Below, piece after piece: positions 1 through 64,000 of a stretch of DNA of 64,000 nt. A program made the position numbers and the translations under genes. Numbering within the stretch: the first letter of the stretch is position 1; each line of letters starts with the position of its first letter. The DNA is from Candidatus Woesearchaeota archaeon (lineage in GTDB: Archaea > Nanobdellota > Nanobdellia > Woesearchaeales > DSVV01). The notes below the pieces were generated by a model that saw only the letters and a list, made by a program, of their open reading frames with translations, had not been told where the DNA came from and made no database searches. The stretch is taken from contig JAGVYH010000002.1 in assembly GCA_018303325.1 (NCBI GenBank), positions 17,246 through 81,245 of the forward strand, in the 5' to 3' direction.

Positions 1-504
1 ATTTTTTCAATGTTATTAACTAATGGTTTTGTAATAAGTATGCTTGATTTCACTCAAAACTCAACGCTTAATAGTTTGTCAAACACTTTTATTAAGAGGT
101 CTTTTCAGCGTAGTATGGCAATTGAGTGGGCAAATAATAATCTACCTAACAGTTCAAAATTGCTTGTTTATTTTAACGAAGATAAATATGGTATGCAGGG
201 AATTGAGGTGTTTTATGATTATTATTTTAACCCTGCATTCGAAGTAGTATCACTCAAAGAAACAAATGATAAGGTGTTGTTTCCTGATATTATTTCTTTT
301 AAGGAAATTGATGGTTTAACTTATTTTGGAAAAGAGGTTTATATAATCTCCGACGTTGAGATAGAAGACATAAAAAAAGAAATAAGTTTATTAACTCTTA
401 AAAATAATGCCACACTTAACTTAGAAAAATTTGAACAAAAAGAGATTTATTCAACACTAGTATCGCCAAATGTAAAAATAATTAAGTTATGGATAAAATC
501 ATAG
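1..504 (+). CDS. hypothetical protein, possibly the 3' part of a gene that begins upstream of the window
   Basis: Reading frame is open from nt 1 and the first ATG is at 10. No recognisable motifs. Confidence 0.35.
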   Translation: MFSMLLTNGFVISMLDFTQNSTLNSLSNTFIKRSFQRSMAIEWANNNLPNSSKLLVYFNEDKYGMQGIEVFYDYYFNPAFEVVSLKETNDKVLFPDIISFKEIDGLTYFGKEVYIISDVEIEDIKKEISLLTLKNNATLNLEKFEQKEIYSTLVSPNVKIIKLWIKS

Positions 505-557
505 TTAAAATATGCAGAATAATTAAATGAAGAACTAAACTAAAAAGATGAGATAAA

Positions 558-1361
558 ATGGAACCAAAAAAACATACTGAAGATGAAACACAAAGATTTA
601 AAAGTGAGATTAGTATAAATCAAAACCCACTTAGGTATAATATAAGCACTTGTTTTCGTCTAAAGCTAATAAATAGAAGTATATCTCCAAAACCAAACGA
701 AAAATTATTAGATGTTGGTTGTGGTATGGGTTTTATGGCTTGGTTTTTTAGTAAAAAATGTAATGTTTATGCAATAGACATTTCATTTGACTCAATTAAG
801 TTTGCTTCACAAAACAAGAAAGTGAAATGGGTAAATGGTAATGGGTTAATGCTTCCGTTTAAAGATAATTCTTTTGATTATGTAATTACATCAGAAGTAA
901 TGGAGCATGTTGAAGATGGGTATGGCTTTGTTGCAGAACTTAAAAGAATTATTAAACCTGGTGGCACAATTATATTAAGTACACCATCTATTGACGGCAT
1001 TTTGCGTGTTTCAAAAATTTGCCACATGCATGGCAATGAAACACATCATAAAATAGGTTATTCAAAAAATGAATTATTGCCTATGTTCAAGAAAAATAGA
1101 TTAAAAGTATTAAACGTAAAATATGGCCTTAATTTTTTTACACAGATTTTTATGGAAATAATAAAAATAGGTTATACTATTAAAAATCCTCACTTTGAAG
1201 ATCAAGCAGAATTAGAAAAAGATAAGAACACATTATTGTTTAAAATTTATAAATGTATCTTTTTAGCAATTGCACCTTTTTTAATAAGAATAGACCAGAA
1301 ACTTGAAAAATATATTCGTGGCAACAACATTATGATTGTTGCAAAAAGATTAAACAAATAA
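558..1361 (+). CDS. class I SAM-dependent methyltransferase
   Basis: Motif I LLDVGCGMGF and post-I acidic residue. IKPGGTIILSTP motif. Confidence 0.8.
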   Translation: MEPKKHTEDETQRFKSEISINQNPLRYNISTCFRLKLINRSISPKPNEKLLDVGCGMGFMAWFFSKKCNVYAIDISFDSIKFASQNKKVKWVNGNGLMLPFKDNSFDYVITSEVMEHVEDGYGFVAELKRIIKPGGTIILSTPSIDGILRVSKICHMHGNETHHKIGYSKNELLPMFKKNRLKVLNVKYGLNFFTQIFMEIIKIGYTIKNPHFEDQAELEKDKNTLLFKIYKCIFLAIAPFLIRIDQKLEKYIRGNNIMIVAKRLNK

Positions 1362-1670
1362 GCTTTAAATCAAAAAACCTGCCTCAAATTTGCTTACCCA
1401 GCCACAGCAAACTGTGTGGCACTATTTGAACCAAGCACCACGGCAACTTAATTATAAAACATTATTGTCGTCGATGTAATGTATCAAAACTAATATGTCA
1501 AGCTACTAGCTCAAATGTATAAGCATGGGCGTTGATAATTAAATTATATTTCCACGGCTATATTTATTTAACAATATTTATACAATTATTAAAGTCCATC
1601 GCTATACACAAAGTGCGTGACATATTGTTGTATTAAACTTGGTTTGTAATAAAAAGAATATAAAATACAA

Positions 1671-2600
1671 CTATTTACTTATATATTCTCTTAAAAAAGG
1701 TAGTGCTATAAGTGAAGCAACCCAATATCTTGTAGATAATAAAACACCAATGCCTGCCATTAAGCTTGGGGATGCATAATCTAAGAAAAGGAATATTAAC
1801 GCTGAATCTCGTATACCCATCCCACCGATAGTTAAAGGAGCCAAACCAGCTAAAATTGCTGCAGGCACAAGACTAAATATTAATTTTATTGGAACAAAAT
1901 AGTTTAAAGATAAAAATAAAAAATAGATTTGAGAAAGTTGGACTAGCCAAGACAATAAAGACAGTAAAAATATAGCCGCTAGCCTTATTTTATTCTGTTT
2001 AAGCTCAAAAACAAATCCTTGCATGTTTATTATCATATTTTCTATCTTTTTATGTTTAAATAAGAACCAAAACAATCTTTTTGAAAGAGGTGAATTTAAA
2101 AAATCAATTTTAAAATAAAGTATAGTAAACATTATAATGATAAGACAGAAGAAGATGAGCAAGCCAAACACATAATTAAATTTATTTACAGTTAATAAAC
2201 CAAGCAAAAATAAAACACATAAGGTAAAAATATCTAGAACTTTTTCAAAGACAACGCAATTTATAGCTCTCTTTATATCAACCCCTTCTTTTTTTAAAAA
2301 ATATGCTTTTGAGAGCTCACCTAGTTTTGATGGGACAAATGAATTAAGACCAATGCCTGCTAAACACATTTTTATTGAGTCCCACATGCTAATTTTATAA
2401 TCATAATTAATAATAACTTTCCATCGTATACTTATGACTAAATACAATGGCACATAAAATAAAAAAGATATTAAAAAAAATAACAAATTTAATTCGTAAA
2501 AATAATTTAGAAACTCAGTTGTATTAATATTAAATAAGATTACTACAAATATTGCAATTGTAAGTAACAATGCAACAATCTTTTTTAGTGTTATTTTCAT
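1671..2600 (-). CDS. polytopic membrane protein, UPF0104 / lysyl-phosphatidylglycerol-synthase-TM-like (flippase-like)
   Basis: About 8 predicted TM helices. N-terminal architecture typical of the flippase-like family that co-occurs with glycosyltransferases. Confidence 0.55.
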   Translation of the reverse strand: MKITLKKIVALLLTIAIFVVILFNINTTEFLNYFYELNLLFFLISFLFYVPLYLVISIRWKVIINYDYKISMWDSIKMCLAGIGLNSFVPSKLGELSKAYFLKKEGVDIKRAINCVVFEKVLDIFTLCVLFLLGLLTVNKFNYVFGLLIFFCLIIIMFTILYFKIDFLNSPLSKRLFWFLFKHKKIENMIINMQGFVFELKQNKIRLAAIFLLSLLSWLVQLSQIYFLFLSLNYFVPIKLIFSLVPAAILAGLAPLTIGGMGIRDSALIFLFLDYASPSLMAGIGVLLSTRYWVASLIALPFLREYISK

Positions 2601-2622
2601 TTACATTTCCTTCATTTAATTA

Positions 2623-3885
2623 TTAAATTGTTTTTTTTAGTAGTTTCCTTCTCAATTTTGCTGCTAAACCCATAATTGACAAAGGAATAAGTTCTGCAAA
2701 CATGTGAAATGTCTTGGATGTTGCAATTTTAAAAATAAAGGATTCGAGTTTTATTCGTCTTCCTTCAGCATTTGTATGTTTCAGTGGACTTATACCATAA
2801 ATTGGCTTTTGGTTATACTCATCCATTCTCATAAATGCACCAATTTTTTTATGTTTAATATTATGTTCATGAGAATTGATAAGTTTTTCTAATGGAAGTT
2901 GTTTAAGATTGATACTGTTTTTTACAAGCTCAAGAAGAGTTTTCCCTCTTTCTGTTCTTATAATCATTGTACCCCATGGTTCCCGATTAAGCTCATCTAA
3001 CCAAATATCACCAAATGAAATATCACTAAATTCAGCCATATAGTCTATGCATATTAAACATCTTTTAGGAACAAACATTGTATCAACAATGTCATAATAA
3101 TATTTAGGTAAGAAATGGGTTTTGCTTATTTTTGGGTTTTTTGTTTTAATTAAAAAACCACCTGGCCATTTTCCACCTCTGTATTCAATACTCAGGATAT
3201 CTTTAAACTTAATGCCCTGTTTTCTTATCAGGAACTTTGTTGCATTATTTGAAACATTAAATCCACAAAATAATCCTAAAATATATTTAATGTTACTTAC
3301 ATTTTTATGTTTATTTTTTTGTAATTTTCTTATACCATGTATATGGCATGGCAGTCCGACAAAAGCTATTTTTTTGAACTGCCTTGTCTTTTTCAAAATA
3401 CTATTTAAGGAAATAAGTGTATACTTTGATCCCTTAGCATGATTAATATCGGAAAGATTGTCTACTATTGTTGCTGTACACATCCATGGTTTACTCTCAG
3501 ACATTGAAACTACAATAGCGCCGTCTATCAATTTTTTTTTGAATGCCTTTGAAAGAATCGTTGTGATTGCTCCGCCGGAAGATGCGCCATTTCTTGTGCC
3601 TAATTGTTTAGACTGCACTAAATACAATGAGCTATAACATCCTATTTTTTTGTTTACTATGCTATTATCACCAAATACAAGTTTGTTCATTTGCGGATAA
3701 TTAAATTCAATCCCTGGACAATTATTGTAGCATTGACTACATGAAATACATTTATCATTATCAAAAAGAATTTCCTCATTATTTGTATTTAATGCTTCAA
3801 CAGGACAAATCCCAACACATGTTCCACATTTATTGCATAACTCAGGATTAATATTTTTAAAATTTAATTTTTTCAAATTTTGCAT
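2623..3885 (-). CDS. 4Fe-4S ferredoxin-domain / coenzyme F420 hydrogenase beta-subunit (FrhB)-like protein
   Basis: N-terminal 2x CxxCxxCxxxCP clusters. Central GASSGGAITT and VGLPCHIHG motifs of the FrhB family. Confidence 0.6.
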   Translation of the reverse strand: MQNLKKLNFKNINPELCNKCGTCVGICPVEALNTNNEEILFDNDKCISCSQCYNNCPGIEFNYPQMNKLVFGDNSIVNKKIGCYSSLYLVQSKQLGTRNGASSGGAITTILSKAFKKKLIDGAIVVSMSESKPWMCTATIVDNLSDINHAKGSKYTLISLNSILKKTRQFKKIAFVGLPCHIHGIRKLQKNKHKNVSNIKYILGLFCGFNVSNNATKFLIRKQGIKFKDILSIEYRGGKWPGGFLIKTKNPKISKTHFLPKYYYDIVDTMFVPKRCLICIDYMAEFSDISFGDIWLDELNREPWGTMIIRTERGKTLLELVKNSINLKQLPLEKLINSHEHNIKHKKIGAFMRMDEYNQKPIYGISPLKHTNAEGRRIKLESFIFKIATSKTFHMFAELIPLSIMGLAAKLRRKLLKKTI

Positions 3886-4036
3886 ATAACTATGAACGCT
3901 GTTTGCTTTATATGTTTTGTGAAGTTGCCATATTCAAGTTAAATACGTGATTTTTAATAATTTTAATAATAATAAATACTGCCAACCATAATTAATAGAT
4001 GATAAAACTATTTATTTTTTTGTTATTCTTTAAATT

Positions 4037-5869
4037 TTAAGAAGGATTCACATATTCTCTGACTCTAAAATAAGGATTATTTGCAGTTAAACCGGTTTTT
4101 TCAGTTACATCAATAGTATTATTCATTATCCATTCATATTGAGCGGGATATGATTTAGAGATATCAGCTAAAGTTTCTATTCCAATTCCCACTTTTTTTT
4201 GATAAAGATTAAATATAAAAAATTTAAGATTATTATTTTTTACTTGTTTTTCTATCCATGAAACATTAACAATTTTATAGTTTGCGCATATTTTTTGTGT
4301 ATAAAATGTCAGAGATTTGTCTTCGTTATATGCTAGGCAAGAATAATTAATACCTTCTGTATTTTTTTTCAGAAAATCACCAACTATTTTTATTGCTTCT
4401 GGCCTTTTGAAGATTCCAACACCAGATAATACTAAAAAACTAGCTGAAAGTATATTGATTGTGAGAAATATAATAATGAATATTGTTGCAATCTTTCTTA
4501 ATTGTTCTTTACGAAGATTTGTTCTTGAAATGTAAATTATTAAAATAACCGCCAAAAAAACAATAAACATAATAAATAAATAAAAGTACTGATTTGTGGT
4601 TTTTAGCATTGTTTCTATTACATAGTTCCCTTTAATATCAACAGAAAACAAAAAAGGGAAGAATTTTAATATTATAATCCAATAAATTGTAGTTAAGCCA
4701 ATTAACAATGGAAGTAACAGCTTATTCTGTCGGATAAATGAGATATATACTATATATATGCCTATTGCTGCAAATGTTACATATGCCGGACTAAACACAG
4801 TCTGTCTTTCTACATAAGGTTGTTTGTTGATATAATAAAGCAATGACACAGCTAAATAAGATAACCACAACAGATAATGTACATTTCTAACTCTTTTTGC
4901 AAGAGTTACAATTTTCGTTAAGGAGTAAATTAACCCAAATAATAATGGAATAAATATTAGCCCGATAAATGGAGTTAGAATTAAATACTTACCCATTAAA
5001 AGAATATTCTCAGTAAATGGCTTATAATTCATATATGCCTTGTTTATTCCTAAACTATGTATTAATATTATCTTGAACCAGTTTAAATATGAAGTATCGT
5101 TCCATAGAATCCAAGGCAGCAGCATATATAAAAAATAGATAAATAGTGCTATAATTGTTGCTATAATAAAATGCTTGTACTTACATAATAATTGTCTGCT
5201 TATTTGAGATGGGCTTTTGTTGTTGTTTAATCCTGTTTTAGCTGAAAAATAAATTTTTATTGCTATATAAGGAATTAAAGATAATATGGGTAAGATTCCT
5301 CTGAAATCTGTTGTTAATAGATTAACTAAACAAACAAATGCCGCTAAATAAGTATAATGTGGTTTGTTTTCTTCAATACTTTTGATCACTAAAAAAATAG
5401 TTAATACTACATAGAAAGTTAAAGCACTGTGCAAAAATCCGCTTCTTGAAAAAGCAATATGAAATGGAAGAAATGCAAACAAAATAGTGGCAAGATATGC
5501 TATCTTTGTATTAAACTGTCTTTTTAATAAATAATATAGAACAATAACTGTTAAACATGCAAAAATTATGCTTGGCAGCTTAACAGCAGTGTTAGTATAG
5601 CCAAATATAAAAATAAATGGAACAATAGGTGTTGCTGCAAATGGCCGATTATACTTATAACCACCATATGAAGTAGGTTCATCTGGAAAAGAAGGATAAA
5701 TCGCTCTTGAAGGATTTTCGATTATATGCATAGCAAGCTGGGCATACTCGGAATCATCTCCACCACTAAGTTCACCAGAATTATAAAATCTAACAGAAAA
5801 TGTTGAAACGACCAATATTAACAAAAAAAATAATTCAATTGTTTTTTGGTTAATCCTTTTTTTTTCCAT
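4037..5869 (-). CDS. GT-C fold glycosyltransferase (ArnT/PMT-like, GT39/GT83 family)
   Basis: 610 aa with more than 10 TM helices. First-loop acidic DDSEY motif. C-terminal soluble domain. Confidence 0.55.
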   Translation of the reverse strand: MEKKRINQKTIELFFLLILVVSTFSVRFYNSGELSGGDDSEYAQLAMHIIENPSRAIYPSFPDEPTSYGGYKYNRPFAATPIVPFIFIFGYTNTAVKLPSIIFACLTVIVLYYLLKRQFNTKIAYLATILFAFLPFHIAFSRSGFLHSALTFYVVLTIFLVIKSIEENKPHYTYLAAFVCLVNLLTTDFRGILPILSLIPYIAIKIYFSAKTGLNNNKSPSQISRQLLCKYKHFIIATIIALFIYFLYMLLPWILWNDTSYLNWFKIILIHSLGINKAYMNYKPFTENILLMGKYLILTPFIGLIFIPLLFGLIYSLTKIVTLAKRVRNVHYLLWLSYLAVSLLYYINKQPYVERQTVFSPAYVTFAAIGIYIVYISFIRQNKLLLPLLIGLTTIYWIIILKFFPFLFSVDIKGNYVIETMLKTTNQYFYLFIMFIVFLAVILIIYISRTNLRKEQLRKIATIFIIIFLTINILSASFLVLSGVGIFKRPEAIKIVGDFLKKNTEGINYSCLAYNEDKSLTFYTQKICANYKIVNVSWIEKQVKNNNLKFFIFNLYQKKVGIGIETLADISKSYPAQYEWIMNNTIDVTEKTGLTANNPYFRVREYVNPS

Positions 5870-6152
5870 AGTTTGTTTTAAATTTGTCAGGATTGTTCAT
5901 TTTTTAGATAAACTTAAGAAGTGATTAATAGTTTAAAAAGTTTCTGCACTTAAAATATTAAATTATAATTGAAAAAAAGTTAATATGAACAGAACAATGA
6001 ATTATTCAAAATTGAAATTTATGAATATAGCTTATAGATTTAAAAGTTCCGCAAACTATTTAAACCATTTGTCTTTTTTGAAGTTAGATAAAGCAATTTT
6101 TATTTTAAGGCAAAATGATATCACAGAAATCTAAAAAAATTTAGAGAAAAAA

Positions 6153-7523
6153 ATGAAAATTTTATTTGTTTATCCACCACCATTTGAAGATAAGATTTTT
6201 TCCAATTTAGTCTATCCTCCCCTAGGTATATTATTTCTTGCAAGCGTTGTTAGAGAAATGGGGCATGATGTAAAAGTATTTGATGCGAATGTGTTGCGTG
6301 CAAGTTTTGAAGAAACAGTTAATTATATAAAAGAAATTAAGCCAGACATAGTTGGAATAACAGCAGCAACTGCAAATGGACCAAGTACATTTAAGCTTGC
6401 AGCAAAGATAAAGGAAATCGAACCGTCTGTCAAAATTATTTCTGGTGGGCCACATATTACTGTCGCACCAGAAGAGTGCCTAAATGATGAAAATATTGAT
6501 TATATTCTTGTTGGTGAAGGTGAGGCAACAATTAAAGAGTTAATTGAAGCATTAGAATCAGGTAGTGACCCAAATAAAGTAAAAGGAATTGGTTTTAGAA
6601 AAGGAAAAAAAATAATTATAACACCAAAACGTGAATTAATTCATGATTTGGACTTATTGCCAATGCCGGCATATGATCTTATTCCTATCGACAAATATTG
6701 GTCACCACAAATTACTGAATTTCCGTTTACAAGCATGATAACAAGCAGAGGCTGCCCTTATCACTGCATATTTTGTGGTGTTCAAGCAATATTTGGCTAC
6801 CAATATCGTTTTATGAGTGCAGAAAAAATGTTTTTTCAGGTTCAGGAATTACAAAAAAAGTTTGATGTTAAGACAATCATATTTAAAGACAGCGAATTTG
6901 CTTTAAGAAAAGATAGAATAGAAAAATTTTGTGATTTAATCATTAAAAATAATGTTAAAGTAAAATGGCTTTGTAATGCACGCGTTAATAATATGACTAA
7001 TGAACTTCTAACAAAAATGAAAAATGCTGGATGTTATTCAATAACATATGGTGTTGAATCTGGTTCTGAAAGGATTCTTACTGTGCTTAAGAAAAATATT
7101 ACGTTGAACCAAGCACGAGAAACAATAAAACTCACAAAAGAAGTTGGTATTGAATGTGCAGCCAATTTTATATTAGGAAATCCGACAGAAACAAAAGAAG
7201 ATATCGAAAAAACAATAAACTTTGCGATTGAATTAAATCCAGATTATGCAATGTTTTCATATTTAGTTCCTTATCCTGGGACTGAGATTCATGAAATGGC
7301 AGCACATAATAGTTGGGTTATCAATGATTTAGATAATGTATATAAAAACAGCTCTGTGGTTATGAATGCTACGGCTTTAACAACAAAAGAGTTATCTAAA
7401 TATATGAAAAAAGCTTATTTTAAATTTTACTTTAGACCACGATTTATTTGGAAAACAATTAAAAACTTAAAATTCTCTGACTTAAAAACAAAACTGCCTG
7501 CTTTAATTGATATATTAAAGTAG
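6153..7523 (+). CDS. B12-binding domain radical SAM protein
   Basis: N-terminal cobalamin-binding Rossmann domain (PPLGILFLASV...DANV). CPYHCIFC radical SAM CxxxCxxC cluster. Confidence 0.85.
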   Translation: MKILFVYPPPFEDKIFSNLVYPPLGILFLASVVREMGHDVKVFDANVLRASFEETVNYIKEIKPDIVGITAATANGPSTFKLAAKIKEIEPSVKIISGGPHITVAPEECLNDENIDYILVGEGEATIKELIEALESGSDPNKVKGIGFRKGKKIIITPKRELIHDLDLLPMPAYDLIPIDKYWSPQITEFPFTSMITSRGCPYHCIFCGVQAIFGYQYRFMSAEKMFFQVQELQKKFDVKTIIFKDSEFALRKDRIEKFCDLIIKNNVKVKWLCNARVNNMTNELLTKMKNAGCYSITYGVESGSERILTVLKKNITLNQARETIKLTKEVGIECAANFILGNPTETKEDIEKTINFAIELNPDYAMFSYLVPYPGTEIHEMAAHNSWVINDLDNVYKNSSVVMNATALTTKELSKYMKKAYFKFYFRPRFIWKTIKNLKFSDLKTKLPALIDILK

Positions 7524-7646
7524 TTTATTTTCTCTTTAAATTTTATTATTTGAAATAAAGATTATTTTTTTATTTATAAAATATTACTCAAAAGCAATAA
7601 AACTTCATTAACTTTTTAAATTAATAATTATTCCTTAACAATAGTT

Positions 7647-9299
7647 ATGACTAAAAATAACATATCTAATCCCTACCTTAATTTTGTAATGAACAATATA
7701 GTTCCTAGAATCTTAACAAAGCTTGATAGAGATTACACTTCTCAAACATACGGCTGTTTTGACAGAAAATACTGGCATTACCGCATTAATGATTTTCCTT
7801 CACTTATAGAACAACAGCCTATGCTTGCTCTGGCGCAGTTATATACATGGAAAGATAAATCAAATATTTATTATAAAAATGAAAAAATAAGAGAATATAT
7901 TCTTGCTGCATTAAATTTTTGGAAAAATAAGCTGCATTCTGATGGAAGCGGAGATGAATATTGGCCAAATGAACATAGTTACCCACCAACAGTATTCCCT
8001 TTATTTGCTGCTTGTGAAAGTTATAAATTATTAAATCTCAACGATGATTCTTTAAAAAGAGCTATGCTTAAATCTGTAAACTTTATCTCGAAATGGAAAG
8101 AGAAGGGTGCTGTTAATCAAGAAATTGCATCTATTGCCGCTTTATACAGCGCTTATACAATCCTTAAGAAAAAAAGCATTTTGATTATAATTGATAATAA
8201 ATTAAAGAAAATAATTCCTCTTCAAACAAAAGAAGGCTGGTTTCCTGAGTATGGTGGTGCAGATTTAGGTTATTTAAGCGTAGCATTAGATTATGCAGCA
8301 AACTATTATCATTTAAGTAAAGATTCAAGAATTCTGCCACTTATTGAAAATATGATTGGATTTATAAAATATTTTGTTCATCCTGATGGAACATTTGGCG
8401 GCGATTATGGCAGCAGGAATACAGAATATTTTCTTTTGCATGGTTTAGAATTATTATCACAAAAGTATCCCCTTGCAAGAAGAATAGCTGACAAACTCTT
8501 AGAAAATATTAATACTGCTTATTATTTGCATAATGGAATTGATGACAGATATCTATGTGATTATTGCGGAAGATCTTTTGTTGGAGCAATGATTTCTTAT
8601 TCTCCTCAATCAGTAAATATAAAGTTGCCTTATGAACTGGAATTTGAGAAATGGTTTGCTTATTCAAAAATTTACATTAAAAGTACAAAATCAGTTTATA
8701 TTATTGTTAATCTCTTAAAAGGCGGAATAGTAAAGGTTTATAGTAAACAGAGCAACAAACACATAGAAAATAAAGAAGGTTTGCTCTTTAGTGATTGTGG
8801 ATATAATATTATTAATAGCAAAAATATTTTGACGACAAATTGGTTGGAATATGAATATAATATATTGATTAATAAGAATAATTTATTCGTCGACGGAGTT
8901 TTTCACAAACAATCTTTGTTTGTACTTACACCATTAACAAGTATCTTGTTAAGGTTTGCTGCCAAATTATTGGGTAAATTATTAATACCATTTGCAAAAA
9001 GAATAATGATCTCTTCTCAATCCATTTCATTAGTTACATTCAAAAGGAGTATATCATTATCAGATGAAAGCTTAATTATTCATGATTTCATTAGCTCACC
9101 ATTTATAATAAAAAAGTTATGTTCAATAAACCGCTTTTCTTTAAGATATGTTCCCTCTTCGCGCTTTTTTCAAATTAATGACTTGTTTATAATTAATAAA
9201 GAGCGAAAATATTTTAATATTAAAAAATTAGAATTAAAAAAAAGATTTGATTTTTTTAAGAAAGAAGAGAAAATACTAAATGTAAAAATAATTAATTAA
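7647..9299 (+). CDS. hypothetical protein (550 aa) in glycan locus
   Basis: Long ORF with ATG start and coding-like composition. No motif I can name with confidence. Confidence 0.5.
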   Translation: MTKNNISNPYLNFVMNNIVPRILTKLDRDYTSQTYGCFDRKYWHYRINDFPSLIEQQPMLALAQLYTWKDKSNIYYKNEKIREYILAALNFWKNKLHSDGSGDEYWPNEHSYPPTVFPLFAACESYKLLNLNDDSLKRAMLKSVNFISKWKEKGAVNQEIASIAALYSAYTILKKKSILIIIDNKLKKIIPLQTKEGWFPEYGGADLGYLSVALDYAANYYHLSKDSRILPLIENMIGFIKYFVHPDGTFGGDYGSRNTEYFLLHGLELLSQKYPLARRIADKLLENINTAYYLHNGIDDRYLCDYCGRSFVGAMISYSPQSVNIKLPYELEFEKWFAYSKIYIKSTKSVYIIVNLLKGGIVKVYSKQSNKHIENKEGLLFSDCGYNIINSKNILTTNWLEYEYNILINKNNLFVDGVFHKQSLFVLTPLTSILLRFAAKLLGKLLIPFAKRIMISSQSISLVTFKRSISLSDESLIIHDFISSPFIIKKLCSINRFSLRYVPSSRFFQINDLFIINKERKYFNIKKLELKKRFDFFKKEEKILNVKIIN

Positions 9300-9354
9300 T
9301 TAATTTAGGTTATAAGAACAAGAGGGTTAAAAATTAGTTATTTTTTATTAAATT

Positions 9355-10701
9355 TCATTTTGAATACATTTTCTCTTTCCATCCTCTTGCCACATTAGAA
9401 ATAGTATCATGATAAACATCTTCTTTTTTTGAAATATAATGAAGTAATCTTTCATAAACTCTCAAATATCTTTCATTTCCTGTGAGATAATCATCTGGAT
9501 GGGTAAGTATATTAATAATTCCACCAACATTATAAATATAATTTACTTTTTCTTTCCAAAGTTTAAGCATTTTGTTTGGGTTTAAATTTAAAGTATAGAT
9601 TAACCTGTAATCCTGCGGCAAAGTTAGTGGCACTTCAACCATATTATTAATCATAAAAGGAAACACCGTGCAACAACCGCTTCTTTTAGCTAATGGTGAA
9701 AGAATATCTGTGTCTGGAACAGAAGAATCACATTCAAAATAATTGCTTAGCTCTTTTAAAAAAGACTCATTTCTCATTAAAATAGGTGACCTGAAAGAGG
9801 TTGGCTTAAATCTTGCAAATGTAGTTTTTGCATGATTTAATCTTTTAGCAACACCTTTTTTATTCAAAAAAGACAATTTTCCGTCGTGATTATACCCATG
9901 TATACCAATCTCACAGCCATCTTTTACAAGTATATTTAGTTTCTTAAAGTTTAGATTATACTTATTTGAAAGAACATTCCAAGATGAATTGAAATTATAC
10001 CTTTTTTCAATTTCTCTGATAACAGAAATATTTCTGAATGATGTTTCAGTTTCCATGTCATGTGTAGCAATAAAACAGCATTTATTATTGTTTGGCCAAT
10101 GGTTAGATTTTCTGCCAGTCTTAATTTCAAGAGCCTTTTCCAACAAATACCTTAACACATCAACGCTAGGTTCAACCGGCCATGTCGGAAACCTAAACTT
10201 GTTTTTTAATGCTTTATTTGAATTAGTATTTATACTTGTGTTTATATCATTATCAATATCAATTTTCTTTTTTAAATTTGTTTTACGAATCATATTTCTA
10301 AAAAAAGGCGGGATTAAATTATATGAAAAAGGCAGTCGTGTAAATAATGCCCTTTTATGCAAAAAATATCTTTCAAAAAGAAGGTAATTAATTATATTTT
10401 CAAAATTATTAAGCTCAATATTTTTGCTGGTATTACTGAGGTTGAGAAAATCAAACTCCTTACCACCTACAATGATAGAAACATCTGGATTATTTGTGTT
10501 TTTATTGCAGATATTTTGGATTGGAAACATAATTAGTTGTTTACACCAATGTGGCAAAAGTTTTTTATTATTAATTTTAAGAGTTGCAATCTGTTTTTTA
10601 ATATGTGAATCAGTTGAGGAAGTTGATAGCGACTGCATCAACAGATGCTTTTTATATCTAATTGGAATATTTAAACTATTCAGCATGGTTTCTTCTGACA
10701 T
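9355..10701 (-). CDS. polysaccharide deacetylase family (CE4) protein, ArnD-like deformylase/deacetylase with N-terminal extension
   Basis: ATHDMETE and EIGIHGYNHD motifs resemble ArnD DVDTFRG and EVGLHAWDHH. Confidence 0.55.
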   Translation of the reverse strand: MSEETMLNSLNIPIRYKKHLLMQSLSTSSTDSHIKKQIATLKINNKKLLPHWCKQLIMFPIQNICNKNTNNPDVSIIVGGKEFDFLNLSNTSKNIELNNFENIINYLLFERYFLHKRALFTRLPFSYNLIPPFFRNMIRKTNLKKKIDIDNDINTSINTNSNKALKNKFRFPTWPVEPSVDVLRYLLEKALEIKTGRKSNHWPNNNKCCFIATHDMETETSFRNISVIREIEKRYNFNSSWNVLSNKYNLNFKKLNILVKDGCEIGIHGYNHDGKLSFLNKKGVAKRLNHAKTTFARFKPTSFRSPILMRNESFLKELSNYFECDSSVPDTDILSPLAKRSGCCTVFPFMINNMVEVPLTLPQDYRLIYTLNLNPNKMLKLWKEKVNYIYNVGGIINILTHPDDYLTGNERYLRVYERLLHYISKKEDVYHDTISNVARGWKEKMYSK

Positions 10702-10936
10702 GACATAAACAATTGCCAGAAGGTTAATAAATCTTATTAATTCGTGTTTCTTTTTTATAATAAAAGGTTAATAGTGAAAACAATGAAGAGATTAGAATAA
10801 AAGTAGGCAATAATGATAATATGGATTATAACCCTATTTTTGTTCTTATTTTCGTCTACAACTGGTGACAATTCTATTGCAATATAAGATTAATACAATA
10901 TAAACTTTTTTAAAGCAATCTGCATTCCTGCAATCT

Positions 10937-11929
10937 ATGTATAAAGGACTTAAAGTCGCATTGGTTATTCCTGCATATAATGAAGAGAAATTAATAAAGC
11001 CAACCTTAGAAACTGTTCCTAAAACAATTGACAAAATATTTGTTATTGATGACTGCAGCACAGATCATATGCCTTCTGTTGTAAAAGAATGTATGAAAAA
11101 TGATAAAAGAATAGTTGGCATAAGGCATAAAAAAAATAAGGGTGTTGGACAAGCAATTATCACTGGTTATAAAGAAGCTGTGATGCTTGGATATGATGTT
11201 GCTGTTGTGATTGGTGGGGACAATCAAATGGATTTAAATGACCTACCTAATTTTTTAGAGCCAATTGCCAGCAAGGAAGCTGATTATGTCAAAGGCAACA
11301 GGTTTATGTTTGATTATTCACAAAAATACAATAACACAGTTGAAGGTAGCGCTTTTAAGGTAATGCCAAGTCAACGTTTCTTTGGCAACTCAATTCTCTC
11401 ATTCATTGTCAAATGGGCATCTGGCTATTGGAAGATTTTTGATACACAAGATGGTTACACTGCAATTACAAGACAAGCAATTGAAAAAATTGATTGGAGA
11501 AAGGCGTGGAAAGGTTATGGTTATGTTGGAGATTGGCTGGCATTATTTAATGTTTATAATTTACGAGTTAAAGATGTTCCTAGACGAGCCATTTATCTGA
11601 AAGGAGAAAGGCAGTCACAAATAAAGATAGGAAGATATATTCTAAAAGTATTGCCTAGAATGATACGATGCTTTTTTTCGAGAATGAAACATAAGTATAT
11701 ATTTCAGGATTTCCATCCTTTAGTTTTATTTTATTTTTTAGGATTTAGTTTATTACCATTGGGTATTTTATTAGGAATTTACATATTTATTAAATGGATG
11801 ATTTATTTCCCAATTGATATTTCAGGAACAAAAGCAGTATTAGTAGCATTATTCATCATTACAGGCATACAAAGCCTTTTCTTTGCTATTTGGTTTGATA
11901 TGCAAGCAAATGAATATTTGCAGAAATAG
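10937..11929 (+). CDS. GT2 family polyprenyl-phosphate glycosyltransferase (ArnC/DPM1-like)
   Basis: VALVIPAYNEE...VIDDCSTD GT-A motifs and DxD region. Two C-terminal TM helices. Confidence 0.85.
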   Translation: MYKGLKVALVIPAYNEEKLIKPTLETVPKTIDKIFVIDDCSTDHMPSVVKECMKNDKRIVGIRHKKNKGVGQAIITGYKEAVMLGYDVAVVIGGDNQMDLNDLPNFLEPIASKEADYVKGNRFMFDYSQKYNNTVEGSAFKVMPSQRFFGNSILSFIVKWASGYWKIFDTQDGYTAITRQAIEKIDWRKAWKGYGYVGDWLALFNVYNLRVKDVPRRAIYLKGERQSQIKIGRYILKVLPRMIRCFFSRMKHKYIFQDFHPLVLFYFLGFSLLPLGILLGIYIFIKWMIYFPIDISGTKAVLVALFIITGIQSLFFAIWFDMQANEYLQK

Positions 11930-12006
11930 AATGAATAAGTAAAATTATTAACTAGATGTATTAAAAAACTTAAAACTAAACATAATTTCATTAAACATAT
12001 AAACAT

Positions 12007-13446
12007 TTGAGACTGAATAAACACAAAATGAAGATAATTTTTATTAATCCACCATTTACTAATTATGTTGGCGGCATAAAAGGGTATGGAGGAAAATCTA
12101 TGCCCTTAAACCTAACTTATTTAGCATCGTATTTAATAAGCAAAGGTTATGAAAATACTTCAATTCTAGATGCCGAAGCATTAGAATTAAGTTATGAACA
12201 AGTATTAGAACATATAAAGAAAGAAGACCCAGACATTATTGGTTTCACATCACCTACCCCTTCTTTTCAGCAGGTTGTTGATTTATCTAACTTGATAAAA
12301 CAACAAAACCCTCACGTGAAAATAATCATCGGTGGACCACATTCATCTGCTCTGCCACTAGACACAGCAAAAGAACCATCTTTAGATTTTGTTTGTTTTG
12401 GAGAAGGAGAATTAACAATGTTAGAGCTTGTTGAATTCATAGAAAAAGGCAGAACAGATTATGATAAAATTGATGGATTAATATATAAAGAAGGGGAAAA
12501 AATTATTCAAAACAAGCAAAGAAAATTAACAGAGAATTTAGATATTTTTCCTTTCCCTGTAAGAAATTTAGTGCCTAGACATCTTTATTATCCACCGCCA
12601 ACAAAAAGTGTAAGTGACAAAAAAGGAACTTCTATGGTAACTTCCAGAGGTTGTCCATTCAATTGTACATATTGTGTTGCAAAAGTAGTATGGACAAGAA
12701 GAGTGAGATATAGAAGTGTTAAAAATGTCGTCGATGAAATGGAAGAATGTGTTAACAAGTATAACCTTGGGGAATTTAATATTCATGACGAGCTGTTTAC
12801 AGCAAATGAAAAGAGAGTTATAGAATTATGCAAAGAGATAATTAATAGAAAACTTGATGTTGGATGGGTATGTATGGCAAGAGTAGATACAATTCATTCA
12901 AAAGAAATGCTGGAATATATGAAAAAAGCTGGATGCGGTAAAATTGTTTTTGGTTTTGAGTCTGGCTCACAAAAAATTTTAGATCTCATGAAAAAAGGTA
13001 CAACTGTTGAACAAGCAATACGTGCTGTAAAACTTGTTAAAGAATCTGGAATCAAAACATCTGGAAATTTCATGTTAGGGAACATTGGTGAAACGCTAGA
13101 AACAATGAGAGAAACAATTGATATGGCTAAAAAACTAAATACAGATACTATTGCTTTTTTTCAGACAAGCCCGTATCCTGGCACAGAGATTTATTATACT
13201 GCACTTGAAAAAGGGTATTTAAGAAAAGATATACAATGGAAGGATTTTGCACTATTATCTAAGACTGCCCCAGCTTTAAATCTTCCAAACTTACCGCCAG
13301 AAGAAGTAGCAAAATGGGTAAAAAAAGGATATAAAGAATTTTATTTAAGGCCCAGTTATATATTAAATCAGATAGCATGTATAAAAAATTGGCGTGATGC
13401 CAAAAGAATGTGGCAGGGAATAAAACTTCTTGTTCAGGTTAGTTAA
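12007..13446 (+). CDS. B12-binding domain radical SAM protein
   Basis: B12-binding N-domain. TSRGCPFNCTYC radical SAM cluster. Confidence 0.85.
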   Translation: MRLNKHKMKIIFINPPFTNYVGGIKGYGGKSMPLNLTYLASYLISKGYENTSILDAEALELSYEQVLEHIKKEDPDIIGFTSPTPSFQQVVDLSNLIKQQNPHVKIIIGGPHSSALPLDTAKEPSLDFVCFGEGELTMLELVEFIEKGRTDYDKIDGLIYKEGEKIIQNKQRKLTENLDIFPFPVRNLVPRHLYYPPPTKSVSDKKGTSMVTSRGCPFNCTYCVAKVVWTRRVRYRSVKNVVDEMEECVNKYNLGEFNIHDELFTANEKRVIELCKEIINRKLDVGWVCMARVDTIHSKEMLEYMKKAGCGKIVFGFESGSQKILDLMKKGTTVEQAIRAVKLVKESGIKTSGNFMLGNIGETLETMRETIDMAKKLNTDTIAFFQTSPYPGTEIYYTALEKGYLRKDIQWKDFALLSKTAPALNLPNLPPEEVAKWVKKGYKEFYLRPSYILNQIACIKNWRDAKRMWQGIKLLVQVS

Positions 13447-13460
13447 ATTTTGAGAAATTA

Positions 13461-14240
13461 TCAACTCTCTTGCTTTTCATATTTCTTGCAAATAAGCATA
13501 CCTCTAAAAAATAATAATTTAGGTATCTTTATGTTTTCAATCTGCTTTAAAAGATTAAACAAAAAAGAAGGTAAGAATTTCTTTACGGATGATGAACACT
13601 CAATAAAACTCATTATTTCAATTTGGGAAGTTAGGCTTAATTTTTTGCAGAAAGCAATAAGTTTAAATGGAAAAGAACCATATGAATTTATACTTATTAT
13701 TATATTAAGCATCCTTCTTAATATTACAAATGGATGAAATCCATTATAAAACTCGATGTATGCAACACCATCTGGCTTTAAGACTCGACTAATTTCTCTT
13801 AATGCATTTTTTTGATTTTCAAAATGGTAAAATGAGTTGAAACAAAAAATCACATCAAAACAATTATCTGGATATGGCAATCTTTCTGCTGATGCTATCT
13901 TAAATTTAACATATTTGTTTTCCTTTTTTGCATGAGTTATCATCAAAGAAGAAAGGTCGCATGCATGCAATTCTTTAGCTATAAGATTCATATGCTTTAA
14001 ATATAACCCTGGACCACAACCCAAATCCAAGACATTTAAGTTTTTTTTGTCTTTTTCTCTGTCTATATATTCATGCCTCTGAGTAGTAATAATCCTCTCA
14101 AATTTGTCAGAATCTCCAAATCGCTCGCCGTAATAAGGTATTATTTTACTATAATGTTTATTAAGCTTTTTCATAGAATTAACTTCGCGATTGTTTAAGA
14201 GATCATCCATTGTAATATACCTTAATCTTCTCAACAACAT
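13461..14240 (-). CDS. class I SAM-dependent methyltransferase
   Basis: VLDLGCGPGLY motif I and LKPDGVAYIEF. Alternative start at MDDLL (about 14210) would remove the overlap with the upstream gene. Confidence 0.75.
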   Translation of the reverse strand: MLLRRLRYITMDDLLNNREVNSMKKLNKHYSKIIPYYGERFGDSDKFERIITTQRHEYIDREKDKKNLNVLDLGCGPGLYLKHMNLIAKELHACDLSSLMITHAKKENKYVKFKIASAERLPYPDNCFDVIFCFNSFYHFENQKNALREISRVLKPDGVAYIEFYNGFHPFVILRRMLNIIISINSYGSFPFKLIAFCKKLSLTSQIEIMSFIECSSSVKKFLPSFLFNLLKQIENIKIPKLLFFRGMLICKKYEKQES

Positions 14241-15333
14241 ATCTTATCTGCTCTTCTGTCATTTCAGGGAACATAGGCAAACTTAACATTGTATTTGCAG
14301 CTTCCTCTGTTACAGGGAAACTTTCTTCATTCAGATTCATGTATCTATAAGCTGACTGAAGATGTAATGGTATTGGATAATGAACACCACATTCTATCTT
14401 GTTGTCTTTCAGGAATTGTTGAAGTTTATCTCTTTTCTCCCTGTTTTTTGTTTTTATAACATAAAGATGATAAACATGTTTTGCATAATCAGCTTCAAAA
14501 GGCGTTATAACATCATCAACATTTGAAAGCAATTCATTGTATAATCTTGCGTTTCTTCGTCTAGCTTCAGTCCACTTGTCAAGATACTTTAACTTAACTT
14601 TCAATACTGCTGCCTGCAATGCATCTAACCTTTCATTCAATCCTTCGAAATCATGCTCGTATTTTGAGCCATGTTTTCTGCCATGGTTTCTCCAAGCATC
14701 AACTTTTTTAGCAATCTCATCGTTATTAGTTACAACCGCTCCGCCATCACCATAACACCCTAAATTTTTTCCAGGGAAAAAACTAAAACAACCTATATCA
14801 CCAACAGGCACTTTTTTATTGTTAAACTCTGCACCATGGGCTTGAGCGCAGTCTTCAATGACTATTAAATCATTTTCTTCTGCAATCTCCTTTATTGGTT
14901 TCATATTGCAAGATTGGCCAAATAAGTGTACAGGTATTATTGCTTTTGTTTGGGGAGTGATAGCATTTTTGATTTTGTCGACATTAATAGTGTATATTTT
15001 AGGATCAATATCAACAAATTTAACTTTTGCACCACAATGAGTGATTACTTCTGCTGTAGCAATAAATGTGTTAGGAACAGTTATAACTTCATCATCATGC
15101 TTTATGCCTGCTGATTTTAATGCTAGGAACAAAGCGCTTGTGCCATTGCTTACACCAACACAATGTTTTGCATTGCAATATGCAGCAAATTCTTTTTCAA
15201 AGTTAGTTACGTTTTCTCCCATAATAAATGCAGTATTATCTATTACATTTTTGATAGCATTATCTATTTCATCTTTTATTGAAAAGTATTGAGCTTTTAA
15301 GTCAACAAATTTTATTGTTTGATTATCATTCAT
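14203..15333 (-). CDS. DegT/DnrJ/EryC1/StrS family sugar aminotransferase (WbpE/ArnB-like)
   Basis: Fold-type I PLP aminotransferase signature and VGVSNGTSAL motif, full length. Confidence 0.9.
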   Translation of the reverse strand: MNDNQTIKFVDLKAQYFSIKDEIDNAIKNVIDNTAFIMGENVTNFEKEFAAYCNAKHCVGVSNGTSALFLALKSAGIKHDDEVITVPNTFIATAEVITHCGAKVKFVDIDPKIYTINVDKIKNAITPQTKAIIPVHLFGQSCNMKPIKEIAEENDLIVIEDCAQAHGAEFNNKKVPVGDIGCFSFFPGKNLGCYGDGGAVVTNNDEIAKKVDAWRNHGRKHGSKYEHDFEGLNERLDALQAAVLKVKLKYLDKWTEARRRNARLYNELLSNVDDVITPFEADYAKHVYHLYVIKTKNREKRDKLQQFLKDNKIECGVHYPIPLHLQSAYRYMNLNEESFPVTEEAANTMLSLPMFPEMTEEQIRYVVEKIKVYYNG

Positions 15334-15422
15334 GAATTACATCTCCGTTATTATTAATTATAATTTGTCAAATTATTGTCACGGAATAATTTGTATAAAA
15401 ATCAATCAATGTTAATAGATTA

Positions 15423-16046
15423 TTATTCATAAACCATACTTCCATCTTCCCACTTTAAATCTTTAATATCTTTTATGATTTTTGCAGGATTGCCTGCAAC
15501 AACTTTTTCAGCAGGCACATCTTTTGTGACGACACTTCCTGCGCCAATTAATGCATTCTTCCCAATTTTTATTCCTGGCAGAATAGTTGAATTTGCGCCA
15601 ATTTTGGCATTCTCTTCGACAACTGCTCCATCAAGAAACTCTTTTGTTCTTTTTGCACTTGGATACGGCGCATTTGTAAACACAACCTTCGGGCCAATCC
15701 AGCATCCTTTTTTTAGTATTGTAAACTCTGGAATAAAGCATTGGCAATGAATTCTGACATCATCCTCTATTGTTACATGATGCTCAATAACTGTTTTTGT
15801 TCCAATGCTTACATTGTTACCAATAATATTTTCTTCTCGGATAAACACATCATGACCTGTCTGAAAATTATCGCCGATTTTGTTGCCTGCATAGATAATT
15901 GTGTGTGAACGAATAACTGAGTTTCCACCAATAACTATTTCAAGCTCACCATCATTTCTTCCTCGTGGTAGGATACCAATTATACAGAATTCTCCAACTA
16001 AGATATCTTTTGTTAATTTTACATTTTTATGAATAATAGTGGACAT
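15423..16046 (-). CDS. hexapeptide-repeat (left-handed beta-helix) sugar N-acetyltransferase (WbpD/PglD-like)
   Basis: Repeated [LIV]GxxxxI hexapeptides. Confidence 0.85.
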   Translation of the reverse strand: MSTIIHKNVKLTKDILVGEFCIIGILPRGRNDGELEIVIGGNSVIRSHTIIYAGNKIGDNFQTGHDVFIREENIIGNNVSIGTKTVIEHHVTIEDDVRIHCQCFIPEFTILKKGCWIGPKVVFTNAPYPSAKRTKEFLDGAVVEENAKIGANSTILPGIKIGKNALIGAGSVVTKDVPAEKVVAGNPAKIIKDIKDLKWEDGSMVYE

Positions 16047-16342
16047 AATTAAACCTTGTTAATTAATAAAACATTATTAAAACAAGCAGAAGAAAAGTGT
16101 TTATATTGTTTGTGAAAGTGAGAATTTATTGAATAAACTTAGTATAATTATTGTAGAACTAAATAAAAAAATGCAAACAATCTGCAGCATAAATGTTGCA
16201 GTATTGACTGTTAGCATTTTTAAATTTGAAAAAGACTTCATCTGTGACTTAAATGCTCAGAAATCAAAGAGGTCTGGCATGCGAGGAATGCTTTAGCATT
16301 TCAAATAGGTCATAGTATTCGCTTTTCCAAATAAAAAAAACA

Positions 16343-17335
16343 TTATTTTAATTCTAACTCATCACCAAATTCATCAGATTGCATAGCAAGCTCACAAGTT
16401 CTTGTAGTGTAATACTCTTCTTCGCCAATATTCTGCACTTCAGCTATGTTTTTATCAGAATTCTTAACACATGTTATAAAATGCGAGAGCTGTTCTTTTA
16501 ATGGCTCATTTTTTCTTATTTCTATATTTAGAGGAATTTCTTTGACAACTTCGCCATCCTTTATATAAAGCGGGTATACTGTCATGATTTGATCGAAAAA
16601 ATCCACATAAATTTTTTCATTTTCAGCAATAATCCACATATCTCTTTTTTTCAATGGATGACAACAGCTTACATCAATTGTTGCAAAAAAATCATTATAA
16701 TTTAAGACAATAACAGCACTATCTTCATTTCTGTCGTCGAGAAAATTTGTGCATTTACAGTACACTTTTTTTGGTTTTTGTTCTAAGACAAAGTTAAGTA
16801 TGTCAATCATGTGAATACCTAAGTTAAACACAACACCTGAGTCTGCTCTTGGCGGTTTGCTTGAGTGAACATACCTCGAAGTAATATACTGTATTTTACC
16901 GCTTTTTTCCTTAAGCCTTTTCTTAAGTTCAATTACTGCTGGGTTAAACCTGAATAAATAACCCACAGACAATATCAGCTTTTTCTTTTTTGCCAGTTCA
17001 ACAAGCTCTTTTGCTTTTTCTGAACTTAAGGTAATTGGTTTTTCAACAAGAACATGTTTGCCTGCATTCAAACATTCTTTAACAATTTCGTAATGATAGT
17101 TTGTTGGAACAACTACTGAAACTGCATCTACTAAAGGCAACATTTTTTTATAGTCTGTAAAGAATTGTGTGCTGTATTGTTTTGCTAGTGTTTCTTTGTT
17201 TTGGTCAATATCTGACAAGCCAATTAAATTACAATAATTAGATGAAACAGATGAAGATAGCTCTGAAAATATTCTTAAATGGTTTATACCCCATTTTCCT
17301 GCTCCGATAATTCCTATTTTTGTCATGTTTAACAC
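16343..17335 (-). CDS. Gfo/Idh/MocA family NAD-dependent oxidoreductase (UDP-sugar 3-dehydrogenase, WbpB-like)
   Basis: N-terminal GIIGAGKWG Rossmann motif and family-typical length. Confidence 0.85.
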   Translation of the reverse strand: MLNMTKIGIIGAGKWGINHLRIFSELSSSVSSNYCNLIGLSDIDQNKETLAKQYSTQFFTDYKKMLPLVDAVSVVVPTNYHYEIVKECLNAGKHVLVEKPITLSSEKAKELVELAKKKKLILSVGYLFRFNPAVIELKKRLKEKSGKIQYITSRYVHSSKPPRADSGVVFNLGIHMIDILNFVLEQKPKKVYCKCTNFLDDRNEDSAVIVLNYNDFFATIDVSCCHPLKKRDMWIIAENEKIYVDFFDQIMTVYPLYIKDGEVVKEIPLNIEIRKNEPLKEQLSHFITCVKNSDKNIAEVQNIGEEEYYTTRTCELAMQSDEFGDELELK

Positions 17336-17490
17336 TTACAGATGCATGATGAGTAATATTAAAATTATATGGAACAATCTCAATATTAAATGTTTTTTCA
17401 TTTAAAAAAATGTGTTAAGTAATATATTTTACTGTGAAATACATTAAAATACATAATATTTAAAAATGATTGAAGATTCTATGTAATGGG

Positions 17491-18348
17491 ATGAATGCTA
17501 TCACAAGTATTGAAGAAAGATTACACAAAGCAATAAGTTTATCTTCTGACGCTGCTGAAATAAATACAGCATATGATACATTTAAATCTTTGGAAGAAGA
17601 ATTGAAAAAAGAAGATATAACTAATTCTGATGTTTTAAATTTGTTGTCTGTATTATATTCTAATATGGCGTATGTAAACAGGCAGCAAAGTAAAAGAAAA
17701 GATGCTCTTGAGCTATTAAGTAAAGCCAGATATTATGCAAAAGATAATTTTTCAGTAGCCAGGTGTTTTGAAGAGCTTGGATTGGTGTACCGATTATTAG
17801 AGCCTAAAGAATCAGACAGCGCAGTTGTTGTATTGATAGAAGCAATCGACAGATATTCTTGCTCTGACAATAAGGAAGCTGAGGCTAGAAAGGCACGTGT
17901 TCATGGTATTTTAGGGAATGTTTATTTGGAAAGAAACATAAATGATGATTTGGATTTGGCAATGGTTCATCTTCAAAAAGATTATGAATACCAAACAATA
18001 CACGGAACAGAATATGGGAAAGGCAATTCCATACATGGTCTACTGCGTGCTTGTAACAAAAAGCATGATTATCAAAACGCATTAGATTATGCAAAAGAGG
18101 TACTTGAAATTTACAGAAGAATTGGTTTTAAAAGAGGGGTTGTTAATATTTTAATTGAAAAAGCTGAAACAGAGATAGGGCTTGGTAGTGTAGATCAGGC
18201 TAAGAACTCAATTGGTTATGCACTTGAGCATATTGATGATTTTTTTAAAGGTGACTTGGTTTTTAGAAGAGAGCAAATAGAGAAAATTGCAAAGGCATTA
18301 AATGTTGAAAAACTTAATCTAATTGTTCAACAATTATATTCAAACTAA
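17491..18348 (+). CDS. TPR-like repeat protein, hypothetical
   Basis: Helical repeat pattern. The track ORF starts at TTG 17470, so I prefer the ATG at 17491. Confidence 0.45.
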   Translation: MNAITSIEERLHKAISLSSDAAEINTAYDTFKSLEEELKKEDITNSDVLNLLSVLYSNMAYVNRQQSKRKDALELLSKARYYAKDNFSVARCFEELGLVYRLLEPKESDSAVVVLIEAIDRYSCSDNKEAEARKARVHGILGNVYLERNINDDLDLAMVHLQKDYEYQTIHGTEYGKGNSIHGLLRACNKKHDYQNALDYAKEVLEIYRRIGFKRGVVNILIEKAETEIGLGSVDQAKNSIGYALEHIDDFFKGDLVFRREQIEKIAKALNVEKLNLIVQQLYSN

Positions 18349-18553
18349 CAAGAAATCATTATTATTAGTGTTATCAAGTTCAACCCAAACATACAAATAT
18401 TTTACTTACCTTCTAAAGAAAAACAAGTATACCCTTCATATATAAGTGAATATTGATTACAATATCATAACTTTTTTAAAGCATTTATATATATTTAGCT
18501 TCTAATTAATTATTATTATAATTTTAAATAGTAGAGAATAGAGGATTTCAAAA

Positions 18554-20281
18554 ATGAATATTATTGCAATAATACCTGCAAGGGGTGGCTCTAAAGGGAT
18601 ACCTAAAAAAAATATTGCTTTGTTAGCTGGTAAACCATTGATTGCTTATACTATTGAGGAGGCAAAGAAATCAAAATATATTAATAGAATAATTGTGTCT
18701 ACTGATTCAGAAGAGATTGCAAATGTTTCTAGAGAATATGGGGCAGAGGTGATAATTAGACCTAAAGAACTGGCGCAAGATACAACACCAACTTTGCCGG
18801 TTTTAAAGCATGTATTGGAGAATGTTGAAAAAGAATATTGTGTGAATTTGATTGTTGTATTACAGCCTACTTCTCCCTTAAGAAAAGTTGAGTATATAGA
18901 TTTAGCAATTAAAAAATTAATGGATGAAAATTGTGATTCTGTTGTTTCTGTTTGCAAATTTGACCATTCCCCTGCTGCAATTGTTTCAGTTGAAGATGAT
19001 AAGCTTCAAATGACAAGTACAAACAGTAATAAATTTAGACGACAAGACTCAAATCTTTACTTGATTAATGGTGCGGTTTATGTAGTAAAGAGAGATATAA
19101 TGATGAAACTGGATAATTATATTGTTGGTGGTGATATAAGGATTATAGTTATGCCAAAGGAAGCTTCTGTTGATATAGATGAGCCAATTGATTTAAAATT
19201 AGCTGAATCTTTTTTAAAAGAAGATAAGGATAATATTACACATATAAAAATTGGAGATAAATTAATAGGAAAAGACCAGCCATGTTTTATCATCGCAGAA
19301 GCAGGCGTAAATCACAATGGTAATATAGAAATCGCAAAAAGGTTAATTGATGCTGCAATTGAAGCTAAAGCTGACGCAGTTAAATTTCAAACATTTAAGT
19401 CTGAGAATTTAGTGACTCAAAAAGCAGATATGGCAAGTTATCAGGAGAAGAATATTGGAAAAATAGAAACACAATTTGAAATGCTAAAAAAGTTGGAAAT
19501 GAAGTATTCAGATTTTGAAAGATTAAAAAAATATTGCGATGATAAAGGAATAATATTTCTTTCAACACCACACACTGAAGATGCATCTGAAGCATTAGTC
19601 GATTTAGTTCCTGCATTTAAACTTGGCTCTGGTGATTTAAACAATCTTCCTTTTCTTAAAAAAATTGCAAAATATGAAAAACCGATTATTCTTCCTACAG
19701 GAATGTCAACAATGAACGAAGTAAAAGAAGCATTGAAAACAATCTATAAAGAAGGAAATAAACAAGTGATTGCACTTCACTGCACAACAAATTATCCCTG
19801 CCCATATGAAGAAGTAAATTTAAAGGCAATGCAAGCAATGCAAAATGAGCTAGACTGTCTTGTTGGTTATTCTGACCACACCTTAGGTATAATTGTTCCT
19901 GTAATGGCAGTAACTTCAGGTGCTGTATTAATTGAAAAACATTTCACGCTTGATAAAAACATGGAAGGTCCAGATCATAAAGCGTCTCTTAATGCTAAAG
20001 AATTAAAAGAGATGGTTCAGCAAATACGCATAGCTGAAAAGTCCTTTGGCTCAAATGTAAAAGAACCAACAAAATCAGAATTAAGCATAATGAAGGTTGT
20101 AAGAAAAAGCATTGTTGCAAAAATAGATATTAAAAAAGGCAGTGTTATTACAGAATATATGCTAATTATTAAAAGGCCTGGCACAGGCATTGAACCGAAA
20201 TATATTAATACAATTGTTGGAAAAACAGCAAAAAAAGATATTACTAAAGATAAATTGATAAAAAGGGAGGATATAAAATGA
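18554..20281 (+). CDS. bifunctional CMP-nonulosonic acid synthetase (NeuA/LegF-like, N-terminal) and nonulosonic acid synthase (NeuB/LegI/PseI-like, C-terminal)
   Basis: N-terminal IIPARGGSKGIPKKN cytidylyltransferase motif. C-terminal NeuB TIM barrel (CFIIAEAGVNHNG) plus SAF domain. Confidence 0.9.
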   Translation: MNIIAIIPARGGSKGIPKKNIALLAGKPLIAYTIEEAKKSKYINRIIVSTDSEEIANVSREYGAEVIIRPKELAQDTTPTLPVLKHVLENVEKEYCVNLIVVLQPTSPLRKVEYIDLAIKKLMDENCDSVVSVCKFDHSPAAIVSVEDDKLQMTSTNSNKFRRQDSNLYLINGAVYVVKRDIMMKLDNYIVGGDIRIIVMPKEASVDIDEPIDLKLAESFLKEDKDNITHIKIGDKLIGKDQPCFIIAEAGVNHNGNIEIAKRLIDAAIEAKADAVKFQTFKSENLVTQKADMASYQEKNIGKIETQFEMLKKLEMKYSDFERLKKYCDDKGIIFLSTPHTEDASEALVDLVPAFKLGSGDLNNLPFLKKIAKYEKPIILPTGMSTMNEVKEALKTIYKEGNKQVIALHCTTNYPCPYEEVNLKAMQAMQNELDCLVGYSDHTLGIIVPVMAVTSGAVLIEKHFTLDKNMEGPDHKASLNAKELKEMVQQIRIAEKSFGSNVKEPTKSELSIMKVVRKSIVAKIDIKKGSVITEYMLIIKRPGTGIEPKYINTIVGKTAKKDITKDKLIKREDIK

Positions 20282-20919
20282 ATGTTCTTGTCGTAGCAGC
20301 ACATCCTGACGATGAAATATTGGGTGTTGGCGGAACTTTGTTAAAACACAGGCAAAAAGGAGATACTATTTATGTGTGCATTGTTACAAAGGCATATGAG
20401 CCACAATGGACAAAAGAATATATTGAGCAAAAAATTGTTGAGCAGAAGAAAGTTGATGAAGTGTTAGGTGTAAAAAAAAGATTTAATTTAAATCTTCTAA
20501 CAGTTAAGTTGAACACTTTGCCACATGGTGAGATTAATAAAAGAGTGGCTGATGTTATAGAAGAGGTCAATCCAGATATAGTGTATACCCATTTTGAAGG
20601 TGATATAAATTACGATCATACCATTGTTTTTAGGGCGTGTATGGTTGCCACAAGACCACCTAAACAAGTTAGATTATTATGTTTTGAAACGCCTTCTGAA
20701 ACAGAATGGAACAATAAGCCATTCAATCCTAATTTATGGATAAATATAAATGAATTCATAAACCAAAAGATAGAAGCATTTAAAATATATGAATTAGAAC
20801 TAAAAAAATATCCACACCCAAGAAGTTTAGAGGGTGTTAGAATTCTAGCAAAAAAAAGAGGATTAGAAATTTGTAAAGAATATGCAGAAGCATTTATTGT
20901 AGTGAGGGATTTTGGATAA
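20278..20919 (+). CDS. PIG-L/LmbE family de-N-acetylase
   Basis: AHPDDE zinc-binding motif at the N-terminus. ATGA overlap with the upstream gene. Confidence 0.8.
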   Translation: MNVLVVAAHPDDEILGVGGTLLKHRQKGDTIYVCIVTKAYEPQWTKEYIEQKIVEQKKVDEVLGVKKRFNLNLLTVKLNTLPHGEINKRVADVIEEVNPDIVYTHFEGDINYDHTIVFRACMVATRPPKQVRLLCFETPSETEWNNKPFNPNLWININEFINQKIEAFKIYELELKKYPHPRSLEGVRILAKKRGLEICKEYAEAFIVVRDFG

Positions 20920-21685
20920 AATGAACGTAATTTGGCTGTCAGCAAATAAATTGGGGTATGAACTATTAAAAGAAGCAGTTAAAATAAAAGAGGTTAATAT
21001 TATGGGCATTGTAACTTTAGATAAAGATGCTTCTACTGTTATGTATGATGCAGTTCCCGAAAAAGTGTGGAGTCAATTTGGTATTCCGATACATAAAATA
21101 AAGCGGTTAAATGAAGAAAAAGAATTAATTACAAAATTATCTCCTGATTTAATAATTATGTGTGGTTGGAGACAAATTGTTGATAAAGAGATAATAAACC
21201 TGCCTAAAGAAGGGTTTATAGGATTTCACCCAACATTGCTTCCTATCGGCAGAGGCCCAGCGCCAATAATAAATACCTTATTAAATGAGTTTAAGGAATC
21301 TGGATTGACTATGTTTTATGTAACAGAAGGATTAGACAATGGTGATATTATTGGGCAAGAGAAATTTGTTATTTATGAAGAAGATCATGCTCAAGAAGTA
21401 TATAATAAAGTAATACTTGCTGGACGAAAGTTAATACAAAAATATCTTCCTTTGTTAATAAAAGGTAAAGCACAAAGAAACCTACAAGATGAATCTAAGG
21501 CAACATTTTTTGAAAAATTAAGCTTAAAAGATAATGAAATAGATTTGAATAAAGAATCCCTTGAAATAATTTATAAAAAAATACGTGCCTTTTCTAAACC
21601 GTACAAAGGGGCATATATTAAAAGGAATGGTAAAAAATTAATAATATGGTCAGCAGAATTAATAGAAACAGATGGTGCAAAATGA
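20912..21685 (+). CDS. formyltransferase family protein (sugar N-formyltransferase, Fmt/ArnA-N-like)
   Basis: GFHPTLLPIGRG and DNGDII catalytic motifs of 10-formyl-THF-dependent formyltransferases. Confidence 0.8.
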   Translation: MDKMNVIWLSANKLGYELLKEAVKIKEVNIMGIVTLDKDASTVMYDAVPEKVWSQFGIPIHKIKRLNEEKELITKLSPDLIIMCGWRQIVDKEIINLPKEGFIGFHPTLLPIGRGPAPIINTLLNEFKESGLTMFYVTEGLDNGDIIGQEKFVIYEEDHAQEVYNKVILAGRKLIQKYLPLLIKGKAQRNLQDESKATFFEKLSLKDNEIDLNKESLEIIYKKIRAFSKPYKGAYIKRNGKKLIIWSAELIETDGAK

Positions 21686-22830
21686 GAAAAATTTGTGTTT
21701 TAACTGGAACTAGAGCAGAATATGGCTTGTTAAAACCAATTATACGAGCAATAAGAAATAATCCAGAATTAGAGCTTATTCTTATAGTAAGTGGGATGCA
21801 TTTATCAAGGAAATTTGGTGAGACAATTAATATAATTAAAGAAGATAATTTTGATATTAATTATACTTTTGAAATGAATCCTAAAGACGATAGTAACGAT
21901 GCTATGGCAATGGCAATAGGGATAGGAATACAAAAAATAGTTGATTGTTTTAAGAATTCTAATCCTGATATTCTTTTAATTTTAGGGGATAGAATTGAAG
22001 TTTTGGCTGGAGTTATTGCCGCTGCTTACATGAATATTGTGATTGCACATATACATGGCGGGGACATTACAAGAGCGGGGTTAGATGAATCGGCAAGGCA
22101 TGCTATTACTAAATTTGCCCATATTCATTTTCCTGCAACACAAAAAAGTGCTGAGAGAATTTTAAAAATGGGTGAAGATAAATGGAGAGTTCATGTTGTT
22201 GGTGCACCTGCGTTAGATACTATATTAAACACCCCACTACTAGAAAAAAAAGCATTAGAAAAGGAATTAAACCTTAAATTAAAAAAACCATTTATATTGA
22301 TGATACAACATTCGGTATCGACACAGCATAAAGATGCTGAGAAACAAATAAAGGAAACATTAGAAACAGTAAAAGAATTAAAATATCAAACATTGATAAT
22401 ATATCCTAATTCTGATACTGGCGGAAGGAAGATAATTAATCAGATTGAGTTATACGCAAAGGAGTTTCAGTTTATCAAAATATATAAAAATTTGCCGTAT
22501 ACTGTTTATTTAAGCTTAATGAAATATGCAGATGTAATGGTTGGAAACTCCAGCAGTGGAATCATTGAATCATCTTCTTTCAAATTGCCCGTAGTTAATA
22601 TTGGAATAAGACAAGAAGGAAGAGAAAGGTCAAATAATATAATTAATGTTGAACATAACAAAGAAAAGATAATCTTAGCTATTAAAAAAGCATTGTCTAT
22701 TACGTTTAGAAATTCCTTAAGAGACTGTAAAAACCCGTATGGAAATGGAAAAACTGCGCAAGAAGTAGTTAATGTTTTATCAAGTATTAAAATAAACAGC
22801 AAATTATTACAAAAAAAGATTACTTATTAA
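21682..22830 (+). CDS. UDP-N-acetylglucosamine 2-epimerase, hydrolysing type (NeuC/LegG-like)
   Basis: KICVLTGTRAEYGLL N-terminus typical of NeuC. ATG 21682 overlaps the upstream stop as ATGA. Confidence 0.85.
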   Translation: MRKICVLTGTRAEYGLLKPIIRAIRNNPELELILIVSGMHLSRKFGETINIIKEDNFDINYTFEMNPKDDSNDAMAMAIGIGIQKIVDCFKNSNPDILLILGDRIEVLAGVIAAAYMNIVIAHIHGGDITRAGLDESARHAITKFAHIHFPATQKSAERILKMGEDKWRVHVVGAPALDTILNTPLLEKKALEKELNLKLKKPFILMIQHSVSTQHKDAEKQIKETLETVKELKYQTLIIYPNSDTGGRKIINQIELYAKEFQFIKIYKNLPYTVYLSLMKYADVMVGNSSSGIIESSSFKLPVVNIGIRQEGRERSNNIINVEHNKEKIILAIKKALSITFRNSLRDCKNPYGNGKTAQEVVNVLSSIKINSKLLQKKITY

Positions 22831-22831
22831 C

Positions 22832-23392
22832 ATGAAATTAACAATTAGAAAGAAAATCTCTCCTATAAGAGATGGCTTAACAAAAAAAACAATTGAAAAA
22901 AAAAGCAGATTAATTTTAATTAATCTTATTAAGATGAGTATATTTAAAAATTCAAAAAATATAAGTTGTTATGTATCACAAGATTCTGAAGTAGATACCC
23001 ATCGGTTGATTAAACTAATAATACAAAGTAAAAGAAAAGTAATTGTACCTTTTGTTGACAAGGAGATGAATTGTGCGGAATTATTTGATTTTAATAAATT
23101 AATGAGAGGTAAATTTGGGATATTAGAACCAAAAGAAAAAAAGAGATTTAACAAAGACATGTTGGACTTAATAATTATTCCTGGTGTTGTTTTTGACAGG
23201 AAAGGTAATCGGATTGGAAGAGGCAAAGGATATTATGATAAATTTTAAAAAAAAGTTAAATCAAAAAAAATTGCTCTTGCTTATGATTTACAAGTGTTTG
23301 AAAATATCCCATTTGAACATCATGATATAAAAATGGATTATATAATAACAGAATCAAAGATAATAAATTGTGAAGAGATTAGGGCAAAATGA
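22832..23392 (+). CDS. 5-formyltetrahydrofolate cyclo-ligase (MTHFS family), interrupted by an in-frame TAA at 23246-23248
   Basis: GRGKGYYD motif occurs before the stop. The conserved C-terminal ...IALAYDLQVF...HDIKMDYIITE continues in the same frame after the stop and ends in an ATGA overlap with folD. Confidence 0.6.
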
Positions 23393-24261
23393 CAGCTAAA
23401 ATTATTGACGGAAAAAAAATAGCAGAAGGTATTAAGGAAAAGTTAAAATTTCAGATTGAAGGATTAACTATTAAACCATGCCTTGCTGTTATTTTAGTAG
23501 GCAATAATCCCGCTTCAAATGTTTATGTTAATATGAAGGAAATTGAATGCACAAAATTAGGTATAATATTAAAAAAATATTGTCTAAAAGAGAATTTATT
23601 GGAAGAGAAATTGTTAAATTTAATCAAAGCTCTTAATAACGATGTTCATGTTCATGGCATATTGGTTCAGTTGCCTTTACCATCACATATTGATGAATTT
23701 AACATTATTGAAGCCATTGAACCAAAAAAAGATGTAGATGGATTTCATGCAATTAATATGGGTTGTTTGTTTATTGGAACTCCTAAATTTGAGCCTTGTA
23801 CACCTAAAGCAATAATAGAAATGATTAACTCAACAAATATAACAATTGAGGGAAAACATGCAGTAATTGTTGGAAGAAGCAAGATTGTTGGTAATCCAGT
23901 AGCACAGCTACTCCTACAACATAATACGACAGTAACAATTTGTCACTCCAAAACACACGATCTTAAAGAATATACAAAGCAAGCAGACATTTTGGTTGTA
24001 GCTGTGGGTATACCACATCTCATAAAAGAGGATATGATTAAAGAAGGCGCAATTGTAATTGATGTAGGTGTTAATAGAATAGAGGATATTACATATAAAA
24101 AAGGATATTATTTATGCGGAGATGTTGATTTTGAGAAAGTTATAAATAAGGCATCATACATCTCTCCTGTACCTGGTGGCGTTGGTCCAGTAACAATAGC
24201 GATGTTAATGTCAAATACCTTAAAAGCGTATCATCTAATTGAAAATGGAAAAGCGATTTAA
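23389..24261 (+). CDS. folD: bifunctional methylene-THF dehydrogenase / methenyl-THF cyclohydrolase
   Basis: Full-length FolD with HGILVQLPLP and GRSKIVG motifs. Confidence 0.9.
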   Translation: MTAKIIDGKKIAEGIKEKLKFQIEGLTIKPCLAVILVGNNPASNVYVNMKEIECTKLGIILKKYCLKENLLEEKLLNLIKALNNDVHVHGILVQLPLPSHIDEFNIIEAIEPKKDVDGFHAINMGCLFIGTPKFEPCTPKAIIEMINSTNITIEGKHAVIVGRSKIVGNPVAQLLLQHNTTVTICHSKTHDLKEYTKQADILVVAVGIPHLIKEDMIKEGAIVIDVGVNRIEDITYKKGYYLCGDVDFEKVINKASYISPVPGGVGPVTIAMLMSNTLKAYHLIENGKAI

Positions 24262-24652
24262 AGAGTGGAAAAAGCCTGAAATTAAAGATGGAGAATTGAC
24301 TAAATGGAATTGGGTTGTGCAACATATTAATGGGCTTAAACTTGGAGAATATACAGATATAGGCGCATTTACTTATATCAATGCAAAGTATGGTGTTGAA
24401 ATTCAAGATGATGTTCAAATTGGAAGCCATTGCTCAATATACAGCCACAGCACAATTGATAATAAACAAGGTAAGATAACTCTTAAAAAAAATTGCAGAA
24501 TTGGTTCACATTGTGTTATAATGCCAGGAGTAACTATTGGAGAAAATTCAGTTATAGGTGCGTTTAGTTTTGTAAATAAAAATATTCCTGATAATGTAAT
24601 TGCTTATGGTGTTCCTGTTAAGATTAAAGAAAACAGCAACAATAATAAGTAA
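24239..24652 (+). CDS. hexapeptide-repeat acetyltransferase (LegH/PseH-position N-acetyltransferase)
   Basis: Left-handed beta-helix hexapeptide repeats. Confidence 0.8.
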   Translation: MKMEKRFKEWKKPEIKDGELTKWNWVVQHINGLKLGEYTDIGAFTYINAKYGVEIQDDVQIGSHCSIYSHSTIDNKQGKITLKKNCRIGSHCVIMPGVTIGENSVIGAFSFVNKNIPDNVIAYGVPVKIKENSNNNK

Positions 24653-24703
24653 TAAGTCAACCTTGAAATGAAGCTCGTTTTAGCTGCGGTTTAGGTAAAA
24701 TCA

Positions 24704-24798
24704 AAGTTTTGTTTATACTAAAAGCACAAAATAATCGAACATTATTTTGTGCTTTTGTATATACAAAAGCAATTAATTTGTTCGAAAATTAATTGCTT
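24704..24798. repeat. Family A double-hairpin intergenic repeat, copy A1
   Basis: Two adjacent roughly 18-bp-stem hairpins: TACTAAAAGCACAAAATAAT...ATTATTTTGTGCTTTTGTATA and TACAAAAGCAATTAATTT...AAATTAATTGCTTTTAGTATA. Confidence 0.7.
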
Positions 24799-24893
24799 TT
24801 AGTATATAAACAAAAGTTGCGGACTTATTACATACAACAATAAGAGATAGTATTTGTAGATTTATAATACAATTATCGTTAGAGGATATTAAA

Positions 24894-26018
24894 ATGGAGA
24901 TTATACCATTAGCAAAACCATATATAGGAAACGAAGAGATTGAAGCAGTTTGTGAGGTTTTAAAATCCGGATGCTTAAGCCTAGGTCCAAAGTTAGAAGA
25001 ATTTGAAGAAAGATTTGCAAAATTTGTGGGTGTTAGATATGCTATTGCAGTCAGCTCTGGCACAACAGGGTTGCACTTGTGTATGGCAAATTTAAACTTA
25101 AAACAAGGGGATGAAGTAATTACAACACCATTATCGTTTGTTGCATCTGCAAATTGCATTTTGTATATGAATGCTAAACCAGTCTTTGTTGATATTGATC
25201 CATTGACATTGAACATTGATCCAAAAAAGATAGAAAATGCAATTACATCCAAAACAAAAGCAATTTTGATTGTTCATATATTTGGAATGCCATGTGATAT
25301 GGATCCAATTATAGAAATTGCAAAGAAGTACAATCTCCTAATTATAGAAGATGCTTGTGAAGCATTGGGAGCAGAATACAAAGGCAAGAAGGTTGGTACT
25401 TTTGGTTTGGCATCAGTGTTTGCATTCTATCCAAACAAACAAATTACAACTGGTGAAGGTGGGATGATATGTACAAATAGTCAAGAAATTTATACTCTTT
25501 GTAAAAGTTTAAGGAATCAAGGAAGACCTGTTGACTCAAGTTGGTTAGTTCATGAAAGAGTTGGATTTAATTATAGATTAAACGAAATAAGCTGTAGTTT
25601 AGGAATTGAACAGTTAAAAAAAGTTGAGTTAATTCTTAAAAAAAGAGAAATTGTTGCAGAAACGTATAACCAATTACTTGATGGAACAGATGGAGTCGTT
25701 ATTCCATATAAATCAGATATTGCAAAACGAAGTTGGTTTATTTACTTTATCATTCTTTCAGAATATTTAAAAAGAGATGAACTATCCCAGAAATTAGATA
25801 AAAAAGGGATTAAAACAAAACCATACTTACCTTGTATACATCTACAACCAGCATATGTTAGATTATTTGGGTATAAAAAAGGAGATTTTCCAGTATGTGA
25901 AAAAATTAGTGAACATACACTAGCATTACCTTTTTTTACAGATATGAATAAAGAGACTATTGAGAAAGTTTGTAGTGAACTAAAGAGAGAGATTAAAGAT
26001 GTTTTTTCAACTAACTAA
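24894..26018 (+). CDS. DegT family aminotransferase (LegC/PseC-like UDP-4-keto-6-deoxy sugar aminotransferase)
   Basis: PLP aminotransferase fold and position next to the 4,6-dehydratase. Confidence 0.9.
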   Translation: MEIIPLAKPYIGNEEIEAVCEVLKSGCLSLGPKLEEFEERFAKFVGVRYAIAVSSGTTGLHLCMANLNLKQGDEVITTPLSFVASANCILYMNAKPVFVDIDPLTLNIDPKKIENAITSKTKAILIVHIFGMPCDMDPIIEIAKKYNLLIIEDACEALGAEYKGKKVGTFGLASVFAFYPNKQITTGEGGMICTNSQEIYTLCKSLRNQGRPVDSSWLVHERVGFNYRLNEISCSLGIEQLKKVELILKKREIVAETYNQLLDGTDGVVIPYKSDIAKRSWFIYFIILSEYLKRDELSQKLDKKGIKTKPYLPCIHLQPAYVRLFGYKKGDFPVCEKISEHTLALPFFTDMNKETIEKVCSELKREIKDVFSTN

Positions 26019-27042
26019 AAGATCAACATTCGGTGGTAAGATTATTCTTGTTACTGGTGGCTTAGGTTCTATTGGCTCAGAAATTGTAAGGCAATTGCTG
26101 AAATATAACCCTAAACAGGTACGAATATTTGACAATAGAGAAACTGAAACTTTTTTTATGCAACATGAGCTTAAACAGCACTCAAATCTTCGCTTTTTAG
26201 TCGGTGATGTAAGAGATAAAGATAGGCTTAATATGGCAATGGAACATGTAAACATTGTTTTTCATGCTGCTGCTTTAAAACATGTTCCGCTTTGCGAATA
26301 CAATCCATTCGAAGCTGTTAAAACTAATGTTTATGGTACCCAAAATATAATTGATACTGCTTTAACAAACAATGTAGAGAAAGTAGTAAATATTAGTACA
26401 GACAAAGTAACTAATACTATAAATACCATGGGTGCTACTAAGTTACTGGCTGAAAGGCTTATTTCGTCAGCTCAATATTTTAAAGGCAATAAAAAAACAA
26501 TTTTTTCATCAGTCAGATTTGGAAATGTGATAGATTCTAGAGGATCAATTATTGACCTTTTTAAAAAACAAATTAAACATGGTGGACCGGTTACAATTAC
26601 AAATCCAGATATGACTAGATTTGTTATGTCAACTAAACAGGCAGTTAATCTTGTTTTGAAAACTGCTGAAGAAATGCATGGGGGAGAAATTTTTATTTTG
26701 AAGATGCCGATATTTAAATTAAATGATTTAGTGGAAGTGGTTATAGAAGAGTTATCTTATAAAGAGGGATATGACTCAAAGAACATAAAAATAAAAAATA
26801 TAGGTATTAGAGAAGGTGAAAAATTATATGAAGACCTTATGACAGAGGTTGAAGCACAGAATTCATTAGAAACACAGACTAAATTTATTGTCCTATCAAA
26901 ATTAGGACTGCCAAATTATAAAGGACACCAGAAAAATTATAAAGCAATTAAAACAATAAAAGAACGATATTCTTCAAGGGATATCAAACCATTATCAAAA
27001 GAATTGTTAAAGAGGATACTTGTAAATGAAAAGATAATTTAA
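25999..27042 (+). CDS. UDP-GlcNAc 4,6-dehydratase, polysaccharide biosynthesis CapD/PseB/LegB family
   Basis: KIILVTGGLGSIGSEI Rossmann motif and SDR-extended fold. Confidence 0.85.
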   Translation: MFFQLTKRSTFGGKIILVTGGLGSIGSEIVRQLLKYNPKQVRIFDNRETETFFMQHELKQHSNLRFLVGDVRDKDRLNMAMEHVNIVFHAAALKHVPLCEYNPFEAVKTNVYGTQNIIDTALTNNVEKVVNISTDKVTNTINTMGATKLLAERLISSAQYFKGNKKTIFSSVRFGNVIDSRGSIIDLFKKQIKHGGPVTITNPDMTRFVMSTKQAVNLVLKTAEEMHGGEIFILKMPIFKLNDLVEVVIEELSYKEGYDSKNIKIKNIGIREGEKLYEDLMTEVEAQNSLETQTKFIVLSKLGLPNYKGHQKNYKAIKTIKERYSSRDIKPLSKELLKRILVNEKII

Positions 27043-27059
27043 TTTAAAGTTATTTTTTA

Positions 27060-28694
27060 CTACGTTTTTATTGTTTTATTGTAGTATTTGTGTTTTAGCA
27101 TGTCTAAAGCCAAATCTGAAATTCTTTCATTAACTTTACCGTCAATCTTATACACTTGATCTTTGACAAATAAATTTCTTTTTTCTTTTAACTTTTTTTG
27201 TAAATTAATGTTATTATTAACATCTTCTAATATGGTCATTAAATTATCGATATTATCTATTAATAGAACAGCACCAGAATCAACATAGGGTTTAAATGGT
27301 AAAAAATTGTTTATTTCCTTAGGTATCAAACCCATAACTGTTTTATTTAAGATGAGAGCTTCAAGAATAACTGTGCAATTAGAGAAAGCAACTACGTAAT
27401 CTGACAATGTTATTGCGTCATAAATATTAAACTCTTTTTTTATAAAGACATTATCTACACCCCTTATCATTTTAACGTATTCACTTATGTAACTGTCGCG
27501 TGGGTGTGGTTTAATGAAAAGTGCAAATTCTTTTTTATCTTTGAAGCTGTTCACTATCCTACTTAATATAGATAATGCAACCTCTTTTGTAAGATCTGCA
27601 ACAGTTGCATACAATACTATTTTTTTTCCAGATAATTTTAATAAGTATATATCTGGATCCCTATTTTCTATATTTTTATCTTCAATTTTTCTAAACAAAA
27701 AATCAGTATTTGGCTGTCCAACAATCTCAATGTTTTTTTCATCGTATCCGTCATAACCAATAAGTTTCTTCTTTGTAAATTCGCCATAAACTGCAATTTT
27801 GTCAGGCATTGGACAGCCTCTTAAAACATCTTCTTTTGAATGTACATAATATAATGTGTCATCTATCAGCCCTTCTTGTATCTCTAACACAGGCACATTT
27901 AAAGAGTGAGCAGCAGCAGTTATTGCCTTGCCTTGTAATGTTGATCCTGACATCTGTATTACTAATTTTGGTTTCATTAATTTTATAGCTTTTTTTGTTG
28001 TTTCTATATAGAATATTGCTTCACCAATCATTTTTTTTAAAACAAAATCAAGCCTGTCTTTTAATAAATGGTATGCATTTTCATTATTAATAATAAATGC
28101 AGAAGTAAAGTCTATACTTTTCATCATCCTATTGTATAAACTAAGAAATTTTTTTCTTTGCTGTTGAATTATTTTAGTTGTTTCATAATCATAAAAAAGT
28201 TCAATAGGATTTACAAAAGTATACCTTTTTCTTTGTTCTCTTGTCTTTAACCCAAAAGAAGCAAGATCATCATAATACAAAACATTTATTTCTGTTTGCT
28301 TGTTTAAATCATCAATTATACTGCCTATTCTTACGTTCCTTCCACTTTGAAGAAAAGAAGGGTGTGTAGTAACCAGTATATTACATGGATAAATATTATT
28401 TCTGCCAATGGTTCTTTTTCTCAGACGAGTCTTTAAATCAAAAGAATAGTTCATCAGAAGTGTACCCAACCTATGCTTTATTTCTTCTGTTTTTTTAATT
28501 TTTTCATTTCTTTTGTAAAAAATATCAGAGACGGATGGAAAATATTTGCTATCTCGATCCAACCATGGCTCAACAAGCCACCATAAAGAGATATTATCAT
28601 ACTTAAATAGCTCAGCAATATCTTTATGGTAATATACTTTTTTTTTTGAAAATTGTTTAACCCAAATTATTACTTTGTCCATTTTTAACAACAT
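27060..28694 (-). CDS. GT-B-like glycosyl/glycerophospho-transferase (TagB/TagF or capsule-biosynthesis-like), putative nonulosonic-acid transferase
   Basis: C-terminal KIVLYATV...KPHPRD resembles CDP-glycerol glycerophosphotransferases. Function is uncertain. Confidence 0.45.
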   Translation of the reverse strand: MLLKMDKVIIWVKQFSKKKVYYHKDIAELFKYDNISLWWLVEPWLDRDSKYFPSVSDIFYKRNEKIKKTEEIKHRLGTLLMNYSFDLKTRLRKRTIGRNNIYPCNILVTTHPSFLQSGRNVRIGSIIDDLNKQTEINVLYYDDLASFGLKTREQRKRYTFVNPIELFYDYETTKIIQQQRKKFLSLYNRMMKSIDFTSAFIINNENAYHLLKDRLDFVLKKMIGEAIFYIETTKKAIKLMKPKLVIQMSGSTLQGKAITAAAHSLNVPVLEIQEGLIDDTLYYVHSKEDVLRGCPMPDKIAVYGEFTKKKLIGYDGYDEKNIEIVGQPNTDFLFRKIEDKNIENRDPDIYLLKLSGKKIVLYATVADLTKEVALSILSRIVNSFKDKKEFALFIKPHPRDSYISEYVKMIRGVDNVFIKKEFNIYDAITLSDYVVAFSNCTVILEALILNKTVMGLIPKEINNFLPFKPYVDSGAVLLIDNIDNLMTILEDVNNNINLQKKLKEKRNLFVKDQVYKIDGKVNERISDLALDMLKHKYYNKTIKT

Positions 28695-30183
28695 CTATTC
28701 GTTTACAAATATCCTTTATTTCAGTTATAGTGACAACCTTAAGCACAAAAAGAGAAAGTATATAAAATATCAGTGCAACAATAATTGCAATTAATGCATT
28801 TAGTTCATTTAAGCCAAACAATAATATTGTTAAGTTTACAACTATTAAAAATACCGCCCCTGCAATAATGGTCTTAAGCCAGATTATAAATGGTATATTT
28901 AACTGAATTTTTGATTTAATATTTTTAAATGATGCAATAAACATGAACAAATAGCAGATTAATGTTGCTAAAGCAGCACCGATTATATTAAAAAAAGGAA
29001 TAAGTATCGCATTAAGCACAATATTAAGAAGTGCAGCAATAAAACTAGTTTTTGTGTTTAGTTCTGGCTTTCCAATACCTGCAAGCACAGCATAGTTTAT
29101 TTGAGCAACTGAAAGAATAAATATGCCTATTGATAATATTTTTAAAGTATTATTTGCTCCTATATATTCTTGCCCAAACAGAGTTTTAATGATTATTTCT
29201 GAAAAAAAGATCAAAATAATAAGAATAGGTATAAAAATAATGAATGAATATTTATATATCAAAACAATTCCCTGGCTTAAGTGTTCCATGTGTTTTTTTG
29301 ACCAAAGCTCTGAGCTCAAAGGATAGATTACATTTCTAAAACCAATTGTAATATAAGCTAAAAAATTAGCAGTTGGTAATGCAATATTATATAATCCTAC
29401 ATAAAAAACACCTGAAAAAAGCGTAAGCATTATTATGTCTGTGTAGGTTATAATAACACCAAAACCAACACCTAAAAAAGTGGGTATGGCAAATCTAAAT
29501 AGCCTTTTTAATAGTGGTTTATTATAATTTATTTTTATTAAGAAGAAATTAGGAAATACTTTTTTAAAGAAAATAAAAGAATAAATTGTTATTGTCAGAA
29601 CAGGCGCAAGTATGTAAGCATAACTTATACCAATCAATCCTAAGCCAAGCTTAAGAAATACATATGTAAGTGCAAATATAAATACTGACTTGAAAAGACC
29701 AATTGTTGAAAAAAGAATCATTTCTTGGTAGCCTTGGAATGTTTGTTTTAATAATAACTCTCCACCATAAAGAATAAAAGAAATCGCAACTAAAATAATT
29801 AAAGGCATTGATGCTACATCATGAATATAATTTTTTGCTAAAAATCCAGAGAATATAATGAATAGAATAAATATAATTATTGACATTATAAATCCGATAA
29901 TAGTAACATAAACAAAAGACTCTTTGATGGATTTTTCGTCTTTATTTACTTTAAATTCCGGGATAAATTTTGTAAGACTTTCATAGAAGCTTATATCACG
30001 AAAACTGTATATTAATGCAACAAGTGAAAATACAGAGAAAAAAAGTCCATACTCTTCTACTGTAAGGCTCCTTGCAAGAAATATTCTGTAAATATAACTT
30101 ACAAGTGCTGCTGATAAAGTAAATATTGTTATTATAATAAAATTTTTTATTGCTTTTTTAGTGTAATTTTGTGTTTCCATCAC
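28657..30183 (-). CDS. Wzx-like oligosaccharide flippase (MOP superfamily polysaccharide biosynthesis protein)
   Basis: About 14 TM helices and N-terminal RIFLARSLTVEEYG motif. Confidence 0.75.
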   Translation of the reverse strand: MMETQNYTKKAIKNFIIITIFTLSAALVSYIYRIFLARSLTVEEYGLFFSVFSLVALIYSFRDISFYESLTKFIPEFKVNKDEKSIKESFVYVTIIGFIMSIIIFILFIIFSGFLAKNYIHDVASMPLIILVAISFILYGGELLLKQTFQGYQEMILFSTIGLFKSVFIFALTYVFLKLGLGLIGISYAYILAPVLTITIYSFIFFKKVFPNFFLIKINYNKPLLKRLFRFAIPTFLGVGFGVIITYTDIIMLTLFSGVFYVGLYNIALPTANFLAYITIGFRNVIYPLSSELWSKKHMEHLSQGIVLIYKYSFIIFIPILIILIFFSEIIIKTLFGQEYIGANNTLKILSIGIFILSVAQINYAVLAGIGKPELNTKTSFIAALLNIVLNAILIPFFNIIGAALATLICYLFMFIASFKNIKSKIQLNIPFIIWLKTIIAGAVFLIVVNLTILLFGLNELNALIAIIVALIFYILSLFVLKVVTITEIKDICKRIDVVKNGQSNNLG

Positions 30184-30368
30184 TTAACGCCGTACCACTA
30201 TGTTTTAAATGTTTTATGGAATGAAAATATAGTGAACCTACTTATAGTGCAACAACTTAATCTTTAGGTGATGGTTATATGTAAACCACCAGAATTATTA
30301 AGTTGGTTGACCATATTAATTAGGCGTATACAAGTTAGTTGACTATATTACCTTGGTGGTTTGTGATA

Positions 30369-31853
30369 CTAAGAACTGGTTATTATTTTTGGATTATTTT
30401 TAATTATTTGAACTGCTTTTTTCATTGTTTTTTTAAGACCGTGTTTTTTTGTAGCATAATAAACCATTTTGAATTTTGTTTTGATATCTTCCATCATTCT
30501 TCTCGGATGCAACAATCTATATTTATTTATATCATTTCTTATATCATTTTCAAGCCGCCTTAATTTTTTGATAAATTCCTCATTATTAAAATCAGTACAA
30601 TTAAGGTATAAATCATTAACACCTTCTAACCCCATTAAATAATTTAATTCATCGCTTATTAATCCTTGCTCTTTTGCCCATTCATAAAGCTTTGTTCCTG
30701 GTAAAGGAGTAGTTACAGCAAATCCTGACGTTGGTTCAACATGAAGGCTTTTACAAAATTCTCTTGTTTCTTTTATTGAGTTTTCATCCTCACCAGGGTA
30801 TCCAAACATCATTTGCACTATTGGCTTCATTCCTGCATTTAATGTCTCTTGTATAGCATATTTATTTAATTCAACTGTGCTCTTTTTGTTCATATTATCT
30901 AATATTCTTTGGCTTCCTGATTCAATCCCATATCCTACATAAACACAACCCGCCTCTTTCATTTTCTTTAACAAAGAAGGAGTTATACAATTAACTCTGC
31001 CTTGGCACATCCAAGATATATTTAATGGTTTAATTTTGCCACATAACTCTAACATTCGGCTTTCACTAATCATTACCAATTCTTCTGCAAATTGTATCTG
31101 TGTGACATTGTACTTTTTTCTTAGTATACTAATTTCTTCGATTATCTTGTCTATTGATCTTAATCTTACACCATTAAAAGTTTTTGAGCAGAAATAACAA
31201 TTCCATGGACAGCCTCTTGCAGTTATTACATTCATACTGTTTGGATATTCTGGCTCAAAGAAAAAAGGGGTCTTTAAATATGATTCGATTGAAAATAAAT
31301 TCCATGCAGGCAATTCAATTGAATCTATGTCCTTGAGTTGAGTTTCATTAGTGGTTCGGATATATATCCCATTCTTCATAAAAGTAATGCCCTTTACGGT
31401 TTTTAGTTGTTCAAAATAGTTATCAGCATTACTCTTTTCTATTGTTTTAAGAATATTAGGCAGGATGATTTCTCCCTCCCCCATAACACAAATATCTACT
31501 TTTGTATTTTTTAACACAATTTCGCTGCTATGCATGGCCAATGCACCACCCAGAATAATCAAAGGGGAATTTGCTTTTGATTTAATATGCGTACTAATCC
31601 ACTTTACATATTTAAATTCTGGAGACATAGCAGAAATTCCAACACAATCAAAATTCTTTTTTTGTATAATTGATAAAACTTCTTCGTCAGTATACATCAT
31701 AACATCTATATCCAGTATATCTACTTGATAACCATCTTTAATAAGATGGGATGCGATATATGCTAATCCCAAAGGCAACCAAGCTGCATATCTTCGTTTA
31801 CCATTATATATCTGCGGTAGATGTATTAATAATATTTTTTTCATTTGAAACAC
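30369..31853 (-). CDS. B12-binding domain radical SAM protein
   Basis: B12-binding N-domain and ARGCPWNCYFC cluster. Confidence 0.85.
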   Translation of the reverse strand: MFQMKKILLIHLPQIYNGKRRYAAWLPLGLAYIASHLIKDGYQVDILDIDVMMYTDEEVLSIIQKKNFDCVGISAMSPEFKYVKWISTHIKSKANSPLIILGGALAMHSSEIVLKNTKVDICVMGEGEIILPNILKTIEKSNADNYFEQLKTVKGITFMKNGIYIRTTNETQLKDIDSIELPAWNLFSIESYLKTPFFFEPEYPNSMNVITARGCPWNCYFCSKTFNGVRLRSIDKIIEEISILRKKYNVTQIQFAEELVMISESRMLELCGKIKPLNISWMCQGRVNCITPSLLKKMKEAGCVYVGYGIESGSQRILDNMNKKSTVELNKYAIQETLNAGMKPIVQMMFGYPGEDENSIKETREFCKSLHVEPTSGFAVTTPLPGTKLYEWAKEQGLISDELNYLMGLEGVNDLYLNCTDFNNEEFIKKLRRLENDIRNDINKYRLLHPRRMMEDIKTKFKMVYYATKKHGLKKTMKKAVQIIKNNPKIITSS

Positions 31854-31855
31854 TC

Positions 31856-33139
31856 TTAAATACCAACAATTTTTTTGTGAAATTTAAGTATATTTATAAT
31901 TCTTTTGATATCATGATAATTCATATCTGAGTGTGTTGGCAGATTAATCATTTCTTTACTTATTTTATCTGCATTTGGGCAATTACCTTTATCATATCCA
32001 TAGAGACTCATATTTTCTTTAAGAGGATAAATTGGCGAGTCAAACCAGCAACCAACATCAACCTGATTTCTTCTAAATAAATTTATTAGTTTCTGCCTTT
32101 CTTTAAAACACAAAGCATATCTTAAATAAATATGTTTAACATTTTTTATAATGTGCGGTGTTTCAATATTCAACTTTTTCAATTCTTCATCTAATCTCAT
32201 CGCATTATTTATCCTAACTTTATTAAACAAATCAATCTTTTTTAACTGTTCAAGCCCAATTTTAGCAAATATATTATGCATTTTTATCATAAAACAGTTT
32301 GGTTTTTCAGCATTTAATTCATCTTTTGTGATAGTTGTGTTAAATAATCCTATCATTTTACATACAAGATCTATTAAATATATAAGAGGTAAACCAAAAA
32401 AATAAACGCTTTGATTAAGAAACAGGCGATACCTGATTATGTTTAATAAATGCCAAAAAACAAATAAGTTAGATGGTTTTTTACAGCATTGTTGTATTGC
32501 TTTCATCTTTTCAAAGTTTTTTTTGTCTTTTACTACAACTATGCCTCCTTGGCCAGTTGTAATATTTTTAGTATAATCAAAAGAGAAAAACCCAAAATCA
32601 AAAAAAGTGCCTACCTTTTTGCCTTTGTATTCTGCACCTAACGCTTGTGCACAATCTTCAATTACAGGGATATGATATAGGTCTGATACTTTTTTAATTT
32701 CATCAATTTCTGCTGGCTGCCCAAACAAATGATGAATAATTATTGCTTTAGTCTTAAAAGTTATTTTCTTTTTCATATCTGAAACAAGCGGATTAAACGT
32801 GTTGATACCAACATCATAATAAACTGGCTTAGCACCTGTATAAATTATTGCATTTGGAACCACAACACAAGTATAACCTGGAACTAAAACTTCATCACCT
32901 TGTTTTATTCCTAAACTTGTTAAAATGGCATATAATCCTATTCTGCCTTTTCCAAAGCTTAAAGAATACTTAACACCAAGATAGTTTGAAAATCTATTCT
33001 CAAATAGATTACAATAATCTTTTTTTTCTTCTTTGAATAATCCAATTATGGCTATTTTTATTTCATCCAAACCAATAGTTGGGTAAGGATTTATAGTGAT
33101 TTGTCGGATATATTTTCTAAGAAGATAAGTGAATATCAT
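31856..33139 (-). CDS. DegT family aminotransferase-like protein with internal hydrophobic insertion
   Basis: DegT N-terminal half (GDEVLVPGYTCVV...IEDCAQALGA), then a roughly 60-aa hydrophobic insert. Confidence 0.75.
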   Translation of the reverse strand: MIFTYLLRKYIRQITINPYPTIGLDEIKIAIIGLFKEEKKDYCNLFENRFSNYLGVKYSLSFGKGRIGLYAILTSLGIKQGDEVLVPGYTCVVVPNAIIYTGAKPVYYDVGINTFNPLVSDMKKKITFKTKAIIIHHLFGQPAEIDEIKKVSDLYHIPVIEDCAQALGAEYKGKKVGTFFDFGFFSFDYTKNITTGQGGIVVVKDKKNFEKMKAIQQCCKKPSNLFVFWHLLNIIRYRLFLNQSVYFFGLPLIYLIDLVCKMIGLFNTTITKDELNAEKPNCFMIKMHNIFAKIGLEQLKKIDLFNKVRINNAMRLDEELKKLNIETPHIIKNVKHIYLRYALCFKERQKLINLFRRNQVDVGCWFDSPIYPLKENMSLYGYDKGNCPNADKISKEMINLPTHSDMNYHDIKRIINILKFHKKIVGI

Positions 33140-33199
33140 ACAACCTCTGCTTTAAATAAGATTATAATTATTTAACTTCTACATTATTTCTTATTGAAA

Positions 33200-33730
33200 T
33201 TATTTATTCTTAATAATTTTCATCTCAAAAATTATTTGTTTATACATTTCGCCAAATATCATCCCAATATAGTTCCTGTACTTTTTTGGTATTAATTGAG
33301 CAATTAAATTATTTGGCACTAGTTCACGCTTTGTTATTTTATAAAGAATTGGTTTCATTCGTGATGTATGAACTCTATTCACATCTGAAAAAACACTAAA
33401 TGTATCTAAATGAAAAAACATTTTGTGGTATGGGTTAAATGCTGTTCTGCAATGATAATAAGGCACAATTATACTCCACACAGCATTAGGCTTAGAAATT
33501 CGATATAATTCCAAAATTATTTCTTCCCATTTGTCAAGTTCTTCAAACACCATATTCATTACAATGCAATCAAAAGTGTTATCTTGAAAAGGGTAAGGCA
33601 CCTCATTTAAATTATGAATTACATCTACACCTTCATGAAAATTAAAATCTAAATTAATCCATCCTTCTTTTATATCATTTCCACAACCCGCATTAAGCTT
33701 CATTATATTAGACCGGTTATTATTATTCAT
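33200..33730 (-). CDS. small class I SAM-dependent methyltransferase
   Basis: LNAGCGND motif I-like and DCIVMNMV motif. Confidence 0.7.
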   Translation of the reverse strand: MNNNNRSNIMKLNAGCGNDIKEGWINLDFNFHEGVDVIHNLNEVPYPFQDNTFDCIVMNMVFEELDKWEEIILELYRISKPNAVWSIIVPYYHCRTAFNPYHKMFFHLDTFSVFSDVNRVHTSRMKPILYKITKRELVPNNLIAQLIPKKYRNYIGMIFGEMYKQIIFEMKIIKNK

Positions 33731-33804
33731 GTTTATTCAGATTGTTCAATTAATTTTGTTAAATATGGTTATTTATTTGATTATATTTAATGATTAATTG
33801 ATTG

Positions 33805-33854
33805 TATACTAACATCACAAAACAATGTCGATTATTTTGCGCTTTTAGTATACA
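33805..33854. repeat. Family A-like degenerate single hairpin
   Basis: GTATACTAA...ATTATTTTGCGCTTTTAGTATAC. Confidence 0.4.
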
Positions 33855-34948
33855 TTAATAATAGAGAGGCAATTAGTTATTATTTCTATTTCTTTTTCTT
33901 TCAACTCAATATACGTCGGCAAATTAATCCCCTGCTCTGAAAGTTTTTTAGATATTGGAAAAGAGGAGTTATCTTTATAAGGGGACATTTCATTCAATGG
34001 ATAAAAAAATCTTCTTGTATCAATGCCTTTTTCTTTTAGTATATCTATCAAGTTATCCCTATTGACTGAAAACTTGTCATTTATCAAAATTGAATATAAC
34101 CAATCTACTTTCTTTGCCCATGGTTTGTTAGGCGGCAAAGTAATGTCTTTGACAGATTTTAATAAACGATTATAGGTTTCAGCAATAGCTCTTCTTTTTT
34201 CAATGAATTCATTTATTCGTTCTAATTGAGCCAAACCGACTGCTGCCTGAAGATTGGTCATACGATAATTGTAACCAATTACATCATGCCAATATCTTTT
34301 TTCTTTACTCATACCATGATCTTTTAATAATCGCATTTTTTCAGCTAATTGTTTATCGTTTGTGACACACATACCACCTTCTCCTGTCGTGATAATCTTA
34401 TTCCCATAAAAAGAAAAACAACCAATATCACCTATTGAGCCTACTTTTTTGCCTTTGTACTCTGCGCCATGTGCTTCAGCACAATCTTCAATGACAACTA
34501 AGTTATTTTCTTTGGCAATTTTCATGATTGAATCCATGTCACAAGGCATTCCATATAAATGTACAGGGATTATTGCCTTTGTTCTTTTAGTAATTTTTTT
34601 CTTTATTTCTTCTGAATCAATGCACCATGTATCTTCTTGGACATCTACAAGAACAGGCTTGGCACCAGTATAAATAACCACATTGGCTGTTGCTGCAAAA
34701 GTAAGATTAGGAACAATAACTTCATCACCTTTACCAATTCCTAATGCTAAAAGTGCAAGATGCAAGGCAACAGTTCCATTACTGCAAGAAACGCTGTGTT
34801 TCACACCACAAAAATCTGCAAATTTTTTTTCAAAAAGCTCAATAAATTTGCCTGATGATGAAATCCAGCCAGATGTAATGCATTCTGTCAAATATTTCAA
34901 TTCATTACCCTTTAAATTAGGTTTAGCAATTGGTATAAACTGCTCCAT
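33845..34948 (-). CDS. DegT family aminotransferase, GDP-perosamine synthase (Per)-like
   Basis: PLP aminotransferase immediately downstream of gmd in the same operon. Confidence 0.85.
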   Translation of the reverse strand: MEQFIPIAKPNLKGNELKYLTECITSGWISSSGKFIELFEKKFADFCGVKHSVSCSNGTVALHLALLALGIGKGDEVIVPNLTFAATANVVIYTGAKPVLVDVQEDTWCIDSEEIKKKITKRTKAIIPVHLYGMPCDMDSIMKIAKENNLVVIEDCAEAHGAEYKGKKVGSIGDIGCFSFYGNKIITTGEGGMCVTNDKQLAEKMRLLKDHGMSKEKRYWHDVIGYNYRMTNLQAAVGLAQLERINEFIEKRRAIAETYNRLLKSVKDITLPPNKPWAKKVDWLYSILINDKFSVNRDNLIDILKEKGIDTRRFFYPLNEMSPYKDNSSFPISKKLSEQGINLPTYIELKEKEIEIITNCLSIINVY

Positions 34949-35033
34949 TTTTATTATTGAATTTCATTAATTTTAACTAGCCAATTATTAGTCTATTACT
35001 TTATTGATAAGACAATTTGATTAATAATACAAG

Positions 35034-36092
35034 CTATAATCTTATTTTTTTTATATGTCTTTTAAGCACAGAAATTTCATTAGGATAATTCGGCGCATCC
35101 CATGGGAACAGCTCGCCTTTTGAAAACTTATCCCATCTTTCCATATCTGCTTTAATCATAATTTTAACTAATTCTTTAAACTTAACTTTTGGTTCCCATC
35201 CTATCTGTTCTTTTATCTTTCTTGCATCTCCTCTTAATAAATCAACGTCTTTTGGCCTCATAAATAATTTATCTGTCTTAACAAAATCTTTATAATTTAA
35301 GTTTGCAAGAGAAAATGCCTCTTCAGCAAACTCTTTGACTGAATGAGTTTCTCCTGTTGCGCAAACAAAATCATCTGGCTTGTCATGCTGAAGAATCATC
35401 CACATGGCTTCAACATATTCAGGAGCAAAACCCCAGTCCCGTTTTGCCTCTAAATTGCCAAGAACAAGCTCTTTTTGCAGATTATGTTTAATTCTTGCAA
35501 CGCCATTTGTTATTTTTCTTGTTACAAACTCAAGTCCTCTTAACGGCGATTCATGATTAAACAAAATTCCGTTTGAAGCAAAAAGGTTGTATGCCTCTCT
35601 GTAAATTCTTGTATTATGAAATGCAAGTAACTTTGCTGTTGCATAAGGTGAGTTTGGCTTAAATTGTGTTTTTTCTGTTTGGGGTGTTTCTTGTATTGTT
35701 CCGTACAACTCGCTTGTTGATGCTTGATATAACTTTATATCTTTTTTAAGATGCCTTATTATTTCCAAAAGCCTTGTTGCGCCGCTGCCATCTATCTCTG
35801 TTGTCAACAAAGGCTGGTCAAAACTGGCACCTACATAACTTTGCGCAGCAAGATTATATATTTCATCAGGCTCTGAAATGGTAACAGCTTCAAGCAAAGA
35901 AGCCATGTCTGCCATATCAGCAGGAACAAGTGTTATTTTATTTAGAAGATTAAGATACTGAAGCCTCCAAAAATTCGGTGTTGAACTTCTTCTGTATGTA
36001 CCATAAACTTTGTAGCCTTTCCTGAGAAGAAAGTCTGCAAGATATGCTCCGTCCTGTCCTGTGATGCCTGTGATTAATGCTTTTTTAGCCAT
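35034..36092 (-). CDS. gmd: GDP-mannose 4,6-dehydratase
   Basis: ALITGITGQDGAYLADFLL N-terminus and full-length Gmd signature. Confidence 0.9.
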   Translation of the reverse strand: MAKKALITGITGQDGAYLADFLLRKGYKVYGTYRRSSTPNFWRLQYLNLLNKITLVPADMADMASLLEAVTISEPDEIYNLAAQSYVGASFDQPLLTTEIDGSGATRLLEIIRHLKKDIKLYQASTSELYGTIQETPQTEKTQFKPNSPYATAKLLAFHNTRIYREAYNLFASNGILFNHESPLRGLEFVTRKITNGVARIKHNLQKELVLGNLEAKRDWGFAPEYVEAMWMILQHDKPDDFVCATGETHSVKEFAEEAFSLANLNYKDFVKTDKLFMRPKDVDLLRGDARKIKEQIGWEPKVKFKELVKIMIKADMERWDKFSKGELFPWDAPNYPNEISVLKRHIKKIRL

Positions 36093-36334
36093 ATCTATAA
36101 ACCCCTCATTTTAATAAAAGTAAGTAAATAATAATCTAATAATCTACACAAAGATAATAGCGATGAAATAGCTCGTTACTCTTTTTAAACTTTATGAATA
36201 ATATGTAATAAAACTTTATAAAGCAAAATTCACTCTTTTTTATTTTTGAATATATGATGCAATGAACTAATAAAAATTTAGAAGACGAACAAAGATAAAA
36301 AAGATATTACAAAGAGATTACGAAAAATAGAATT

Positions 36335-37525
36335 ATGAAAAAAGTTATTTTTTTTACAAATGGAATTACAGGGTTTGGCGGAGCAGAGAGGGTTCTGTTA
36401 GAGGCAGCTGCATATTTTCAGCAAAAGAAGGTTAAGTTAGTAATAATCACCTTTTTGCTTAATGAGAAAGTTGTTGAAAAGTATAAAGACAAGATTAAAT
36501 TTATTAATTTTGATACAACAAATTACTTCAAAAGAATAATTAGATTAAGAGATTTAATAAAAAAAATTAATCCTGATTTAATAATCGGCCAAAGCAGTTT
36601 GGACTGTTTATATCTTTACCTCTCAACAAAATTTACAAGATATAATTATATTAGTTATGTTCACGGCTCATTATTTTGGCTGGAAAATGAGAATTTAAAA
36701 TATGCATTGATTCACAAAAGTGTTTTTAACAAAATTAGGAATTCTGTTATTGGACATAAAGAGTTTGTTCAAAAAAAATCACCTTTGCCATTTTTCAAAA
36801 ACCTATTTTTTAATATTGTTGCATTTCTTGAGTATCTTGCAGTCAGAAAAGCAAAAGCAATAGTTGTATTGACAAAACAAATTCAATGGGAAGTGAAAAA
36901 GCTGTATAATAAGAATGCAATTATTATAAGAGGATGTATAGACAAGCAGTTATTATATTACAAACCAAAATTAGATATACGAAAAAGACACAGCTTGAAA
37001 AATAAAACAATCATACTTAATATTGGGCGCTTAGATCATAGAAAAAGGATTGATGTATTAATTAAATCGTTCTTTAATCTTTGCCCAAAATACAAAAATA
37101 TTGTTTTAATGATTGGCGGCAAGGGTCCTGATAAAGAAAGGTTAGACCAAATAATCAATGATGAAAAGTATAAAGCGTATAAAAACAGAGTAATCATGCT
37201 TGGTTTTGTTCCAGATAATGAATATTTTGATTATTTGGCAGGATGCGATATTTTTGCATTTCCAAGCTGGACAACATCTGGAATCCCAACATATGAAGCA
37301 TTAGCATTAGGCAAGAAAGTTATCTGGAGCAGTGAAGCAGAAGAGCCAGTGTTAACACATCCTAATGTTTATGTTGCTGAGCCTAATGTTGAAGAATTCA
37401 CAAAAGCAATAGAGAAAGCATTAAATTCAAAAATTTATCCAAAACCCAACTTAAAAGAGCATACTTGGGAAAGATATTTTGAAAAGTTGTACAATGTAGC
37501 AAGTAATGTTGTTAACAAGTGCTGA
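36335..37525 (+). CDS. GT4 family (GT-B) glycosyltransferase
   Basis: C-terminal glycos_transf_1 motif region. Confidence 0.8.
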   Translation: MKKVIFFTNGITGFGGAERVLLEAAAYFQQKKVKLVIITFLLNEKVVEKYKDKIKFINFDTTNYFKRIIRLRDLIKKINPDLIIGQSSLDCLYLYLSTKFTRYNYISYVHGSLFWLENENLKYALIHKSVFNKIRNSVIGHKEFVQKKSPLPFFKNLFFNIVAFLEYLAVRKAKAIVVLTKQIQWEVKKLYNKNAIIIRGCIDKQLLYYKPKLDIRKRHSLKNKTIILNIGRLDHRKRIDVLIKSFFNLCPKYKNIVLMIGGKGPDKERLDQIINDEKYKAYKNRVIMLGFVPDNEYFDYLAGCDIFAFPSWTTSGIPTYEALALGKKVIWSSEAEEPVLTHPNVYVAEPNVEEFTKAIEKALNSKIYPKPNLKEHTWERYFEKLYNVASNVVNKC

Positions 37526-37608
37526 ATTAATATTAAAAAGAGAAAATAGTCTGCATAGTTTAAACTTCTCAAACAAAAAATAATCAAAAAAGTTAAAAAA
37601 TAAAAAAA

Positions 37609-38802
37609 CTAAGTGTATTTACAACCATCTACATTAAGATTATTATAGATTATACCACACTTTCCATTTGGTAAACTGCCACCTGATGTACAATCTTGTG
37701 AATAATCATTAACCACTTCATTTGTACAAGGATTAATTGTTTGATTTATAACATAACTACCTGTCTTGCATTTTATAACTTTTTGTGGTGTACAATCTGA
37801 TGGAATCGTTTGACATTTACCGTCTGAATCGTAGCAGGTTGCGCCTGATGGACAGGTTGGTTCATAAGAGAGAGGATAACCCATCTTATCATAACCAACC
37901 CATTTATCATTAATTTTACAAATATACTTAGCATATTGATAAATCTCACTTGAATAATAATTTGTGCATGCGTACATTATATCACCCTCATTACAATTAA
38001 TAGTACATTTTGCTGAACCTGAACTTGAATCTGAACAAACGTAAGGTTCTTTTGTGTACCAATCTTTTGTAGTTGTACAATCTATATAATTATCCTTTAA
38101 CTCACCAGTACAACTATTTTTTGTCTGATTGTATAAAACATTACCTTGACATTCTGATTTAACAATTTCATTATTACAGCATCCAACATTGTCTTTACAG
38201 AGGGAATTATCATTCCATCCACAATATTTTTGATCATTGTTATTCAAATAAGTTGTGCAATCTGCATTTTGATATTCTTTTCTGTATTCGATATAATTAT
38301 ATTCATTCACACATTTGCCATTCCCTGTTGGACCTGGTTCGCATGTAACTGGGTTTGGTGGAACGCATGCACCATTTTCACAATGATAATTACCCATTAT
38401 TTTATTGCATGCGAATTTAGTCGATGTAATCTTCATTTTGCCACCAATAGCTGTGGTACATTTATATTCGATAAGATTTAATATACTAGCGCAATAATCT
38501 GTTTGAGACTGTGATTTATATGTAACTGTTGATGCTTTTTTATATTGTTCACTTACAGGACTAAAAGAACCATCAGGATCATTACATCCTAGTTTAGAAT
38601 ACGCTCCTCTAAACGCCTGTCCAGCCAATCCAACACTTTCGCTTGTTTCTCCTTCATCACTTGTTAGAACATCTTCTTCTGTTGTCCCGCTAAACCCACC
38701 ATAATTAGTCGTCATCACAACAATACCAACAACTGCCACGATTGCAACAATCGCAATTAAATACAAAGAATACTTTTTCACGTCTTTTTCCAAATTAATC
38801 AC
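37609..38802 (-). CDS. cysteine-rich extracellular protein with N-terminal signal anchor
   Basis: One N-terminal TM helix followed by 30 Cys in about 330 aa, rich in N/Y/T/K. Confidence 0.55.
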   Translation of the reverse strand: MINLEKDVKKYSLYLIAIVAIVAVVGIVVMTTNYGGFSGTTEEDVLTSDEGETSESVGLAGQAFRGAYSKLGCNDPDGSFSPVSEQYKKASTVTYKSQSQTDYCASILNLIEYKCTTAIGGKMKITSTKFACNKIMGNYHCENGACVPPNPVTCEPGPTGNGKCVNEYNYIEYRKEYQNADCTTYLNNNDQKYCGWNDNSLCKDNVGCCNNEIVKSECQGNVLYNQTKNSCTGELKDNYIDCTTTKDWYTKEPYVCSDSSSGSAKCTINCNEGDIMYACTNYYSSEIYQYAKYICKINDKWVGYDKMGYPLSYEPTCPSGATCYDSDGKCQTIPSDCTPQKVIKCKTGSYVINQTINPCTNEVVNDYSQDCTSGGSLPNGKCGIIYNNLNVDGCKYT

Positions 38803-38884
38803 CTTTTTTGTTTTAAATTGTTTAAAATTATCTATAGGAAATAACTTTAATTTTCGGATAAACTGAAATTAATATAAAGTTATA

Positions 38885-39040
38885 ATGTCGGACATAAATA
38901 CTTATACAAATAGTTATGTCCGATAAATATAGTAAGTGACACGATTTGTATAAAAATTTAGGTCACTTACTATATTTCCTAATAATCAAATCACTTTCTG
39001 TTAGTCCTAATGTTCCGATTATTAAAGTGATTTGATATAA
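38885..39040. repeat. cluster of three unique long-spacer dyad symmetries in a divergent promoter region
   Basis: TCGGACATA-n18-TATGTCCGA. AGTAAGTGAC-n21-GTCACTTACT. ATCAAATCACTTT-n26-AAAGTGATTTGAT. Confidence 0.55.
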
Positions 39041-39132
39041 TTTACTTATTTCTGAATGAAGTAATATATAAATGTTTTTTTTTGACGAGCTAACGTCGAC
39101 AACTTTTCTTCAAAATATTTATAAACCACACA

Positions 39133-39519
39133 ATGATAGTACTGCCAATGGAACAATCTGAAAAAGCTAAAAACAAAACATATATTGGATTATATGAAAA
39201 AGTAACATTAATGGGCAACAATACGCCAAACAAAGAAGTTATCGCTAAAATAGACACAGGTGCAACAAGGAGTTCTATTGATGTCAAACTTGCAGCAGGC
39301 TTGAAATTAGGGCCTGTATTGACATCAAGAATGATTAAGAGCGCGCAAGGCTCGACATTAAGACCGATTGTTGAAGGCGAAATTATTATCGCTGGAAAAC
39401 AATTAAAGGTTCATTTCACGATTGCCAACAGATCAAAAATGAAATATTCCATGCTGATTGGACAGGATGTTTTAAAAGAAGGTGAGTTTTTGATTGATCC
39501 GAGTAAGATATTAAATTAG
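39133..39519 (+). CDS. retropepsin-like aspartic peptidase (RimK-associated, DUF785-type)
   Basis: IDTGATRSSID catalytic DTG(A) motif. Adjacent to the RimK homologue. Confidence 0.7.
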   Translation: MIVLPMEQSEKAKNKTYIGLYEKVTLMGNNTPNKEVIAKIDTGATRSSIDVKLAAGLKLGPVLTSRMIKSAQGSTLRPIVEGEIIIAGKQLKVHFTIANRSKMKYSMLIGQDVLKEGEFLIDPSKILN

Positions 39520-39567
39520 GAAAAGGAGTATTTGTTTATCTGATATTATCTTTTTAGCATATAAAAC

Positions 39568-39756
39568 ACGTTTGTGGGACGCAGTCAATGTCATTAAGTT
39601 AAGCAATTCCAAACCACCAGACGCTTTAAATCATGGGCATCTGCTCAGATTTCCAGCAAGACATTATCGCGTCATTTTGTCGTACCTTCAGACCATCAAA
39701 CCATATCACCATCTTACCTTTTTTCGTGAACGTGTCCAATCAGGTAGGAACTAAAC
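39568..39756 (-). repeat. Family B MITE-like intergenic element, copy B1 (minus orientation)
   Basis: Minus strand starts with GTTTAGTTCC and ends with GACTGCGTCCCACAAAC. The 60-aa track ORF 39572-39754 lies wholly inside it. Confidence 0.65.
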
Positions 39757-39778
39757 AAATATAAAAAAAAGATATAAT

Positions 39779-39912
39779 TATACTAAAAGCACAAAATAAT
39801 CAAACATTATTTTGTGCTTTTGTATATACAAAAGCAATTAATTACAAACTGGGTATTATGCCCCGCAGCTTGCTGCGACACCCAGTTTGTAATTAATTGC
39901 TTTTAGTATATA
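39779..39912. repeat. Family A copy A2, with a 47-bp GC-rich nested hairpin inserted in the second hairpin loop
   Basis: Same two stems as A1. Insert is ACAAACTGGGT...GCAGCTTGCTGC...ACCCAGTTTGT. Confidence 0.7.
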
Positions 39913-39948
39913 ACAATAAAACAAAGAATAAATCGTGAATAAACAAAA

Positions 39949-41031
39949 ATGAAAGCCGCAGTTATAAGTTTAGGAAGTGTAAGTTCGCAATGGACAATTG
40001 AAGCTATGAAAACCTATTTTAAGGTTGTTGATGCTATTGATATAAGGGGATTAGAGGTAAAGTTAGGAAAAAAAAATATTGAAATTCTTTACAACAGCAA
40101 ACAGTTAGGTGAATATGACTGTATTTACGCAAAAGGCTCGTTTAGGTATGCGCAAATATTAAGGGTTTTAACAACTGCATATTCTCATAAATGTTATCTT
40201 CCATTAAAAGCAGAAACATTTACTTTAGGCCATAACAAGCTTCTGACACAATTAAAACTGCAGGAAGCTGGAATTCCTATGCCAAAAACTTATCTTACAT
40301 CAACAACAATATCTGCTAAAAATCTTTTAGAAAGTATTACTTACCCTATTATTATGAAATTCCCAGAAGGTTCACATGGCAAGGGCGTGATGTATGCTGA
40401 CAGTTATGCTGGTGCAAACTCAATCCTTGATGCATTAACAACCCTTAACCAGCCGTTTATTATCCAAGAATATATTGAAACAGAGGGAACAGATATACGT
40501 GCATTTGTTGTCGGCAATAAAGTTGTTGCATCAATGAAAAGAAAGGCAGCGAAAGAAGAAAAAAGGTCAAATATCCATGCTGGCGGCACAGGAGAAGCAA
40601 TTGAATTAGACAGCCAAACAAAAAAGATTGCGATAAAAACAGCGAAAGCACTTGGGTGTGATATTTGCGGTGTAGATATTCTGGAAAGCGGTTTAGGGCC
40701 TTTGGTTATAGAAGTTAATTTAAGCCCAGGGCTGCAAGGGATTACTAAATCAACAAAAATTAATATTGCTGACAAGATTGCAAAGTTTTTGTTTGAGAAA
40801 GCATCTGAATTCAAAAATTATATGGAAGGAAAGGTTAAAACATCTGAAATATTGAATGAGTGCGGGATTGACAGAGAAAAGCATAATGATAAAGAAATTA
40901 TAGCCAACTTATCTTTGAGAGGAAAAAAGATAGTTCTGCCTGAAATTATTACAGAGATTAGTGATTTTGACGAGAACCAAGAAGTAACTATTTCTGCCAG
41001 CAAAGGCAAGGTTGTTATTAAGAAGTTTTGA
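39949..41031 (+). CDS. RimK-family ATP-grasp peptide ligase with C-terminal extension
   Basis: Pre-ATP-grasp and ATP-grasp motifs. Confidence 0.8.
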   Translation: MKAAVISLGSVSSQWTIEAMKTYFKVVDAIDIRGLEVKLGKKNIEILYNSKQLGEYDCIYAKGSFRYAQILRVLTTAYSHKCYLPLKAETFTLGHNKLLTQLKLQEAGIPMPKTYLTSTTISAKNLLESITYPIIMKFPEGSHGKGVMYADSYAGANSILDALTTLNQPFIIQEYIETEGTDIRAFVVGNKVVASMKRKAAKEEKRSNIHAGGTGEAIELDSQTKKIAIKTAKALGCDICGVDILESGLGPLVIEVNLSPGLQGITKSTKINIADKIAKFLFEKASEFKNYMEGKVKTSEILNECGIDREKHNDKEIIANLSLRGKKIVLPEIITEISDFDENQEVTISASKGKVVIKKF

Positions 41032-41062
41032 GTATTGTTTTAGAGTGTTGTTTTATATTGAT

Positions 41063-41158
41063 TATATACTAAAAGTGATTAATTTCCGAACAAATTAATC
41101 ACTTTTGTATATACAAAAGTGCAAAATAATGTTCGATTATTTTGCACTTTTAGTATAT
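41063..41158. repeat. Family A copy A3, inverted orientation with compensatory stem substitutions
   Basis: GCAATTAATT/AATTAATTGC in A1 is GTGATTAATT/AATTAATCAC here. GCACAAAATAAT/ATTATTTTGTGC is GTGCAAAATAAT/ATTATTTTGCAC. Confidence 0.7.
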
Positions 41159-41185
41159 TATAAACGTATAAAATTAAAAGATACT

Positions 41186-41266
41186 ATGAATTTATTCTTC
41201 ATGAGACTGTGGACTGCGTCCCACAAACTGGTTGAGAGCGGATTTACCATTAAGGTTAGTGGGTAC
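41186..41266 (+). repeat. Family B 3' module only (B5)
   Basis: TTCATGAGACTGTGGACTGCGTCCCACAAACTGGTTGAGAGCGG...GGTTAGTGGGTAC. Confidence 0.6.
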
Positions 41267-41423
41267 TAAACAATAAAAGACCTATTTTATATAAATTATA
41301 AGCATAAGACTTATATATGTGTTAAACACACATGATAATCAATAGTGTTTAGCATTGTGTTGTTCCTTTCCTTTCACAATGGAAATACTATGAACATTAT
41401 TCTATTTTAAAGGAGGGATATGT

Positions 41424-41807
41424 ATGGAAGAGCAACTAAAGAACGTGCTCATTGTTGATGATGAGCCGCATATTGTGAATTTGATTAAGCTTAGCTTAAA
41501 CAAAGACAAGTATAGTGTGATTGGCGCTTATTCTGCGAGAGAAGCATTGATGCACATTAATAAGACAACACCGGATATTGTTGTTTTAGACTTGATGATG
41601 CCTGGTGTAAATGGGTATGAACTATGCAAAGCATTAAGAGAAAACCCTAAAACACAGAATATACCTATTTTAATATTAAGCGCTAAGAGCCAGATGAATG
41701 ACAAACTGCATGCAATTGATGTAGGTGCAGATGATTACATGACAAAACCATTTGATCCGATGGAGCTTATTAAAAGAATCAAGCTAAACCTAAACATGGC
41801 ACAATAA
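41424..41807 (+). CDS. stand-alone response regulator receiver (CheY-like)
   Basis: VLIVDDEP, phospho-acceptor VVLDLMMPG and MTKPF motifs. Confidence 0.85.
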   Translation: MEEQLKNVLIVDDEPHIVNLIKLSLNKDKYSVIGAYSAREALMHINKTTPDIVVLDLMMPGVNGYELCKALRENPKTQNIPILILSAKSQMNDKLHAIDVGADDYMTKPFDPMELIKRIKLNLNMAQ

Positions 41808-41904
41808 ACAAAAAAAGGGATTGTTCGACATATAAAATTTTACATATGTTTTACGTTATCTCCAACGATATTTTACGTCTAACATTAAACATTCAATTAA
41901 ACAG

Positions 41905-42924
41905 GTGATTACCATAAAAAACAATAATGATGAAATAAAAGATAAAATAATTGAATTCCTGAAAACAACAACTATTGGAGAGCCATCTACTGAGATTTCC
42001 AAACAGATAGGGCATAACAGGTTAACTATCTCAAAATATCTGGAGGTTCTTCAGGCACAGGGCATTGTCACAAACCAGGAGATGGCACAGGCAAAACTGT
42101 GGAAACTTGCAGAGGAAGAAAAAATTCCCAGCATATTAATAGTCGACGATGAACCTCATGTAGTTAATCTTATCAAGCTAAGCCTAAACCCCGACAAATT
42201 CAAGGTATTTGAGGCATATTCAGGAAATGAAGCATTGGAAATAATAAGAAGCAACAAGATTGATTTAGTTGTTTTAGATTTAATGATGCCAGGAATGACT
42301 GGCTTTCAGGTCTGTAAAATTTTAAAACAAAACCCATTGACGTCAAATATTCACGTGATTATTTTAAGTGCAAAAGGCGAAATAAAAGATAAGATTAATG
42401 GTATAGAGCATGGCGCAGATGATTACATCACCAAACCATTTGATCCGCTGGAATTAGAAGCGAGGATAAGCTTAAGCCTAAAACATCCTGCAACTAATGA
42501 CTCCAAACATCCTGTAACAAAACTTCCAACAAAAAAAAATATCGAGGAGCAGCTGCATAATTTTATGTTTGAGAACAAGGATTTTCATGTATACAGCTTT
42601 AACTTAACTGGTCTTGACAAATTTGCAGAAAAGAAAGGGCATAAGAAAGTAAATGAGCTGCTTGTTTTGTTTACAAGACTGCTTAATAATAATATCTTGG
42701 AAAAAGAGTGTTTTTTAGGGCATACAATTTCAAACAGTTTTGTTGTTATCGGAGATATTAAAGGGCTTGACGACGAAATATCTAAAGAATTCAGGAAAAT
42801 ACTGCCGTACATCGATGAGCAGTCTCAAAGCTTAAAGCTGGATGTTAACAAGCTCAGCAATAAAGAGATACTGCAAAGAAATATTCATGCAACAGATGTG
42901 CTAAAAGAGATAAAAGTATCATAA
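41905..42924 (+). CDS. response regulator: winged-HTH, receiver and degenerate GGDEF-like domain
   Basis: N-terminal HTH (TISKYLEVL). REC domain (ILIVDDEP...VVLDLMMPG). C-terminal GGDEF fold start (LTGLDKFAEKKGHKKVNELL) with GGDEF replaced by ISNSF. GTG start. Confidence 0.7.
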   Translation: MITIKNNNDEIKDKIIEFLKTTTIGEPSTEISKQIGHNRLTISKYLEVLQAQGIVTNQEMAQAKLWKLAEEEKIPSILIVDDEPHVVNLIKLSLNPDKFKVFEAYSGNEALEIIRSNKIDLVVLDLMMPGMTGFQVCKILKQNPLTSNIHVIILSAKGEIKDKINGIEHGADDYITKPFDPLELEARISLSLKHPATNDSKHPVTKLPTKKNIEEQLHNFMFENKDFHVYSFNLTGLDKFAEKKGHKKVNELLVLFTRLLNNNILEKECFLGHTISNSFVVIGDIKGLDDEISKEFRKILPYIDEQSQSLKLDVNKLSNKEILQRNIHATDVLKEIKVS

Positions 42925-42943
42925 TTTTTTAGATTAAAAACAG

Positions 42944-44563
42944 TTGAGTTTAAAGTATATGGCACTTTCAGTAAAAAATAAACTGCTGGCAATGATTATG
43001 TTTTTAGTAGCTATGGCAGTATTTCTTTTTGGGGTTTATCTTCTTTATTTTTTTAATATAACACAATTTAATGCCACCGGCAATATTGTATTGGAAACTT
43101 CGCAAGAAAATACAAATGATAATAATAATAACCTAAAAAATATCAACAGTATCAACAACAATATAGGATTAGAAAATCTAATTATTGTAGGATTAGGAAT
43201 TATTGTGAGTTTGGCATTGGTTGGGTTAGCACTGATACAAATAATGATAAGACCATTGGATAAAGTGATTATTGGAACGCAGCTTGTTGCAAAAGGCGAG
43301 TTTCCTCAAATAGAAAAAACCAGCAACGACGAATTTGGAAGATTGGTTACTTCATTCAATCAAATGGTTGATAAGCTAAAAGAAGGAGAAAAAGAAGAAA
43401 AAAAAGCAAAAGGCATTGCAACAAAAGAAAAGACCAAGTCAGAACTGATTATAGAATCTATGGCTGAAGGGGTAATTGTCACAAACAAAGAACACAAGAT
43501 AAGCGTGTTCAACAAAGCAGCAGAGAATATATTTAACATTGAACAGAAAAAGGCATTAGGCCGGCACATACTGCAGCTAAACAAGTATGGAATTAATAAT
43601 ATTTATCTTGATCCGAAAAAGATTTGTGAAATTGATGAAAGTGTTGATGGGAAAATAAGCAAAGTATACAAAAATATTGAGTTTAAGATAAAACATCTTG
43701 ACAAAATCGTTGGCGCTACAATTTCTCCATTAACAGACGAGAAAGATAAGTTTTGCGGGTCTGTATGTGTGTTAAGAGATATAACAAACACAAAAAGAAC
43801 GGACAATATGAAGTCAGAGTTTATCAGCACAGTAAGCCATGAATTAAGAACCCCATTGACAAGCATAAAAGGCTACGCATCACTGCTTAATCTTGAGAAG
43901 CTTGGCAATATTAATTATCAGCAGTCAAATGCAATCAAAGTAATAAACCAAGAATCTGACAGGTTAATGGCAATAATAGACCAGCTGTTGGACATATCTA
44001 AATTAGAGGAAGGTTATAAGCTTAATATTCAAAAAACAAAGATTGGCGAATGCATAGATAATTCTCCTGCGCTTGAAACTGCAAAGAAAAAGAATATTTC
44101 TGTACAGAAAAACCTGCAAAATCTGCCTGAAATAGAAATCGACAAAAACAGGATAACAGATGTGTTTACCAATTTAATATGCAATGCGGTGAAATACAGT
44201 AAAGAAGGCAGCAGTATAAGGATTACAGCAAAAAAAAGAAATAAGAACATTCAATTCGATGTGATTGATAAGGGAATAGGAATAAAAAAAGATGATTTAA
44301 ATAAAGTATTTGAAAAATTTTATCAGGCAGAAGATCCTATGATAAGGCAGCAGGGCGGCTCTGGATTAGGGTTATCTATCGTCAAAAAAATCATAGAACT
44401 GCATAACGGCACAATAAATATACAAAGTGAATTTGGTTATGGGACAACTATTAGTTTTACGCTGCCATTGAAGTTCAATAATAATAAGATTAATGATGAT
44501 AATAAAAATAGTAAGTATAATAATTATAATTATATTAATAATCAAAGGGATAATAAGCTTTAA
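42944..44563 (+). CDS. sensor histidine kinase (TM-HAMP-PAS-HisKA-HATPase)
   Basis: H-box SHELRTPLTSIKGY and G-box GGSGLGLSIV. Asn-rich low-complexity tail. Confidence 0.9.
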   Translation: MSLKYMALSVKNKLLAMIMFLVAMAVFLFGVYLLYFFNITQFNATGNIVLETSQENTNDNNNNLKNINSINNNIGLENLIIVGLGIIVSLALVGLALIQIMIRPLDKVIIGTQLVAKGEFPQIEKTSNDEFGRLVTSFNQMVDKLKEGEKEEKKAKGIATKEKTKSELIIESMAEGVIVTNKEHKISVFNKAAENIFNIEQKKALGRHILQLNKYGINNIYLDPKKICEIDESVDGKISKVYKNIEFKIKHLDKIVGATISPLTDEKDKFCGSVCVLRDITNTKRTDNMKSEFISTVSHELRTPLTSIKGYASLLNLEKLGNINYQQSNAIKVINQESDRLMAIIDQLLDISKLEEGYKLNIQKTKIGECIDNSPALETAKKKNISVQKNLQNLPEIEIDKNRITDVFTNLICNAVKYSKEGSSIRITAKKRNKNIQFDVIDKGIGIKKDDLNKVFEKFYQAEDPMIRQQGGSGLGLSIVKKIIELHNGTINIQSEFGYGTTISFTLPLKFNNNKINDDNKNSKYNNYNYINNQRDNKL

Positions 44564-44577
44564 GAGGGAGGCAAAAA

Positions 44578-44952
44578 ATGGTTAAGACCCTTAAGATTCT
44601 TATTGCAGAGGATGAAGAAAATATAGTGAATCTTATCAGACTGATATTGGGCGATAAATATGAATTAGTTGTAGTAAATGACGGCGAGGAAGCAATTAAG
44701 CTGGCAGAGAACTTAAAACCTGATTTAATCATACTGGATGTAATGATGCCTAAGATAAACGGATTTCAGGTTTGTGAAACATTAAAGAAAGATAAAAGAA
44801 CTAACCAAATTAAAATAATCTTCCTCAGCGCAAAAGTGATGAAAAATGATGTCAGTAAAGGATTAAGCTGCGGCGCAATTGATTACATAAAAAAACCATT
44901 TGAGCCCGAAGAGTTTGAGAGGAGAATAAAATCTGCTATAGAACTAAGGTGA
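44578..44952 (+). CDS. stand-alone response regulator receiver
   Basis: ILIAEDEE, LIILDVMMP and IKKPF motifs. Confidence 0.85.
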   Translation: MVKTLKILIAEDEENIVNLIRLILGDKYELVVVNDGEEAIKLAENLKPDLIILDVMMPKINGFQVCETLKKDKRTNQIKIIFLSAKVMKNDVSKGLSCGAIDYIKKPFEPEEFERRIKSAIELR

Positions 44953-45080
44953 AATGAAAATTGACTGAAGAAATAAAGAGAATTGAAGAAAAAATTGAAG
45001 AGGCGAAAATATAGAGAAAATAGCAGATTACAACAATAGAGATTTGAACTTGTTTTGCTATTAATACAAATGGTGGGAAT

Positions 45081-48000
45081 ATGGAATATAAATTAAATAC
45101 TTGCTGTTTAATGTCAATTAATGAAATTATAGATATAATGAACCATGAAAAAGGCCATAAACAGCAATTATTAGAATTGGCAAAACACATTAATAGTATT
45201 ATACCCAATGATCATTTATCTTTTTCAACAGTTGATGAAGATAAAAGAATAGGTTCTCTTTACAATGTGCAAAGTGATATACACAGTAATAGCAAAAAAA
45301 AAGAACCTATAACAGAATATAATATTACTTATAAAAAAGAATCAAGAGAAGAGAATAACGAAACATTCAAGCAGGTTAATTCTATATTTTCATCACATGA
45401 AATAATTAATCATATATTGACAGAGAAAAAACCATTCATAATCCCATTTAATGAAAGTATATCAGATACACATATTAACAAAAAAAGAGCAGATAAGCAA
45501 ATAAAAGAATTATTAATCTGCCCTATTTTATACAATGATAAAATTATAGGGACTATTAATTTTACAAGTTATGAAGAAGAGGTATACAACAAAGGACATA
45601 TAGACTTTCTGAAAAGCATAACTGATTTATTAAACAGCTACACAACAAATATTTGGACCATACATAAATTAGAGGAAACTATTGAAAGATACAATGTATT
45701 ATTTGACACGTCTTCAAAAGGGATTATTATATGTGATGAAAAAGGATTAATAAAAACAATAAATGAGAAGTTTACAGAAATCGTCGAGATTTCAAAAGAG
45801 GAGCTGAAAGAAAAACAAGATGTAAAAGATGTATTTGGAGACGCAGTCAATAATGCTATTAACAAAGCAATAGAAAACAAGGATAAAAAAGAGAGCAGAC
45901 AAAAGGTAGTAAGGCTAAAAAAAATATATTTTGAGACAAGAAATGGTGAGAAGAAATTTATTGAGCTGAGCATTATTTTCTTAGCAAAAACAAAGGAGAT
46001 GCTGATTTCTGTATATGATGTTACCGCATTGTACGAAACAGAGAATAAACTAGAAGAACAGAATGCAATCTTCAAAAATTTGTACAGCATAAGCAAAGCT
46101 CTGCAAAATACTGATGACATGGAAGAAATATTTCAAATTACTATTAAGGCATTTAGAAATGAAGGTTATGACAGGGTAAGAATATATACTTATGACGAGG
46201 ATGAAAAGATTCTTATTGGAAAAAAAGCGTCTGATATAGATGATTCAGATATGGCAGATATAAAATTAAGAATTGAAGAAAAACACGAAAAGGTTTATCA
46301 CTGTTTTACTAAAAAGGAACCAATTATAACAAAAAACAAACAAACAACAACATTTTATAAGCTGTTAAAAAAAGAGGATGTTTTAGAGACAGCTAGCATT
46401 CCATTATTAAGCGGGGATAAGGTTCTTGGAATGGTAAGTCTCGACAACAAACAAAGCAAAAAACCGCTGCATATCGATGAATTAAATACACTTATACCTA
46501 TTGCCAATCAAATTGCAATTGCAATTGAAAATGCAATACTTCATCAGGAAGACAGAAAAAAATTAAAGAAGCTTACTGCAATGTATGATGTATCAATGTC
46601 TTTAAGCAAGATATTTGATTTGGAGAAGATTCTAAATCTGGTAATTATAAAGATTGTTAAAATTATAGGATGTGATATGTGCACTATTAACTTTCTTGAT
46701 GCGACCAAAGAATATTTTATTCCCAAATCAATATACAGCCACTCGCATGAATATTTTAAAAAAGGAAGAGTTTCAGTTAACCAAAGTGTTTGTGGCTTAG
46801 CAATAAAAACAAACCAGACAATCTTTATTGAGAATGTAATAAAAGAGCCATTATATGCCAATAAACTATTTGCGAAAAAAGAGCAGTTAAGAAGTATGTT
46901 AAGTATACCATTGATTACACAAGATGAAGCGATAGGAACAATCAATATTTATACAAAGAAGACAAAAAAATATTCAAAGGATGAGATAGACCTGCTTAAA
47001 GGCCTTGCAAACCAGGCTGCATTAAGTATAAGGAACTGCGAATTATACGACAACCTTAACAAAGAAATGGATGTTCTTTCAAATATATTAGAAACAAGCC
47101 AAAGCATAAATGCACAGCTTAACCTGGACAATTTACTTAAAATAACATTTGAAAAAACAATTGAATTAACTAAAGCAGATTCCGGCATTTTATTGCTCTT
47201 AAAGGATGATTTTCTCGAGATTAAATTAACAAAAGGATATGCAAAAGAAAAGGCAAGCATTATTAGAATCAAGAAAGATGAAGGAATATCCGGCTGGGTT
47301 GCAAGAAACGGAAAGCCTTTGATTATTGCAAATGTAAAAGATGACAAGCGATATGTAGAGATAAACAAGAAAACTGTTTCTGAGGCGGCAATACCACTGA
47401 TTAAGGCAGGAAAAGTTATTGGTGTCCTTAATTTTGAAAGCAGTAATTATGATAATTTCAGAAGGTTTGAGAAGCCATTAGAAATATTGACCAACCAAAT
47501 AGCTATTGCAATTGAAAATGCAAAGCTGTATCATGAAATCAGCCTGTTTAATGAAACCCTGAAAAACGAAGTTTACATGGCAACTAAAGAGCTCGTCGAG
47601 AAAAATAAAGAGCTTGAAAGAATGGCACAGCTCAAGTCTGATTTTGTCAGCAATGTAAGCCATGAATTAAGGACGCCATTGACAAGCATAAAAGGATACA
47701 GCAAATTACTGCTGGAAGGAAGGTTAGGTGAAGTTCCAGAGAAACAGGTTCAATGTTTAAAGATTATTCTTGAAGAAACTGACAGGCTGACAAGACTGAT
47801 TAATGAGATATTGGATCTTGCTAAGCTGGAGAAAGGAAAGGTTAAATTCAAAAAAGAAAAGATAAATATTGAAGAGGTTGCTCAAAAAGTGATTGAAACA
47901 TTAACTACATTGGCTGACGACAAGGATATTAAGATACATTTCACCCCAACAGGGAAGATATTTAATATTGCTGCCAGCCAAGATCTGATAAAACAGGTGT

Positions 48001-48329
48001 TTTTCAACCTTATCGGCAATGCAATCAAATTTACACCAAAGAAAGGCAGCATTTATGTGAATATTGAAAATATAGAAAATGAAATAAAAGTAACAATAAA
48101 AGACACAGGCATAGGAATAAAAAAAGAAATTGTACCAAAGATATTTGATAAGTTCTTTCAAGTTGACAGCTCAATGACAAGAGAGCATGGAGGCACAGGT
48201 TTAGGGCTGCCCATCTCGAAACATATCATTGATGCGCATAAAGGGAAGATTTTTGTCGAGAGCGAGGTAGGAAAAGGAAGCAGTTTTATATTTACACTGC
48301 CGATACAGAAAAAGATAGAAGAAGATTGA
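45081..48329 (+). CDS. large multi-sensor (GAF/PAS-rich) histidine kinase, 1082 aa
   Basis: Repeated GAF-like blocks. H-box SHELRTPLTSIKGY and HATPase GGTGLGLPISK at the C-terminus. Confidence 0.9.
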   Translation: MEYKLNTCCLMSINEIIDIMNHEKGHKQQLLELAKHINSIIPNDHLSFSTVDEDKRIGSLYNVQSDIHSNSKKKEPITEYNITYKKESREENNETFKQVNSIFSSHEIINHILTEKKPFIIPFNESISDTHINKKRADKQIKELLICPILYNDKIIGTINFTSYEEEVYNKGHIDFLKSITDLLNSYTTNIWTIHKLEETIERYNVLFDTSSKGIIICDEKGLIKTINEKFTEIVEISKEELKEKQDVKDVFGDAVNNAINKAIENKDKKESRQKVVRLKKIYFETRNGEKKFIELSIIFLAKTKEMLISVYDVTALYETENKLEEQNAIFKNLYSISKALQNTDDMEEIFQITIKAFRNEGYDRVRIYTYDEDEKILIGKKASDIDDSDMADIKLRIEEKHEKVYHCFTKKEPIITKNKQTTTFYKLLKKEDVLETASIPLLSGDKVLGMVSLDNKQSKKPLHIDELNTLIPIANQIAIAIENAILHQEDRKKLKKLTAMYDVSMSLSKIFDLEKILNLVIIKIVKIIGCDMCTINFLDATKEYFIPKSIYSHSHEYFKKGRVSVNQSVCGLAIKTNQTIFIENVIKEPLYANKLFAKKEQLRSMLSIPLITQDEAIGTINIYTKKTKKYSKDEIDLLKGLANQAALSIRNCELYDNLNKEMDVLSNILETSQSINAQLNLDNLLKITFEKTIELTKADSGILLLLKDDFLEIKLTKGYAKEKASIIRIKKDEGISGWVARNGKPLIIANVKDDKRYVEINKKTVSEAAIPLIKAGKVIGVLNFESSNYDNFRRFEKPLEILTNQIAIAIENAKLYHEISLFNETLKNEVYMATKELVEKNKELERMAQLKSDFVSNVSHELRTPLTSIKGYSKLLLEGRLGEVPEKQVQCLKIILEETDRLTRLINEILDLAKLEKGKVKFKKEKINIEEVAQKVIETLTTLADDKDIKIHFTPTGKIFNIAASQDLIKQVFFNLIGNAIKFTPKKGSIYVNIENIENEIKVTIKDTGIGIKKEIVPKIFDKFFQVDSSMTREHGGTGLGLPISKHIIDAHKGKIFVESEVGKGSSFIFTLPIQKKIEED

Positions 48330-48335
48330 GTAAGT

Positions 48336-50273
48336 TTATAGCTGTTCAACCAATCCTTTAAATTTATCCAAACCAATAGTCAGAATAAACTTAGCCAGTA
48401 ATGGACCTCTCTCTTTGCCAATTAATAGTTTATAAGCGCCTTTAAAAAATTCTTTTGGTTCTAGTTCCAAACTTTTACAAATATTATAAAATTCATCATG
48501 CAGTTCTTTGTCTGTCCATGATTTTTGGTGCAGTTTTTTGACGACAATATCTAACGCTTTTTTGATTCTATGATCAAGCTTTAACTCTTCAGGATTGATG
48601 GTTTCATTGAGTTTAAACTTGTATTCATCGCTTGCAAAATTATTTATCCATTGTCTGGCATCATGCATTCTCTGAAGAACAGAGTGTAATTCTGCGCCTG
48701 ACAAGTTGTTTGGTAAATGGCCAAGCATTCTTAATGTATCTAAAGCACGTTCATCATTGTCCATTACAGTCTGATTAACTATGGCAGCAAACTTCAAAGG
48801 AATTTGTACAGGCATCTGTTTAGGAAGCTCGCCAACATGGCTAAGCTCATAAATTCTAGTCTGCATCTTCTTTTCTTTTTCATCTGCCTCTTCTGCGCCA
48901 AAATAAATTCTTTCTGTCTTGTCAAATCTGTCGTAAAGAAATATGATGTTATTGTCCTGTGACGGGTCAAAGTCTATAACAGAATTAGGCCTTGATTTTA
49001 TTAATAGATATCTTACCATATGCGCTGGCAGGATATTAGTTATGTCTACAAACGCAATACCCTGGCCTTTAGAAGTTGACATCTTCTTTCCGCCAATATT
49101 AAAAAATTCATAGCCATTGCCTGTGAACTGCCTTGTTGAAGGATATGGTGGTGTGTAATCAAACAATTTATTTGCTAGTTCAACACCAAAAGTTCTTGAA
49201 CCGCCTTTAGTGAAATGATCTTTGCCGGCATACTCGCAAATTACTCCTTTAGAGAACCATTTTGCAGGCCATTCTACCTTCCATGGAAACTTGCCGTTGC
49301 CGTTGTAAGGAGAAATTTTGCCGTGATGACCGCATCCTTTTGCCCATTTGACAACATCATCCCTGCATTCATAAGTTAATAATTCTGTTTCAGTATCCCA
49401 TTCTGTTGCCATGGTTGTAGCAATCCTTCCGCATTTTTCGCAGATAACATTGAAAGGTATTTTTTTAGCAGCGGCAACATCATCACCATACAATTGCCTG
49501 TAAACATCCTGAACTTTAGGATAATTGTCGAGTACAAGCTTTATTGCTTTATTAAAAGTTCCATTTTCATAATCCATGCCTGTGCTTGTTATTTCTGCTT
49601 TTATACCCAATTCTTCAAACTTTTCTACACACTGCATAAAATAATAATCTCCAAAACTTTCATATCCTTTAACTGGAGAAGGAATGTTTCTAAACGGCAT
49701 GCCTAAATACTTGTCCCATGAATTATCTAATTCCTGATTAGGCTTGTCATAAGGATCTATATCATCGCTGCTGAGAACAAATTTGGCATTTAAACCAATA
49801 CTACGCATTGCTTTGGCAATTGCATCATGAATAATCCAGCCTCTGCCAGAGCCTACATGGATTGAACCAGAAGGTGTTTTCTCGTCGTAAACAAGATAAT
49901 AACCTACTTTGTCTACTACCGCCTTTAACTTTTTATCTTTTTCTACACGCTCTTTTATATCCAATGCTATCTGGTCAGCCCAATGATTGTGTTCTTCAGA
50001 ATCCTCATTATGTTTATGCTGCATTTTAGCCTTTTCTTTATGTTCTTTAGTTAGCTCTTTATGTTCTTTATCTGATTTTTGTGTGATATTTTGTTTAATA
50101 TCTTGGTTGGTATCTAGTTTAATATCTTGTTTAAGGTCTTGTTTAAGGTCTTGTTTAGGGTCTTGCTTAATGTTTTGTTTAATGCCTTGTTGAAGGTTTT
50201 GTTTAGTGTTTTGTTTAATATTTGGGTTAGAATTTTGTTTAATGTTTTGTTTAACAGATGAGTTAGTGTTCAT
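48336..50273 (-). CDS. lysK: lysyl-tRNA synthetase, class I (archaeal type), with N-terminal tetrapeptide-repeat extension
   Basis: HWAD...TPSGSIHVGSGRG class I HIGH region and KMSTSKG (KMSKS) motif. About 95 aa of [IL]KQ[ND] repeats precede the core. Confidence 0.9.
   Translation of the reverse strand: MNTNSSVKQNIKQNSNPNIKQNTKQNLQQGIKQNIKQDPKQDLKQDLKQDIKLDTNQDIKQNITQKSDKEHKELTKEHKEKAKMQHKHNEDSEEHNHWADQIALDIKERVEKDKKLKAVVDKVGYYLVYDEKTPSGSIHVGSGRGWIIHDAIAKAMRSIGLNAKFVLSSDDIDPYDKPNQELDNSWDKYLGMPFRNIPSPVKGYESFGDYYFMQCVEKFEELGIKAEITSTGMDYENGTFNKAIKLVLDNYPKVQDVYRQLYGDDVAAAKKIPFNVICEKCGRIATTMATEWDTETELLTYECRDDVVKWAKGCGHHGKISPYNGNGKFPWKVEWPAKWFSKGVICEYAGKDHFTKGGSRTFGVELANKLFDYTPPYPSTRQFTGNGYEFFNIGGKKMSTSKGQGIAFVDITNILPAHMVRYLLIKSRPNSVIDFDPSQDNNIIFLYDRFDKTERIYFGAEEADEKEKKMQTRIYELSHVGELPKQMPVQIPLKFAAIVNQTVMDNDERALDTLRMLGHLPNNLSGAELHSVLQRMHDARQWINNFASDEYKFKLNETINPEELKLDHRIKKALDIVVKKLHQKSWTDKELHDEFYNICKSLELEPKEFFKGAYKLLIGKERGPLLAKFILTIGLDKFKGLVEQL
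50089..50256. repeat. 12-bp tandem repeat, about 14 copies, consensus (C/T)TTGTTTAA(G/T)(G/A)T, inside the 5' end of the lysK ORF
   Basis: Consecutive 12-mers CTTGTTTAAGGT, CTTGTTTAAGGT, CTTGTTTAGGGT, CTTGCTTAATGT, TTTGTTTAATGC and so on. The period of 12 keeps the reading frame. Coordinates are within about 2 bp. Confidence 0.75.
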
Positions 50274-50352
50274 ACAGAATAAGTACTAAGTTGTGTTATA
50301 TAAATATTTTGATTAATTGATTTATTGTATGTAAAAAATCTACTTCAGTTTA

Positions 50353-51924
50353 CTATACCTCTGGTTCATAATGAATTTTTAACTCTTCTGCGCGCGAAGG
50401 AAGTCTTAATTTTCTTAATGCTTTTGCCTCTATTTGTCTTATTCTTTCTCTTGTTAAACCAAAATCATTCCCAACCTCATCTAAAGTATAATTTCTTTGT
50501 TCATCTATGCCAAACCTTTTTTTTAAGACTGTTTCTTCTCTAGCTGTCAATGTTGCCAAACCTTTTCTTACTGCCATGTTTTGATCAGTTTTTTCTGCTC
50601 CTGATAATGGGCTTGGTGTTGTGTTATCAGGTATAAAATCCTCTAATGTTGAATGCCCATCTTCATCTTTCCCAATAATTATGCTTAAACTGATTGGCTC
50701 TAATCTTTCTATTCTTAATATTTTATTTACTCGTTCCAATGGAAGTTCAGATGCTTCAGCAATTTCTTCTGGTGTTGGTTTAGGAATTCCTTTTGCTATT
50801 AAATGCTGTTTTATGCGGAGAATTTTATTATATTGCTCAGTCATATGAACAGGAATTCTTATAGTCTTGCCCTCATCGGCAATGCCCCTTATAATCGCTT
50901 GTCTTATCCACCATGTTGCATATGTGCTGAATTTATTGCCTGTTCTGTAATCAAAATGCTCAGCAGATTTAATTAATCCTTCATTACCTAAACCAACAAG
51001 ATCAGATAGTTCTAAGCCTCGGTTTCTATATTTTTTTGCAATTGAGATTACTAATCTTAAATTTGCATTGACAAATGCATTTTTTAAACCCGTGATTTGA
51101 TTACTATAATATCTCACATCAGATATCACCCTTGCCAAATAAGTTTTACCTTTTTCAGTTGTTAATACTTTAGGAGAGATTGTTTCTTTAAGAAGAGTCG
51201 GAAATCTATGCTTTGAGCCATTATCACTAATTTCCAGAGTTAGAATGTCTTTACTAACTCTTCCAATTACATTATCAAAATAAGCAGGTGTAAGGTGTAT
51301 GCTTGCCAAATAAGACAAAACCCTGTCCTGATATTTCAATTTAGTTTTGTTGTTCCATTTAATACTCGATTGCTCTTTTAACTCTTCTTTTAACTCTTCT
51401 TCAAATTCAAATAAATCCATAACTGTTTTATAAAAAAATGAGACATAATCTTCTTTCTGTAATGTATAACTATTCTCATTTAATTTATCACTTTCTGTTG
51501 GATTATCGTCTTGTAATGATTTATATTGTCTTGATTGTTTTGATTGTTTTGGTTGTCTTCTTGTTTTTTTTTCTGGCAGTTGGCCATTTCTTTGCACAAT
51601 ATACTCTAAAAAAGCAGGCTCTTCATTATAATTAGGGGTTGAGATAAAATCATTATGCCTGAAACTAGGAATGGTTAAAGACATCATTAAATTAACCAAC
51701 TCGTCCATAAAATAACCATGAAGATTAAAATAACATAGCAGGGATAATTGGTTCCAAGCTTTTTCCTGCACCTGACCTAATTCTTGTTCTCCTTCCCTTG
51801 TTAAAAGAACTGAGCCTGTTCCAACTTCTTTAAGATACAATCTTAGCGGGTCGTACCTTTCCTTAGCTTCTGTTTCCTGTTCTTTTTTGCGGTAATGATC
51901 GACCATAAAAACAGGTAACAGCAT
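50353..51924 (-). CDS. rpoD: RNA polymerase sigma-70 factor (primary sigma, RpoD/SigA)
   Basis: Region 1.2 (DPLRLYLKEVG). Region 2 (YATWWIRQAI). Region 4 (LTRERIRQIEAKALRKLR). Likely start at MVDH. Confidence 0.9.
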   Translation of the reverse strand: MLLPVFMVDHYRKKEQETEAKERYDPLRLYLKEVGTGSVLLTREGEQELGQVQEKAWNQLSLLCYFNLHGYFMDELVNLMMSLTIPSFRHNDFISTPNYNEEPAFLEYIVQRNGQLPEKKTRRQPKQSKQSRQYKSLQDDNPTESDKLNENSYTLQKEDYVSFFYKTVMDLFEFEEELKEELKEQSSIKWNNKTKLKYQDRVLSYLASIHLTPAYFDNVIGRVSKDILTLEISDNGSKHRFPTLLKETISPKVLTTEKGKTYLARVISDVRYYSNQITGLKNAFVNANLRLVISIAKKYRNRGLELSDLVGLGNEGLIKSAEHFDYRTGNKFSTYATWWIRQAIIRGIADEGKTIRIPVHMTEQYNKILRIKQHLIAKGIPKPTPEEIAEASELPLERVNKILRIERLEPISLSIIIGKDEDGHSTLEDFIPDNTTPSPLSGAEKTDQNMAVRKGLATLTAREETVLKKRFGIDEQRNYTLDEVGNDFGLTRERIRQIEAKALRKLRLPSRAEELKIHYEPEV

Positions 51925-52008
51925 GAGATTTAAAAAGGTTTCTTACCTTAGAGTAAGGAGAAAAATGGTTCTTAAACAATCAGCGGTTCAGAGTGAAAAA
52001 TGTAAAAA

Positions 52009-53373
52009 TTATGATGCTTGTTTTACCACATAAACCATATCATTTTTTCTTACTTTCTCTGTTACTTTTATGGTTATTTTATTACCTTGAATCGCAGAGT
52101 TAATTGGTTTATTTGTGACAGCATTGAGAATTTTGTCAACTTTACATCTGCAATAGCCTGTAGTTGGACCTGTAATAACAATAATACTGCCTTTTTTTAA
52201 TATTTCATTGCCCTCAATTAAAATTTCAGCAACTTTCTGCTTTGCAAAATAATTAGTAACCTTGCCAAGAACCCTTTTCTGTTCTGTTGCTTTGTTGCCA
52301 TAGACATTTGACCATTCGTTTAATGGAACACCCATGTAAAAACCTGTGCTAAAACCTTTATTATAGACTTTTCTGACTTCTTCAATTAATTCTTTCTTTA
52401 GTTTATTATATTTTCCAGAATTTTCTTTTTTACTCTTCTTTTTATTTTTCTTAATGCCCATAACAGTATCAATTGCTCGCCTGTAAGCCTTGGTTACTGT
52501 ATAAACATAGTCAGCATTTCTTCCTCTGCCTTCTATTTTGAAGACGTCAATATTTGCATCGATTAATTGTTCTATAATTTCTAACGTGCATAAATCTTTT
52601 GGGCTCAGTATGTAGCCTTTGCCTAATTTCAGCTCGTGGCCTTCTTCTGCATCCTTGATTATGTATTCTTGCGAGCAATCATCATCGTTTGTATTCTCTG
52701 TTGTATTCTCGTTTGAATTTTGAGTTGTATTCGCTTTTATGTTTGCCATGATATATTCTCGTCTGCAAGGCTGCAAACATTGTCCTCTGTTGGCGCTGCA
52801 GTTATGAATAAACTGGCTCAAGAAACATCTTCCGCTAATGCTTATACACATTGCGCCATGGCAAAATGCTTCTATTTCTATTAACTTTCCTGAAGGGCTT
52901 TTTAGGTTATGTTTTTTTATTTGTTGGATTATATTTTTTATTTGATCAAGAGAAAGTTCTCTAGCAAGAACAATTCTGTCAGCATAAGCTGAAAAAAGCA
53001 TTAACGCTTCAAAATTACTGCAGCTCTGCTGTGTTGTTAAATGGACTGAAATTTCTCTTTTTCTTGCTTTAAGGATAACTGCCCAATCACTTGCAATAAC
53101 TGCATCGATTTTATGAGTTTTAACCTCGTCGAGAATATTGTCAATAAGGGTAAGCTCATTATCATAAACTATTGAATTCATTGTGAGGTAACATTTAATC
53201 TTATTTTTTGCGCAGAGGTCCTTAATTTTTGGTAAATCAGAAAGCTCAAAATTTTTAGCTCTCCCTACCCTTAGATTAAACTGTTTAATGCCGAAATATA
53301 CACTGTCACATCCTGCTTTTATTGCTGCCTGTAATGTTTCAAAGCTTCCGCAAGGGCTCATTAGTTCTACCAT
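52009..53373 (-). CDS. peptidase U32 family protein with acidic/Asn-rich insertion
   Basis: N-terminal LMSPCGSFETLQAAIKAGCDSVYFG and E/C motifs of U32. Confidence 0.8.
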   Translation of the reverse strand: MVELMSPCGSFETLQAAIKAGCDSVYFGIKQFNLRVGRAKNFELSDLPKIKDLCAKNKIKCYLTMNSIVYDNELTLIDNILDEVKTHKIDAVIASDWAVILKARKREISVHLTTQQSCSNFEALMLFSAYADRIVLARELSLDQIKNIIQQIKKHNLKSPSGKLIEIEAFCHGAMCISISGRCFLSQFIHNCSANRGQCLQPCRREYIMANIKANTTQNSNENTTENTNDDDCSQEYIIKDAEEGHELKLGKGYILSPKDLCTLEIIEQLIDANIDVFKIEGRGRNADYVYTVTKAYRRAIDTVMGIKKNKKKSKKENSGKYNKLKKELIEEVRKVYNKGFSTGFYMGVPLNEWSNVYGNKATEQKRVLGKVTNYFAKQKVAEILIEGNEILKKGSIIVITGPTTGYCRCKVDKILNAVTNKPINSAIQGNKITIKVTEKVRKNDMVYVVKQAS

Positions 53374-53441
53374 ACTACAACGTAAAGAAGAATAGAATAT
53401 AAAGTTAATGATTGAGTTTGGTTTATTAGAACTTATGTTTT

Positions 53442-53587
53442 TTTAGTTCCTGAGCGCAGCCACCTGTCTCATGATTATTTTTAGTTTATTTTATTTTATA
53501 CAACTATTTTAAAAAAATTAATTTTTCATGTGACTGTAGACTGCGTCCCACATGCGGATTGGGAGCGGGAAACAGGGTTGTGAGCAG
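53442..53587 (+). repeat. Family B copy B2
   Basis: TTTAGTTCC...GAGCGCAGCCACCTGTCTCATGA...TCATGTGACTGTAGACTGCGTCCCAC...ATTGGGAGCGGG...GTTGTGAGCAG. About 23-bp TIRs. Confidence 0.7.
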
Positions 53588-53621
53588 AAAAAAGATAGAA
53601 AAATCATATACTAAGAACTTA

Positions 53622-54170
53622 TCAATGATTATAATTCAAAAGATTCTCGTTCCTTCCTTTAACATAATGTATACTTTTGCTGTATTTGAACACTCTTCTT
53701 TCAATCTTTGTGTTTAATTGAAAATAAGCTCCAACCCTTTTTCTTAACATTTCAGGCTCAAACGGTTTAGTAATATATTCGTCTGCTTCTACGTCAACTG
53801 CTTTTCTTACATCCTCGTTTTGATGTTTTGCAGTAAGCATGATGATTGGTATCATTTTTGTTTCCTTGTTCGTCTTTAACAGCCTGCAAACTTGGTATCC
53901 ATCCATGTTTGGCATCATAATGTCAAGTATGATTAAATCAGGAGCTGAGTTTATTTTATTCAAAGCATTCTGTATTTTATTTAAAGCATCCTGTCCAGAT
54001 TCTGCCTTGATTACATCATACTCCTGCTCAAGTGTTAAAGCTATTAATTCTCTGATTGCATATTCATCATCAACAACCATGACCTTTTTTTTCTGATTCT
54101 TTGTGTCCATAATTGTAGGAAAGTAAATTGAATATATATAACTTGTTAAGCTGATACTATTAAGTACCAA
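53622..54170 (-). CDS. response regulator receiver protein (single domain, N-terminal extension)
   Basis: VMVVDDE and LIILDIMMP motifs. Probable true start at MDTKN. Confidence 0.8.
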   Translation of the reverse strand: MVLNSISLTSYIYSIYFPTIMDTKNQKKKVMVVDDEYAIRELIALTLEQEYDVIKAESGQDALNKIQNALNKINSAPDLIILDIMMPNMDGYQVCRLLKTNKETKMIPIIMLTAKHQNEDVRKAVDVEADEYITKPFEPEMLRKRVGAYFQLNTKIERRVFKYSKSIHYVKGRNENLLNYNH

Positions 54171-54219
54171 TATGGAGATTTATAACATGATAGTTTATTA
54201 TTTTGGGTTGTTTATACTA

Positions 54220-54303
54220 CTTTAAAAAAAACTTTAAATTCATGAGACGGGTGGACTTCGTCCTTAGTACGTGTTGTGAGCGGTAGACGAGATTGTGGGT
54301 AAG
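54220..54303 (+). repeat. Family B 3' module only (B6), more diverged
   Basis: TTCATGAGACGGGTGGACTTCGTCC...GTTGTGAGCGG...GATTGTGGGTAAG. Confidence 0.55.
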
Positions 54304-54367
54304 AAAAAGAGATAAATAAGATTAGAAAACAAAAAATCTAACTAAACAACTTCTTATTAATAATTAA

Positions 54368-55099
54368 TCAAATAAGCATCAAAGCAAATAAAATTCCAAC
54401 AAGAACTATGAATAATAATATCGCTAAAGGGATTATAATGATTGCAAAGAAGGCTTTTAGTTTAGTGAGCTGCTGGTAAATTCCTAAACCGATTATTTCT
54501 GTATAAAACACATGAACTAAACCTATCAAGCCAATTATGCCTGCCACAATTAGTTGGGGCATCATGTCTGTTATTGTCTCAAAAGTGGGATTTAATATAA
54601 TATTAAGAATCTCTATAATAATCAATGACACAAAATTATAAACAGCTGCTAAAAACATTGAATAAGTTATTGTTTTAAATGTGTTAAAGAAAGGCTGTTT
54701 GCCTCCAAACATTAAAACACCAAGATGTGTAATTCCTGAGGAGAAAAAAGGCATTATAAAACTAAAGGTAATACTTAAAATCATAATGATAAAAGAGAAT
54801 AACACCATATATGCTCCTTCTCTTAAATCACCATAAATACCAACAAGGAACATGATCACCTGCAAAACAGCCATAAAAATGACGTACTTAAGAATAATCG
54901 GAAAAACATCTGTTTCTGATTTAACTGAATTGTAAAACACAGAAGGATTAGTGAACAATAATTTGAATTGTGAGTAATATTTCAATAAATTAGAGGTTAA
55001 TGAATTAATTTTAGATGATGTTAAGAGATTATAGGAGTTAGATGATTTAGAAGATGAAGCAACTGTTACAGGTGGTTTAGGTAATTTTGGAGCTGGCAT
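54368..55099 (-). CDS. Yip1-domain-like membrane protein
   Basis: Ser-rich N-terminus followed by 5 TM helices. Resemblance to Yip1 is weak. Confidence 0.45.
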   Translation of the reverse strand: MPAPKLPKPPVTVASSSKSSNSYNLLTSSKINSLTSNLLKYYSQFKLLFTNPSVFYNSVKSETDVFPIILKYVIFMAVLQVIMFLVGIYGDLREGAYMVLFSFIIMILSITFSFIMPFFSSGITHLGVLMFGGKQPFFNTFKTITYSMFLAAVYNFVSLIIIEILNIILNPTFETITDMMPQLIVAGIIGLIGLVHVFYTEIIGLGIYQQLTKLKAFFAIIIIPLAILLFIVLVGILFALMLI

Positions 55100-55177
55100 T
55101 TTAATTTACTCTATTATTGCTGTATTGGATTTTCGTGTTTAAATATAATAAAATTTAAAGAAAAATAAAGAAAAAGA

Positions 55178-55843
55178 TTAAAACATCTTTTTCCATTTAT
55201 TGATTCCTTCTTTGGCAGTGTCTTTCAAAGCTAAGCCATAACCAAGGCCTAATGCGATTCCAACACCTAACATTAATCCACCCACTATTACTAAAAAGGT
55301 GTTTTGTGCTAGTCCTAAATGAATACCAATTTGGTCTAATGCTAGTAATGTTGCAAAAATCAATACTACTACTTTTGCAATATATCCTATACCTACTGCA
55401 TTCTTAATCTTGACGTGCTCGATTTTTGAGCTTACATAATCAGCTACTAAAACACCAAACAATACTAACAACAAACCAGCTATCAAGTTTGGAATCCAAA
55501 AACTTAGCTCAATCAAGAAGGTAGATAATGTAGTTAATTTTATTAATCCTGCTGCGGGTGACAAGAACAACACAAAGATATACCATTTAGATATAACAGC
55601 TAAAACATGCCCTAGCTTTAAATCACCAACTCTTTTCTTTAATCCTGTTTTTTGTATTAGATAGTCGTCAAACTTTATCTTAATGAAAAGTTTGTCTAAT
55701 ACTTTATAGATAATCCATCCAATAATATAACCGACAAGCAATACTATCAATGCTGCGATTAATCCTGGGATTACACTCAAAATCCCTAACAAAAGATTAC
55801 CTAATGCGTCTACTATAGATATTCCCAATTGTTCTAATACCAA
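55178..55843 (-). CDS. membrane protein with conserved-TM-helix repeats (MscS-associated type)
   Basis: Repeated TM helices and Gly/Leu-rich segments. Confidence 0.45.
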   Translation of the reverse strand: MVLEQLGISIVDALGNLLLGILSVIPGLIAALIVLLVGYIIGWIIYKVLDKLFIKIKFDDYLIQKTGLKKRVGDLKLGHVLAVISKWYIFVLFLSPAAGLIKLTTLSTFLIELSFWIPNLIAGLLLVLFGVLVADYVSSKIEHVKIKNAVGIGYIAKVVVLIFATLLALDQIGIHLGLAQNTFLVIVGGLMLGVGIALGLGYGLALKDTAKEGINKWKKMF

Positions 55844-56109
55844 TTTAATTCACCTCTTTCTCCCTAACTATTGATTATTCTCTCAAATTCCCCCTTCACC
55901 ATGATTTTTGAGATTAATTAGTAGTAATTAAACAAATAATATATAAAGTTTTATCACCATCATGGTGTGATAAACTGGGTTTTTGATTGCTTTGAATGAA
56001 AAGGTGGTTAACTAATATACCAAAAGTGAACATAAATAGTGTAGGAAAGAATAATAAAAAATCAAAAGTGCAATAAAAAGCAAAAATAGTATTTAACTAA
56101 GGGGTTTGA

Positions 56110-56490
56110 CTACAGCACTTTCAGCTTACCAGTAATCTTATCTATTTCTTCAATAACATCTGGACCTATTGCGCCGCAGGTTACAGTGCCAGACTCAACA
56201 AATGTATGTCCAGCGTCGGTTATTACAGAAGTTATCATTCCTTCATCTTTTGCCTGCTGGATATAATTAAATAATTCCTTCTCGTCAACAACCTTGACAA
56301 CAATCTTCATCATACCTTGGTTATGCCATTCTTTGACAAGTTGTTCGCTTTTCTTTGATTTCAAGCTTTTTAGAACGCATTCCACACTAGCGTGGCTGGC
56401 TTGGGCAGCTATCTTGCCTTTTGACATATTTAAATCTGTTCTCATTAAGATTACTTGTTTTAGTTCTTTTGAAGCCATAAGTAACACCAT
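56110..56490 (-). CDS. pth2: peptidyl-tRNA hydrolase, Pth2 (archaeal/eukaryotic type)
   Basis: MRTDLNMSKGKIAAQASHA motif is diagnostic of Pth2. Likely start at MASKE. Confidence 0.85.
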   Translation of the reverse strand: MVLLMASKELKQVILMRTDLNMSKGKIAAQASHASVECVLKSLKSKKSEQLVKEWHNQGMMKIVVKVVDEKELFNYIQQAKDEGMITSVITDAGHTFVESGTVTCGAIGPDVIEEIDKITGKLKVL

Positions 56491-56623
56491 AAGATATAGA
56501 AAATATAAAGTTTGTGATTAAAATTATTCAAAGCCTTATGTTTCAGTGCAAAAGCTTAACAAATTTCAGGAAATCGATTAAATTAATGAAACTGATTAAT
56601 CCGAAACATATTTAAATAAAACC

Positions 56624-59248
56624 ATGTTCATGAGAGCTATGGAAAAGGATAAAAACAGCGACGAGAAAATCATTCCTGAAAAAACTGAAAAAACAAGCGA
56701 AGACTCAAATAAAGAAGCAGATAATAATGATAAGAATCTTGAAATTAATGATATTTCTGCGCCAGAAATAGAGAATGTTGAGAAAGGAATTACACCAATA
56801 GTAATAGAAGATGAGATGAAGACCTCTTATATAGATTATGCTATGAGTGTTATTGTAGGAAGGGCATTGCCTGATGTTAGAGACGGCTTAAAACCTGTCC
56901 ACAGAAGGATTTTGTTTGCGATGAATGAGATGGGGATGGCGCATAATAAACCTTATAAAAAATCAGCAAGAATAGTGGGGGACTGCCTCGGGAAATATCA
57001 TCCGCATGGTGATCTGGCTGTTTATGATTCAATGGTAAGAATGGCGCAAAACTTCTCATTAAGATATACATTAATTGACGGCCACGGCAACTGGGGCAGC
57101 ATTGATGGAGACTCTGCAGCGGCAATGAGATATACAGAATGTCGTCTGCAAAAAATCGCAGAAGACATATTAGAAGATATTGACAAAGAAACAGTAAATT
57201 TTGTTGATAATTTCGACGGAACATTAAAGGAACCAGTAGTATTACCTTCAAAGGTTCCTAACTTATTAATCAATGGCTCATCTGGAATCGCTGTAGGTAT
57301 GGCAACAAATATTCCGCCACATAATATTCAAGAGGTATGCAGCGCAGCCATTAATGTTATAGACAATCCAGAAATGCCAATAAAAGAATTAATGAATATA
57401 GTTAAAGGCCCTGATTTTCCAACCGGCGGCATTATATGCGGAAAACTTGGTATAAGCTATGCATACGGCACAGGAAGAGGAAAAATTCTTGTAAAAGGAA
57501 AAACACACATTGAAAAGCATAAAGAAAGAGAAGCAATCATTATAGATGAAATACCTTATATGGTCAACAAATCCACGTTAGTTGAAGAGATTGCTGACAA
57601 TGTCAAATCAAAAATGATAGAGGGAATCAGCGATATAAGGGATGAGAGTGACAAAAGCGGAATGCGTGTTGTTATCGAACTGAAGAAAGATTCCAATACT
57701 GATGTTGTATTGAATCAATTATATAAACATTCAAAATTACAGAATACATTTGGAATTATTATGCTTGCATTGGTTGATAACGAGCCAAGAATTCTTAATC
57801 TTAAAGAGATGCTTGAAGAATTTATAAAACACAGAAAAATCGTTGTCATAAGAAGAACACAGTTTGAACTGAAAAAAGCAGAGGAAAGGGCGCATATTCT
57901 TGAAGGCTTAAAAATTGCATTAAGCGATATAGACAATGCAATAAGAATCATAAAGGCAGCAAAAGATGTTAATATCGCCAGAACTGGTTTAGTCACAACT
58001 TACACATTAACAGAAATACAGGCACAGGCTATTCTCGACATGAAATTACAAAAATTAACTTCTCTGGAAACTGAAAAAATTCTTGAAGAATTAATAAATC
58101 TGATTGAAAAGATAAAGGATTTCAAGGAGATACTTGCTTCTGAAATAAGGATTAAGGATATCATAAAAAGTGAATTAGTTGAGATTAGCGAAAGGTATAA
58201 AGACGAGAGAAAAACAGAGATAAGCGAGAGCGAAGAAGAAGAGGAAATTGAAATTGAAGATCTTATCGAAGAAGAAGATGTTGTTGTTACAATCTCTCAT
58301 GGAGGTTATATCAAGAGAACACCTTTAAACGTCTACAAATCTCAGGGCAGAGGCGGCAGAGGTATAATCGCTGCAACAACAAAAGAAGAAGATTTTGTGG
58401 AGCATTTATTTATTGCCAATACTCATGATTATTTGCTGTTCTTTACTGACAAAGGCCAAGTGCACTGGCTGAAGGTATTCAGAATCCCTGAAGGCGCCAG
58501 ACAGGCAAAGGGCAAAGCAATTGTTAATTTGATTAATATTGAAGCAGGAAGTGAGAAAGGCAGCAATATAACTGCGTTTATACCAATAAAACAATTTGAA
58601 GCAACACAATATTTGGTGATGGTAACAAATAATGGAATTATTAAAAAAACCAGCTTAGCAGAATTTTCAAACCCAAGGCATGGCGGAATAAAAGCAATAA
58701 ACATTGAAGAAGGCGATGAGCTGGTCAATGTATTATTAACCGACGGCACTAAACAGATAATAATTGCTACAAAAGACGGTCTTGCTGTCAAATTCAACGA
58801 AGAAGATGTTAGAGAGATGGGAAGATCATCGATAGGTGTAATTGGGATAAGATTGAAAAGAAAAGTAAATGAAAAAGGGGAAATAACTGATAGTGATAAA
58901 GTTATCGGCGCAGTAATCGGCGATGATAACAAAACATTACTGACAATAACTGAAAATGGTTATGGAAAAAGAACTAGTATCGGTGAATACAGACTGATTA
59001 ACAGAGGCGGGCAAGGTGTTATCAACATAATCTGCAGCGAAAGAAACGGAAATGTTGTCGGAATAAAAAGTGTTTCAGAAGAAGATGAAATCATGCTGAT
59101 AAGCCAGAAAGGTATAATTATCAGAACAAGATGCAATTTAATATCAGTCATTGGAAGAAATACACAAGGAGTAAGATTAATGAAACTTGAAGAAGGCGAT
59201 AAAGTAGTAAGTGCTGCGAAGATAATTGGCGATGAAGGAAGCGAATAG
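56624..59248 (+). CDS. gyrA: DNA gyrase subunit A
   Basis: [28 protein letters not shown] and AAMRYTE active-site Tyr region. C-terminal beta-pinwheel repeats. Confidence 0.95.
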
Positions 59249-59277
59249 AATTATGTATTTAGTTTAATGATCTAATT

Positions 59278-60249
59278 TTGAATCTGGAGCAAAGTAAAAA
59301 TCCATGGGCAAAAATTTATATAGACAGCCAATTCATTAATATTATGAACAAAAAAGTATTAAATCATTATTTGGAATTTGGTACATTTACTAATCCTGGC
59401 TGTTATAAAGAATTTCTTAAACTTCTTCCAAATGATGTAAAAGAGCTTGGCAATTTAATATGCCATCAAGTCATTCACCGCAGAACTCTCAAAGAAGGCA
59501 ACACAAAAGCTAACAAAGATCTGCGCTATGGTGATATAAATAAATATCCGTGGTATAGATTAAGATGCGATGATGATATATTGCCTACTGCTGTTTCAAT
59601 GATTGCAGAATTATTAAGGCTTGATAACAGAGGATTTTTAGCAGAGAGAAAAGTAGAACATAAAATTGTCGTCACCTGCCGTTTTGTTGCAATTCTAATG
59701 GCTTCTATCTTAAAATCAAAAGGTATTCCATGCAGGGTTCGTTCAGGATTTGCCCCTTATTTTTTCAAAGGAAGCAGCGATCACTGGATTAATCAATATT
59801 GGGACAAAAGAAAACAAATGTGGATTACTTTTGACGCAGATGGATTCTTTGACAATACAATCGGGTTTGACCAATACAATATCCCTGAAACAAAATTTGA
59901 TTGGGCTGCGAATACTTGGATTGGGATCAGAATGGGGAAATTAGATGCCAACAATTTTATCAACGCAGGCGGATTCAAAGGATTAATACCTGTTCTTTGG
60001 GCAGTCTTTTATGATTTTCACAGTTTAATGAACAATGAAATTATTTATAATCAAATGCCAAGTTATATTTATTTTAAGTTTGATAAACTAAATGAAAAAG
60101 ATTTTAAAGAAATTGATGAATTAGCTAAATTAATGTTATACCCTGATAAAAATTTTGATAAATTAGTCAAAATTTGGAATACAAAAAAGAGATTTAGAAT
60201 ATTAAACAGTCCATTAGTCTGGGACAGCGATCATGTCAAATGGAAATGA
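59278..60249 (+). CDS. transglutaminase-like cysteine peptidase superfamily protein
   Basis: Cys (VVTCRFVA), His (DHWINQYW) and Asp (TFDADG) triad spacing typical of the transglutaminase-like core. Confidence 0.6.
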   Translation: MNLEQSKNPWAKIYIDSQFINIMNKKVLNHYLEFGTFTNPGCYKEFLKLLPNDVKELGNLICHQVIHRRTLKEGNTKANKDLRYGDINKYPWYRLRCDDDILPTAVSMIAELLRLDNRGFLAERKVEHKIVVTCRFVAILMASILKSKGIPCRVRSGFAPYFFKGSSDHWINQYWDKRKQMWITFDADGFFDNTIGFDQYNIPETKFDWAANTWIGIRMGKLDANNFINAGGFKGLIPVLWAVFYDFHSLMNNEIIYNQMPSYIYFKFDKLNEKDFKEIDELAKLMLYPDKNFDKLVKIWNTKKRFRILNSPLVWDSDHVKWK

Positions 60250-60297
60250 ATTGTTAATCATTTTTTTAAAAGAAATATATGTAAAATGAGGGATAAA

Positions 60298-60423
60298 ATG
60301 AGCGAATTAGACAAGTTCAGGAAAAAATTGAAAAAAGAGTTTAATGAGCATCTTGAAGTTGACGAAGACAGCGATCTGCCTGTACATGAAAAGTTTACTA
60401 AGGAAAAGAAGATAAAGAAGTAA
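60298..60423 (+). CDS. possible small protein (41 aa, Lys/Glu-rich)
   Basis: GAGGGA Shine-Dalgarno 4-5 nt upstream of ATG. Intergenic, with coding-like composition. Confidence 0.25.
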   Translation: MSELDKFRKKLKKEFNEHLEVDEDSDLPVHEKFTKEKKIKK

Positions 60424-60491
60424 AGCTCTTGCGAATGCTTGAATAAGCGACAAACCCAAGAAATAAGCTAAGAAATAAAAAGAAACCAAAA

Positions 60492-62036
60492 ATGAACAAT
60501 CTTACTGAAAGATTTAAAAAAATTCTTAATAAAAAATGGTACATTCAGGGGTTTAATGGCTGCCTGAATTTCTGTTTTGCTGCTCCGCAGTCTGGATTAG
60601 TTGGATGTCATAATAATCTTGGATATGGTTACACAGAAAAAGTATTTATTTTTAACAAAGATTATGTTGAATATCTTTATCTTGAAGATGATTTTAGAAA
60701 TATTGGGAATACGTTTCTTGAGAAATACAAGAAAAACAAGAATTATCTCAAAGAAGTGATGAAAAAGGATGCAGTAATTGTTGCTTCATCAAAAAAAACA
60801 ATGAGCAAGATAGACAACACAGAATTAACAAAATTAAACAAACAAGAGCTGGTTAAATTATATCAGGAAATGCAAACTGCCTATCATGGAATTCTGGATG
60901 TAAGCCATATTATTGAAGGCATTTCTTTTGTCGTCGAACCGCTCCTGAAAAAAAAGATTGAAGATGCATTAAAACTTGAAAGGCATGATCCTGAATTTAG
61001 AAATATATTCAATCTGCTTATGCAACCTGCAAAGCCATCCTTTGCGAATGAAGAGTACATTGATATACTTGAAATTGTAAAATTAGTGAAAAAAGACAAA
61101 GAATTGTTTTCTTTATTCAATAAGTTAACACTTCAAGAAACAGCTGAAAGATTAAACAAAAACATAAAAGAAAAAATTATTGCACACAGAAAAAGATTTT
61201 TGTACAACCAGCTAAATTATTATCACGGGAATCCTTTAAGTGAATTAGATTATATTTCTGAAATAAAAAAACTGCTTGAAGAAAATATCGATATTGACGA
61301 TAAGCTTAAGGCAGAAAAAGAGAGATACACTTTAAATGCTAAGATGAGAGGGGGGATTATACACAAATATAAGTTTAATGATGAGATTACTTCATTAATT
61401 AATATATCGATGATGGTTCTTCACTGGCAGGATAATAGAAAAAAGAATATTTTGACTGGTGTTTATTACATGAATCTTTTGCTTGGCGAGATTGGCAGGA
61501 GATATAACATTCCATTAGAAAAGATAAAAAGATATCTTCCAGAGGAGATAACTGAAGATAAGCTTGATAATTTTAGTATGGATGATGCTAATGAAAGGAT
61601 GAAGCGTTATATTATTTACAGCAAAAGAGAAAATGGAAAGCTGATATTTGAAATTTATACAAAAGAGGATTATGAAAAGATTATGGATATTTACAATAAA
61701 ACATATATAGAACAAAATGATATTCACGGCGCATCAGCATCACCAGGCAAGATAATTGGTGTTGCAAGGATATGCAAAACAAAAGAAGATCTTTTGAAAT
61801 TTAAGGTTGGTGAAATACTAGTTGCATCAATGACAAGGCCGGAATTTGTGCCTGCAATGAAAAAAGCATCAGCCATAGTAACTGATGAAGGCGGGTTAAC
61901 GTGCCATGCATCTATTGTTTCCAGAGAATTAGGCAAGCCATGCATTGTAGGAACAAAGATTGCCACAAAAGTGTTAAAAGACGGCGATATGGTAGAAGTG
62001 AATGCAAACCACGGCACTGTAAAGAAGATAAAATAA
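60492..62036 (+). CDS. PEP-utilising-enzyme mobile (swivel phospho-His) domain protein with uncharacterised 400-aa N-terminal region
   Basis: C-terminal GGLTCHASIVSRELGKPCIVG matches the swivel-domain catalytic His motif. Confidence 0.6.
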   Translation: MNNLTERFKKILNKKWYIQGFNGCLNFCFAAPQSGLVGCHNNLGYGYTEKVFIFNKDYVEYLYLEDDFRNIGNTFLEKYKKNKNYLKEVMKKDAVIVASSKKTMSKIDNTELTKLNKQELVKLYQEMQTAYHGILDVSHIIEGISFVVEPLLKKKIEDALKLERHDPEFRNIFNLLMQPAKPSFANEEYIDILEIVKLVKKDKELFSLFNKLTLQETAERLNKNIKEKIIAHRKRFLYNQLNYYHGNPLSELDYISEIKKLLEENIDIDDKLKAEKERYTLNAKMRGGIIHKYKFNDEITSLINISMMVLHWQDNRKKNILTGVYYMNLLLGEIGRRYNIPLEKIKRYLPEEITEDKLDNFSMDDANERMKRYIIYSKRENGKLIFEIYTKEDYEKIMDIYNKTYIEQNDIHGASASPGKIIGVARICKTKEDLLKFKVGEILVASMTRPEFVPAMKKASAIVTDEGGLTCHASIVSRELGKPCIVGTKIATKVLKDGDMVEVNANHGTVKKIK

Positions 62037-62113
62037 AAATCCCTGCCACCATAAGCGACGAAATATCCTCCAATAAACTAAAATTCCAACTGCCAAAAAA
62101 GAAGGTATTTAAA

Positions 62114-62386
62114 ATGAACTCTTACCAATTGTTTCAAGCTGGAATGTTTATCATATTTATAGGAATTATTGTATTAATAATTGCGTCATTTCTCAGCGCA
62201 AAAGATGAAACAAAAATCACAAGTGATAAAAGCAGTACTGCTAAATTCAGTGTCATCGGTATTTTCGGATTTATTCCGTTTGGATTTGGAAACGACAAAA
62301 AGATGCTGATAGTTACTTTAATCTTGGCAATAATTATTATGATTGTTTCTTTCTTTTTGTTTTATAGAAAGGTTGTATTTGTTTAG
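62114..62386 (+). CDS. small two-TM membrane protein
   Basis: GAAGG RBS before ATG 62114. Two hydrophobic helices. The upstream part of the track ORF overlaps the preceding gene, so I trimmed it. Confidence 0.45.
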   Translation: MNSYQLFQAGMFIIFIGIIVLIIASFLSAKDETKITSDKSSTAKFSVIGIFGFIPFGFGNDKKMLIVTLILAIIIMIVSFFLFYRKVVFV

Positions 62387-62534
62387 TTCCAAAGCGCAGC
62401 CACACATCTCATGAATTTTTAGTTTAGGATTTTTACTTTGTTCTTTTCGAATAGAATTCTTAAAAAAATATTCATGAGACGGTGGACTGCGTCCCTAGAA
62501 GGGATTGAGAGCAGAAAACAAGATTGAGGACGAG
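62382..62534 (+). repeat. Family B copy B3, begins at the stop codon of the small TM protein gene
   Basis: TTTAGTTCC...AGCGCAGCCACACATCTCATGA...TCATGAGACGGTGGACTGCGTCCC...ATTGAGAGCAG...ATTGAGGACGAG. Confidence 0.7.
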
Positions 62535-62586
62535 AAAAAGATAAAAGAATAAGAGAAACCAGTTAAACAAATAGATTAATCACATC

Positions 62587-63522
62587 TCAGCATATCATTT
62601 CAATCGCTTTCTCATACATTTTCAATTTGATTGGCGTTTTGCCGATGATTTCTGCGTCTGCATGCGCGATTACTGGCTCATCAGAGGTTATTTCCAATGA
62701 GGTTGCTTTAACGCATATAACATCTTTAAATTTATAGACTTGGGTTGTTGCAAAACCAAAAAGATATCTCAATATATCAGACAATTCTTTTTTCTGGAGA
62801 ATGAGAACATCGAAAAAACCGTCGTCATCTTTAGAATGCGGGATAATTTGAAATAAGTTCTGAAATTTTGCAATGTTGCATACAAGAACATAATATCCTG
62901 TATAAGTATTGCCATTTAGTCTTACACTGAGCAATTTTGGCTGATAATTGAATATTGCTTTCAGCAAACTTAAAGGATATGCAACTTCTCCAAACATCTT
63001 CTTTATCTTTGGCTCGACATTTTTGTACATTTCTGCGTCTATGCCTACGCCGCAGGCAATTGCAAAGTATCTGTTGTTTGCCCTGCCGATGTCTAAATCT
63101 TTTCTTCTGTTCTGGTGGATAATATTTATTGCTTTGTCAATCGATTTAGGAATGTTAAAGGCTCTTGCAATCATGTTAGATGTGCCGATAGGTATGATTG
63201 CTAGTCCTGGTGTCCTGTTCAATTTTGTTTTTATTGCATTATTTGGCTTTTTTAAAGTTCTGGCGAATTTCTTTTCCATCAAACCATTAATGGCTTCATT
63301 AATTGTACCGTCACCGCCAGCTACAATTACTACGTCTGCTTTAGAATTTTTTGCAAATGATGCTGCATCACCCTTCTTTTCAGTTATCTTAATATCAATG
63401 TCACCTTTAAAGAAACTTTGTATTTTATGAAGTATTAAATTGCAATCTTTATTTCCAGAGCATGGATTAATAATTAGTGTGTATTTTTGATGATTATAAT
63501 TAATTGGGGTTTCGCATTTCAT
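62587..63522 (-). CDS. diacylglycerol kinase catalytic domain (YegS/DgkA-like) lipid kinase
   Basis: VVIVAGGDGTINEAINGL DAGK_cat motif. Confidence 0.85.
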   Translation of the reverse strand: MKCETPINYNHQKYTLIINPCSGNKDCNLILHKIQSFFKGDIDIKITEKKGDAASFAKNSKADVVIVAGGDGTINEAINGLMEKKFARTLKKPNNAIKTKLNRTPGLAIIPIGTSNMIARAFNIPKSIDKAINIIHQNRRKDLDIGRANNRYFAIACGVGIDAEMYKNVEPKIKKMFGEVAYPLSLLKAIFNYQPKLLSVRLNGNTYTGYYVLVCNIAKFQNLFQIIPHSKDDDGFFDVLILQKKELSDILRYLFGFATTQVYKFKDVICVKATSLEITSDEPVIAHADAEIIGKTPIKLKMYEKAIEMIC

Positions 63523-63547
63523 TGTGTTTGTTTATTATTTGTATTTA

Positions 63548-63746
63548 TTTAGTTCCTGGCATGTCCAACCCGTTCACTAAGATAAATTAGTAAGTCGTTA
63601 GTCGTAGGTCGTTTGTCGTCAGCTGTTTTTTATGTTTTTCCGTTTACAACTAACGGCAAACGACTTACGACAAACAGTTTAATTAGTGAGACGGTGGACT
63701 GCGTCCCACAAACGGAAGGAGAGCTCAATAACGGGTTGTGAGCAAT
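63548..63746 (+). repeat. Family B copy B4, longer internal palindromic GTCGTT-rich segment
   Basis: TTTAGTTCC...degenerate left TIR...GTGAGACGGTGGACTGCGTCCCACAAACGG...GAGAGC...GTTGTGAGCAAT. Confidence 0.65.
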
Positions 63747-63767
63747 AAAAAATATTAATTATAGTGG

Positions 63768-63960
63768 CGAACTTTAATATTTGATTAATTTTGTTAAAGT
63801 TCGCGTATAGCGAACGAACTAAATCACATTATTTTATTAGTTTAGTTCGTTCAATGTAACAAACCCATAAAACTTTATTATTAAAATTTAGTGTGTTTGT
63901 TACATATAGGCACGAAATTTTATGCTCAATTATTAATGTTCGTGCCTATAGCTAAACAAA
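63768..63960. repeat. cluster of four unique long-spacer dyad symmetries
   Basis: GCGAACTTTAA-n16-TTAAAGTTCGC. GAACGAACTAAA-n17-TTTAGTTCGTTC. TGTAACAAAC-n30-GTTTGTTACA. TATAGGCACGAA-n22-TTCGTGCCTATA. Confidence 0.55.
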
Positions 63961-64000
63961 TACAATTATTTTATGCCAGCCACAACACTATTCTCAAACA

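Follow-up and report, generated by a model that had tools for sequence, protein, structure and literature searches.

Systems combining a glycosyltransferase, a deacetylase and a UPF0104 protein have been experimentally shown to make aminoglycolipids (PMC12713373; PMC10128005). UPF0104 proteins have also been predicted to act as flippases in archaeal glycosylation, with either GT2 and GT-C genes or glycosyltransferase and deacetylase genes as their neighbors (PMC5898192). Examination of the window, a 64,000-nucleotide stretch of DNA from a Candidatus Woesearchaeota archaeon, reveals a gene set whose logic is like that of the bacterial aminoarabinose (Arn) pathway, and closer still to those of the archaeal AglD/AglS-type systems and the GpgSDF/HexSDF aminoglycolipid systems. 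The module itself is new and unstudied. Most likely, it makes a 3-amino sugar of an unusual kind, which is loaded on a membrane lipid carrier, loses an acetyl group, is flipped and is transferred to a cell-surface acceptor. Overall, we consider it somewhat better than an even bet that the module serves surface glycosylation by a lipid-carrier ('three-component plus') route in a DPANN-type archaeon.

An initial annotation had described an Arn-like aminosugar module spanning 4037-17335. Its protein families, C3 triad and pathway logic stand, as do its six cited ORFs, all found with exactly the ends given. Its boundaries are too narrow, and the ArnE/F-like flippase that it suggested looking for was not found. 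The module is not an Arn orthologue, given that the host looks archaeal, the aminotransferase is C3-acting and ArnD is not the CE4 protein closest to that of the window. Its fuller extent is approximately 558-17335. Three genes of the same conserved set fall outside the earlier span (558-1361, 1671-2600 and 2623-3885), and four lie inside it but were left out of its parts (6153-7523, 7647-9299, 12007-13446 and 13461-14240). The components are as follows:

558..1361, + strand: class I SAM methyltransferase MT1, probable accessory part (Pfam Methyltransf_11, 2.6e-22)
1671..2600, - strand: UPF0104/LPG_synthase_TM protein, candidate flippase in place of ArnE/F (Pfam PF03706, 5.8e-41)
2623..3885, - strand: FrhB-like flavoprotein with an N-terminal 2x[4Fe-4S] ferredoxin domain (Pfam FrhB_FdhB_C, 2.2e-35; FrhB_FdhB_N, 3e-16; Fer4)
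4037..5869, - strand: GT-C glycosyltransferase of the PMT_2 family, 610 aa, about 12 TM segments and a C-terminal soluble domain (Pfam PMT_2, 1.5e-11; PMT, 2e-05)
6153..7523, + strand: B12-binding radical SAM enzyme, copy a (Pfam B12-binding, 4.6e-26; Radical_SAM, 6e-25)
7647..9299, + strand: conserved 550-aa protein (homologues with weak Ulvan_lyase_N matches)
9355..10701, - strand: long-form CE4-fold deacetylase, 448 aa, an N-terminal domain of about 200 aa and a catalytic domain (motifs and fold evidence)
10937..11929, + strand: GtrB/ArnC/DPMS-type polyprenyl-phosphate glycosyltransferase (GT2), 330 aa (Pfam Glycos_transf_2, 6.8e-23)
12007..13446, + strand: B12-binding radical SAM enzyme, copy b (Pfam; NCBIfam HpnJ, 260 bits)
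13461..14240, - strand: class I SAM methyltransferase MT2 (Pfam Methyltransf_11, 1.7e-25)
14203..15333, - strand: PLP-dependent sugar 3-aminotransferase of the DegT family, 376 aa (Pfam DegT_DnrJ_EryC1, 3e-126)
15423..16046, - strand: left-handed beta-helix N-acetyltransferase for a 3-amino sugar, 207 aa (Pfam Hexapep, 6e-23)
16343..17335, - strand: GFO/IDH/MocA oxidoreductase, probable UDP-GlcNAc 3-dehydrogenase, 330 aa (Pfam GFO_IDH_MocA, 1.9e-29)

Given that each of these ORFs has conserved homologues and that the arrangement recurs in other genomes (loci with L numbers below), they are not a chance collection. They form five transcription units on alternating strands within a glycan island of 35 kb, where other pathways are encoded as well; hence, the pairing of the GT2 with the GT-C is not proven.

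The best characterized relatives of the three sugar-making enzymes all act at C3, which bears out the earlier claim of a triad for a 3-acetamido sugar through 3-oxidation, 3-transamination and N-acetylation (GnnA/WbpB-, QdtB/WbpE- and QdtC/WbpD-type enzymes). The oxidoreductase matches the NCBIfam archaeal UDP-GlcNAc 3-dehydrogenase model (2.5e-71; 240 bits, under the cut-off of 450), and its best PDB match is 7bvj (1.4e-21), which is named as GnnA in bioRxiv 10.1101/2024.11.05.622173. The aminotransferase is of the C3 type, unlike ArnB of the Arn pathway: its PDB matches are 7b0d (1e-125), QdtB (1.9e-102), DesV (2oga, 1.5e-83) and WbpE (2.5e-75), with ArnB reaching only 1e-40. The acetyltransferase recovers QdtC (1.4e-46) and WlbB (3mqg, 3e-18).

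The CE4 protein has Pfam matches below threshold, namely Polysacc_deac_1 (21.6 bits; cut-off 23.1), DUF2334 (20.6) and DUF2194 (20.7). A homologue from Omnitrophota (L013) matches DUF2334 over the cut-off with 37.8 bits, and this match is also precomputed for many other homologues. Across 22 homologues the motifs T-H-D215-x-E217, H268-GYN-H272-D, F-R304-SP and T-H401-PD are kept, such that the catalytic and metal residues (D215, D/E217, H268, H272, R304 and H401) are all retained. Position 217, the presumed metal ligand, is Glu rather than Asp in the window protein and either residue across the homologues; this Glu and the sub-threshold Pfam matches speak against the proposed role. Hydropathy revealed neither a signal peptide nor a TM segment, suggesting that the enzyme is cytoplasmic and acts inside the cell, a location in which it is like ArnD and GpgD. 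ArnD, a lipid-linked-sugar deformylase, is among its structural neighbors. Homologues are few (33 among 5.8e9 proteins) and the N-terminal domain is rare (10 matches in 1.84e9 representatives). In the broader CE4 clade GT4 glycosyltransferases are fused to CE4, as in the GT4::CE4 proteins of Pirellulaceae, consistent with a glycosylate-then-deacetylate rule.

The GT2 gene is divergently transcribed from the CE4 gene. Searched singly, its product matches NCBIfam AglJ (3.6e-23) and, in the PDB, DPMS (2e-7) and ArnC (4e-5), the latter two limited to the N-terminal 120 residues. It is only 20-27% identical to most other CE4-linked GT2s, but a profile of 8 others aligns it end-to-end (residues 6-324, 116 bits). 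A 10-sequence profile that includes the window GT2 and its close relative in L005 (88% identity) recovers GtrB (1.8e-77) and ArnC (3e-62) over the full length. Together with a C-terminal TM hairpin in the hydropathy plot (residues 267-319), these profile matches uphold its description as ArnC-like, within the GtrB/ArnC/DPMS polyprenyl-phosphate transferases; its predicted sugar substrate is the amino sugar of the module.

The GT-C lacks any sequence-level match in the PDB. An AF2 model (pLDDT 81) finds ArnT (5ezm/5f15) as the best solved structure (E 6e-9, TMt 0.64), with Pmt4 of the protein O-mannosyltransferases ranking 25th (E 3e-4), so that the GT-C is rightly called ArnT-like, if remotely (13% identity). 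In 19 homologues the first outer loop, after TM1, contains an invariant G36-G-D38-D39-S. We predict that this enzyme takes the sugar off the lipid carrier and attaches it to an acceptor on the outside. In the module ArnA is absent and ArnE/F were not found, and the UPF0104 protein is instead the candidate flippase. It has about 8-9 hydrophobic segments, scores 110.9 bits with NCBIfam TIGR00374 'flippase-like domain' (over the 43.2 cut-off) and has homologues in L001, L003, L006, L007, L008 and L037.

The radical-SAM and methyltransferase genes belong to the conserved module and are not incidental neighbors. In NCBIfam, copy a scores highest with HpnJ (255 bits) and then BchE (252 bits), each under its own cut-off; the HpnJ match of copy b covers the whole model, under a cut-off of 577. 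Copy b is the one kept in close relatives, with orthologues in L005 (89% identity) and L006 (73%). A related radical-SAM gene adjoins the CE4 gene in L001, L003, L019 and L037, and in L013 the two are fused (B12-rSAM::CE4), flanked by GT2 and methyltransferase genes. Relatives of MT1 lie beside a UPF0104 or radical-SAM gene in L003, L006, L013, L037 and L075, and methyltransferases follow radical-SAM/CE4 genes in L012, L013, L037 and L075. The GT-C/UPF0104 pair has two conserved partners, the FrhB-like flavoprotein, which perhaps supplies electrons to the radical-SAM/cobalamin enzymes, and the 550-aa protein. The former adjoins GT-C and UPF0104 genes in L005, L007, L008 and L090, and is fused to a methyltransferase in L007. 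The latter has no match in Pfam, NCBIfam or PDB sequences and at least 593 homologues, every one 'hypothetical'; its gene is co-located with GT2, FrhB-like or nitroreductase, and UPF0104 genes in L005, L006, L007, L089 and L090.

Gene-neighborhood analysis covered 16 archaeal and bacterial loci with the long-form CE4; a GtrB-like GT2 lies within 6 kb of it in 12 of them and is directly adjacent (<250 nt) in seven, from DPANN, Omnitrophota and Planctomycetota. Around short-form CE4 genes such a GT2 is near in about 4 of 70 loci and adjacent in none. This conserved gene pair is consistent with deacylation following lipid loading. The triad, B12-radical-SAM, methyltransferase, UPF0104 and GT-C genes are frequent company of the long form. 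L037 has the order GT2 - UPF0104 - CE4 - rSAM - MTase and L010 the order GT2 - CE4 - GtrA-like - PMT_2 GT-C with no triad nearby; PMT_2 and YfhO GT-Cs are present in L011 and L003. Counting against the favored reading, the GT-C homologues of L006-L008 are accompanied by UPF0104, FrhB-like and 550-aa genes but by neither CE4 nor triad.

In L001, L003, L022 and L076 triad genes (GFO or acetyltransferase), not GT2, adjoin the CE4 gene, which equally fits deacetylation of a nucleotide sugar. Under such a scheme the CE4, radical-SAM and methyltransferase enzymes would all act on the soluble precursor, for instance removing the 2-N-acetyl group of UDP-GlcNAc3NAc before the amine is methylated or re-acylated, and the GT2 or other transferases of the island would use the product. 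The cytoplasmic, membrane-segment-free CE4 is in keeping with this, as are short-form relatives fused to an NAD-dependent sugar epimerase/dehydratase and to an ATP-grasp ligase. However, GT2-CE4 adjacency is the commonest arrangement and persists without a nearby triad (L010, L012 and L019), ArnD with its lipid-linked substrate is a structural neighbor, and we know of no characterized CE4 enzyme that acts on a nucleotide sugar. We regard this scheme as unlikely and infer that the CE4 protein works on a lipid-linked sugar. A rather unlikely possibility is that the GT2 glycosylates a lipid that remains in the membrane, the CE4 converts it to a cationic aminoglycolipid, which the radical-SAM and methyltransferase enzymes may alter further, and UPF0104 flips the end product to the outer leaflet, with the GT-C serving another pathway. 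GpgSDF and HexSDF share exactly this logic of glycosyltransferase, cytoplasmic deacetylase and UPF0104. Moreover, GpgD is COG3233, the counterpart of Pfam DUF2334, a model that the window CE4 family matches; the Pirellulaceae fusions fit as well, several bacterial long-form CE4 loci have no recognizable GT-C, and both radical-SAM enzymes score highest with HpnJ, which acts on deacetylated lipid-linked glucosamine. Against this, GpgS and HexS are GT-B lipid glycosyltransferases, whereas characterized relatives of the GT2 use polyprenyl phosphate; furthermore, a GT-C shares the neighborhood in the window, L003, L010 and L011, and forms a tight conserved pair with UPF0104 in L006-L008.

Three or more other sugar pathways share the window (nonulosonic acid cluster, Wzx, and additional DegT, radical-SAM and GT4 genes), which, together with the alternating strands, could suggest independent genes of a large mosaic surface-glycan island, with a coincidental Arn-like parts list. 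The conserved neighborhoods largely refute this very improbable reading, as distant Archaea and Bacteria carry the same set with proteins 30-45% identical, in loci that include a gene fusion and operon-like arrays on one strand. GT2 enzymes are also known to pair with CE4 polymer deacetylases (PgaC/PgaB and IcaA/IcaB), and NCBIfam PgaC/IcaA weakly matches the GT2 N-terminus (1.9e-9). That the CE4 is an extracellular deacetylase of the PgaB/IcaB/PgdA type, with an exported polysaccharide synthesized by the GT2 as its substrate, is nonetheless extremely improbable.

In the favored lipid-carrier pathway, homology suggests that the oxidoreductase, aminotransferase and acetyltransferase would start from a cytoplasmic nucleotide HexNAc, most probably UDP-GlcNAc, and yield a 3-acetamido-3-deoxy (2,3-diacetamido) sugar nucleotide. 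The GT2 would then place a single residue of this sugar on dolichyl or polyprenyl phosphate at the inner membrane face. Going by conserved adjacency, the CE4 would take one N-acetyl group off the lipid-linked sugar to expose an amine; adjacency and fusion suggest that the B12-radical-SAM enzyme(s) and SAM methyltransferase(s) might alter this amine or neighboring carbons, most simply by methylation. The UPF0104 protein would flip the lipid-linked sugar, and the GT-C would hand it to an outer-face acceptor. The order of these steps is provisional, as is the acceptor, which could be the glycan of an S-layer or pilin, or else a membrane lipid; it cannot be lipid A, given a host that is apparently a DPANN archaeon. 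Acetylation at N3 followed by deacetylation looks wasteful, unless it is the N2 acetyl group that the CE4 takes off.

All six open reading frames (ORFs) on which the initial annotation based an Arn-like lipid-carrier aminosugar transfer module are present in the window, with their ends exactly as described. The sequence is AT-rich (~30% G+C), and neither a tRNA scan nor an Rfam scan of it returned a match. The family labels of the GT-C enzyme, GT2 glycosyltransferase, aminotransferase, acetyltransferase and oxidoreductase agree with both Pfam and NCBIfam. Between and alongside these are genes that had been passed over or touched upon only in passing, namely those for the B12-binding radical-SAM (rSAM), methyltransferase, 550-aa, FrhB-like and UPF0104 proteins. 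The gene-neighborhood comprises:

558-1361: class I methyltransferase (Pfam)
1671-2600: UPF0104/LPG_synthase_TM membrane protein (Pfam)
2623-3885: FrhB-like Fe-S flavoprotein (Pfam)
4037-5869, minus strand: GT-C enzyme of the PMT_2 family (Pfam)
6153-7523: B12-binding radical-SAM protein (Pfam)
7647-9299: 550-aa protein with no family match
9355-10701, minus strand: CE4-like protein, with sub-threshold matches alone (Polysacc_deac_1, DUF2334 and DUF2194)
10937-11929, plus strand: GT2 glycosyltransferase (Pfam/NCBIfam)
12007-13446: B12-binding radical-SAM protein (Pfam)
13461-14240: class I methyltransferase (Pfam)
14203-15333, minus strand: DegT-family aminotransferase (Pfam/NCBIfam)
15423-16046, minus strand: hexapeptide-repeat acyltransferase (Pfam/NCBIfam)
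16343-17335, minus strand: GFO/IDH/MocA oxidoreductase (Pfam/NCBIfam)

Elsewhere in the window, an archaeal-type class I LysRS (48336-50273) and Pth2 (56110-56490) both score above their NCBIfam equivalog cut-offs, and the GT-C enzyme and the CE4-like protein have their nearest homologues in entries labeled Candidatus Woesearchaeota or Nanoarchaeia. Adjoining the LysRS gene is one for a complete RpoD-like sigma-70 factor with regions 1.2, 2, 3 and 4 (50353-51924, minus strand), in agreement with the report that sigma-70 genes are genuine features of Woesearchaeota genomes (PMC8204110). The sigma-70 gene had at first pointed to a bacterial host, a reading that we rejected in favor of a DPANN archaeon on the strength of the LysRS and Pth2 scores, the labels of the homologues and that report. 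In a further protein (60492-62036, plus strand) a Sigma70_r4 segment is joined to a PEP-utilizers mobile domain.

The genes of the proposed 3-amino-sugar triad are contiguous (14203-17335). The best curated model for the oxidoreductase is the archaeal UDP-GlcNAc 3-dehydrogenase (NF040723; 2.5e-71, below the equivalog cut-off), and its best solved relative is 7bvj (1.4e-21), cited in a preprint (bioRxiv 10.1101/2024.11.05.622173) as the UDP-GlcNAc 3-dehydrogenase GnnA. Solved relatives of the aminotransferase are 7b0d, QdtB (2e-102), DesV and WbpE (2.5e-75), with ArnB far behind (1e-40); a search for literature on MMP0350-0352 and on 7B0D found none. The acetyltransferase is related to QdtC (1.4e-46) and more distantly to WlbB (3e-18). 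Thus, the best solved relatives of all three enzymes act at C3, and a GFO-family 3-dehydrogenase, a DegT 3-aminotransferase and an LbH N-acetyltransferase are encoded together, as the comparison with WbpB/WbpE/WbpD had implied. That comparison stands for the chemistries; as for the canonical triad itself, the nearest solved relatives are instead GnnA, QdtB and QdtC. The same succession of GFO-family C3 oxidation, PLP transamination and LbH N-acetylation is seen in WbpB/WbpE/WbpD of P. aeruginosa, WlbA/C/B of Bordetella, GnnA/GnnB, the archaeal UDP-GlcNAc 3-dehydrogenase pathway and QdtB/QdtC. No UDP-GlcNAc 6-dehydrogenase (WbpA, UDPG_MGDP_dh) was detected among the scanned ORFs of the window, including all those of at least 300 aa, and hence the substrate is probably non-uronic UDP-GlcNAc. 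Likewise, the pairing of WbpA with the 2-epimerase WbpI that would mark a uronic-acid substrate was not found in the window, and the oxidoreductase is nearest to the UDP-GlcNAc-specific GnnA and NF040723. Judging from these sequence relationships, the product is likely to be UDP-2,3-diacetamido-2,3-dideoxy-hexose rather than its uronic acid.

Searched alone against the PDB, the GT2 protein recovered the P. furiosus Dol-P-Man synthase (2e-7) and ArnC (4e-5) with its N-terminal half only. A profile built from the window protein and nine GT2s of related loci, of which eight are neighbors of CE4 homologues, retrieved GtrB (5ekp) as the top match (1.8e-77), followed by ArnC (3e-62 to 2e-59) and DPMS (5e-39), and its alignments with GtrB and ArnC run the full length, including the membrane part. 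In a leave-out test, residues 6-324 of the window protein aligned to a profile of eight other GT2s with 116 bits; because this alignment is end-to-end, the protein can be placed in the polyprenyl-phosphate glycosyltransferase family. The label ArnC-like is accordingly apt at the level of the family, with a predicted GT-A domain followed by a C-terminal transmembrane (TM) hairpin (residues 267-319) and a profile match to ArnC at 3e-62.

The CE4 protein belongs to a rare family, with 33 homologues among 5.8 billion proteins. A 22-member alignment showed that H214, D215, E264, H272, F303, R304, D325 and H401 are invariant and that H268 and D273 are nearly so, while position 217 is either D or E, with E in the window protein and its nearest relatives. 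The conserved residues map to motifs 1 (T-F-D-x-D), 2 (H-x3-H), 3 (R-x-P) and 5 (x-H), with the previously quoted EIGIHGYNHD occupying residues 264-273. This mapping is confirmed by profile alignments to the M. smegmatis deacetylase 3rxz (2.9e-20), in which T-H-D-x-D pairs with T-F-D-V-D and HGYNHD with HGYLHE, and to H. pylori HP0310 (1.1e-14). The putative metal triad (Asp-His-His), catalytic Asp base, Arg and catalytic His thus all appear to be retained. The initial annotation would have been refuted by loss of the His-His-Asp triad; the triad is kept, with the caveat of the Asp-to-Glu replacement at 217. As it had anticipated, Pfam matches Polysacc_deac_1 (PF01522) to this ORF, though at 21.6 bits against a cut-off of 23.1. 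DUF2334, which we take to be equivalent to COG3233, the family of GpgD, is borderline in the window protein (20.6 bits), and relatives exceed its cut-off. The description as ArnD-like is valid for the structural neighborhood and not for orthology, 3rxz, HP0310 and 1z7a all being closer than ArnD. Neither a signal peptide nor a membrane segment was found, which places the protein in the cytoplasm. Its first ~200 residues constitute an extra N-terminal domain (N-domain) with conserved motifs P-F-x-Y-x2-I-P-x3-R and F-P-x-W-P-x-E; ten relatives of this domain (E<=1e-3) were recovered from 1.84 billion representative proteins, all within the long-form CE4 family.

The GT-C enzyme belongs to a small family (26 homologues) with an invariant G-G-D-D-S directly after TM helix 1, where GT-C enzymes have their catalytic acidic motif. 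It matches the Agl23 model weakly (23.5 bits against a cut-off of 126), and PDB sequence searches with the single sequence and with a 19-sequence profile recovered nothing, such that fold comparison alone was informative. The best match of its AlphaFold model (pLDDT 81) is ArnT (5ezm/5f15; E 6e-9, TM 0.57/0.64, 13% identity), followed by oligosaccharyltransferases, with the first protein O-mannosyltransferase at rank 25 (E 3e-4). Hence, the modeled fold speaks against a grouping with protein O-mannosyltransferases, which was the other outcome that would have counted against the initial annotation. The small ArnE/F-like flippase that it had suggested might be present was not found, there being no small 4-TM ORF within positions 1-20000; in its place is the UPF0104 protein, which scores above its family cut-off. 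UPF0104 (arCOG00899) has been predicted to be a flippase of archaeal glycosylation pathways, with neighborhoods combining it with GT-C enzymes and AglD-like GT2s or with polysaccharide deacetylases and glycosyltransferases; a trio of arCOG00897, arCOG00899 and arCOG00563 was predicted, and archaeal neighborhoods of UPF0104, GT-C and GT2 are already described (Makarova et al., PMC5898192). In the window all three genes lie inside 10.3 kb, and a trio of GT2, flippase and GT-C also occurs in three of the compared loci from other genomes (L003, L006 and L010).

The contextual connections of the CE4 protein were studied in 88 loci, obtained from the neighborhoods of its homologues and by scanning 185,579 species genomes, and analyzed with tblastn, phmmer and hmmsearch. 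The catalytic domain by itself (short form) is frequent among Planctomycetota and Bacteroidota; the form with the N-domain (long form) is seen in DPANN archaea, Omnitrophota, Planctomycetota, Desulfobacula and WOR-3. A GtrB-like GT2 is encoded no more than 6 kb from the long form in 12 of 16 loci and is its immediate neighbor in seven (the window, its close relative L005, L010, L011, L012, L013 and L014); near the short form it was seen in 4 of ~70 loci, adjacent in none. Triad genes are found alongside the long form in the window, L001, L003, L005, L013, L014, L037 and L076, and a B12-radical-SAM gene adjoins it in L001, L003, L019 and L037. The linkage extends to fusion: an ORF of the Candidatus Omnitrophica MAG CAIMPC010000007.1 (L013, 8372-10993) codes for an 873-aa rSAM-CE4 protein, with a GtrB-like GT2 gene before it and a methyltransferase gene after it. 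In Desulfobacula (L037) the genes for GT2, UPF0104, CE4, rSAM and methyltransferase follow each other on one strand, and L010 has the order GT2, CE4, a small GtrA-like protein (a weak match) and a PMT_2 GT-C, with no triad nearby. A PMT_2 GT-C is also encoded in L011 and a YfhO-type GT-C in L003. Homologues of the window GT-C are always flanked by UPF0104, usually with FrhB-like and 550-aa genes nearby. A GT-C partner was not evident among other large membrane proteins of bacterial loci: the 548-aa protein of L013 showed no relation to the GT-C family by hhalign, those of L019 and L076 had no significant Pfam match (L019 16400-18298 has a weak DUF4131 match, E 0.0056, below the cut-off), and the ones in L075 are Nuo/Mrp subunits. 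As for fusions elsewhere in the family, the short-form domain is fused to GT4 in Pirellulaceae and, in other cases, to NAD-dependent epimerase/dehydratase, ATP-grasp ligase or DUF354 domains (L066 5545-7851, L087 8522-10768 and L088 6876-9011; P0030 and P0031), and the broader CE4 clade shows fusions of all these kinds.

The best-supported reading, which we hold with slightly better than even confidence, is a five-step lipid-carrier pathway: 1) a nucleotide-linked 3-acetamido sugar would be made; 2) the GT2 would load the sugar onto a lipid phosphate, presumably dolichyl or polyprenyl phosphate; 3) the CE4 protein would de-N-acetylate it at the inner face, after which the rSAM and methyltransferase proteins would methylate or otherwise edit it; 4) the UPF0104 protein would flip the lipid-linked sugar; 5) the GT-C enzyme would pass it to an acceptor outside. 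The data establish the family of each protein, the retention of catalytic residues, a cytoplasmic CE4 protein and the conserved linkage with its fusion; the sugar, carrier, step order, acetyl group removed, rSAM chemistry, flippase cargo and acceptor are deduced. The CE4 protein might instead deacetylate the nucleotide sugar, which we consider rather unlikely, the main argument for its acting after the GT2, on the lipid-linked sugar, being that the GT2-CE4 pairing persists without the triad. Deacetylation of a secreted polymer is rejected as hardly credible for a protein with neither signal peptide nor membrane segment. A coincidental mix of genes in a mosaic island is highly improbable; linkage of the GT2, CE4 and rSAM genes is conserved across the compared loci.

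An SDF-type aminoglycolipid as the end product is an unlikely outcome, even with a cytoplasmic deacetylase (COG3233/DUF2334 or CE4) and a UPF0104 protein both encoded, as such a system would entail. In GpgSDF of P. aeruginosa a GT4 enzyme, a COG3233 deacetylase and a UPF0104 protein produce glucosaminyl-phosphatidylglycerol (PMC12713373), and HexSDF of C. difficile, with an MGDG-synthase-like HexS, produces an aminohexosyl glycolipid (PMC10128005). Both share with the window a glycosyltransferase, a cytoplasmic N-deacetylase and a UPF0104/MprF-like flippase, which together place a cationic aminosugar on lipid. However, their synthases, GT4 in GpgS and MGDG-synthase-like in HexS, are of the GT-B type and work on phospholipid or glycolipid end products, whereas the synthase in the window is a GT-A GtrB-like GT2. 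Moreover, they lack the GT-C, 3-amino triad and rSAM, all of which the window has.

Comparison of the five-step pathway with the L-Ara4N system, to which the module had been likened, upholds the lipid-carrier logic, but no component appears to be orthologous to Arn. ArnA, ArnB and ArnE/F were not found in the module, the aminotransferase being of the C3 type: Arn installs the amine at C4 through ArnA/ArnB, and the window at C3 through the dehydrogenase, aminotransferase and acetyltransferase. The acyl group is formyl in Arn and predicted to be acetyl here. The sole formyltransferase (20912-21685) belongs to a neighboring nonulosonic-acid cluster. UPF0104 would replace ArnE/F; the CE4 protein, unlike ArnD, has the extra ~200-aa N-domain; and B12-radical-SAM, methyltransferase, FrhB-like and 550-aa proteins are added to the set. 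The Arn acceptor is lipid A, which an archaeal host makes implausible, and hence the acceptor would differ. A likeness in layout is also seen to GtrA/GtrB/GtrC, CsbB/GtcA/YfhO and AglD (GT2::UPF0104)/AglJ with AglS, where a GT2 loads a lipid-phosphate monosaccharide and a flippase and an outside GT-C follow. The flippase of these three-component systems is either small or UPF0104; among loci related to the window, YfhO is employed in L003 and a GtrA-like protein in L010. What the three-component systems carry are unmodified hexoses or HexNAc, and they lack deacetylases, rSAM enzymes and methyltransferases acting at the lipid stage. The architecture itself, lipid-carrier monosaccharide transfer, is a known one; the new elements would be an undescribed deacetylase subfamily and the lipid-stage rSAM/methyl editing.

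For such editing, a parallel in step order is offered by calditol synthase and by HpnI, HpnK and HpnJ, which carry out glycosylation, deacetylation and radical rearrangement of lipid-bound glucosamine (PMC13459092). The rSAM-CE4 fusion of L013 is a further likeness. Both window rSAM proteins have HpnJ as their best model, over the full length (254.7 and 259.8 bits), but neither reaches the equivalog cut-off (NCBIfam TIGR03471, 577.6 bits), under which scores of 255-260 bits fall far short. HpnK falls in another deacetylase family, and HpnI does not resemble GtrB. Furthermore, an HpnJ-like ring contraction would abolish the glycosyl-donor function that the GT-C needs. The module combines elements of the UPF0104, SDF and Hpn systems with Arn logic. 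Our literature search found no description of a combination of the triad, GtrB-like GT2, long-form CE4, rSAM/methyltransferase, UPF0104, ArnT-like GT-C, FrhB-like and 550-aa proteins.

More speculatively, and with considerable doubt, the GT2-CE4-rSAM unit may represent an unrecognized pathway of Archaea and Bacteria in which a lipid-linked aminosugar is deacetylated and then rebuilt on the lipid by cobalamin-radical chemistry, either through C-methylation or through a ring contraction of the HpnJ/calditol kind that might yield an aminocyclitol. If so, DPANN archaea, Omnitrophota, Planctomycetota and Desulfobacterota would share a new class of cationic surface sugars or head-groups. Very little is known of the surface chemistry of DPANN archaea, which live attached to host cells; a dedicated route for placing free or methylated amines there would alter the surface charge and could thereby influence how they attach to hosts and resist cationic agents, as with Ara4N, GlcN-PG and HNHDRG in bacteria. 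The analysis moreover delimits a rare deacetylase subfamily, distinguished by its novel N-domain, whose GtrB-like partnership and rSAM fusion lead to hypotheses of lipid-stage sugar editing, and offers the 'flippase-like' UPF0104 protein a concrete candidate cargo.

It further flags the FrhB-like and 550-aa proteins as conserved and without known role. The latter has no match in Pfam, NCBIfam or PDB sequences, and its homologues are named 'hypothetical' only, with weak Ulvan_lyase_N labels. A four-gene sub-module of GT2, FrhB-like, 550-aa and UPF0104 proteins has counterparts in the glycan clusters of cultivated bacteria and archaea, including Orenia marismortui (L089 9001-13299), where a nitroreductase takes the place of the FrhB-like flavoprotein, and Methanocalculus sp. 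(L090 6884-11592). The FrhB-like protein of L007 forms a fusion with a methyltransferase.

Beyond the triad, the nonulosonic-acid cluster (18554-27042) codes for a 575-aa CMP-transferase-NeuB fusion, a PIG-L deacetylase, a formyltransferase and a hydrolysing-type Epimerase_2, with genes for 5-formyl-THF cyclo-ligase and FolD embedded in it, a content that points to a nonulosonic acid N-formylated from a C1 supply of its own. A second glycan sub-cluster (27060-34948) contains the third B12-radical-SAM gene of the window (30369-31853) together with genes for a Wzx-type flippase (28657-30183), a protein weakly similar to Glyphos_transf, two further DegT aminotransferases and a truncated methyltransferase. 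Unusually for a small DPANN genome, bacterial-style two-component genes are found at 41905-48329, namely, a response regulator, a HAMP-PAS histidine kinase and a 1082-aa histidine kinase with four GAF-domain matches and a PAS domain (Pfam).

Follow-up and report, generated by a model that had tools for sequence, protein, structure and literature searches.

Three B12-binding radical SAM genes lie in an archaeal surface-glycan island

We analysed a 64-kb stretch of DNA (the window) from an archaeal contig of an aquifer MAG labelled Woesearchaeota, a groundwater DPANN archaeon. Glycan genes occupy positions ~558–37525; they belong to a surface-glycan island that spans at least 47 kb and lies mostly within the window. 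All three B12-binding radical SAM genes are inside this region: rSAM1 (6153–7523, + strand), rSAM2 (12028–13446, +) and rSAM3 (30369–31853, −). None of the three lies in the other 27 kb of the window. A first-pass annotation had described three such genes embedded among sugar-pathway genes, and our analysis supports this description, with all three being of class-B type.

Within the window, the left part of the island has a class I SAM methyltransferase (558–1361, +; Pfam Methyltransf_11, E=2.6e-22), followed by an LPG_synthase_TM-family membrane protein (1671–2600, −; PF03706, E=5.8e-41), an FrhB/FdhB-like protein whose N-terminal ferredoxin domain is of the 2x[4Fe-4S] type (2623–3885, −; FrhB_FdhB_C, E=2.2e-35, and Fer4 models), and a GT-C glycosyltransferase of the PMT_2/ArnT type (4037–5869, −; Pfam PMT_2, E=1.5e-11) whose donor is presumed to be a lipid-phosphate sugar. 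Located 3' of rSAM1 is a gene for a 550-aa protein (7647–9299, +) from a family without assignment, which had no Pfam or NCBIfam matches. A possible polysaccharide deacetylase-like gene (9355–10701, −) had a weak match to Polysacc_deac_1, under the gathering score (E=2.2e-4). Directly 5' of rSAM2 is a GT2 of the polyprenyl-phosphate sugar synthase type (10937–11929, +; Glycos_transf_2, E=6.8e-23), for which the best NCBIfam models, all under cut-off, were AglJ, PpgS, ArnC and Dol-P-hexose transferase. A second class I SAM methyltransferase (13461–14240, −; Methyltransf_11, E=1.7e-25) lies between rSAM2 and an amino-sugar module (14203–17335) that Pfam resolves into a DegT aminotransferase (14203–15333, −), a hexapeptide acyltransferase (15423–16046, −) and a GFO/IDH/MocA oxidoreductase (16343–17335, −).

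The right part of the island includes genes of nonulosonic acid synthesis. A CMP-sugar cytidylyltransferase fused to a NeuB-type nonulosonic acid synthase (18554–20281, +; CTP_transf_3, NeuB and SAF domains) exceeded the NCBIfam NeuB_NnaB cut-off (452.5 bits, cut-off 399.65), as did a NeuC-type hydrolysing 2-epimerase (21646–22830, +) for NeuC_NnaA (458.7 bits, cut-off 235.9). Pfam also identified a PIG-L deacetylase (20278–20919, +), the formyltransferase proposed earlier (20912–21685, +), a 5-formyl-THF cyclo-ligase (22832–23248, +) and FolD (23389–24261, +). These are followed by a hexapeptide N-acetyltransferase (24239–24652, +), a PseC/LegC-like aminotransferase (24894–26018, +) and a PseB/LegB-like 4,6-dehydratase (25999–27042, +), each assigned by Pfam and under the NCBIfam equivalog cut-offs. 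A putative nonulosonic-acid transferase (27060–28694, −; NCBIfam BFO_1060 family glycosyltransferase domain and TIGR04396, both under cut-off) has homologues in nonulosonic acid loci L007–L010 and L014, and adjoins a Wzx/MATE-type flippase (28657–30183, −; Polysacc_synt, E=1.8e-20). Immediately 5' of rSAM3 is a DegT-family protein with an insertion (31856–33139, −; DegT_DnrJ_EryC1 in two stretches, E=2.6e-79). Beyond it lie a short protein of 176 aa that resembles class I methyltransferases (33200–33730, −) but aligns solely to the C-terminal half of Methyltransf_11 (E=4.3e-7), a LegC-family aminotransferase (33845–34948, −; 394.3 bits, NCBIfam cut-off 420), a GDP-mannose 4,6-dehydratase (35034–36092, −; gmd, 409.9 bits, cut-off 415) and a GT4 glycosyltransferase (36335–37525, +; Glycos_transf_1, E=1.1e-23), beyond which no clear glycan gene follows in the island. 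Four SAM methyltransferases had been proposed. Pfam confirmed the three of class I listed above. No fourth was found in the window, where open reading frames (ORFs) down to 100 aa were surveyed; one does lie on this contig (6294–7040 of locus L091), ~3.7 kb upstream of where the window starts. A non-B12 radical SAM gene is also found just upstream of the window.

The three radical SAM proteins are diverged members of a large family

All three proteins have an N-terminal B12-binding domain and a radical SAM domain, both full-length, with Pfam E-values of 4.6e-26 (residues 20–130) and 6.2e-25 (residues 195–358) for rSAM1, 1.2e-23 and 1.3e-26 for rSAM2 (12007–13446), and 5.2e-18 and 1.9e-20 for rSAM3. 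Pairwise alignments located the CxxxCxxC motif, which is invariant across the family alignments, at C201/C205/C208 in rSAM1 (SRGCPYHCIFC), C216/C220/C223 in rSAM2 (SRGCPFNCTYC, numbered from the TTG start) and C215/C219/C222 in rSAM3 (ARGCPWNCYFC). The positions of the three ORFs were as previously annotated, although two starts were slightly off: the ORF of rSAM2 extends from a TTG at 12007, whereas the exactly matching deposited protein, MBS3121385.1, starts at an ATG at 12028 (472 aa), and the deposited rSAM3 protein of 491 aa corresponds to a start at 31844. An AF2 model of rSAM3 (pLDDT 91.9) has the class-B fold and superposes on the solved class-B enzymes MgmA, OxsB, TsrM, CysS and TokK.

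The three rSAMs share 29–35% pairwise identity and are as remote from one another as from HpnJ and BchE, to which they are at most 32% identical; there was no close characterised enzyme among those compared. HpnJ and BchE were the best curated NCBIfam profiles for all three, with every match under cut-off; for HpnJ, rSAM1 scored 254.7 bits and rSAM2 scored 259.8 bits against a cut-off of 577.6. None of the three reached a curated cut-off, whether for BchE, HpnJ, MiaB or any other family, with a shortfall of at least 2-fold. The BchE and HpnJ clades of a neighbour-joining tree (100% bootstrap each) left out rSAM1, rSAM2 and rSAM3, so the proteins do not group with these B12-radical SAM families of non-glycan function. 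The family itself is large, with 15,303 representatives for rSAM2 at E<=1e-30. AprD4 was the best solved-structure match by sequence and, in Foldseek, had the highest TM-score against the rSAM3 model (0.68).

Relatives of the three genes recur beside glycan genes

Relatives of rSAM1 and rSAM2 recurred with GT2, class I methyltransferase, PMT_2, DegT, dehydratase and deacetylase genes. Among 230 genes outside the rSAM3 clade, the immediate neighbour was another B12-rSAM in 65/230 cases, a GT2 in 46/230 and a methyltransferase in 37/230. PMT_2 genes again adjoin B12-rSAM genes in loci L001 and L007, and homologues of the 550-aa protein lie near B12-rSAM genes in loci L063 and L076. The usual neighbours of these subfamilies are polyprenyl-phosphate-type GT2s, class I methyltransferases, GT-C transferases and additional B12-rSAMs. 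The GT2 beside rSAM2 is of the AglJ/ArnC/Dol-P-hexose type (NCBIfam, sub-cut-off), and the most likely substrates of rSAM1 and rSAM2 are sugars carried on a nucleotide or on dolichyl phosphate.

We compared the loci of 80 GTDB species genomes, grouped by tree clade. A NeuB gene lay within 10 kb of 23/45 genes of the rSAM3 clade; by contrast, this was the case for only 9/230 other B12-rSAM genes (odds ratio 25.7, p=2.7e-14). The boundary of this 46-member clade has a bootstrap of only 38%, and an inner 11-member clade has 71%. Similarly, NeuB was within 10 kb in 17/35 of the closest loci and 2/35 of the more distant loci. Homologues of rSAM3 with 40–64% identity lie within NeuB/NeuC/CMP-transferase clusters in two Woesearchaeota, one Nanoarchaeote and one genome of >4 Mb. 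Co-directional members within operons include those of Acetobacterium paludosum DSM 8237 and Desulfobacter curvatus DSM 3379, and the four best IMG/VR matches are also accompanied by NeuB and a CMP-transferase. The rSAM3 group, previously unremarked, occurs within sialic-acid-like sugar operons of dozens of bacteria and archaea; our literature search found no paper tying radical SAM enzymes to nonulosonic acids. The neighbourhoods surveyed contained no fixed partner gene that pins down the substrate of the clade. Most likely, rSAM3 acts on the legionaminic-acid-type sugar that genes 18554–27042 produce, or on the nucleotide-hexose from which this sugar is made; the adjoining putative transferase would then transfer the product, and the adjoining flippase would export the glycan. 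A link to unexplained C10 ulosonic acids is speculative.

Clustering of rSAM and glycan genes recurs in many other genomes and is therefore not due to chance. Conserved neighbourhoods, above all that of rSAM3 in nonulosonic-acid operons, strongly support a glycan role. We consider it very unlikely that the three enzymes instead modify lipids, peptides or cofactors and lie among glycan genes incidentally. The substrates of the same large group do include tetrapyrroles, hopanoids, lipids and peptides (PMC12931638), the lipid-related LPG_synthase_TM gene is nearby, and the closest plasmid-borne rSAM3 homologue, from Clostridium estertheticum, lies in a PqqD/peptidase/ABC-transporter peptide-modification cluster. 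However, that protein is just 30% identical to rSAM3, the glycan neighbourhood is kept across phyla and domains in three independent collections, and Pfam found no peptide-precursor or lipid-synthesis genes in the island.

C-methylation is the favoured chemistry

We favour, by a modest degree, a reading in which the three diverged class-B radical SAMs tailor sugars, each beside different pathway genes, with C-methylation as the most likely chemistry. The [4Fe-4S] cluster bound by CxxxCxxC would cleave SAM to yield a 5'-deoxyadenosyl radical, which would abstract a hydrogen at an unactivated carbon of a sugar or N-acyl group, and methylcobalamin in the N-terminal domain would give its methyl group to form the C-methyl product. 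The majority of characterised B12-rSAMs are C-methyltransferases, and those acting on sugars include GenK, GenD1, MoeK5 and Fms7 (PMC12931638). The first-pass annotation had already proposed C-methylation, but this rests on the prior: the best matches, HpnJ, BchE and AprD4, are non-methylating enzymes, methylases and non-methylases scored alike in Foldseek, and a 2026 review states that no feature tells the two apart within the same large sequence group (PMC12931638). Sequence and fold do not distinguish C-methylation from ring contraction or dehydration.

The same sugars could instead undergo ring contraction, 1,2-diol dehydration or another radical rearrangement, with cobalamin as an electron sink or absent, a possibility that we regard as real but clearly less probable. 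Models are HpnJ (proposed) and OxsB for contraction to a carbocycle, and AprD4 with a reductase for dehydration leading to deoxygenation. The curated-profile and AprD4 matches described above favour such chemistry, as does the grouping of non-methylating enzymes with methylases (PMC12931638). The hopanoid module of hpnI (GT2), hpnJ and hpnK (deacetylase), followed by an LPG_synthase_TM gene, draws on the same protein families as window genes 1671–2600, 9355–10701 and 10937–11929 together with rSAM1/rSAM2. In a related Woesearchaeote, a radical SAM/aldo-keto reductase fusion adjoins the rSAM3 homologue, an arrangement that we take to be reminiscent of the AprD4/AprD3 pair. On the other hand, all three rSAMs fall outside the HpnJ and BchE clades and far under the cut-offs, the window GT2 has no similarity to HpnI, the AprD4 match to rSAM1 covers essentially the radical SAM half (residues 163–416), the B12 domains are full-length and well over the Pfam threshold, and methylation is the majority function of characterised members (PMC12931638).

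The first-pass annotation had also named epimerisation, but we know of no characterised sugar epimerase among cobalamin-dependent radical SAM enzymes. A cobalamin requirement for glycan synthesis is plausible given the intact B12 domains. Related scaffolds such as AprD4 and ArsL can lack cobalamin, binding being unreadable from sequence (PMC12931638), and complete cobalamin synthesis is rare in Woesearchaeota (PMC8421398). No cobalamin uptake gene was found in the 64-kb window, and Rfam gave no match at its gathering thresholds, hence no cobalamin riboswitch.

It had also been argued that three paralogues in one locus predict an unusual, heavily C-methylated sugar set. The 37 kb of glycan genes include three each of B12-rSAMs and class I methyltransferases, and the additional methyltransferase and radical SAM genes lie just upstream. 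This fits the idea, which we nevertheless consider improbable. At 29–35% identity the copies are not recent paralogues; rather, they are diverged subfamilies beside different pathway genes. Moreover, at least two B12-rSAM copies were present in 16/35, 24/35 and 23/40 related loci of at least 8 kb (46–69%), with eight copies in locus L076. Multi-copy loci are therefore the norm and three copies are not exceptional; these counts suggest that glycan loci of DPANN, CPR and Omnitrophota commonly have similar copy numbers. The three rSAMs adjoin different pathway genes and so may each act on a different sugar, making one modification apiece.

Three B12-binding radical SAM genes within a glycan gene island

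The first-pass annotation had placed three B12-binding radical SAM (B12-rSAM) genes at 6153-7523 (+; rSAM1), 12007-13446 (+; rSAM2) and 30369-31853 (-; rSAM3). All three proved to be real: the ORF listing and Pfam searches show that each encodes a full-length B12-binding domain followed by a radical SAM domain. The deposited starts are the ATG at 12028 for rSAM2 and position 31844 for rSAM3; the rSAM1 protein is deposited as MBS3121381.1. In each protein the model for the N-terminal Rossmann-type B12-binding domain (PF02310) was covered over its whole length, with scores of 65-91 bits against a cut-off of 32.1, and the radical SAM TIM barrel (PF04055) was matched with E-values between 1.9e-20 and 1.3e-26. 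The CxxxCxxC cluster reads SRGCPYHCIFC in rSAM1, SRGCPFNCTYC in rSAM2 and ARGCPWNCYFC in rSAM3, and its cysteines are invariant in family alignments of homologues of the window enzymes. Thus, by Pfam, rSAM1-3 combine two features of class B enzymes, a radical SAM barrel with CxxxCxxC and a Rossmann B12 domain. Pairwise identity among the three is only 29-35%, and the family of rSAM2 comprises 15,303 representatives (50% identity level) at E ≤ 1e-30.

From the start of the window to ~37.5 kb, nearly all genes are glycan-related, and further glycan genes lie upstream of the window. The island includes a GT-C transferase (PMT_2), an amino-sugar module (DegT, acyltransferase, oxidoreductase), a GT2 glycosyltransferase (AglJ/ArnC/Dol-P-hexose type) whose gene immediately precedes rSAM2, and a 575-aa fusion of a CMP-sugar cytidylyltransferase to a NeuB-type synthase (18554-20281, +). 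rSAM3 is part of a convergent operon with the order GMD, LegC-like aminotransferase, short methyltransferase, DegT-like, rSAM3, flippase, putative nonulosonic-acid transferase. The set of legionaminic/neuraminic-type genes appears complete, with CMP-transferase/NeuB, NeuC, acetyltransferase, aminotransferase and 4,6-dehydratase. Two curated profiles were passed, NeuB_NnaB with 452.5 bits (cut-off 399.65) and NeuC_NnaA with 458.7 bits (cut-off 235.9). Scores for PseB, PseC, LegC and PseF were 316, 340, 303 and 169 bits against cut-offs of 408, 424, 420 and 206, respectively; the corresponding Pfam families do match.

Four methyltransferases and a formyltransferase had also been claimed for the island. 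The formyltransferase (20912-21685) is present, as are three class I methyltransferases at 558-1361, 13461-14240 and 33200-33730, the last of them short. The fourth methyltransferase was not found in the window; one lies ~3.7 kb upstream of it on the same contig. We rejected the short gene at 33200-33730 as an orthologue of the short methyltransferase found beside Omnitrophota B12-rSAM pairs, the likeness being at the level of the domain only.

Between 20278 and 24261 (+), genes for a PIG-L deacetylase (20278-20919), the formyltransferase, a 5-formyl-THF cyclo-ligase and FolD are interleaved among the nonulosonic acid genes. The product expected from this gene set is a legionaminic-type sugar that carries an N-formyl group or a free amine and has a one-carbon supply of its own. 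The same deacetylase/formyltransferase pair adjoins an rSAM3-like gene in a locus from Elusimicrobia (L049), and in another comparison locus (L008) NeuB is fused to a methyltransferase domain rather than to the CMP-transferase as in the window. The gene at 2623-3885 (-), flanked by those for LPG_synthase_TM and PMT_2, encodes an FrhB/FdhB-like protein that has a 2x[4Fe-4S] ferredoxin domain. This protein could supply electrons to the radical SAM enzymes, or could itself be a redox enzyme that modifies sugars; its relatives are scarce in related loci, with two hits.

rSAM1-3 fall outside the curated families

The best NCBIfam matches of rSAM1-3 were HpnJ and BchE, and all scores were below the family cut-offs. 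For the HpnJ profile (TIGR03471; cut-off 577.6), rSAM1, rSAM2 and rSAM3 scored 255, 260 and 153 bits, and for the BchE profile (TIGR02026; cut-off 481) they scored 252, 243 and 170 bits. Methylase, AprD4 and MiaB profiles scored lower still. The AprD4-type dehydratase profile NF033070 gave 149.5, 98 and 79.5 bits for rSAM1, rSAM2 and rSAM3 (cut-off 500); the methylase profiles PhpK, HpnR, MJ0865, KedN5 and TsrM gave 45-157 bits, all far under cut-off; the MgmA profile TIGR04014 gave 107-147 bits (cut-off 360); and the MiaB/RimO methylthiotransferase profiles gave 27-46 bits, well short of their cut-offs of 251-357. In BLAST comparisons, genuine HpnJ and BchE proteins from plasmid records were 24-32% identical to the window enzymes. 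We then placed rSAM1-3 in a neighbour-joining tree of 282 B12-rSAM sequences (424 columns, 100 bootstraps). The HpnJ pair and the BchE pair each formed a clade with 100% bootstrap support, and rSAM1-3 lay outside both. The first-pass annotation had named grouping with BchE or with tRNA-modifying families as the outcome that would count against a glycan role; neither the tree nor the profile scores show such grouping.

HpnJ, which is proposed to convert bacteriohopanetetrol-glucosamine to a cyclitol ether and so acts on a lipid-linked amino sugar, shares its two-domain architecture with the window enzymes and is 30-32% identical to rSAM1 and rSAM2. Its neighbours belong to the GT2, deacetylase and LPG_synthase_TM families, all of which occur around rSAM1 and rSAM2. 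However, the window enzymes score less than half of the HpnJ cut-off and are left out of the HpnJ clade, and their host is archaeal, with no hopanoid genes in view. An hpnIJK-like module by homology was rejected, as the window GT2 showed no similarity to HpnI at E ≤ 1e-3. Among curated profiles, rSAM3 is matched best by BchE, the anaerobic Mg-protoporphyrin IX monomethyl ester oxidative cyclase, which ranks second for rSAM1 and rSAM2; identities are 27-30%. By contrast with the window enzymes, BchE proteins are ~550 aa long with a C-terminal extension, and the window has no photosynthesis context.

Solved structures were compared as well. AprD4, the apramycin 1,2-diol dehydratase (PDB 6fd2), was the best match by sequence (E=2.2e-36 for rSAM1, E=5.3e-19 for rSAM3) and had the highest TM-score to the AlphaFold model of rSAM3 (0.68); its substrate is an amino sugar. 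The significant match to rSAM1 is nevertheless confined to the radical SAM half (residues 163-416), and AprD4 does not bind cobalamin (PMC12931638). MgmA/QCMT, the methyl-coenzyme M reductase glutamine C-methyltransferase (PDB 9ccb), ranked first or second by sequence among PDB entries for each of rSAM1-3 and was the top Foldseek match of the rSAM3 model (E=1.7e-22). MgmA is a genuine cobalamin-dependent radical C-methylase, but its substrate is a protein. GenK, GenD1/GntE, MoeK5 and Fms7 are characterised Csp3-methyltransferases (PMC12931638). These class B enzymes methylate unactivated sugar carbons and served the first-pass annotation as its model of function; GenK-type enzymes belong to actinomycete secondary metabolism, whereas the window enzymes belong to cell-surface glycan pathways.

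rSAM3 belongs to a clade tied to nonulosonic acid operons

Close homologues of rSAM1 occur in cassettes of two to four B12-rSAMs, in Omnitrophota and in unbinned metagenome contigs, and these cassettes also carry class I methyltransferase, GT2, PMT_2, DegT, dehydratase, deacetylase and flippase genes. Homologues of rSAM3 (40-64% identity) lie within NeuB/NeuC/CMP-transferase clusters in four further genomes. We then compared gene neighbourhoods in 80 loci from GTDB species genomes, collected with an rSAM3-family profile, and 80 metagenome loci, collected with an rSAM1-family profile. ORFs in these loci were annotated with HMMs iterated from the window proteins, and counts per locus were made on loci of at least 8 kb. 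NeuB was present in 17 of the 35 loci closest to rSAM3, compared with 2/35 in the more distant half of the same scan and 1/40 of the rSAM1-type loci.

In the tree, rSAM3 falls in a 46-member clade; bootstrap support is 71% for an inner clade of 11 members and only 38% for the 46-member boundary. NeuB lay within 10 kb of 23/45 members of the rSAM3 clade, as opposed to 9/230 other B12-rSAMs (odds ratio 25.7; Fisher p=2.7e-14, a value that is indicative only, because the loci are not phylogenetically independent). Members of the clade are co-directional with their neighbours in operons, for example in the order dehydratase, aminotransferase, rSAM, CMP-transferase, NeuB; cultured carriers of such operons include Acetobacterium paludosum DSM 8237 and Desulfobacter curvatus DSM 3379. 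The four IMG/VR contigs most like rSAM3, which serve as an independent replicate, all carry NeuB and CMP-transferase. Among 70 immediate neighbours of clade members no Pfam family dominates, and we found no constant partner. Outside the rSAM3 clade, the adjacent gene on the same strand was another B12-rSAM in 65/230 cases, a GT2 in 46/230 and a class I methyltransferase in 37/230. We conclude that rSAM1-3 are glycan-linked and not BchE-like in function, and that rSAM3 is a member of a clade tied to nonulosonic acid operons, which is the most useful new point of the analysis.

Three B12-rSAM genes in one locus had been taken to predict an unusually heavily C-methylated or otherwise radically tailored sugar set. 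Three copies are not out of the ordinary, however: two or more B12-rSAM genes were present in 46-69% of the comparison loci that measure 8 kb or more, and one locus, a metagenome-assembled bacterial contig (L076), has eight B12-rSAM ORFs within 21 kb. Neither heavy C-methylation nor an unusual sugar set is supported. Overall, the original observation is essentially right and its interpretation partly right.

Several further arrangements were seen among the homologues. The rSAM2 search returned giant proteins of 2,000-2,300 aa with four B12-rSAM repeats each (P0272, P0276, P0332, P0344). Contigs classed as viral in IMG/VR (L179-L182) carry rSAM3-like genes with NeuB and CMP-transferase, and relatives are encoded on 412 IMG/VR stretches. 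The nearest plasmid homologue sits in a peptide-modification cluster. Much of the 27 kb of plasmid 1 of the pig pathogen Lawsonia intracellularis (NC_008012.1; L094) is a glycan cassette of the sort seen around the rSAM1 homologues, with three GT2 genes, GalE, a B12-rSAM, a second radical SAM gene, five class I methyltransferases and heptose-pathway genes.

Possible chemistry and cobalamin dependence

The AlphaFold model of rSAM3 (pLDDT 91.9) has the class-B fold and superposes in Foldseek on MgmA (methylase), OxsB (ring contraction), TsrM, CysS and TokK; with AprD4 (dehydratase) included, all TM-scores were between 0.58 and 0.68. We rejected the fold as a guide to chemistry, as methylases, a ring-contracting enzyme and a dehydratase score alike. 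The residue under the corrin was also rejected as a guide: W76 of TokK aligns to Ala74 of rSAM1, in a loop whose alignment is unreliable at such identity. A 2026 review places methylases and non-methylating enzymes together in the largest sequence group, with no distinguishing features, and reports C-methyltransferases in every group that has a characterised member (PMC12931638). C-methylation is therefore the best prior for the chemistry of the window enzymes, with about an even chance of being correct.

Ring contraction or dehydration has to be taken seriously as an alternative to C-methylation. In its favour, the hopanoid hpnI-hpnJ-hpnK-LPG_synthase_TM module resembles the genes around rSAM1 and rSAM2 in family make-up, and a related Woesearchaeote encodes a radical SAM/aldo-keto reductase fusion beside an rSAM3 homologue. 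This 800-aa protein (L007, 496-2898, -) has a degenerate B12-like N-terminus, and by analogy it is reminiscent of the AprD4 dehydratase/AprD3 reductase pair for sugar deoxygenation.

A specific though improbable proposal is that the rSAM3 clade comprises cobalamin-dependent C-methyltransferases that would act on a legionaminic/pseudaminic-type skeleton, its N-acyl groups or 6-deoxy-hexose precursors, giving branched or chain-extended (C10) ulosonic acids. In Magnetospirillum gryphiswaldense, mass spectrometry revealed CMP-activated ulosonic acids whose backbone is lengthened to C10, and their biosynthetic route is not known (PMC8157484; preprint 10.64898/2026.04.20.719630). The Leg-type cluster of Ca. 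Kuenenia stuttgartiensis includes a deacetylase and a formyltransferase, and the CMP-nonulosonic acids described for it carry either a free amine or a formylated one and include +14 Da variants (preprint 10.64898/2026.04.20.719630). The same pair occurs in the window (20278-20919 and 20912-21685) among leg/neu-type genes. The Kuenenia account consulted mentions no radical SAM gene (preprint 10.64898/2026.04.20.719630); the window goes beyond the Kuenenia cluster in having FolD and 5-formyl-THF cyclo-ligase, and it has rSAM3 in the convergent operon. The C10 acids of M. gryphiswaldense, together with the +14 Da variants and the deacetylase/formyltransferase cluster of Kuenenia, make the association of rSAM3 with nonulosonic acids worth testing.

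In the open-access library searched, we found no report of radical SAM enzymes in nonulosonic acid pathways, which does not prove novelty. Flagella, S-layers, capsules and lipopolysaccharides are capped by nonulosonic acids, which govern recognition by phages and by the immune system. The enzymes known to tailor these sugars transfer acyl, amidino, formyl or O/N-methyl groups. A radical SAM group inside these operons in dozens of species would bring a new type of chemistry to nonulosonic acids, and would for the first time put part of the largest block of B12-radical SAM sequences, so far uncharacterised, into a biological context. Were the proposal for the rSAM3 clade true, the clade would be the missing enzyme class for C10 ulosonic acids, and the sialic-acid-like surface sugars of many anaerobes, CPR bacteria and DPANN archaea would need scavenged cobamides. 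If the enzymes are ordinary side-group methylases, the result is a useful annotation and no surprise.

A cobamide requirement of rSAM1-3 is plausible from their sequences, because the B12 domains are intact; we know of no sequence motif that defines base-off cobalamin binding. No gene in the window bears on cobalamin uptake; Rfam and tRNA scans of the window gave no match, and hence no cobalamin riboswitch was seen there. Complete cobalamin synthesis is rare in Woesearchaeota (PMC8421398), and the cofactor, if really required, must be scavenged. On that view, host-dependent DPANN archaea would probably invest scavenged cobamide in their cell surface.

Host assignment and the right half of the window

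Exact protein matches assign the window to a 99,902-bp scaffold, which comes from the Rifle aquifer and was deposited as 'Candidatus Woesearchaeota archaeon'. GC content is ~30%. The right half of the window encodes an RpoD-like sigma-70 factor, GyrA, histidine kinases and response regulators. We considered a bacterial origin of the contig on account of these genes and rejected it. The organism is treated as archaeal because of PTH2 and class I LysRS in the window, PCNA further along a contig that is nearly identical and shares the gene order, and the Woesearchaeota label.

The sigma-70 factor (50353-51924, -; 523 aa) has regions 2, 3 and 4, on an otherwise archaeal-looking contig. Its scores were 372 bits for RpoD (PRK05658) and 306 bits for the sigma profile of the anti-phage MzaA. 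A bacterial-type sigma factor is unexpected in a DPANN archaeon. In a second ORF (60492-62036, +), a Sigma70_r4 segment is joined to a PEP-utilizer mobile domain. The stretch 41424-48329 (+) encodes three response regulators together with a histidine kinase of the PAS/HAMP type and a multi-GAF one of 1,082 aa, and one more receiver protein is encoded at 53622-54170 (-). So dense a two-component block is unusual for a DPANN archaeon with a small genome.

Follow-up and report, generated by a model that had tools for sequence, protein, structure and literature searches.

A predicted sugar N-formyltransferase and folate one-carbon genes inside a nonulosonate gene cassette of a Woesearchaeota-labelled archaeon

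Two described nonulosonate clusters are among the systems closest to the locus reported here. In the archaeon Halorubrum sp. [quoted passage not shown] In Ca. Kuenenia stuttgartiensis, a Leg-like cluster that includes deacetylase and formyltransferase genes has been described, along with CMP-nonulosonates in which one amine is formylated and one is free (SugarBase preprint, bioRxiv 10.64898/2026.04.20.719630). Since the formyl group is found on CMP-nonulosonates, the modification precedes glycan transfer. As for embedded folate enzymes, the word "folate" does not occur in the text of that preprint (bioRxiv 10.64898/2026.04.20.719630).

We analysed a stretch of 64,000 nucleotides (the window) from a contig that is labelled Woesearchaeota and is archaeal, with genes for PCNA, PTH2, and class I LysRS. 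The source organism is a tiny groundwater archaeon belonging to the DPANN. The sigma-70 gene present here is a documented feature of Woesearchaeota. Taking the explanation as a whole, we think it probable that the window holds a horizontally mobile nonulosonate cassette of a DPANN archaeon that makes a 5,7-diamino-3,5,7,9-tetradeoxy-nonulosonic acid of the legionaminic type and that has been joined by a DPANN-recruited cofactor module. Folate genes inside such a cassette recur in related archaea, an arrangement that was previously undescribed.

Gene content, junctions, and a broken frame

Pfam and NCBIfam profile searches bore out all of the gene identities that the initial annotation had claimed (nine genes, 18554-27042). 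The features of the run are as follows.

18554..20281, + strand: fusion of a CMP-nonulosonate synthetase (NeuA/LegF-like, residues 4-170), a nonulosonate synthase (NeuB/LegI-like, residues 244-569), and a SAF domain
20278..20919, + strand: predicted PIG-L/LmbE-family metal-dependent de-N-acetylase (PF02585, 89 bits, cutoff 28.2); ATGA overlap with the upstream stop
20921..21685, + strand: FMTL, a predicted ArnA/Fmt/FDH-like N-formyltransferase of 254 aa (PF00551, 78 bits; PF02911, positions 1-52 of 100)
21682..22830, + strand: hydrolysing UDP-sugar 2-epimerase of the NeuC/LegG type (TIGR03568, 458.9 bits, cutoff 235.9); ATGA overlap with the upstream stop
22832..23248, + strand: 5-formyl-THF cyclo-ligase (5-FCL), N-terminal 138 codons (PF01812, TIGR02727)
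23249..23392, + strand: C-terminal remnant of 5-FCL in the same frame (alignment and sequence)
23389..24261, + strand: FolD, bifunctional 5,10-methylene-THF dehydrogenase / 5,10-methenyl-THF cyclohydrolase (PF00763, PF02882, NF010783)
24245..24652, + strand: left-handed beta-helix (LbH) acetyltransferase, 135 aa (PF00132, 66 bits)
24653-24893: spacer of 241 nt between the LbH acetyltransferase and DegT aminotransferase genes, with nested perfect hairpins
24704..24818, no strand: nested palindromic element inside the spacer, two perfect hairpins of 15-16 bp (repeat search)
24894..26018, + strand: DegT-family PLP aminotransferase, PseC/LegC-like (PF01041, 422 bits)
25999..27042, + strand: short-form NDP-HexNAc 4,6-dehydratase (Polysacc_synt_2; PseB/PglF-like; PF02719, 348 bits)

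The fusion protein (575 aa) matches PF02348 (CTP_transf_3), PF03102, and PF08666. Its PF02348 score of 112 bits identifies a cytidylyltransferase, and its synthase part scores 452.5 bits with TIGR03569 (cutoff 399.65) compared with 279.7 bits for PseI (cutoff 340.25). Both the NeuC/LegG epimerase and the NeuB-type synthase are thus above their equivalog cutoffs, as befits a legionaminic-type pathway. The enzyme classes of LegB and LegC are present, though neither protein reaches that equivalog level: the dehydratase scores 316 bits with TIGR03589 (PseB; cutoff 407.75) and 73 bits with TIGR04180 (cutoff 475), and the aminotransferase 340 bits with TIGR03588 (PseC; cutoff 424) and 303 bits with TIGR04181 (cutoff 420). 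Because both fall below the Leg and the Pse cutoffs, the stereochemistry is not fixed by these scores. An assignment of the PIG-L protein to BshB or MshB was rejected (70.6 bits against a cutoff of 182.5).

The run had been described as translationally coupled, and the start/stop overlaps of the ATGA type at 20278, 21682, and 23389 are all in the sequence, although the third uses the TGA of the 5-FCL remnant only. A single nucleotide separates PIG-L from the formyltransferase (20919/20921) and NeuC from 5-FCL (22830/22832), while FolD and LbH overlap by 17 nt, and DegT and the dehydratase by 20 nt. Nevertheless, the run is not uninterrupted: it is broken by the 241-nt spacer, which had gone unnoticed, unlike most related loci, where LbH and DegT overlap or lie no more than about 100 nt apart. 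The predicted RNA fold of the palindromic element has an energy of -44.4 kcal/mol (z = -8.4), and the element is possibly a terminator or an insertion.

The 5-FCL gene is present and was correctly named, but its frame is broken, a feature missed earlier. The whole frame (22832-23392) is 5-FTHF_cyc-lig in Pfam, with an in-frame TAA at 23246-23248 (GYYDKF*KK) that limits the called product to 138 aa. Matches to PF01812 and TIGR02727 run across the stop if it is read as X; so read, TIGR02727 is matched over its full length (positions 1-182 of 182) at 164.5 bits (cutoff 84.9). The codon sits where Leu is invariant in five homologues, and it is identical across six independent assemblies. It removes 47 residues, including the invariant H164, D165, and D169, yet the remnant retains the conserved Q154, H164, D165, D169, and IIT, and its TGA (23390-23392) overlaps the ATG of FolD. 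The nonsense mutation in the present genome would be recent.

Folate genes in the cassette

Besides NeuB, PIG-L, and the formyltransferase, the core cassette comprises NeuC, the LbH acetyltransferase, the aminotransferase, and the dehydratase. It is shared, at 47-75% identity, by DPANN archaea, methanogens, and bacteria of the CPR and of other groups, including Margulisbacteria and Elusimicrobia. The LbH protein is its most conserved member (~70% identity across domains in tblastn), and a PIG-L gene is found in the same fetched locus as FMTL in 54 of 61 species-representative loci, usually adjacent. Of the 38 non-redundant cassette loci, 12 have folate genes (FolD, 5-FCL, SHMT, FolC) interleaved, almost all of them from DPANN (9/14 in DPANN vs 1/20; Fisher p = 3e-4), and methanogen, CPR, and other bacterial cassettes contain none. 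At least six different orders place the folate genes between genes of the cassette, such as LbH, 5-FCL, FolC, SHMT, FolD, DegT (L022) or NeuB, SHMT, FolD, FolC, formyltransferase (L136). Fusions are also found: 5-FCL-FolD in three loci (L016, L039, L074), the reverse FolD-5-FCL in L009, and LbH-SHMT-FolD in L041.

Within the window, FolD is apparently intact judging from its sequence, with both domains (PF00763, 133 bits; PF02882, 231.6 bits) and an equivalog-level score (NF010783, 339.3 bits, cutoff 333). FolD alone is unable to recharge THF and requires a C1 loader such as SHMT. The window has neither SHMT nor FolC, and the 5-FCL gene is truncated, so the folate module is incomplete here; SHMT is found in sister cassettes. 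The proposal that the embedded folate one-carbon enzymes supply a sugar N-formyltransferase, partnered with a de-N-acetylase in a nonulosonate pathway, draws strong support from comparative genomics but is weakened in this genome by the broken 5-FCL and the missing loader. Overall, comparison across genomes gives good support to the prediction that the operon encodes a supply of formyl donor for a legionaminic-type sugar with an N-formyl group.

An argument can be made that FolD and 5-FCL are general one-carbon enzymes that came to lie in a glycan island by chance or compaction, with no link to FMTL. DPANN archaea have small genomes with many glycan genes, and a 5-FCL pseudogene is tolerated here. 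The nearest relatives of the window's FolD include fusions to 5-FCL and to Formyl_trans_N, and the closest ones adjoin 5-FCL in nonulosonate clusters without the present formyltransferase family: the L072 cluster has no member of it, and L073 has nothing beyond a weak Formyl_trans_N-like ORF. In L071, a relative is joined to a formyltransferase domain and has PurH ~2.5 kb upstream, so the lineage of this FolD also occurs outside the cassette. Cluster-linked FolDs form two to three clades, which may merely track taxonomy. Against this reading, the folate genes appear in varied orders, fused to each other both ways round and to the cassette acetyltransferase, and NeuB, PIG-L, or 5-FCL was found near none of 37 generic FolD loci. 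Furthermore, archaea are not known to formylate Met-tRNA, so such enzymes would have no Met-tRNA formylation to supply. We regard chance co-location as unlikely. The initial annotation had held that FolD and 5-FCL genes found as the only genomic copies would be housekeeping genes, but that criterion is ill-posed because an archaeon has no Fmt.

The predicted formyltransferase and the proposed pathway

The stop codon, the fusions, synteny, gene identities, and conserved catalytic residues are direct observations; beyond these, we infer the substrates, the order of steps, the formylated nitrogen, the product, and the use of 10-formyl-THF as follows. The dehydratase and DegT aminotransferase would convert NDP-GlcNAc to a 4-amino-4,6-dideoxy sugar, and the small LbH enzyme, presumed to be the N-acetyltransferase for the 4-amino group, would acetylate that amine. 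PIG-L would then remove the original 2-N-acetyl group, and the adjacent ArnA/Fmt-like enzyme would re-acylate the freed nitrogen with formyl from 10-formyl-THF. NeuC would release and epimerise the sugar, which the NeuB domain would condense with PEP before the NeuA domain of the fusion formed the CMP-sugar. We expect this route to yield a 5-N-formyl-7-N-acetyl nonulosonate that would be used in an S-layer, an N-glycan, or a lipid glycan. In the DPANN cofactor module, SHMT would load C1 from serine, FolD would oxidise it to 10-formyl-THF, 5-FCL would rescue dead-end 5-formyl-THF, and FolC would retain the folate.

Alternatively, formylation could be transient, as in the ArnA/ArnD system: a formyl group on the new 4-amine would pull an unfavourable transamination, and PIG-L would later strip the formyl (or acetyl) group to a free amine, leaving the mature sugar without N-formyl or with formyl on N7. 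In its fold, FMTL most resembles the formyltransferase domain of ArnA, its gene is strictly paired with that of the hydrolase, and one free amine beside one formyl is what the Kuenenia CMP-nonulosonates have. However, these same CMP-sugars are formylated, the 5-N-formyl group of Halorubrum is stable, and ArnD comes from another hydrolase family. Moreover, the conserved LbH acetyltransferase, which is fused to the DegT aminotransferase in L017 and L025, would already trap the 4-amine. We regard transient formylation as about as unlikely as chance co-location.

The predicted pathway to a stably formylated sugar depends on FMTL, which would transfer formyl from 10-formyl-THF to a sugar amine. The protein combines a Formyl_trans_N domain with the initial half of Formyl_trans_C, its C-terminal subdomain being truncated with an end at residue 254. 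Its Formyl_trans_N fold comes with both catalytic residues, His and Asp, and with the folate motif (S/T)LLP; in Foldseek, an AF2 model (pLDDT 94.4) aligns at TM ~0.85 with Fmt, the hydrolase domain of FDH, and the formyltransferase domain of ArnA. His103, Asp139, and HPTLLP are invariant in its homologues, a family of ~250 aa that also has members in methanogens, and the motif [IV]GFHPTLLP is present in 99 of 120. The PIG-L partners are similarly constrained, with HPDDE, D109/D113/H114, and likewise H9, D11, D12, and E13 invariant in 54 of them. FMTL is fused to NeuC in L025 and L039, and L017 has NeuB-FMTL and NeuC-PIG-L fusions.

The catalytic Asn of N-x-H is absent from FMTL, where G-F-H replaces it, and of the 113 homologues in which the motif can be recognised, 112 have Gly, Ala, or Ser at this position and one keeps Asn. 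FMTL might thus be an Fmt-like protein that binds or hydrolyses folate or transfers another acyl group. FDH, a 10-formyl-THF user that also lacks the Asn (IIYHPSLLP), has a domain that acts as a hydrolase or transfers to phosphopantetheine, and methanogen cassettes have no folate genes. Nevertheless, the catalytic His and Asp and the TLLP motif that binds folate do not vary, genes for 10-formyl-THF-producing enzymes recur embedded beside that of FMTL, and organisms with analogous clusters show formylated products, which leaves this reading improbable.

Initiation with formyl-Met is a trait of bacteria and organelles. That FMTL is a true methionyl-tRNA formyltransferase, as NCBI and JGI annotate it and as its best sequence match in the PDB (B. 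anthracis Fmt, 1.5e-30) might suggest, is effectively refuted and very improbable, because it scores 146.3 bits with TIGR00460 (cutoff 201.5), has half of the C-terminal tRNA-binding domain, has lost the Asn, lies on an archaeal contig, is in strict synteny with PIG-L and NeuC, and is fused to NeuC or NeuB in other loci.

Comparison with known systems

Fmt (TIGR00460) includes the highest-scoring sequence relatives of FMTL; the two have the Formyl_trans_N core in common, as well as the beginning of the C-terminal domain. FMTL differs in falling below the family cutoff, in being ~60 aa shorter, in having Gly for Asn, and in its archaeal, glycan-pathway context. PseJ (PDB 6ci2) is likewise a 10-formyl-THF-type N-formyltransferase dedicated to a nonulosonate pathway, that of pseudaminic acid, but it is a distant match (2.7e-14, 56 bits), short and single-domain, and serves a Pse rather than a NeuC/NeuB-type pathway. 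The N-terminal domain of ArnA, the UDP-Ara4N formyltransferase (PDB 2bln, 5j63), is the best structural match (TM 0.85), with the same two-subdomain architecture, and it acts on a UDP-amino sugar with 10-formyl-THF. At only 25-27% identity, ArnA retains N102-x-H104, is partnered by a hydrolase (ArnD) from outside the PIG-L family, and formylates transiently.

The two nonulosonate clusters were compared by description. Kuenenia is a planctomycete bacterium whose product has one free amine, and it has a deacetylase/formyltransferase pair inside a Leg-type cluster, as the window does. The Halorubrum PV6 cluster has a longer formyltransferase gene (at least 953 bp), and its published account reports no folate genes there, describes no PIG-L partner, and does not discuss HrrPV6_1052 (PMC6137143). 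Yet both loci encode an archaeal pathway of the legionaminic type with a formyltransferase gene, which in Halorubrum lies between the NeuC/LegG and LbH/NeuD genes.

Gene content and host of the cassette

The plus-strand run at 18554-27042 encodes all of the proteins named in the initial annotation, and the sequence shows the expected ATGA overlaps (20278, 21682, and 23389).

Genes of the run (window coordinates given for four of the genes)
+ strand, fusion of NeuA-type cytidylyltransferase, NeuB, and SAF, 575 aa; TIGR03569, 452.5 bits, above cutoff
20278-20919, + strand, PIG-L de-N-acetylase
20921-21685, + strand, Formyl_trans_N protein (formyltransferase), 254 aa
+ strand, NeuC-type hydrolysing 2-epimerase; TIGR03568, 458.9 bits
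22832-23392, + strand, 5-formyl-THF cyclo-ligase (5-FCL), in a frame with an internal stop
23389-24261, + strand, FolD
+ strand, LbH hexapeptide-repeat acetyltransferase, 135 aa
+ strand, DegT aminotransferase
+ strand, Polysacc_synt_2 4,6-dehydratase

By profile score, the dehydratase and the aminotransferase fall below the equivalog cutoffs of both the legionaminic (Leg) and pseudaminic (Pse) acid pathways.

The window has a GC content of ~30%, derives from Rifle-type groundwater metagenomes, and encodes proteins that carry the NCBI label Candidatus Woesearchaeota. An RpoD-like sigma-70 factor, GyrA, and two-component systems raised the possibility of a bacterial origin. This is ruled out by PCNA and PTH2, which are joined to window genes on the same contig of an independent assembly, and by the documented occurrence of sigma-70 genes in Woesearchaeota, for which mis-binning was excluded (PMC8204110). 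On this evidence, together with a class I LysRS encoded in the window, we take the host to be a DPANN archaeon. The sigma-70 gene itself (50353-51924, - strand; regions 2-4), found on an archaeal contig with PCNA, PTH2, and class I LysRS, encodes a protein whose C-terminal half is 55-58% identical to proteobacterial RpoD; its only close relative found (82% identity) is likewise labelled Woesearchaeota. Scanning for sigma-70 promoters and terminators, a model unsuited to an archaeon, gave matches no commoner than in shuffled sequence, and whole-window tRNA and Rfam scans gave no matches.

The cassette lies within a glycan island of ~38 kb that includes three B12-binding radical SAM enzymes, three further DegT aminotransferases, several methyltransferases, a GDP-mannose 4,6-dehydratase, a flippase, and PMT-like transferases (listed features at 6153-7523, 12007-13446, and 30369-31853, and also at 14203-15333, 31856-33139, and 33845-34948). 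This content suggests that the island may make heavily tailored amino sugars. An odd redox protein for such a setting, FrhB/FdhB-like (F420 hydrogenase beta-subunit family, with 4Fe-4S domains; 2623-3885, - strand), is encoded between genes for an LPG_synthase_TM protein and a PMT-like glycosyltransferase. Elsewhere, a 514-aa protein (60492-62036, + strand) combines a PEP-utilizers mobile domain with a weak Sigma70_r4-like helix-turn-helix, and a homolog with 32% identity is encoded in L072, an archaeal locus that also carries diphthamide synthase.

Between the LbH acetyltransferase and the DegT aminotransferase is a 241-nt spacer (24653-24893) that the initial annotation missed. It holds a 115-nt nested palindrome (24704-24818) whose two hairpins of 15-16 bp are perfect (AAAAGCA...TGCTTTT; RNA fold z = -8.4), and no second copy occurs within the window. 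In most related loci, the two genes overlap or lie no more than ~100 nt apart, and such a spacer is absent from related cassettes. The palindrome may act as a terminator, encode a small RNA, or represent an inserted element.

The formyltransferase and its de-N-acetylase partner

Sequence matches place the 254-aa formyltransferase closest to Fmt (1.5e-30), ArnA (1e-24), and the hydrolase domain of FDH, and distant from PseJ, WlaRD, and VioF. A high-confidence AF2 model (pLDDT 94.4) reaches TM ~0.85 against the ArnA formyltransferase domain, Fmt, and FDH. The protein fails every curated family cutoff, reaching 146 bits with the fmt profile against a cutoff of 201.5, and only the first half of its C-terminal domain is present. 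The N-x-H motif reads [IV]GFH in 99 of 120 homologs (~250 aa), and Asn is kept in just 1 of the 113 with a recognizable motif, while His103, Asp139, and HPTLLP are invariant. Because Asn is also missing from the FDH domain, which uses 10-formyl-THF (IIYHPSLLP in PDB 2bw0 and 1s3i), its substitution does not rule out formyl-folate chemistry.

The initial annotation had weighed the possibility that this protein is a methionyl-tRNA formyltransferase (Fmt) accompanied by housekeeping folate genes. That identity is ruled out by the sub-cutoff score, the truncation, the missing Asn, and the archaeal host. The host alone would exclude such a role because, to our knowledge, archaea do not formylate initiator tRNA. 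Contrary to the initial annotation, a single genomic copy of FolD would therefore not argue for mere housekeeping, since an archaeon has no Fmt to feed.

The formyltransferase is tightly associated with PIG-L. Scanning a single genome for each GTDB species, with a pattern that itself included FHPTLLPxGR, returned 61 loci. Of these, 54 carried a PIG-L gene, mostly adjacent, and contig ends cut off five of the seven that did not. The PIG-L partners have an invariant HPDDE motif, D109, D113, and H114. Furthermore, the pairing extends to distant formyltransferases (27-39% identity) without NeuB nearby, in Planctomycetes, WOR-3, and others. The pair seems to be a general module for amino-sugar N-acyl exchange. 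In loci L044-L068 (Planctomycetes, WOR-3, Bacteroidota, Actinomycetota, and others), the G-F-H formyltransferase adjoins PIG-L, usually 200-300 nt downstream. Nearly all of these loci lack NeuB (a weak 31% match in L050 only), and some contain DegT or dehydratase genes.

Among formyltransferases at least 47% identical to that of the window, the core cassette (NeuB, PIG-L, formyltransferase, NeuC, LbH, DegT, and dehydratase) recurs in archaea (Woesearchaeota, Nanoarchaeota, Iainarchaeum, Hadarchaeota, Methanosarcinales, Methanogenium, Methanospirillum, and Methanoregulaceae) and in Daviesbacteria, Parcubacteria, Gottesmanbacteria, Margulisbacteria, Elusimicrobia, and others. The LbH protein is ~70% identical across domains, which points to horizontal spread. 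In several loci, components are fused in continuous reading frames confirmed by Pfam. Such fusions link every component to a single pathway and put the formyltransferase beside the NeuC step.

Fusions of cassette components
L017 (Methanosarcinales, 8762-14334): NeuB-formyltransferase; NeuC-PIG-L; LbH-DegT
L025: formyltransferase-NeuC; LbH-DegT
L039 (one Woesearchaeota locus, 7218-13623): NeuA-NeuB-PIG-L; formyltransferase-NeuC; 5-FCL-FolD

Folate genes within nonulosonic acid cassettes

Folate genes lie between or beside cassette genes in 12 of 38 non-redundant cassette loci, a count that leaves out the window's own population.

Folate genes in cassette loci
FolD alone: L010
5-FCL and FolD: L007, L014, L016, and L039 (as a 5-FCL-FolD fusion in L016 and L039, and also in L074, a locus of FolD relatives)
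FolD-5-FCL fusion: L009
SHMT and FolD: L012
LbH-SHMT-FolD in a single 885-aa frame: L041, 11999-14653
5-FCL, SHMT, and FolD: L024
5-FCL, FolC, SHMT, and FolD, placed between LbH and DegT: L022
SHMT and FolC: L036
SHMT, FolD, and FolC, in the gene order NeuB, SHMT, FolD, FolC, formyltransferase: L136

Embedded folate genes are concentrated in DPANN-labelled genomes (9/14 vs 1/20; Fisher p = 3e-4). Among 37 generic FolD loci used as a control (at least 6 kb; 45-56% identical to window FolD), none contained NeuB, PIG-L, 5-FCL, or FolC, and one contained SHMT. The FolD proteins most similar to that of the window (59-64% identical) adjoin or are fused to 5-FCL within amino-sugar or NeuB clusters (L072-L074). 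Another of these close relatives, in L071, carries a fused formyltransferase domain, and PurH lies ~2.5 kb upstream. When the window-type formyltransferase was sought at these loci, it was absent from L072, and L073 yielded a weak Formyl_trans_N-like open reading frame alone. The Nanoarchaeota cassette L007 contains a second formyltransferase (12313-12990; 225 aa) with the canonical N-F-H, located between LbH and 5-FCL/FolD, directly upstream of 5-FCL, a hint that both amino groups, or another sugar, may be formylated.

A simple NJ tree places the FolDs of such clusters in two to three clades with no generic FolD inside them, rather than in a single clade travelling with the cassette. FolD may have been recruited repeatedly, or the clades may just follow taxonomy; the pattern may reflect taxonomy as much as function. 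Methanogen cassettes (L017, L025, L032, L035, and L042, from Methanosarcinales, Methanogenium, Methanospirillum, and Methanoregulaceae) have no folate genes within the fetched loci. Methanopterin takes the place of folate in most methanogens.

The initial annotation proposed that FolD and 5-FCL furnish an embedded formyl supply for an N-formyl nonulosonate. This proposal is largely borne out, but the 5-FCL gene is broken, and the regeneration logic is incomplete. In this genome (SPECIFICALLY), FolD looks intact and 5-FCL is truncated. An in-frame TAA, missed by the initial annotation, occupies 23246-23248 (GYYDKF*KK) at a T4/A8 boundary (TTTTAAAAAAAAG), where it replaces a Leu that is invariant in an alignment of five 5-FCL homologs, and gene callers report a product of 138 aa. 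Reassignment of the stop codon is ruled out, as the neighboring PIG-L, NeuC, FolD, and LbH genes end in TAA. Sequencing error or polymorphism is also ruled out, as the TAA is identical in six independent assemblies from different samples. The 47 codons 3' of it are in frame and conserved, keep Q154, H164, D165, D169, and IIT, and end in a TGA that overlaps the FolD start. The shared TAA and the conserved downstream codons thus argue for a genuine, evolutionarily recent nonsense mutation or for a site that would need readthrough. Neither SHMT nor FolC was found within the window or the 20 kb of flanking contig inspected. With 5-FCL truncated, only part of the supply is thus built in here, and the rest must come from genes located elsewhere.

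Proposed pathway and relation to known systems

Where the folate genes are complete, SHMT would put a serine-derived one-carbon unit on THF, and FolD would oxidize and hydrolyze the loaded unit to 10-formyl-THF, the presumed donor for the formyltransferase. 5-FCL would recycle 5-formyl-THF, and FolC would retain the salvaged folate. 5-Formyl-THF is a dead-end by-product of SHMT that is recycled by 5-FCL (see PMC6416297). On the glycan side, the 2-N-acetyl group derived from GlcNAc (the future N5) would be removed and a formyl group put in its place, an exchange that fits the tight pairing of deacetylase and formyltransferase alongside a separate, conserved acetyltransferase. The predicted product is a 5-N-formyl-7-N-acetyl legionaminic-type acid. 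We infer both the formyl supply and the N-acyl exchange from gene content.

More broadly, we offer tentatively, as an idea that could well be wrong, that the one-carbon folate enzymes of DPANN archaea (SHMT, FolD, 5-FCL, and FolC) were captured by, and are kept mainly or solely for, formyl decoration of a surface nonulosonic acid. The cassette would then be a self-contained "cofactor-salvage plus glycan-tailoring" operon, and PIG-L with the Asn-less formyltransferase would be an N-acyl exchange machine widespread beyond nonulosonate clusters (Planctomycetes, WOR-3).

The window locus and its relatives define a conserved, cross-domain deacetylase/formyltransferase pair, and they show genome-reduced DPANN archaea carrying the whole predicted formyl-donor supply line within a glycan operon. 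If true, this would give a concrete reason for these symbionts to keep folate enzymes, a genomic marker predicting N-formyl sialic-acid-like sugars in uncultured lineages, and enzymes that could be tried in the chemo-enzymatic production of N-formyl nonulosonates.

Earlier work has described N-formyl nonulosonates, the formyltransferase PseJ of the Pse pathway, and, recently, a deacetylase and formyltransferase pair in Kuenenia. For legionaminic-type pathways, we know of no characterized enzyme that installs the formyl group. The open-access literature searched describes neither folate enzymes inside or fused to nonulosonate clusters nor an Asn-less formyltransferase family paired with PIG-L; on folate genes in such clusters and on PIG-L and formyltransferase in Leg/Pse pathways, it gave only a Halorubrum paper and a SugarBase preprint. 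N-formylated nonulosonic acids are known surface determinants. In Halorubrum, the S-layer and viral spike glycan is capped by such a sugar, which has a proposed role in virus attachment. Judged from published descriptions, two systems resemble the cassette. In Halorubrum sp. PV6, where a 5-N-formyl-7-N-acetyl legionaminic-type sugar is proven, a predicted formyltransferase lies between legG and neuD (PMC6137143). "Ca. Kuenenia" makes CMP-nonulosonates with one amine formylated and one free, and its Leg-like cluster encodes a deacetylase and a formyltransferase, as does the cassette in the window (bioRxiv 10.64898/2026.04.20.719630).

Follow-up and report, generated by a model that had tools for sequence, protein, structure and literature searches.

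The 5-formyltetrahydrofolate cyclo-ligase (MTHFS) family is represented by the profiles PF01812 and TIGR02727 and by the structures PDB 1sou, 2jcb, 1ydm and 3hxt. With its two parts joined, the translation of the locus described here is a typical full-length member of this family; the frame as it stands, however, is broken at codon 139. With programmed readthrough and recoding, as in viral leaky stops and Sec/Pyl, the locus shares an in-frame stop after which conserved coding sequence goes on in the same frame. UAA is the stop codon least prone to readthrough. Transcriptional slippage, reportedly described by Tamas and colleagues in 2008, is said to rescue homopolymer-tract lesions in AT-rich endosymbionts, the lesions being frameshifts in long poly(A). 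An AT-rich reduced genome and a lesion in an A-rich tract are features common to those cases and to the present one.

The sequence analysed here, referred to as the window, is a stretch of 64,000 nucleotides carrying the NCBI label 'Candidatus Woesearchaeota archaeon'. The evidence presented below makes it very likely that its MTHFS gene is a very young pseudogene, in which a recent change of TTA (Leu139) to TAA became fixed in one clonal groundwater population of Woesearchaeota (DPANN).

The interrupted MTHFS gene

The N-terminal open reading frame begins with ATG at 22832 and encodes 138 amino acids, the last of which, by direct reading of the sequence, are GRGKGYYDKF. Coordinates and frame reading agree with the original prediction that the TAA at 23246-23248 lies inside the MTHFS frame, and the codons around it are GGA TAT TAT GAT AAA TTT TAA AAA AAA GTT AAA TCA. 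About 30 nucleotides around the stop are given as GAUAAAUUUUAAAAAAAAGUUAAAUCA, and the stop-bearing stretch also as AAAUUUUAAAAAAAAG. Past the TAA the same frame runs on for 47 sense codons, KKVKSKKIALAYDLQVFENIPFEHHDIKMDYIITESKIINCEEIRAK, up to a TGA at 23390-23392 that overlaps the folD ATG (23389-23391) as ATGA; the peptide encoded by the tail is exemplified by IALAYDLQVFENIPFEHHDIK. The unshifted continuation of the frame and its overlap with folD had both been predicted, and the sequence bears them out. The features of the interrupted gene are as follows.

22832..23248 (+): 5' portion of MTHFS, its 138 codons followed by the premature TAA; PF01812 2-145/186, E 6e-31.
23243..23254 (+): T4A8 homopolymer junction TTTTAAAAAAAA containing the stop, with T5A7 as the likely ancestor; the substituted base matches its neighbour at the run boundary.
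23246..23248 (+): premature in-frame TAA at codon 139, in place of a conserved Leu; TTA in the closest intact orthologue, Leu139 in at least 90% of homologues.
23249..23392 (+): presumed untranslated MTHFS 3' remnant, 47 intact in-frame codons plus TGA; assigned by PF01812 155-186 (E 2.9e-7), conservation, a structural model and pN/pS 0.25 over codons 140-180.
23294..23392 (+): 32-amino-acid GTG-initiated ORF, 'hypothetical protein' (MBS3121396.1, J4434_00750), called by some pipelines; no upstream Shine-Dalgarno-like sequence.

From their profile matches, the N-terminal piece and the tail are to be read as two parts of one gene. Translated with Leu at position 139, the joined frame matches PF01812 over positions 2-186 of 186 with 150.8 bits (cut-off 27) and the TIGR02727 equivalog over 1-182 of 182 with 168 bits (cut-off 84.9), and the 47-residue tail by itself exceeds the gathering score of PF01812. 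The downstream piece is indeed the conserved C-terminus of MTHFS, as had been proposed, but its size was overstated: it is a quarter of the protein (47/186 residues) and not half. Forty-seven open codons would be expected by chance with a probability of about 2-4%, estimated from the stop-codon frequency of the window or from its base composition (31% G+C) and leaving homology uncounted; with homology added to these odds, the observation is well beyond chance. In the NCBI records the 138-amino-acid MTHFS piece is annotated as a complete protein (MBS3121395.1). Downstream of the stop the candidates for an in-frame restart are GTG at 23294 and ATG at 23333, and the JGI and NCBI pipelines both call the 32-amino-acid ORF at 23294-23392, which is an annotation by-product of the interrupted MTHFS tail.

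The codon expected at the stop can be specified closely. Leucine occupies position 139, within the motif GxGxGYYD[RK]FL, in at least 90% of homologues in two alignments of 27 and 59 sequences. The closest intact orthologue (P0001, on locus L011) is 77% identical, has 186 amino acids and aligns codon for codon without gaps; its codon 139 is TTA, in the context TTT TTA AAA GGA as against TTT TAA AAA AAA in the window. The expectation of Leu at the TAA, with TTA one substitution away, is therefore upheld by the alignments and by the orthologue, the comparison with orthologues having been proposed as a check. The simplest history, judged from these sequences, would be one T to A change at 23247 that converted T5A7 to T4A8. 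Residues G129, G131, G133, Y134, D136 and D165 are invariant in both alignments, Gln154 is invariant among the 27 sequences and at least 90% conserved among the 59, and all of these are present in the window sequence. An uninterrupted MTHFS frame of ~180-200 amino acids is not found here, the TAA falling at codon 139; the best 120 homologues have 172-206 amino acids, and none is split or truncated at this site.

Residues lost with the C-terminal segment

The ungapped orthologue was modeled with AlphaFold2 (mean pLDDT 95.5, pTM 0.90). Beyond residue 138 the model places the last turn of a helix at 134-139, strands at 145-149, 170-172 and 177-179, and a terminal helix, and PDB 1sou aligns straight across the stop (query 2-179). 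The lost segment carries Asp165, which both alignments show as invariant, together with the invariant or almost invariant Gln154. The role assigned to these C-terminal residues is based on conservation and on the AlphaFold2 model, and from these the 138-amino-acid product is predicted to be very probably inactive and probably misfolded.

Reproducibility of the stop

An identical 138-amino-acid product is found on at least 24 contigs and in 33 index blocks of the ENA, JGI, Logan and NCBI collections, derived from many runs and samples and from several assemblers. All fetched loci (10/10) match the window at 100% identity throughout the gene, with the TAA inside the same T4A8 tract; the sources of the contigs include SRR2090161, SRR2090162, SRR2177954, SRR3990169, SRR3989338 and three ANAN16 samples, together with JGI 3300025311 and 3300009296, ERZ27254756 and one NCBI MAG. 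In the 90% cluster, variants that differ by one residue (D55A; Gly to Val) share the same end, ...YYDKF. A repaired 186-amino-acid Leu allele was absent from an exact look-up in ~15 billion proteins, and homology searching found no relatives between 77% and 100% identity. The DNA patterns of the allele survey are found in the window and in the 10 resampled loci. Two DNA patterns each gave no matches in metagenome_contigs and genome_contigs, collections that lack this population, so that these blanks are uninformative.

The sampled contigs are a resampling of one essentially clonal population. The base call is accordingly reproducible, yet the contigs provide no independent evolutionary replicate. 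One scaffold, ANAN16 SAMN03202999 scaffold_99950 (1350-1426 of the fetched locus L008, ~window 22628), has ~77 nucleotides before a 10-N run that are unlike the window; this mismatch at the epimerase 3' end is a strain variant or a scaffolding artefact, and the MTHFS stop is unchanged there.

Constraint on the sequence downstream of the stop

Compared with the orthologue, the 138 codons upstream of the stop have pN 0.121 and pN/pS 0.30, and the downstream core (codons 140-180) has pN 0.109 and pN/pS 0.25, a difference that is not significant (Fisher p = 0.51). The final six residues belong to a tail that is variable across the whole MTHFS family. For excess nonsynonymous change downstream the 95% upper bound is 0.061 per site, and dS is ~0.59; set against each other, these values limit any unconstrained period to at most ~14% of the divergence path from the orthologue. 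Neither a further stop or indel nor relaxed constraint was detected in the tail. The lack of detectable relaxation would fit a very recent event and is not positive evidence of decay.

These results bear on the age of the lesion as it was originally discussed. Long-standing decay, which had been argued against, is excluded, the downstream nonsynonymous excess being absent and the family-conserved residues kept. A recent nonsense mutation, one of the possibilities raised, is supported by the TTA of the orthologue and by the retention of constraint and conserved residues in the tail. The retained ATGA coupling, which had been offered as an argument in the same direction, proves weak: it is unchanged ancestral sequence, and in the orthologue MTHFS and folD do not overlap and are 5 nucleotides apart, so that retention of the overlap says little about function.

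Alternative explanations for the in-frame stop

An error of sequencing or assembly at the homopolymer boundary, with T5A7 (TTA) as the true sequence, had been listed among the possibilities. Consensus errors are conceivable at a junction of two homopolymers, but the same sequence recurs across many independent runs and samples and with different assemblers (at least 24 contigs), TAA is present at every fetched locus and a TTA allele is recorded nowhere; error is effectively excluded as an explanation. The search for TTA, which would have marked the stop as such an error, found no such allele among the assembled data. Reassignment of TAA to sense throughout the genome, or its efficient suppression there, has virtually no probability, and the original suggestion of genome-wide TAA recoding is rejected. 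Nothing speaks for it beyond the single MTHFS site, whereas TAA is the main terminator of the window: the 52 non-nested ORFs of at least 100 amino acids end in TAA (26, MTHFS included), TAG (13) or TGA (13). TAA ends 25/51 of the other ORFs, whose Pfam matches extend to the profile ends, and frames are shut at a median of ~10 codons past TAA (8 past TAG, 5 past TGA). Six other genes have long open stretches after the stop (29-96 codons), none with a Pfam match below E 0.01, so that the long extensions remaining after TAA are without homology and not protein-like; a second internal TAA in a conserved gene was not seen among the window ORFs. ARAGORN found no tRNA genes in the window or in two fetched flanks reaching ~10 kb past each end (L015 and L016; ~84 kb in all), so that this stretch speaks neither for nor against a suppressor tRNA with anticodon UUA. 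All three standard stop codons are in use in this organism. In Pfam and NCBIfam scans the ~52 ORFs showed near full-length profile coverage and no other split or truncated gene, and the MTHFS lesion is isolated; the many decay-like lesions that had been considered as a possible finding were not seen in the window. A phase-variable switch, in which the homopolymer tract would toggle a gene of the surface-glycan cluster in the manner of bacterial contingency loci, could draw on the position of the gene within a nonulosonic-acid glycan island and of the lesion inside the T4A8 tract. It is most improbable, however, as the lesion exchanges one base, with neither the frame nor the length changed, tract-length variants occur in 0/10 loci, every truncated product on record stops at the same residue, and A/T runs of at least 8 are common (46 in 64 kb).

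Leaky expression would have a near-cognate tRNA read the UAA, or compensating -1 and +1 slips occur on U4A8, giving enough full-length enzyme for selection to act upon; on balance this is unlikely. In its favour, the tail is intact: no conserved residue is lost and pN/pS is 0.25. The stop lies inside a slippery-looking U4A8 tract and is followed by A; reading of the sequence indicates that a -1 shift would give UUA (Leu), after which a second slip of +1 on the A-run would bring the frame back. A young pseudogene, however, predicts an intact tail equally well. The stop, moreover, lacks the conservation among orthologues that programmed readthrough would lead one to expect, the closest orthologue having a TTA Leu codon and Leu being present at this position in at least 90% of both alignments. 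RNA structure 3' of the stop is at chance level (fold of 23240-23340, z = 0.21 against shuffles), no Rfam match lies near the stop, and TAAA is the commonest context of ordinary terminators in the window (11/26 TAA stops, that of MTHFS included). Direct reading of the sequence also indicates that each single +1 or -1 shift on U4A8 meets a stop within 3-4 codons, so that two rare events would be needed. A literature search on archaeal UAA readthrough turned up nothing relevant. Rescue by a single +1 or -1 frameshift was considered and dismissed, given these quick stops and the departure from the conserved frame, as was a hop like that of T4 gene 60 from UUU 23243 to UUU 23297, which would skip 17 conserved codons including strand 145-149 and Gln154. 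As the intact tail is equally compatible with continued translation, leaky readthrough keeps a small residual probability; the fuller proposal, that the UAA in U4A8 is passed by readthrough or by a -1 shift onto UUA and then a +1 shift, with full-length MTHFS still made and under selection, would seem rather less probable still. If true, a DPANN archaeon would naturally tolerate suppression of UAA or slip twice, a case of moderate interest for translation research; none of the findings points in that direction. That the gene works in pieces, the 138-amino-acid product being active alone or paired with a C-terminal peptide from GTG 23294 or ATG 23333, is very improbable. The callers do report the 32-amino-acid ORF from GTG 23294 and the ATP-binding GxGxGYYD motif stays in the N-terminal piece, but neither restart codon is preceded by a Shine-Dalgarno-like sequence, initiation at 23294 would leave out strand 145-149 and Gln154, the truncation costs three strands and the invariant Asp165, and none of the best 120 homologues (172-206 amino acids) is split or truncated here.

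folD and the one-carbon context

MTHFS lies in an operon with folD and with a formyltransferase.

20912..21685 (+): sugar-type formyltransferase of the same operon; Formyl_trans_N/C matches, with ArnA-like and fmt-like matches below equivalog cut-offs.
23389..24261 (+): folD (methylene-THF dehydrogenase / methenyl-THF cyclohydrolase), intact by its profile matches; its ATG overlaps the original MTHFS stop (ATGA).

A partial Shine-Dalgarno sequence, AGGG, is found at -8 to -5 of folD, inside the MTHFS tail; genes internal to the operons here often have GAGG or GGAGG. The operon encodes, in order, a CMP-transferase/NeuB fusion, a PIG-L deacetylase, the sugar-type formyltransferase, a NeuC-type UDP-GlcNAc 2-epimerase and the broken MTHFS, followed by FolD, a hexapeptide acyltransferase, a DegT aminotransferase and a PseB-like dehydratase. 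The MTHFS-FolD pair is thus embedded in a NeuB/NeuC-type nonulosonic-acid operon, 18554-27042 (+), adjoining the formyltransferase. The pair sits here in a glycan cluster, whereas more distant relatives (L012, L014) have an MTHFS-SHMT-FolD one-carbon module beside purine and nucleoside genes. This arrangement suggests a dedicated supply of 10-formyl-THF for an N-formylated sugar; the formyltransferase at 20912-21685 likely consumes 10-formyl-THF from the one-carbon module, and the MTHFS-FolD pair would appear to support that supply to its neighbour. Loss of MTHFS may be tolerable because FolD makes 10-formyl-THF directly and MTHFS only salvages 5-formyl-THF.

The surface-glycan island at positions 1-38000 is very large, and for a small DPANN genome it represents a heavy investment. 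It contains three B12-binding radical SAM paralogues (6153, 12007, 30369), four DegT-family aminotransferases (14203, 24894, 31856, 33845), several methyltransferases and glycosyltransferases, a flippase (28657-30183) and an FrhB/FdhB-like Fe-S protein (2623-3885). A 66-bp intergenic element occurs twice, at 24713-24778 and 39778-39843 (+), with 98.5% identity; it has a perfect hairpin, AAAAGCACAAAATAAT...ATTATTTTGTGCTTTT, with which another inverted repeat, CAAAAGCAATTAATT...AATTAATTGCTTTT, is nested; the loop of this second repeat differs between the copies. The element may serve as a terminator or a regulatory site, or may be a small mobile element.

Host assignment and other features of the window

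The NCBI label of the window is supported by PTH2 and an archaeal-type class I LysRS within it, and PCNA is present just past the window end on a contig of the same population. A 523-amino-acid RpoD-like bacterial sigma-70 factor with regions 2, 3 and 4 (RpoD_Cterm 292 bits) is encoded at 50353-51924 (-), on a contig of otherwise archaeal character. Castelle et al. 2021 (PMC8204110) reported that sigma-70 genes are prevalent in Woesearchaeota and state that mis-binning was ruled out. A bacterial origin, considered on account of the sigma-70 factor, was rejected given that report (PMC8204110) and the presence of PCNA, PTH2 and the archaeal-type LysRS on contigs of the population. The window also carries a two-component signalling block, dense for a DPANN archaeon, at 41424-48329 (+) and 53622-54170 (-), made up of four response-regulator receiver proteins, a HAMP-PAS histidine kinase and a 1082-amino-acid kinase with four matched GAF-domain stretches.

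Proposed history and comparison with known systems

In 'dislocation' mutagenesis, transient misalignment of the template during replication leaves a base at a homopolymer edge replaced by a copy of its neighbour. The MTHFS lesion may have arisen by such a route, with transient misalignment of the template at the homopolymer boundary and copying of the neighbouring base: a T to A change at 23247, at the junction of the T-run and the A-run, would have turned the Leu139 codon into a stop, and the nonsense allele would then have become fixed in the clonal population. Translation would end after residue 138, with loss of the three strands, Gln154 and Asp165, leaving an enzyme that is very probably inactive. 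The 47 downstream codons would be the remnant of a young pseudogene, too recent for decay, and folD stays intact, probably initiating from its own weak Shine-Dalgarno motif. A nonsense pseudogene is recognized by an early stop where a sense codon is conserved, by orthologues that are intact and by missing essential residues, and this locus shows all three. For annotation, MBS3121395.1 and MBS3121396.1 would be better merged as one recently inactivated gene, a single pseudogene. The locus offers a small, clean example of early gene loss in a reduced DPANN genome, one homopolymer-junction substitution being fixed across many samples.

In comparison with the systems introduced above, programmed readthrough and recoding differ from the MTHFS locus in that the stop here is unconserved and has neither a stimulatory RNA structure nor a dedicated recoding element. 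The slippage rescue of endosymbionts differs in that the MTHFS frame is unchanged, the defect being a stop codon, which a single slip could not remove. The closest likeness is to the ordinary nonsense pseudogene of reduced, host-dependent prokaryotes, with which the locus shares a single stop, intact orthologues, recognisable downstream sequence and the absence of any other lesion in the region. From that class it stands apart in being unusually 'fresh', with no second lesion, constraint that is not detectably relaxed and a retained start overlap, and in being represented in public annotation as two normal genes. The phenomenon itself is ordinary and of an already known kind.
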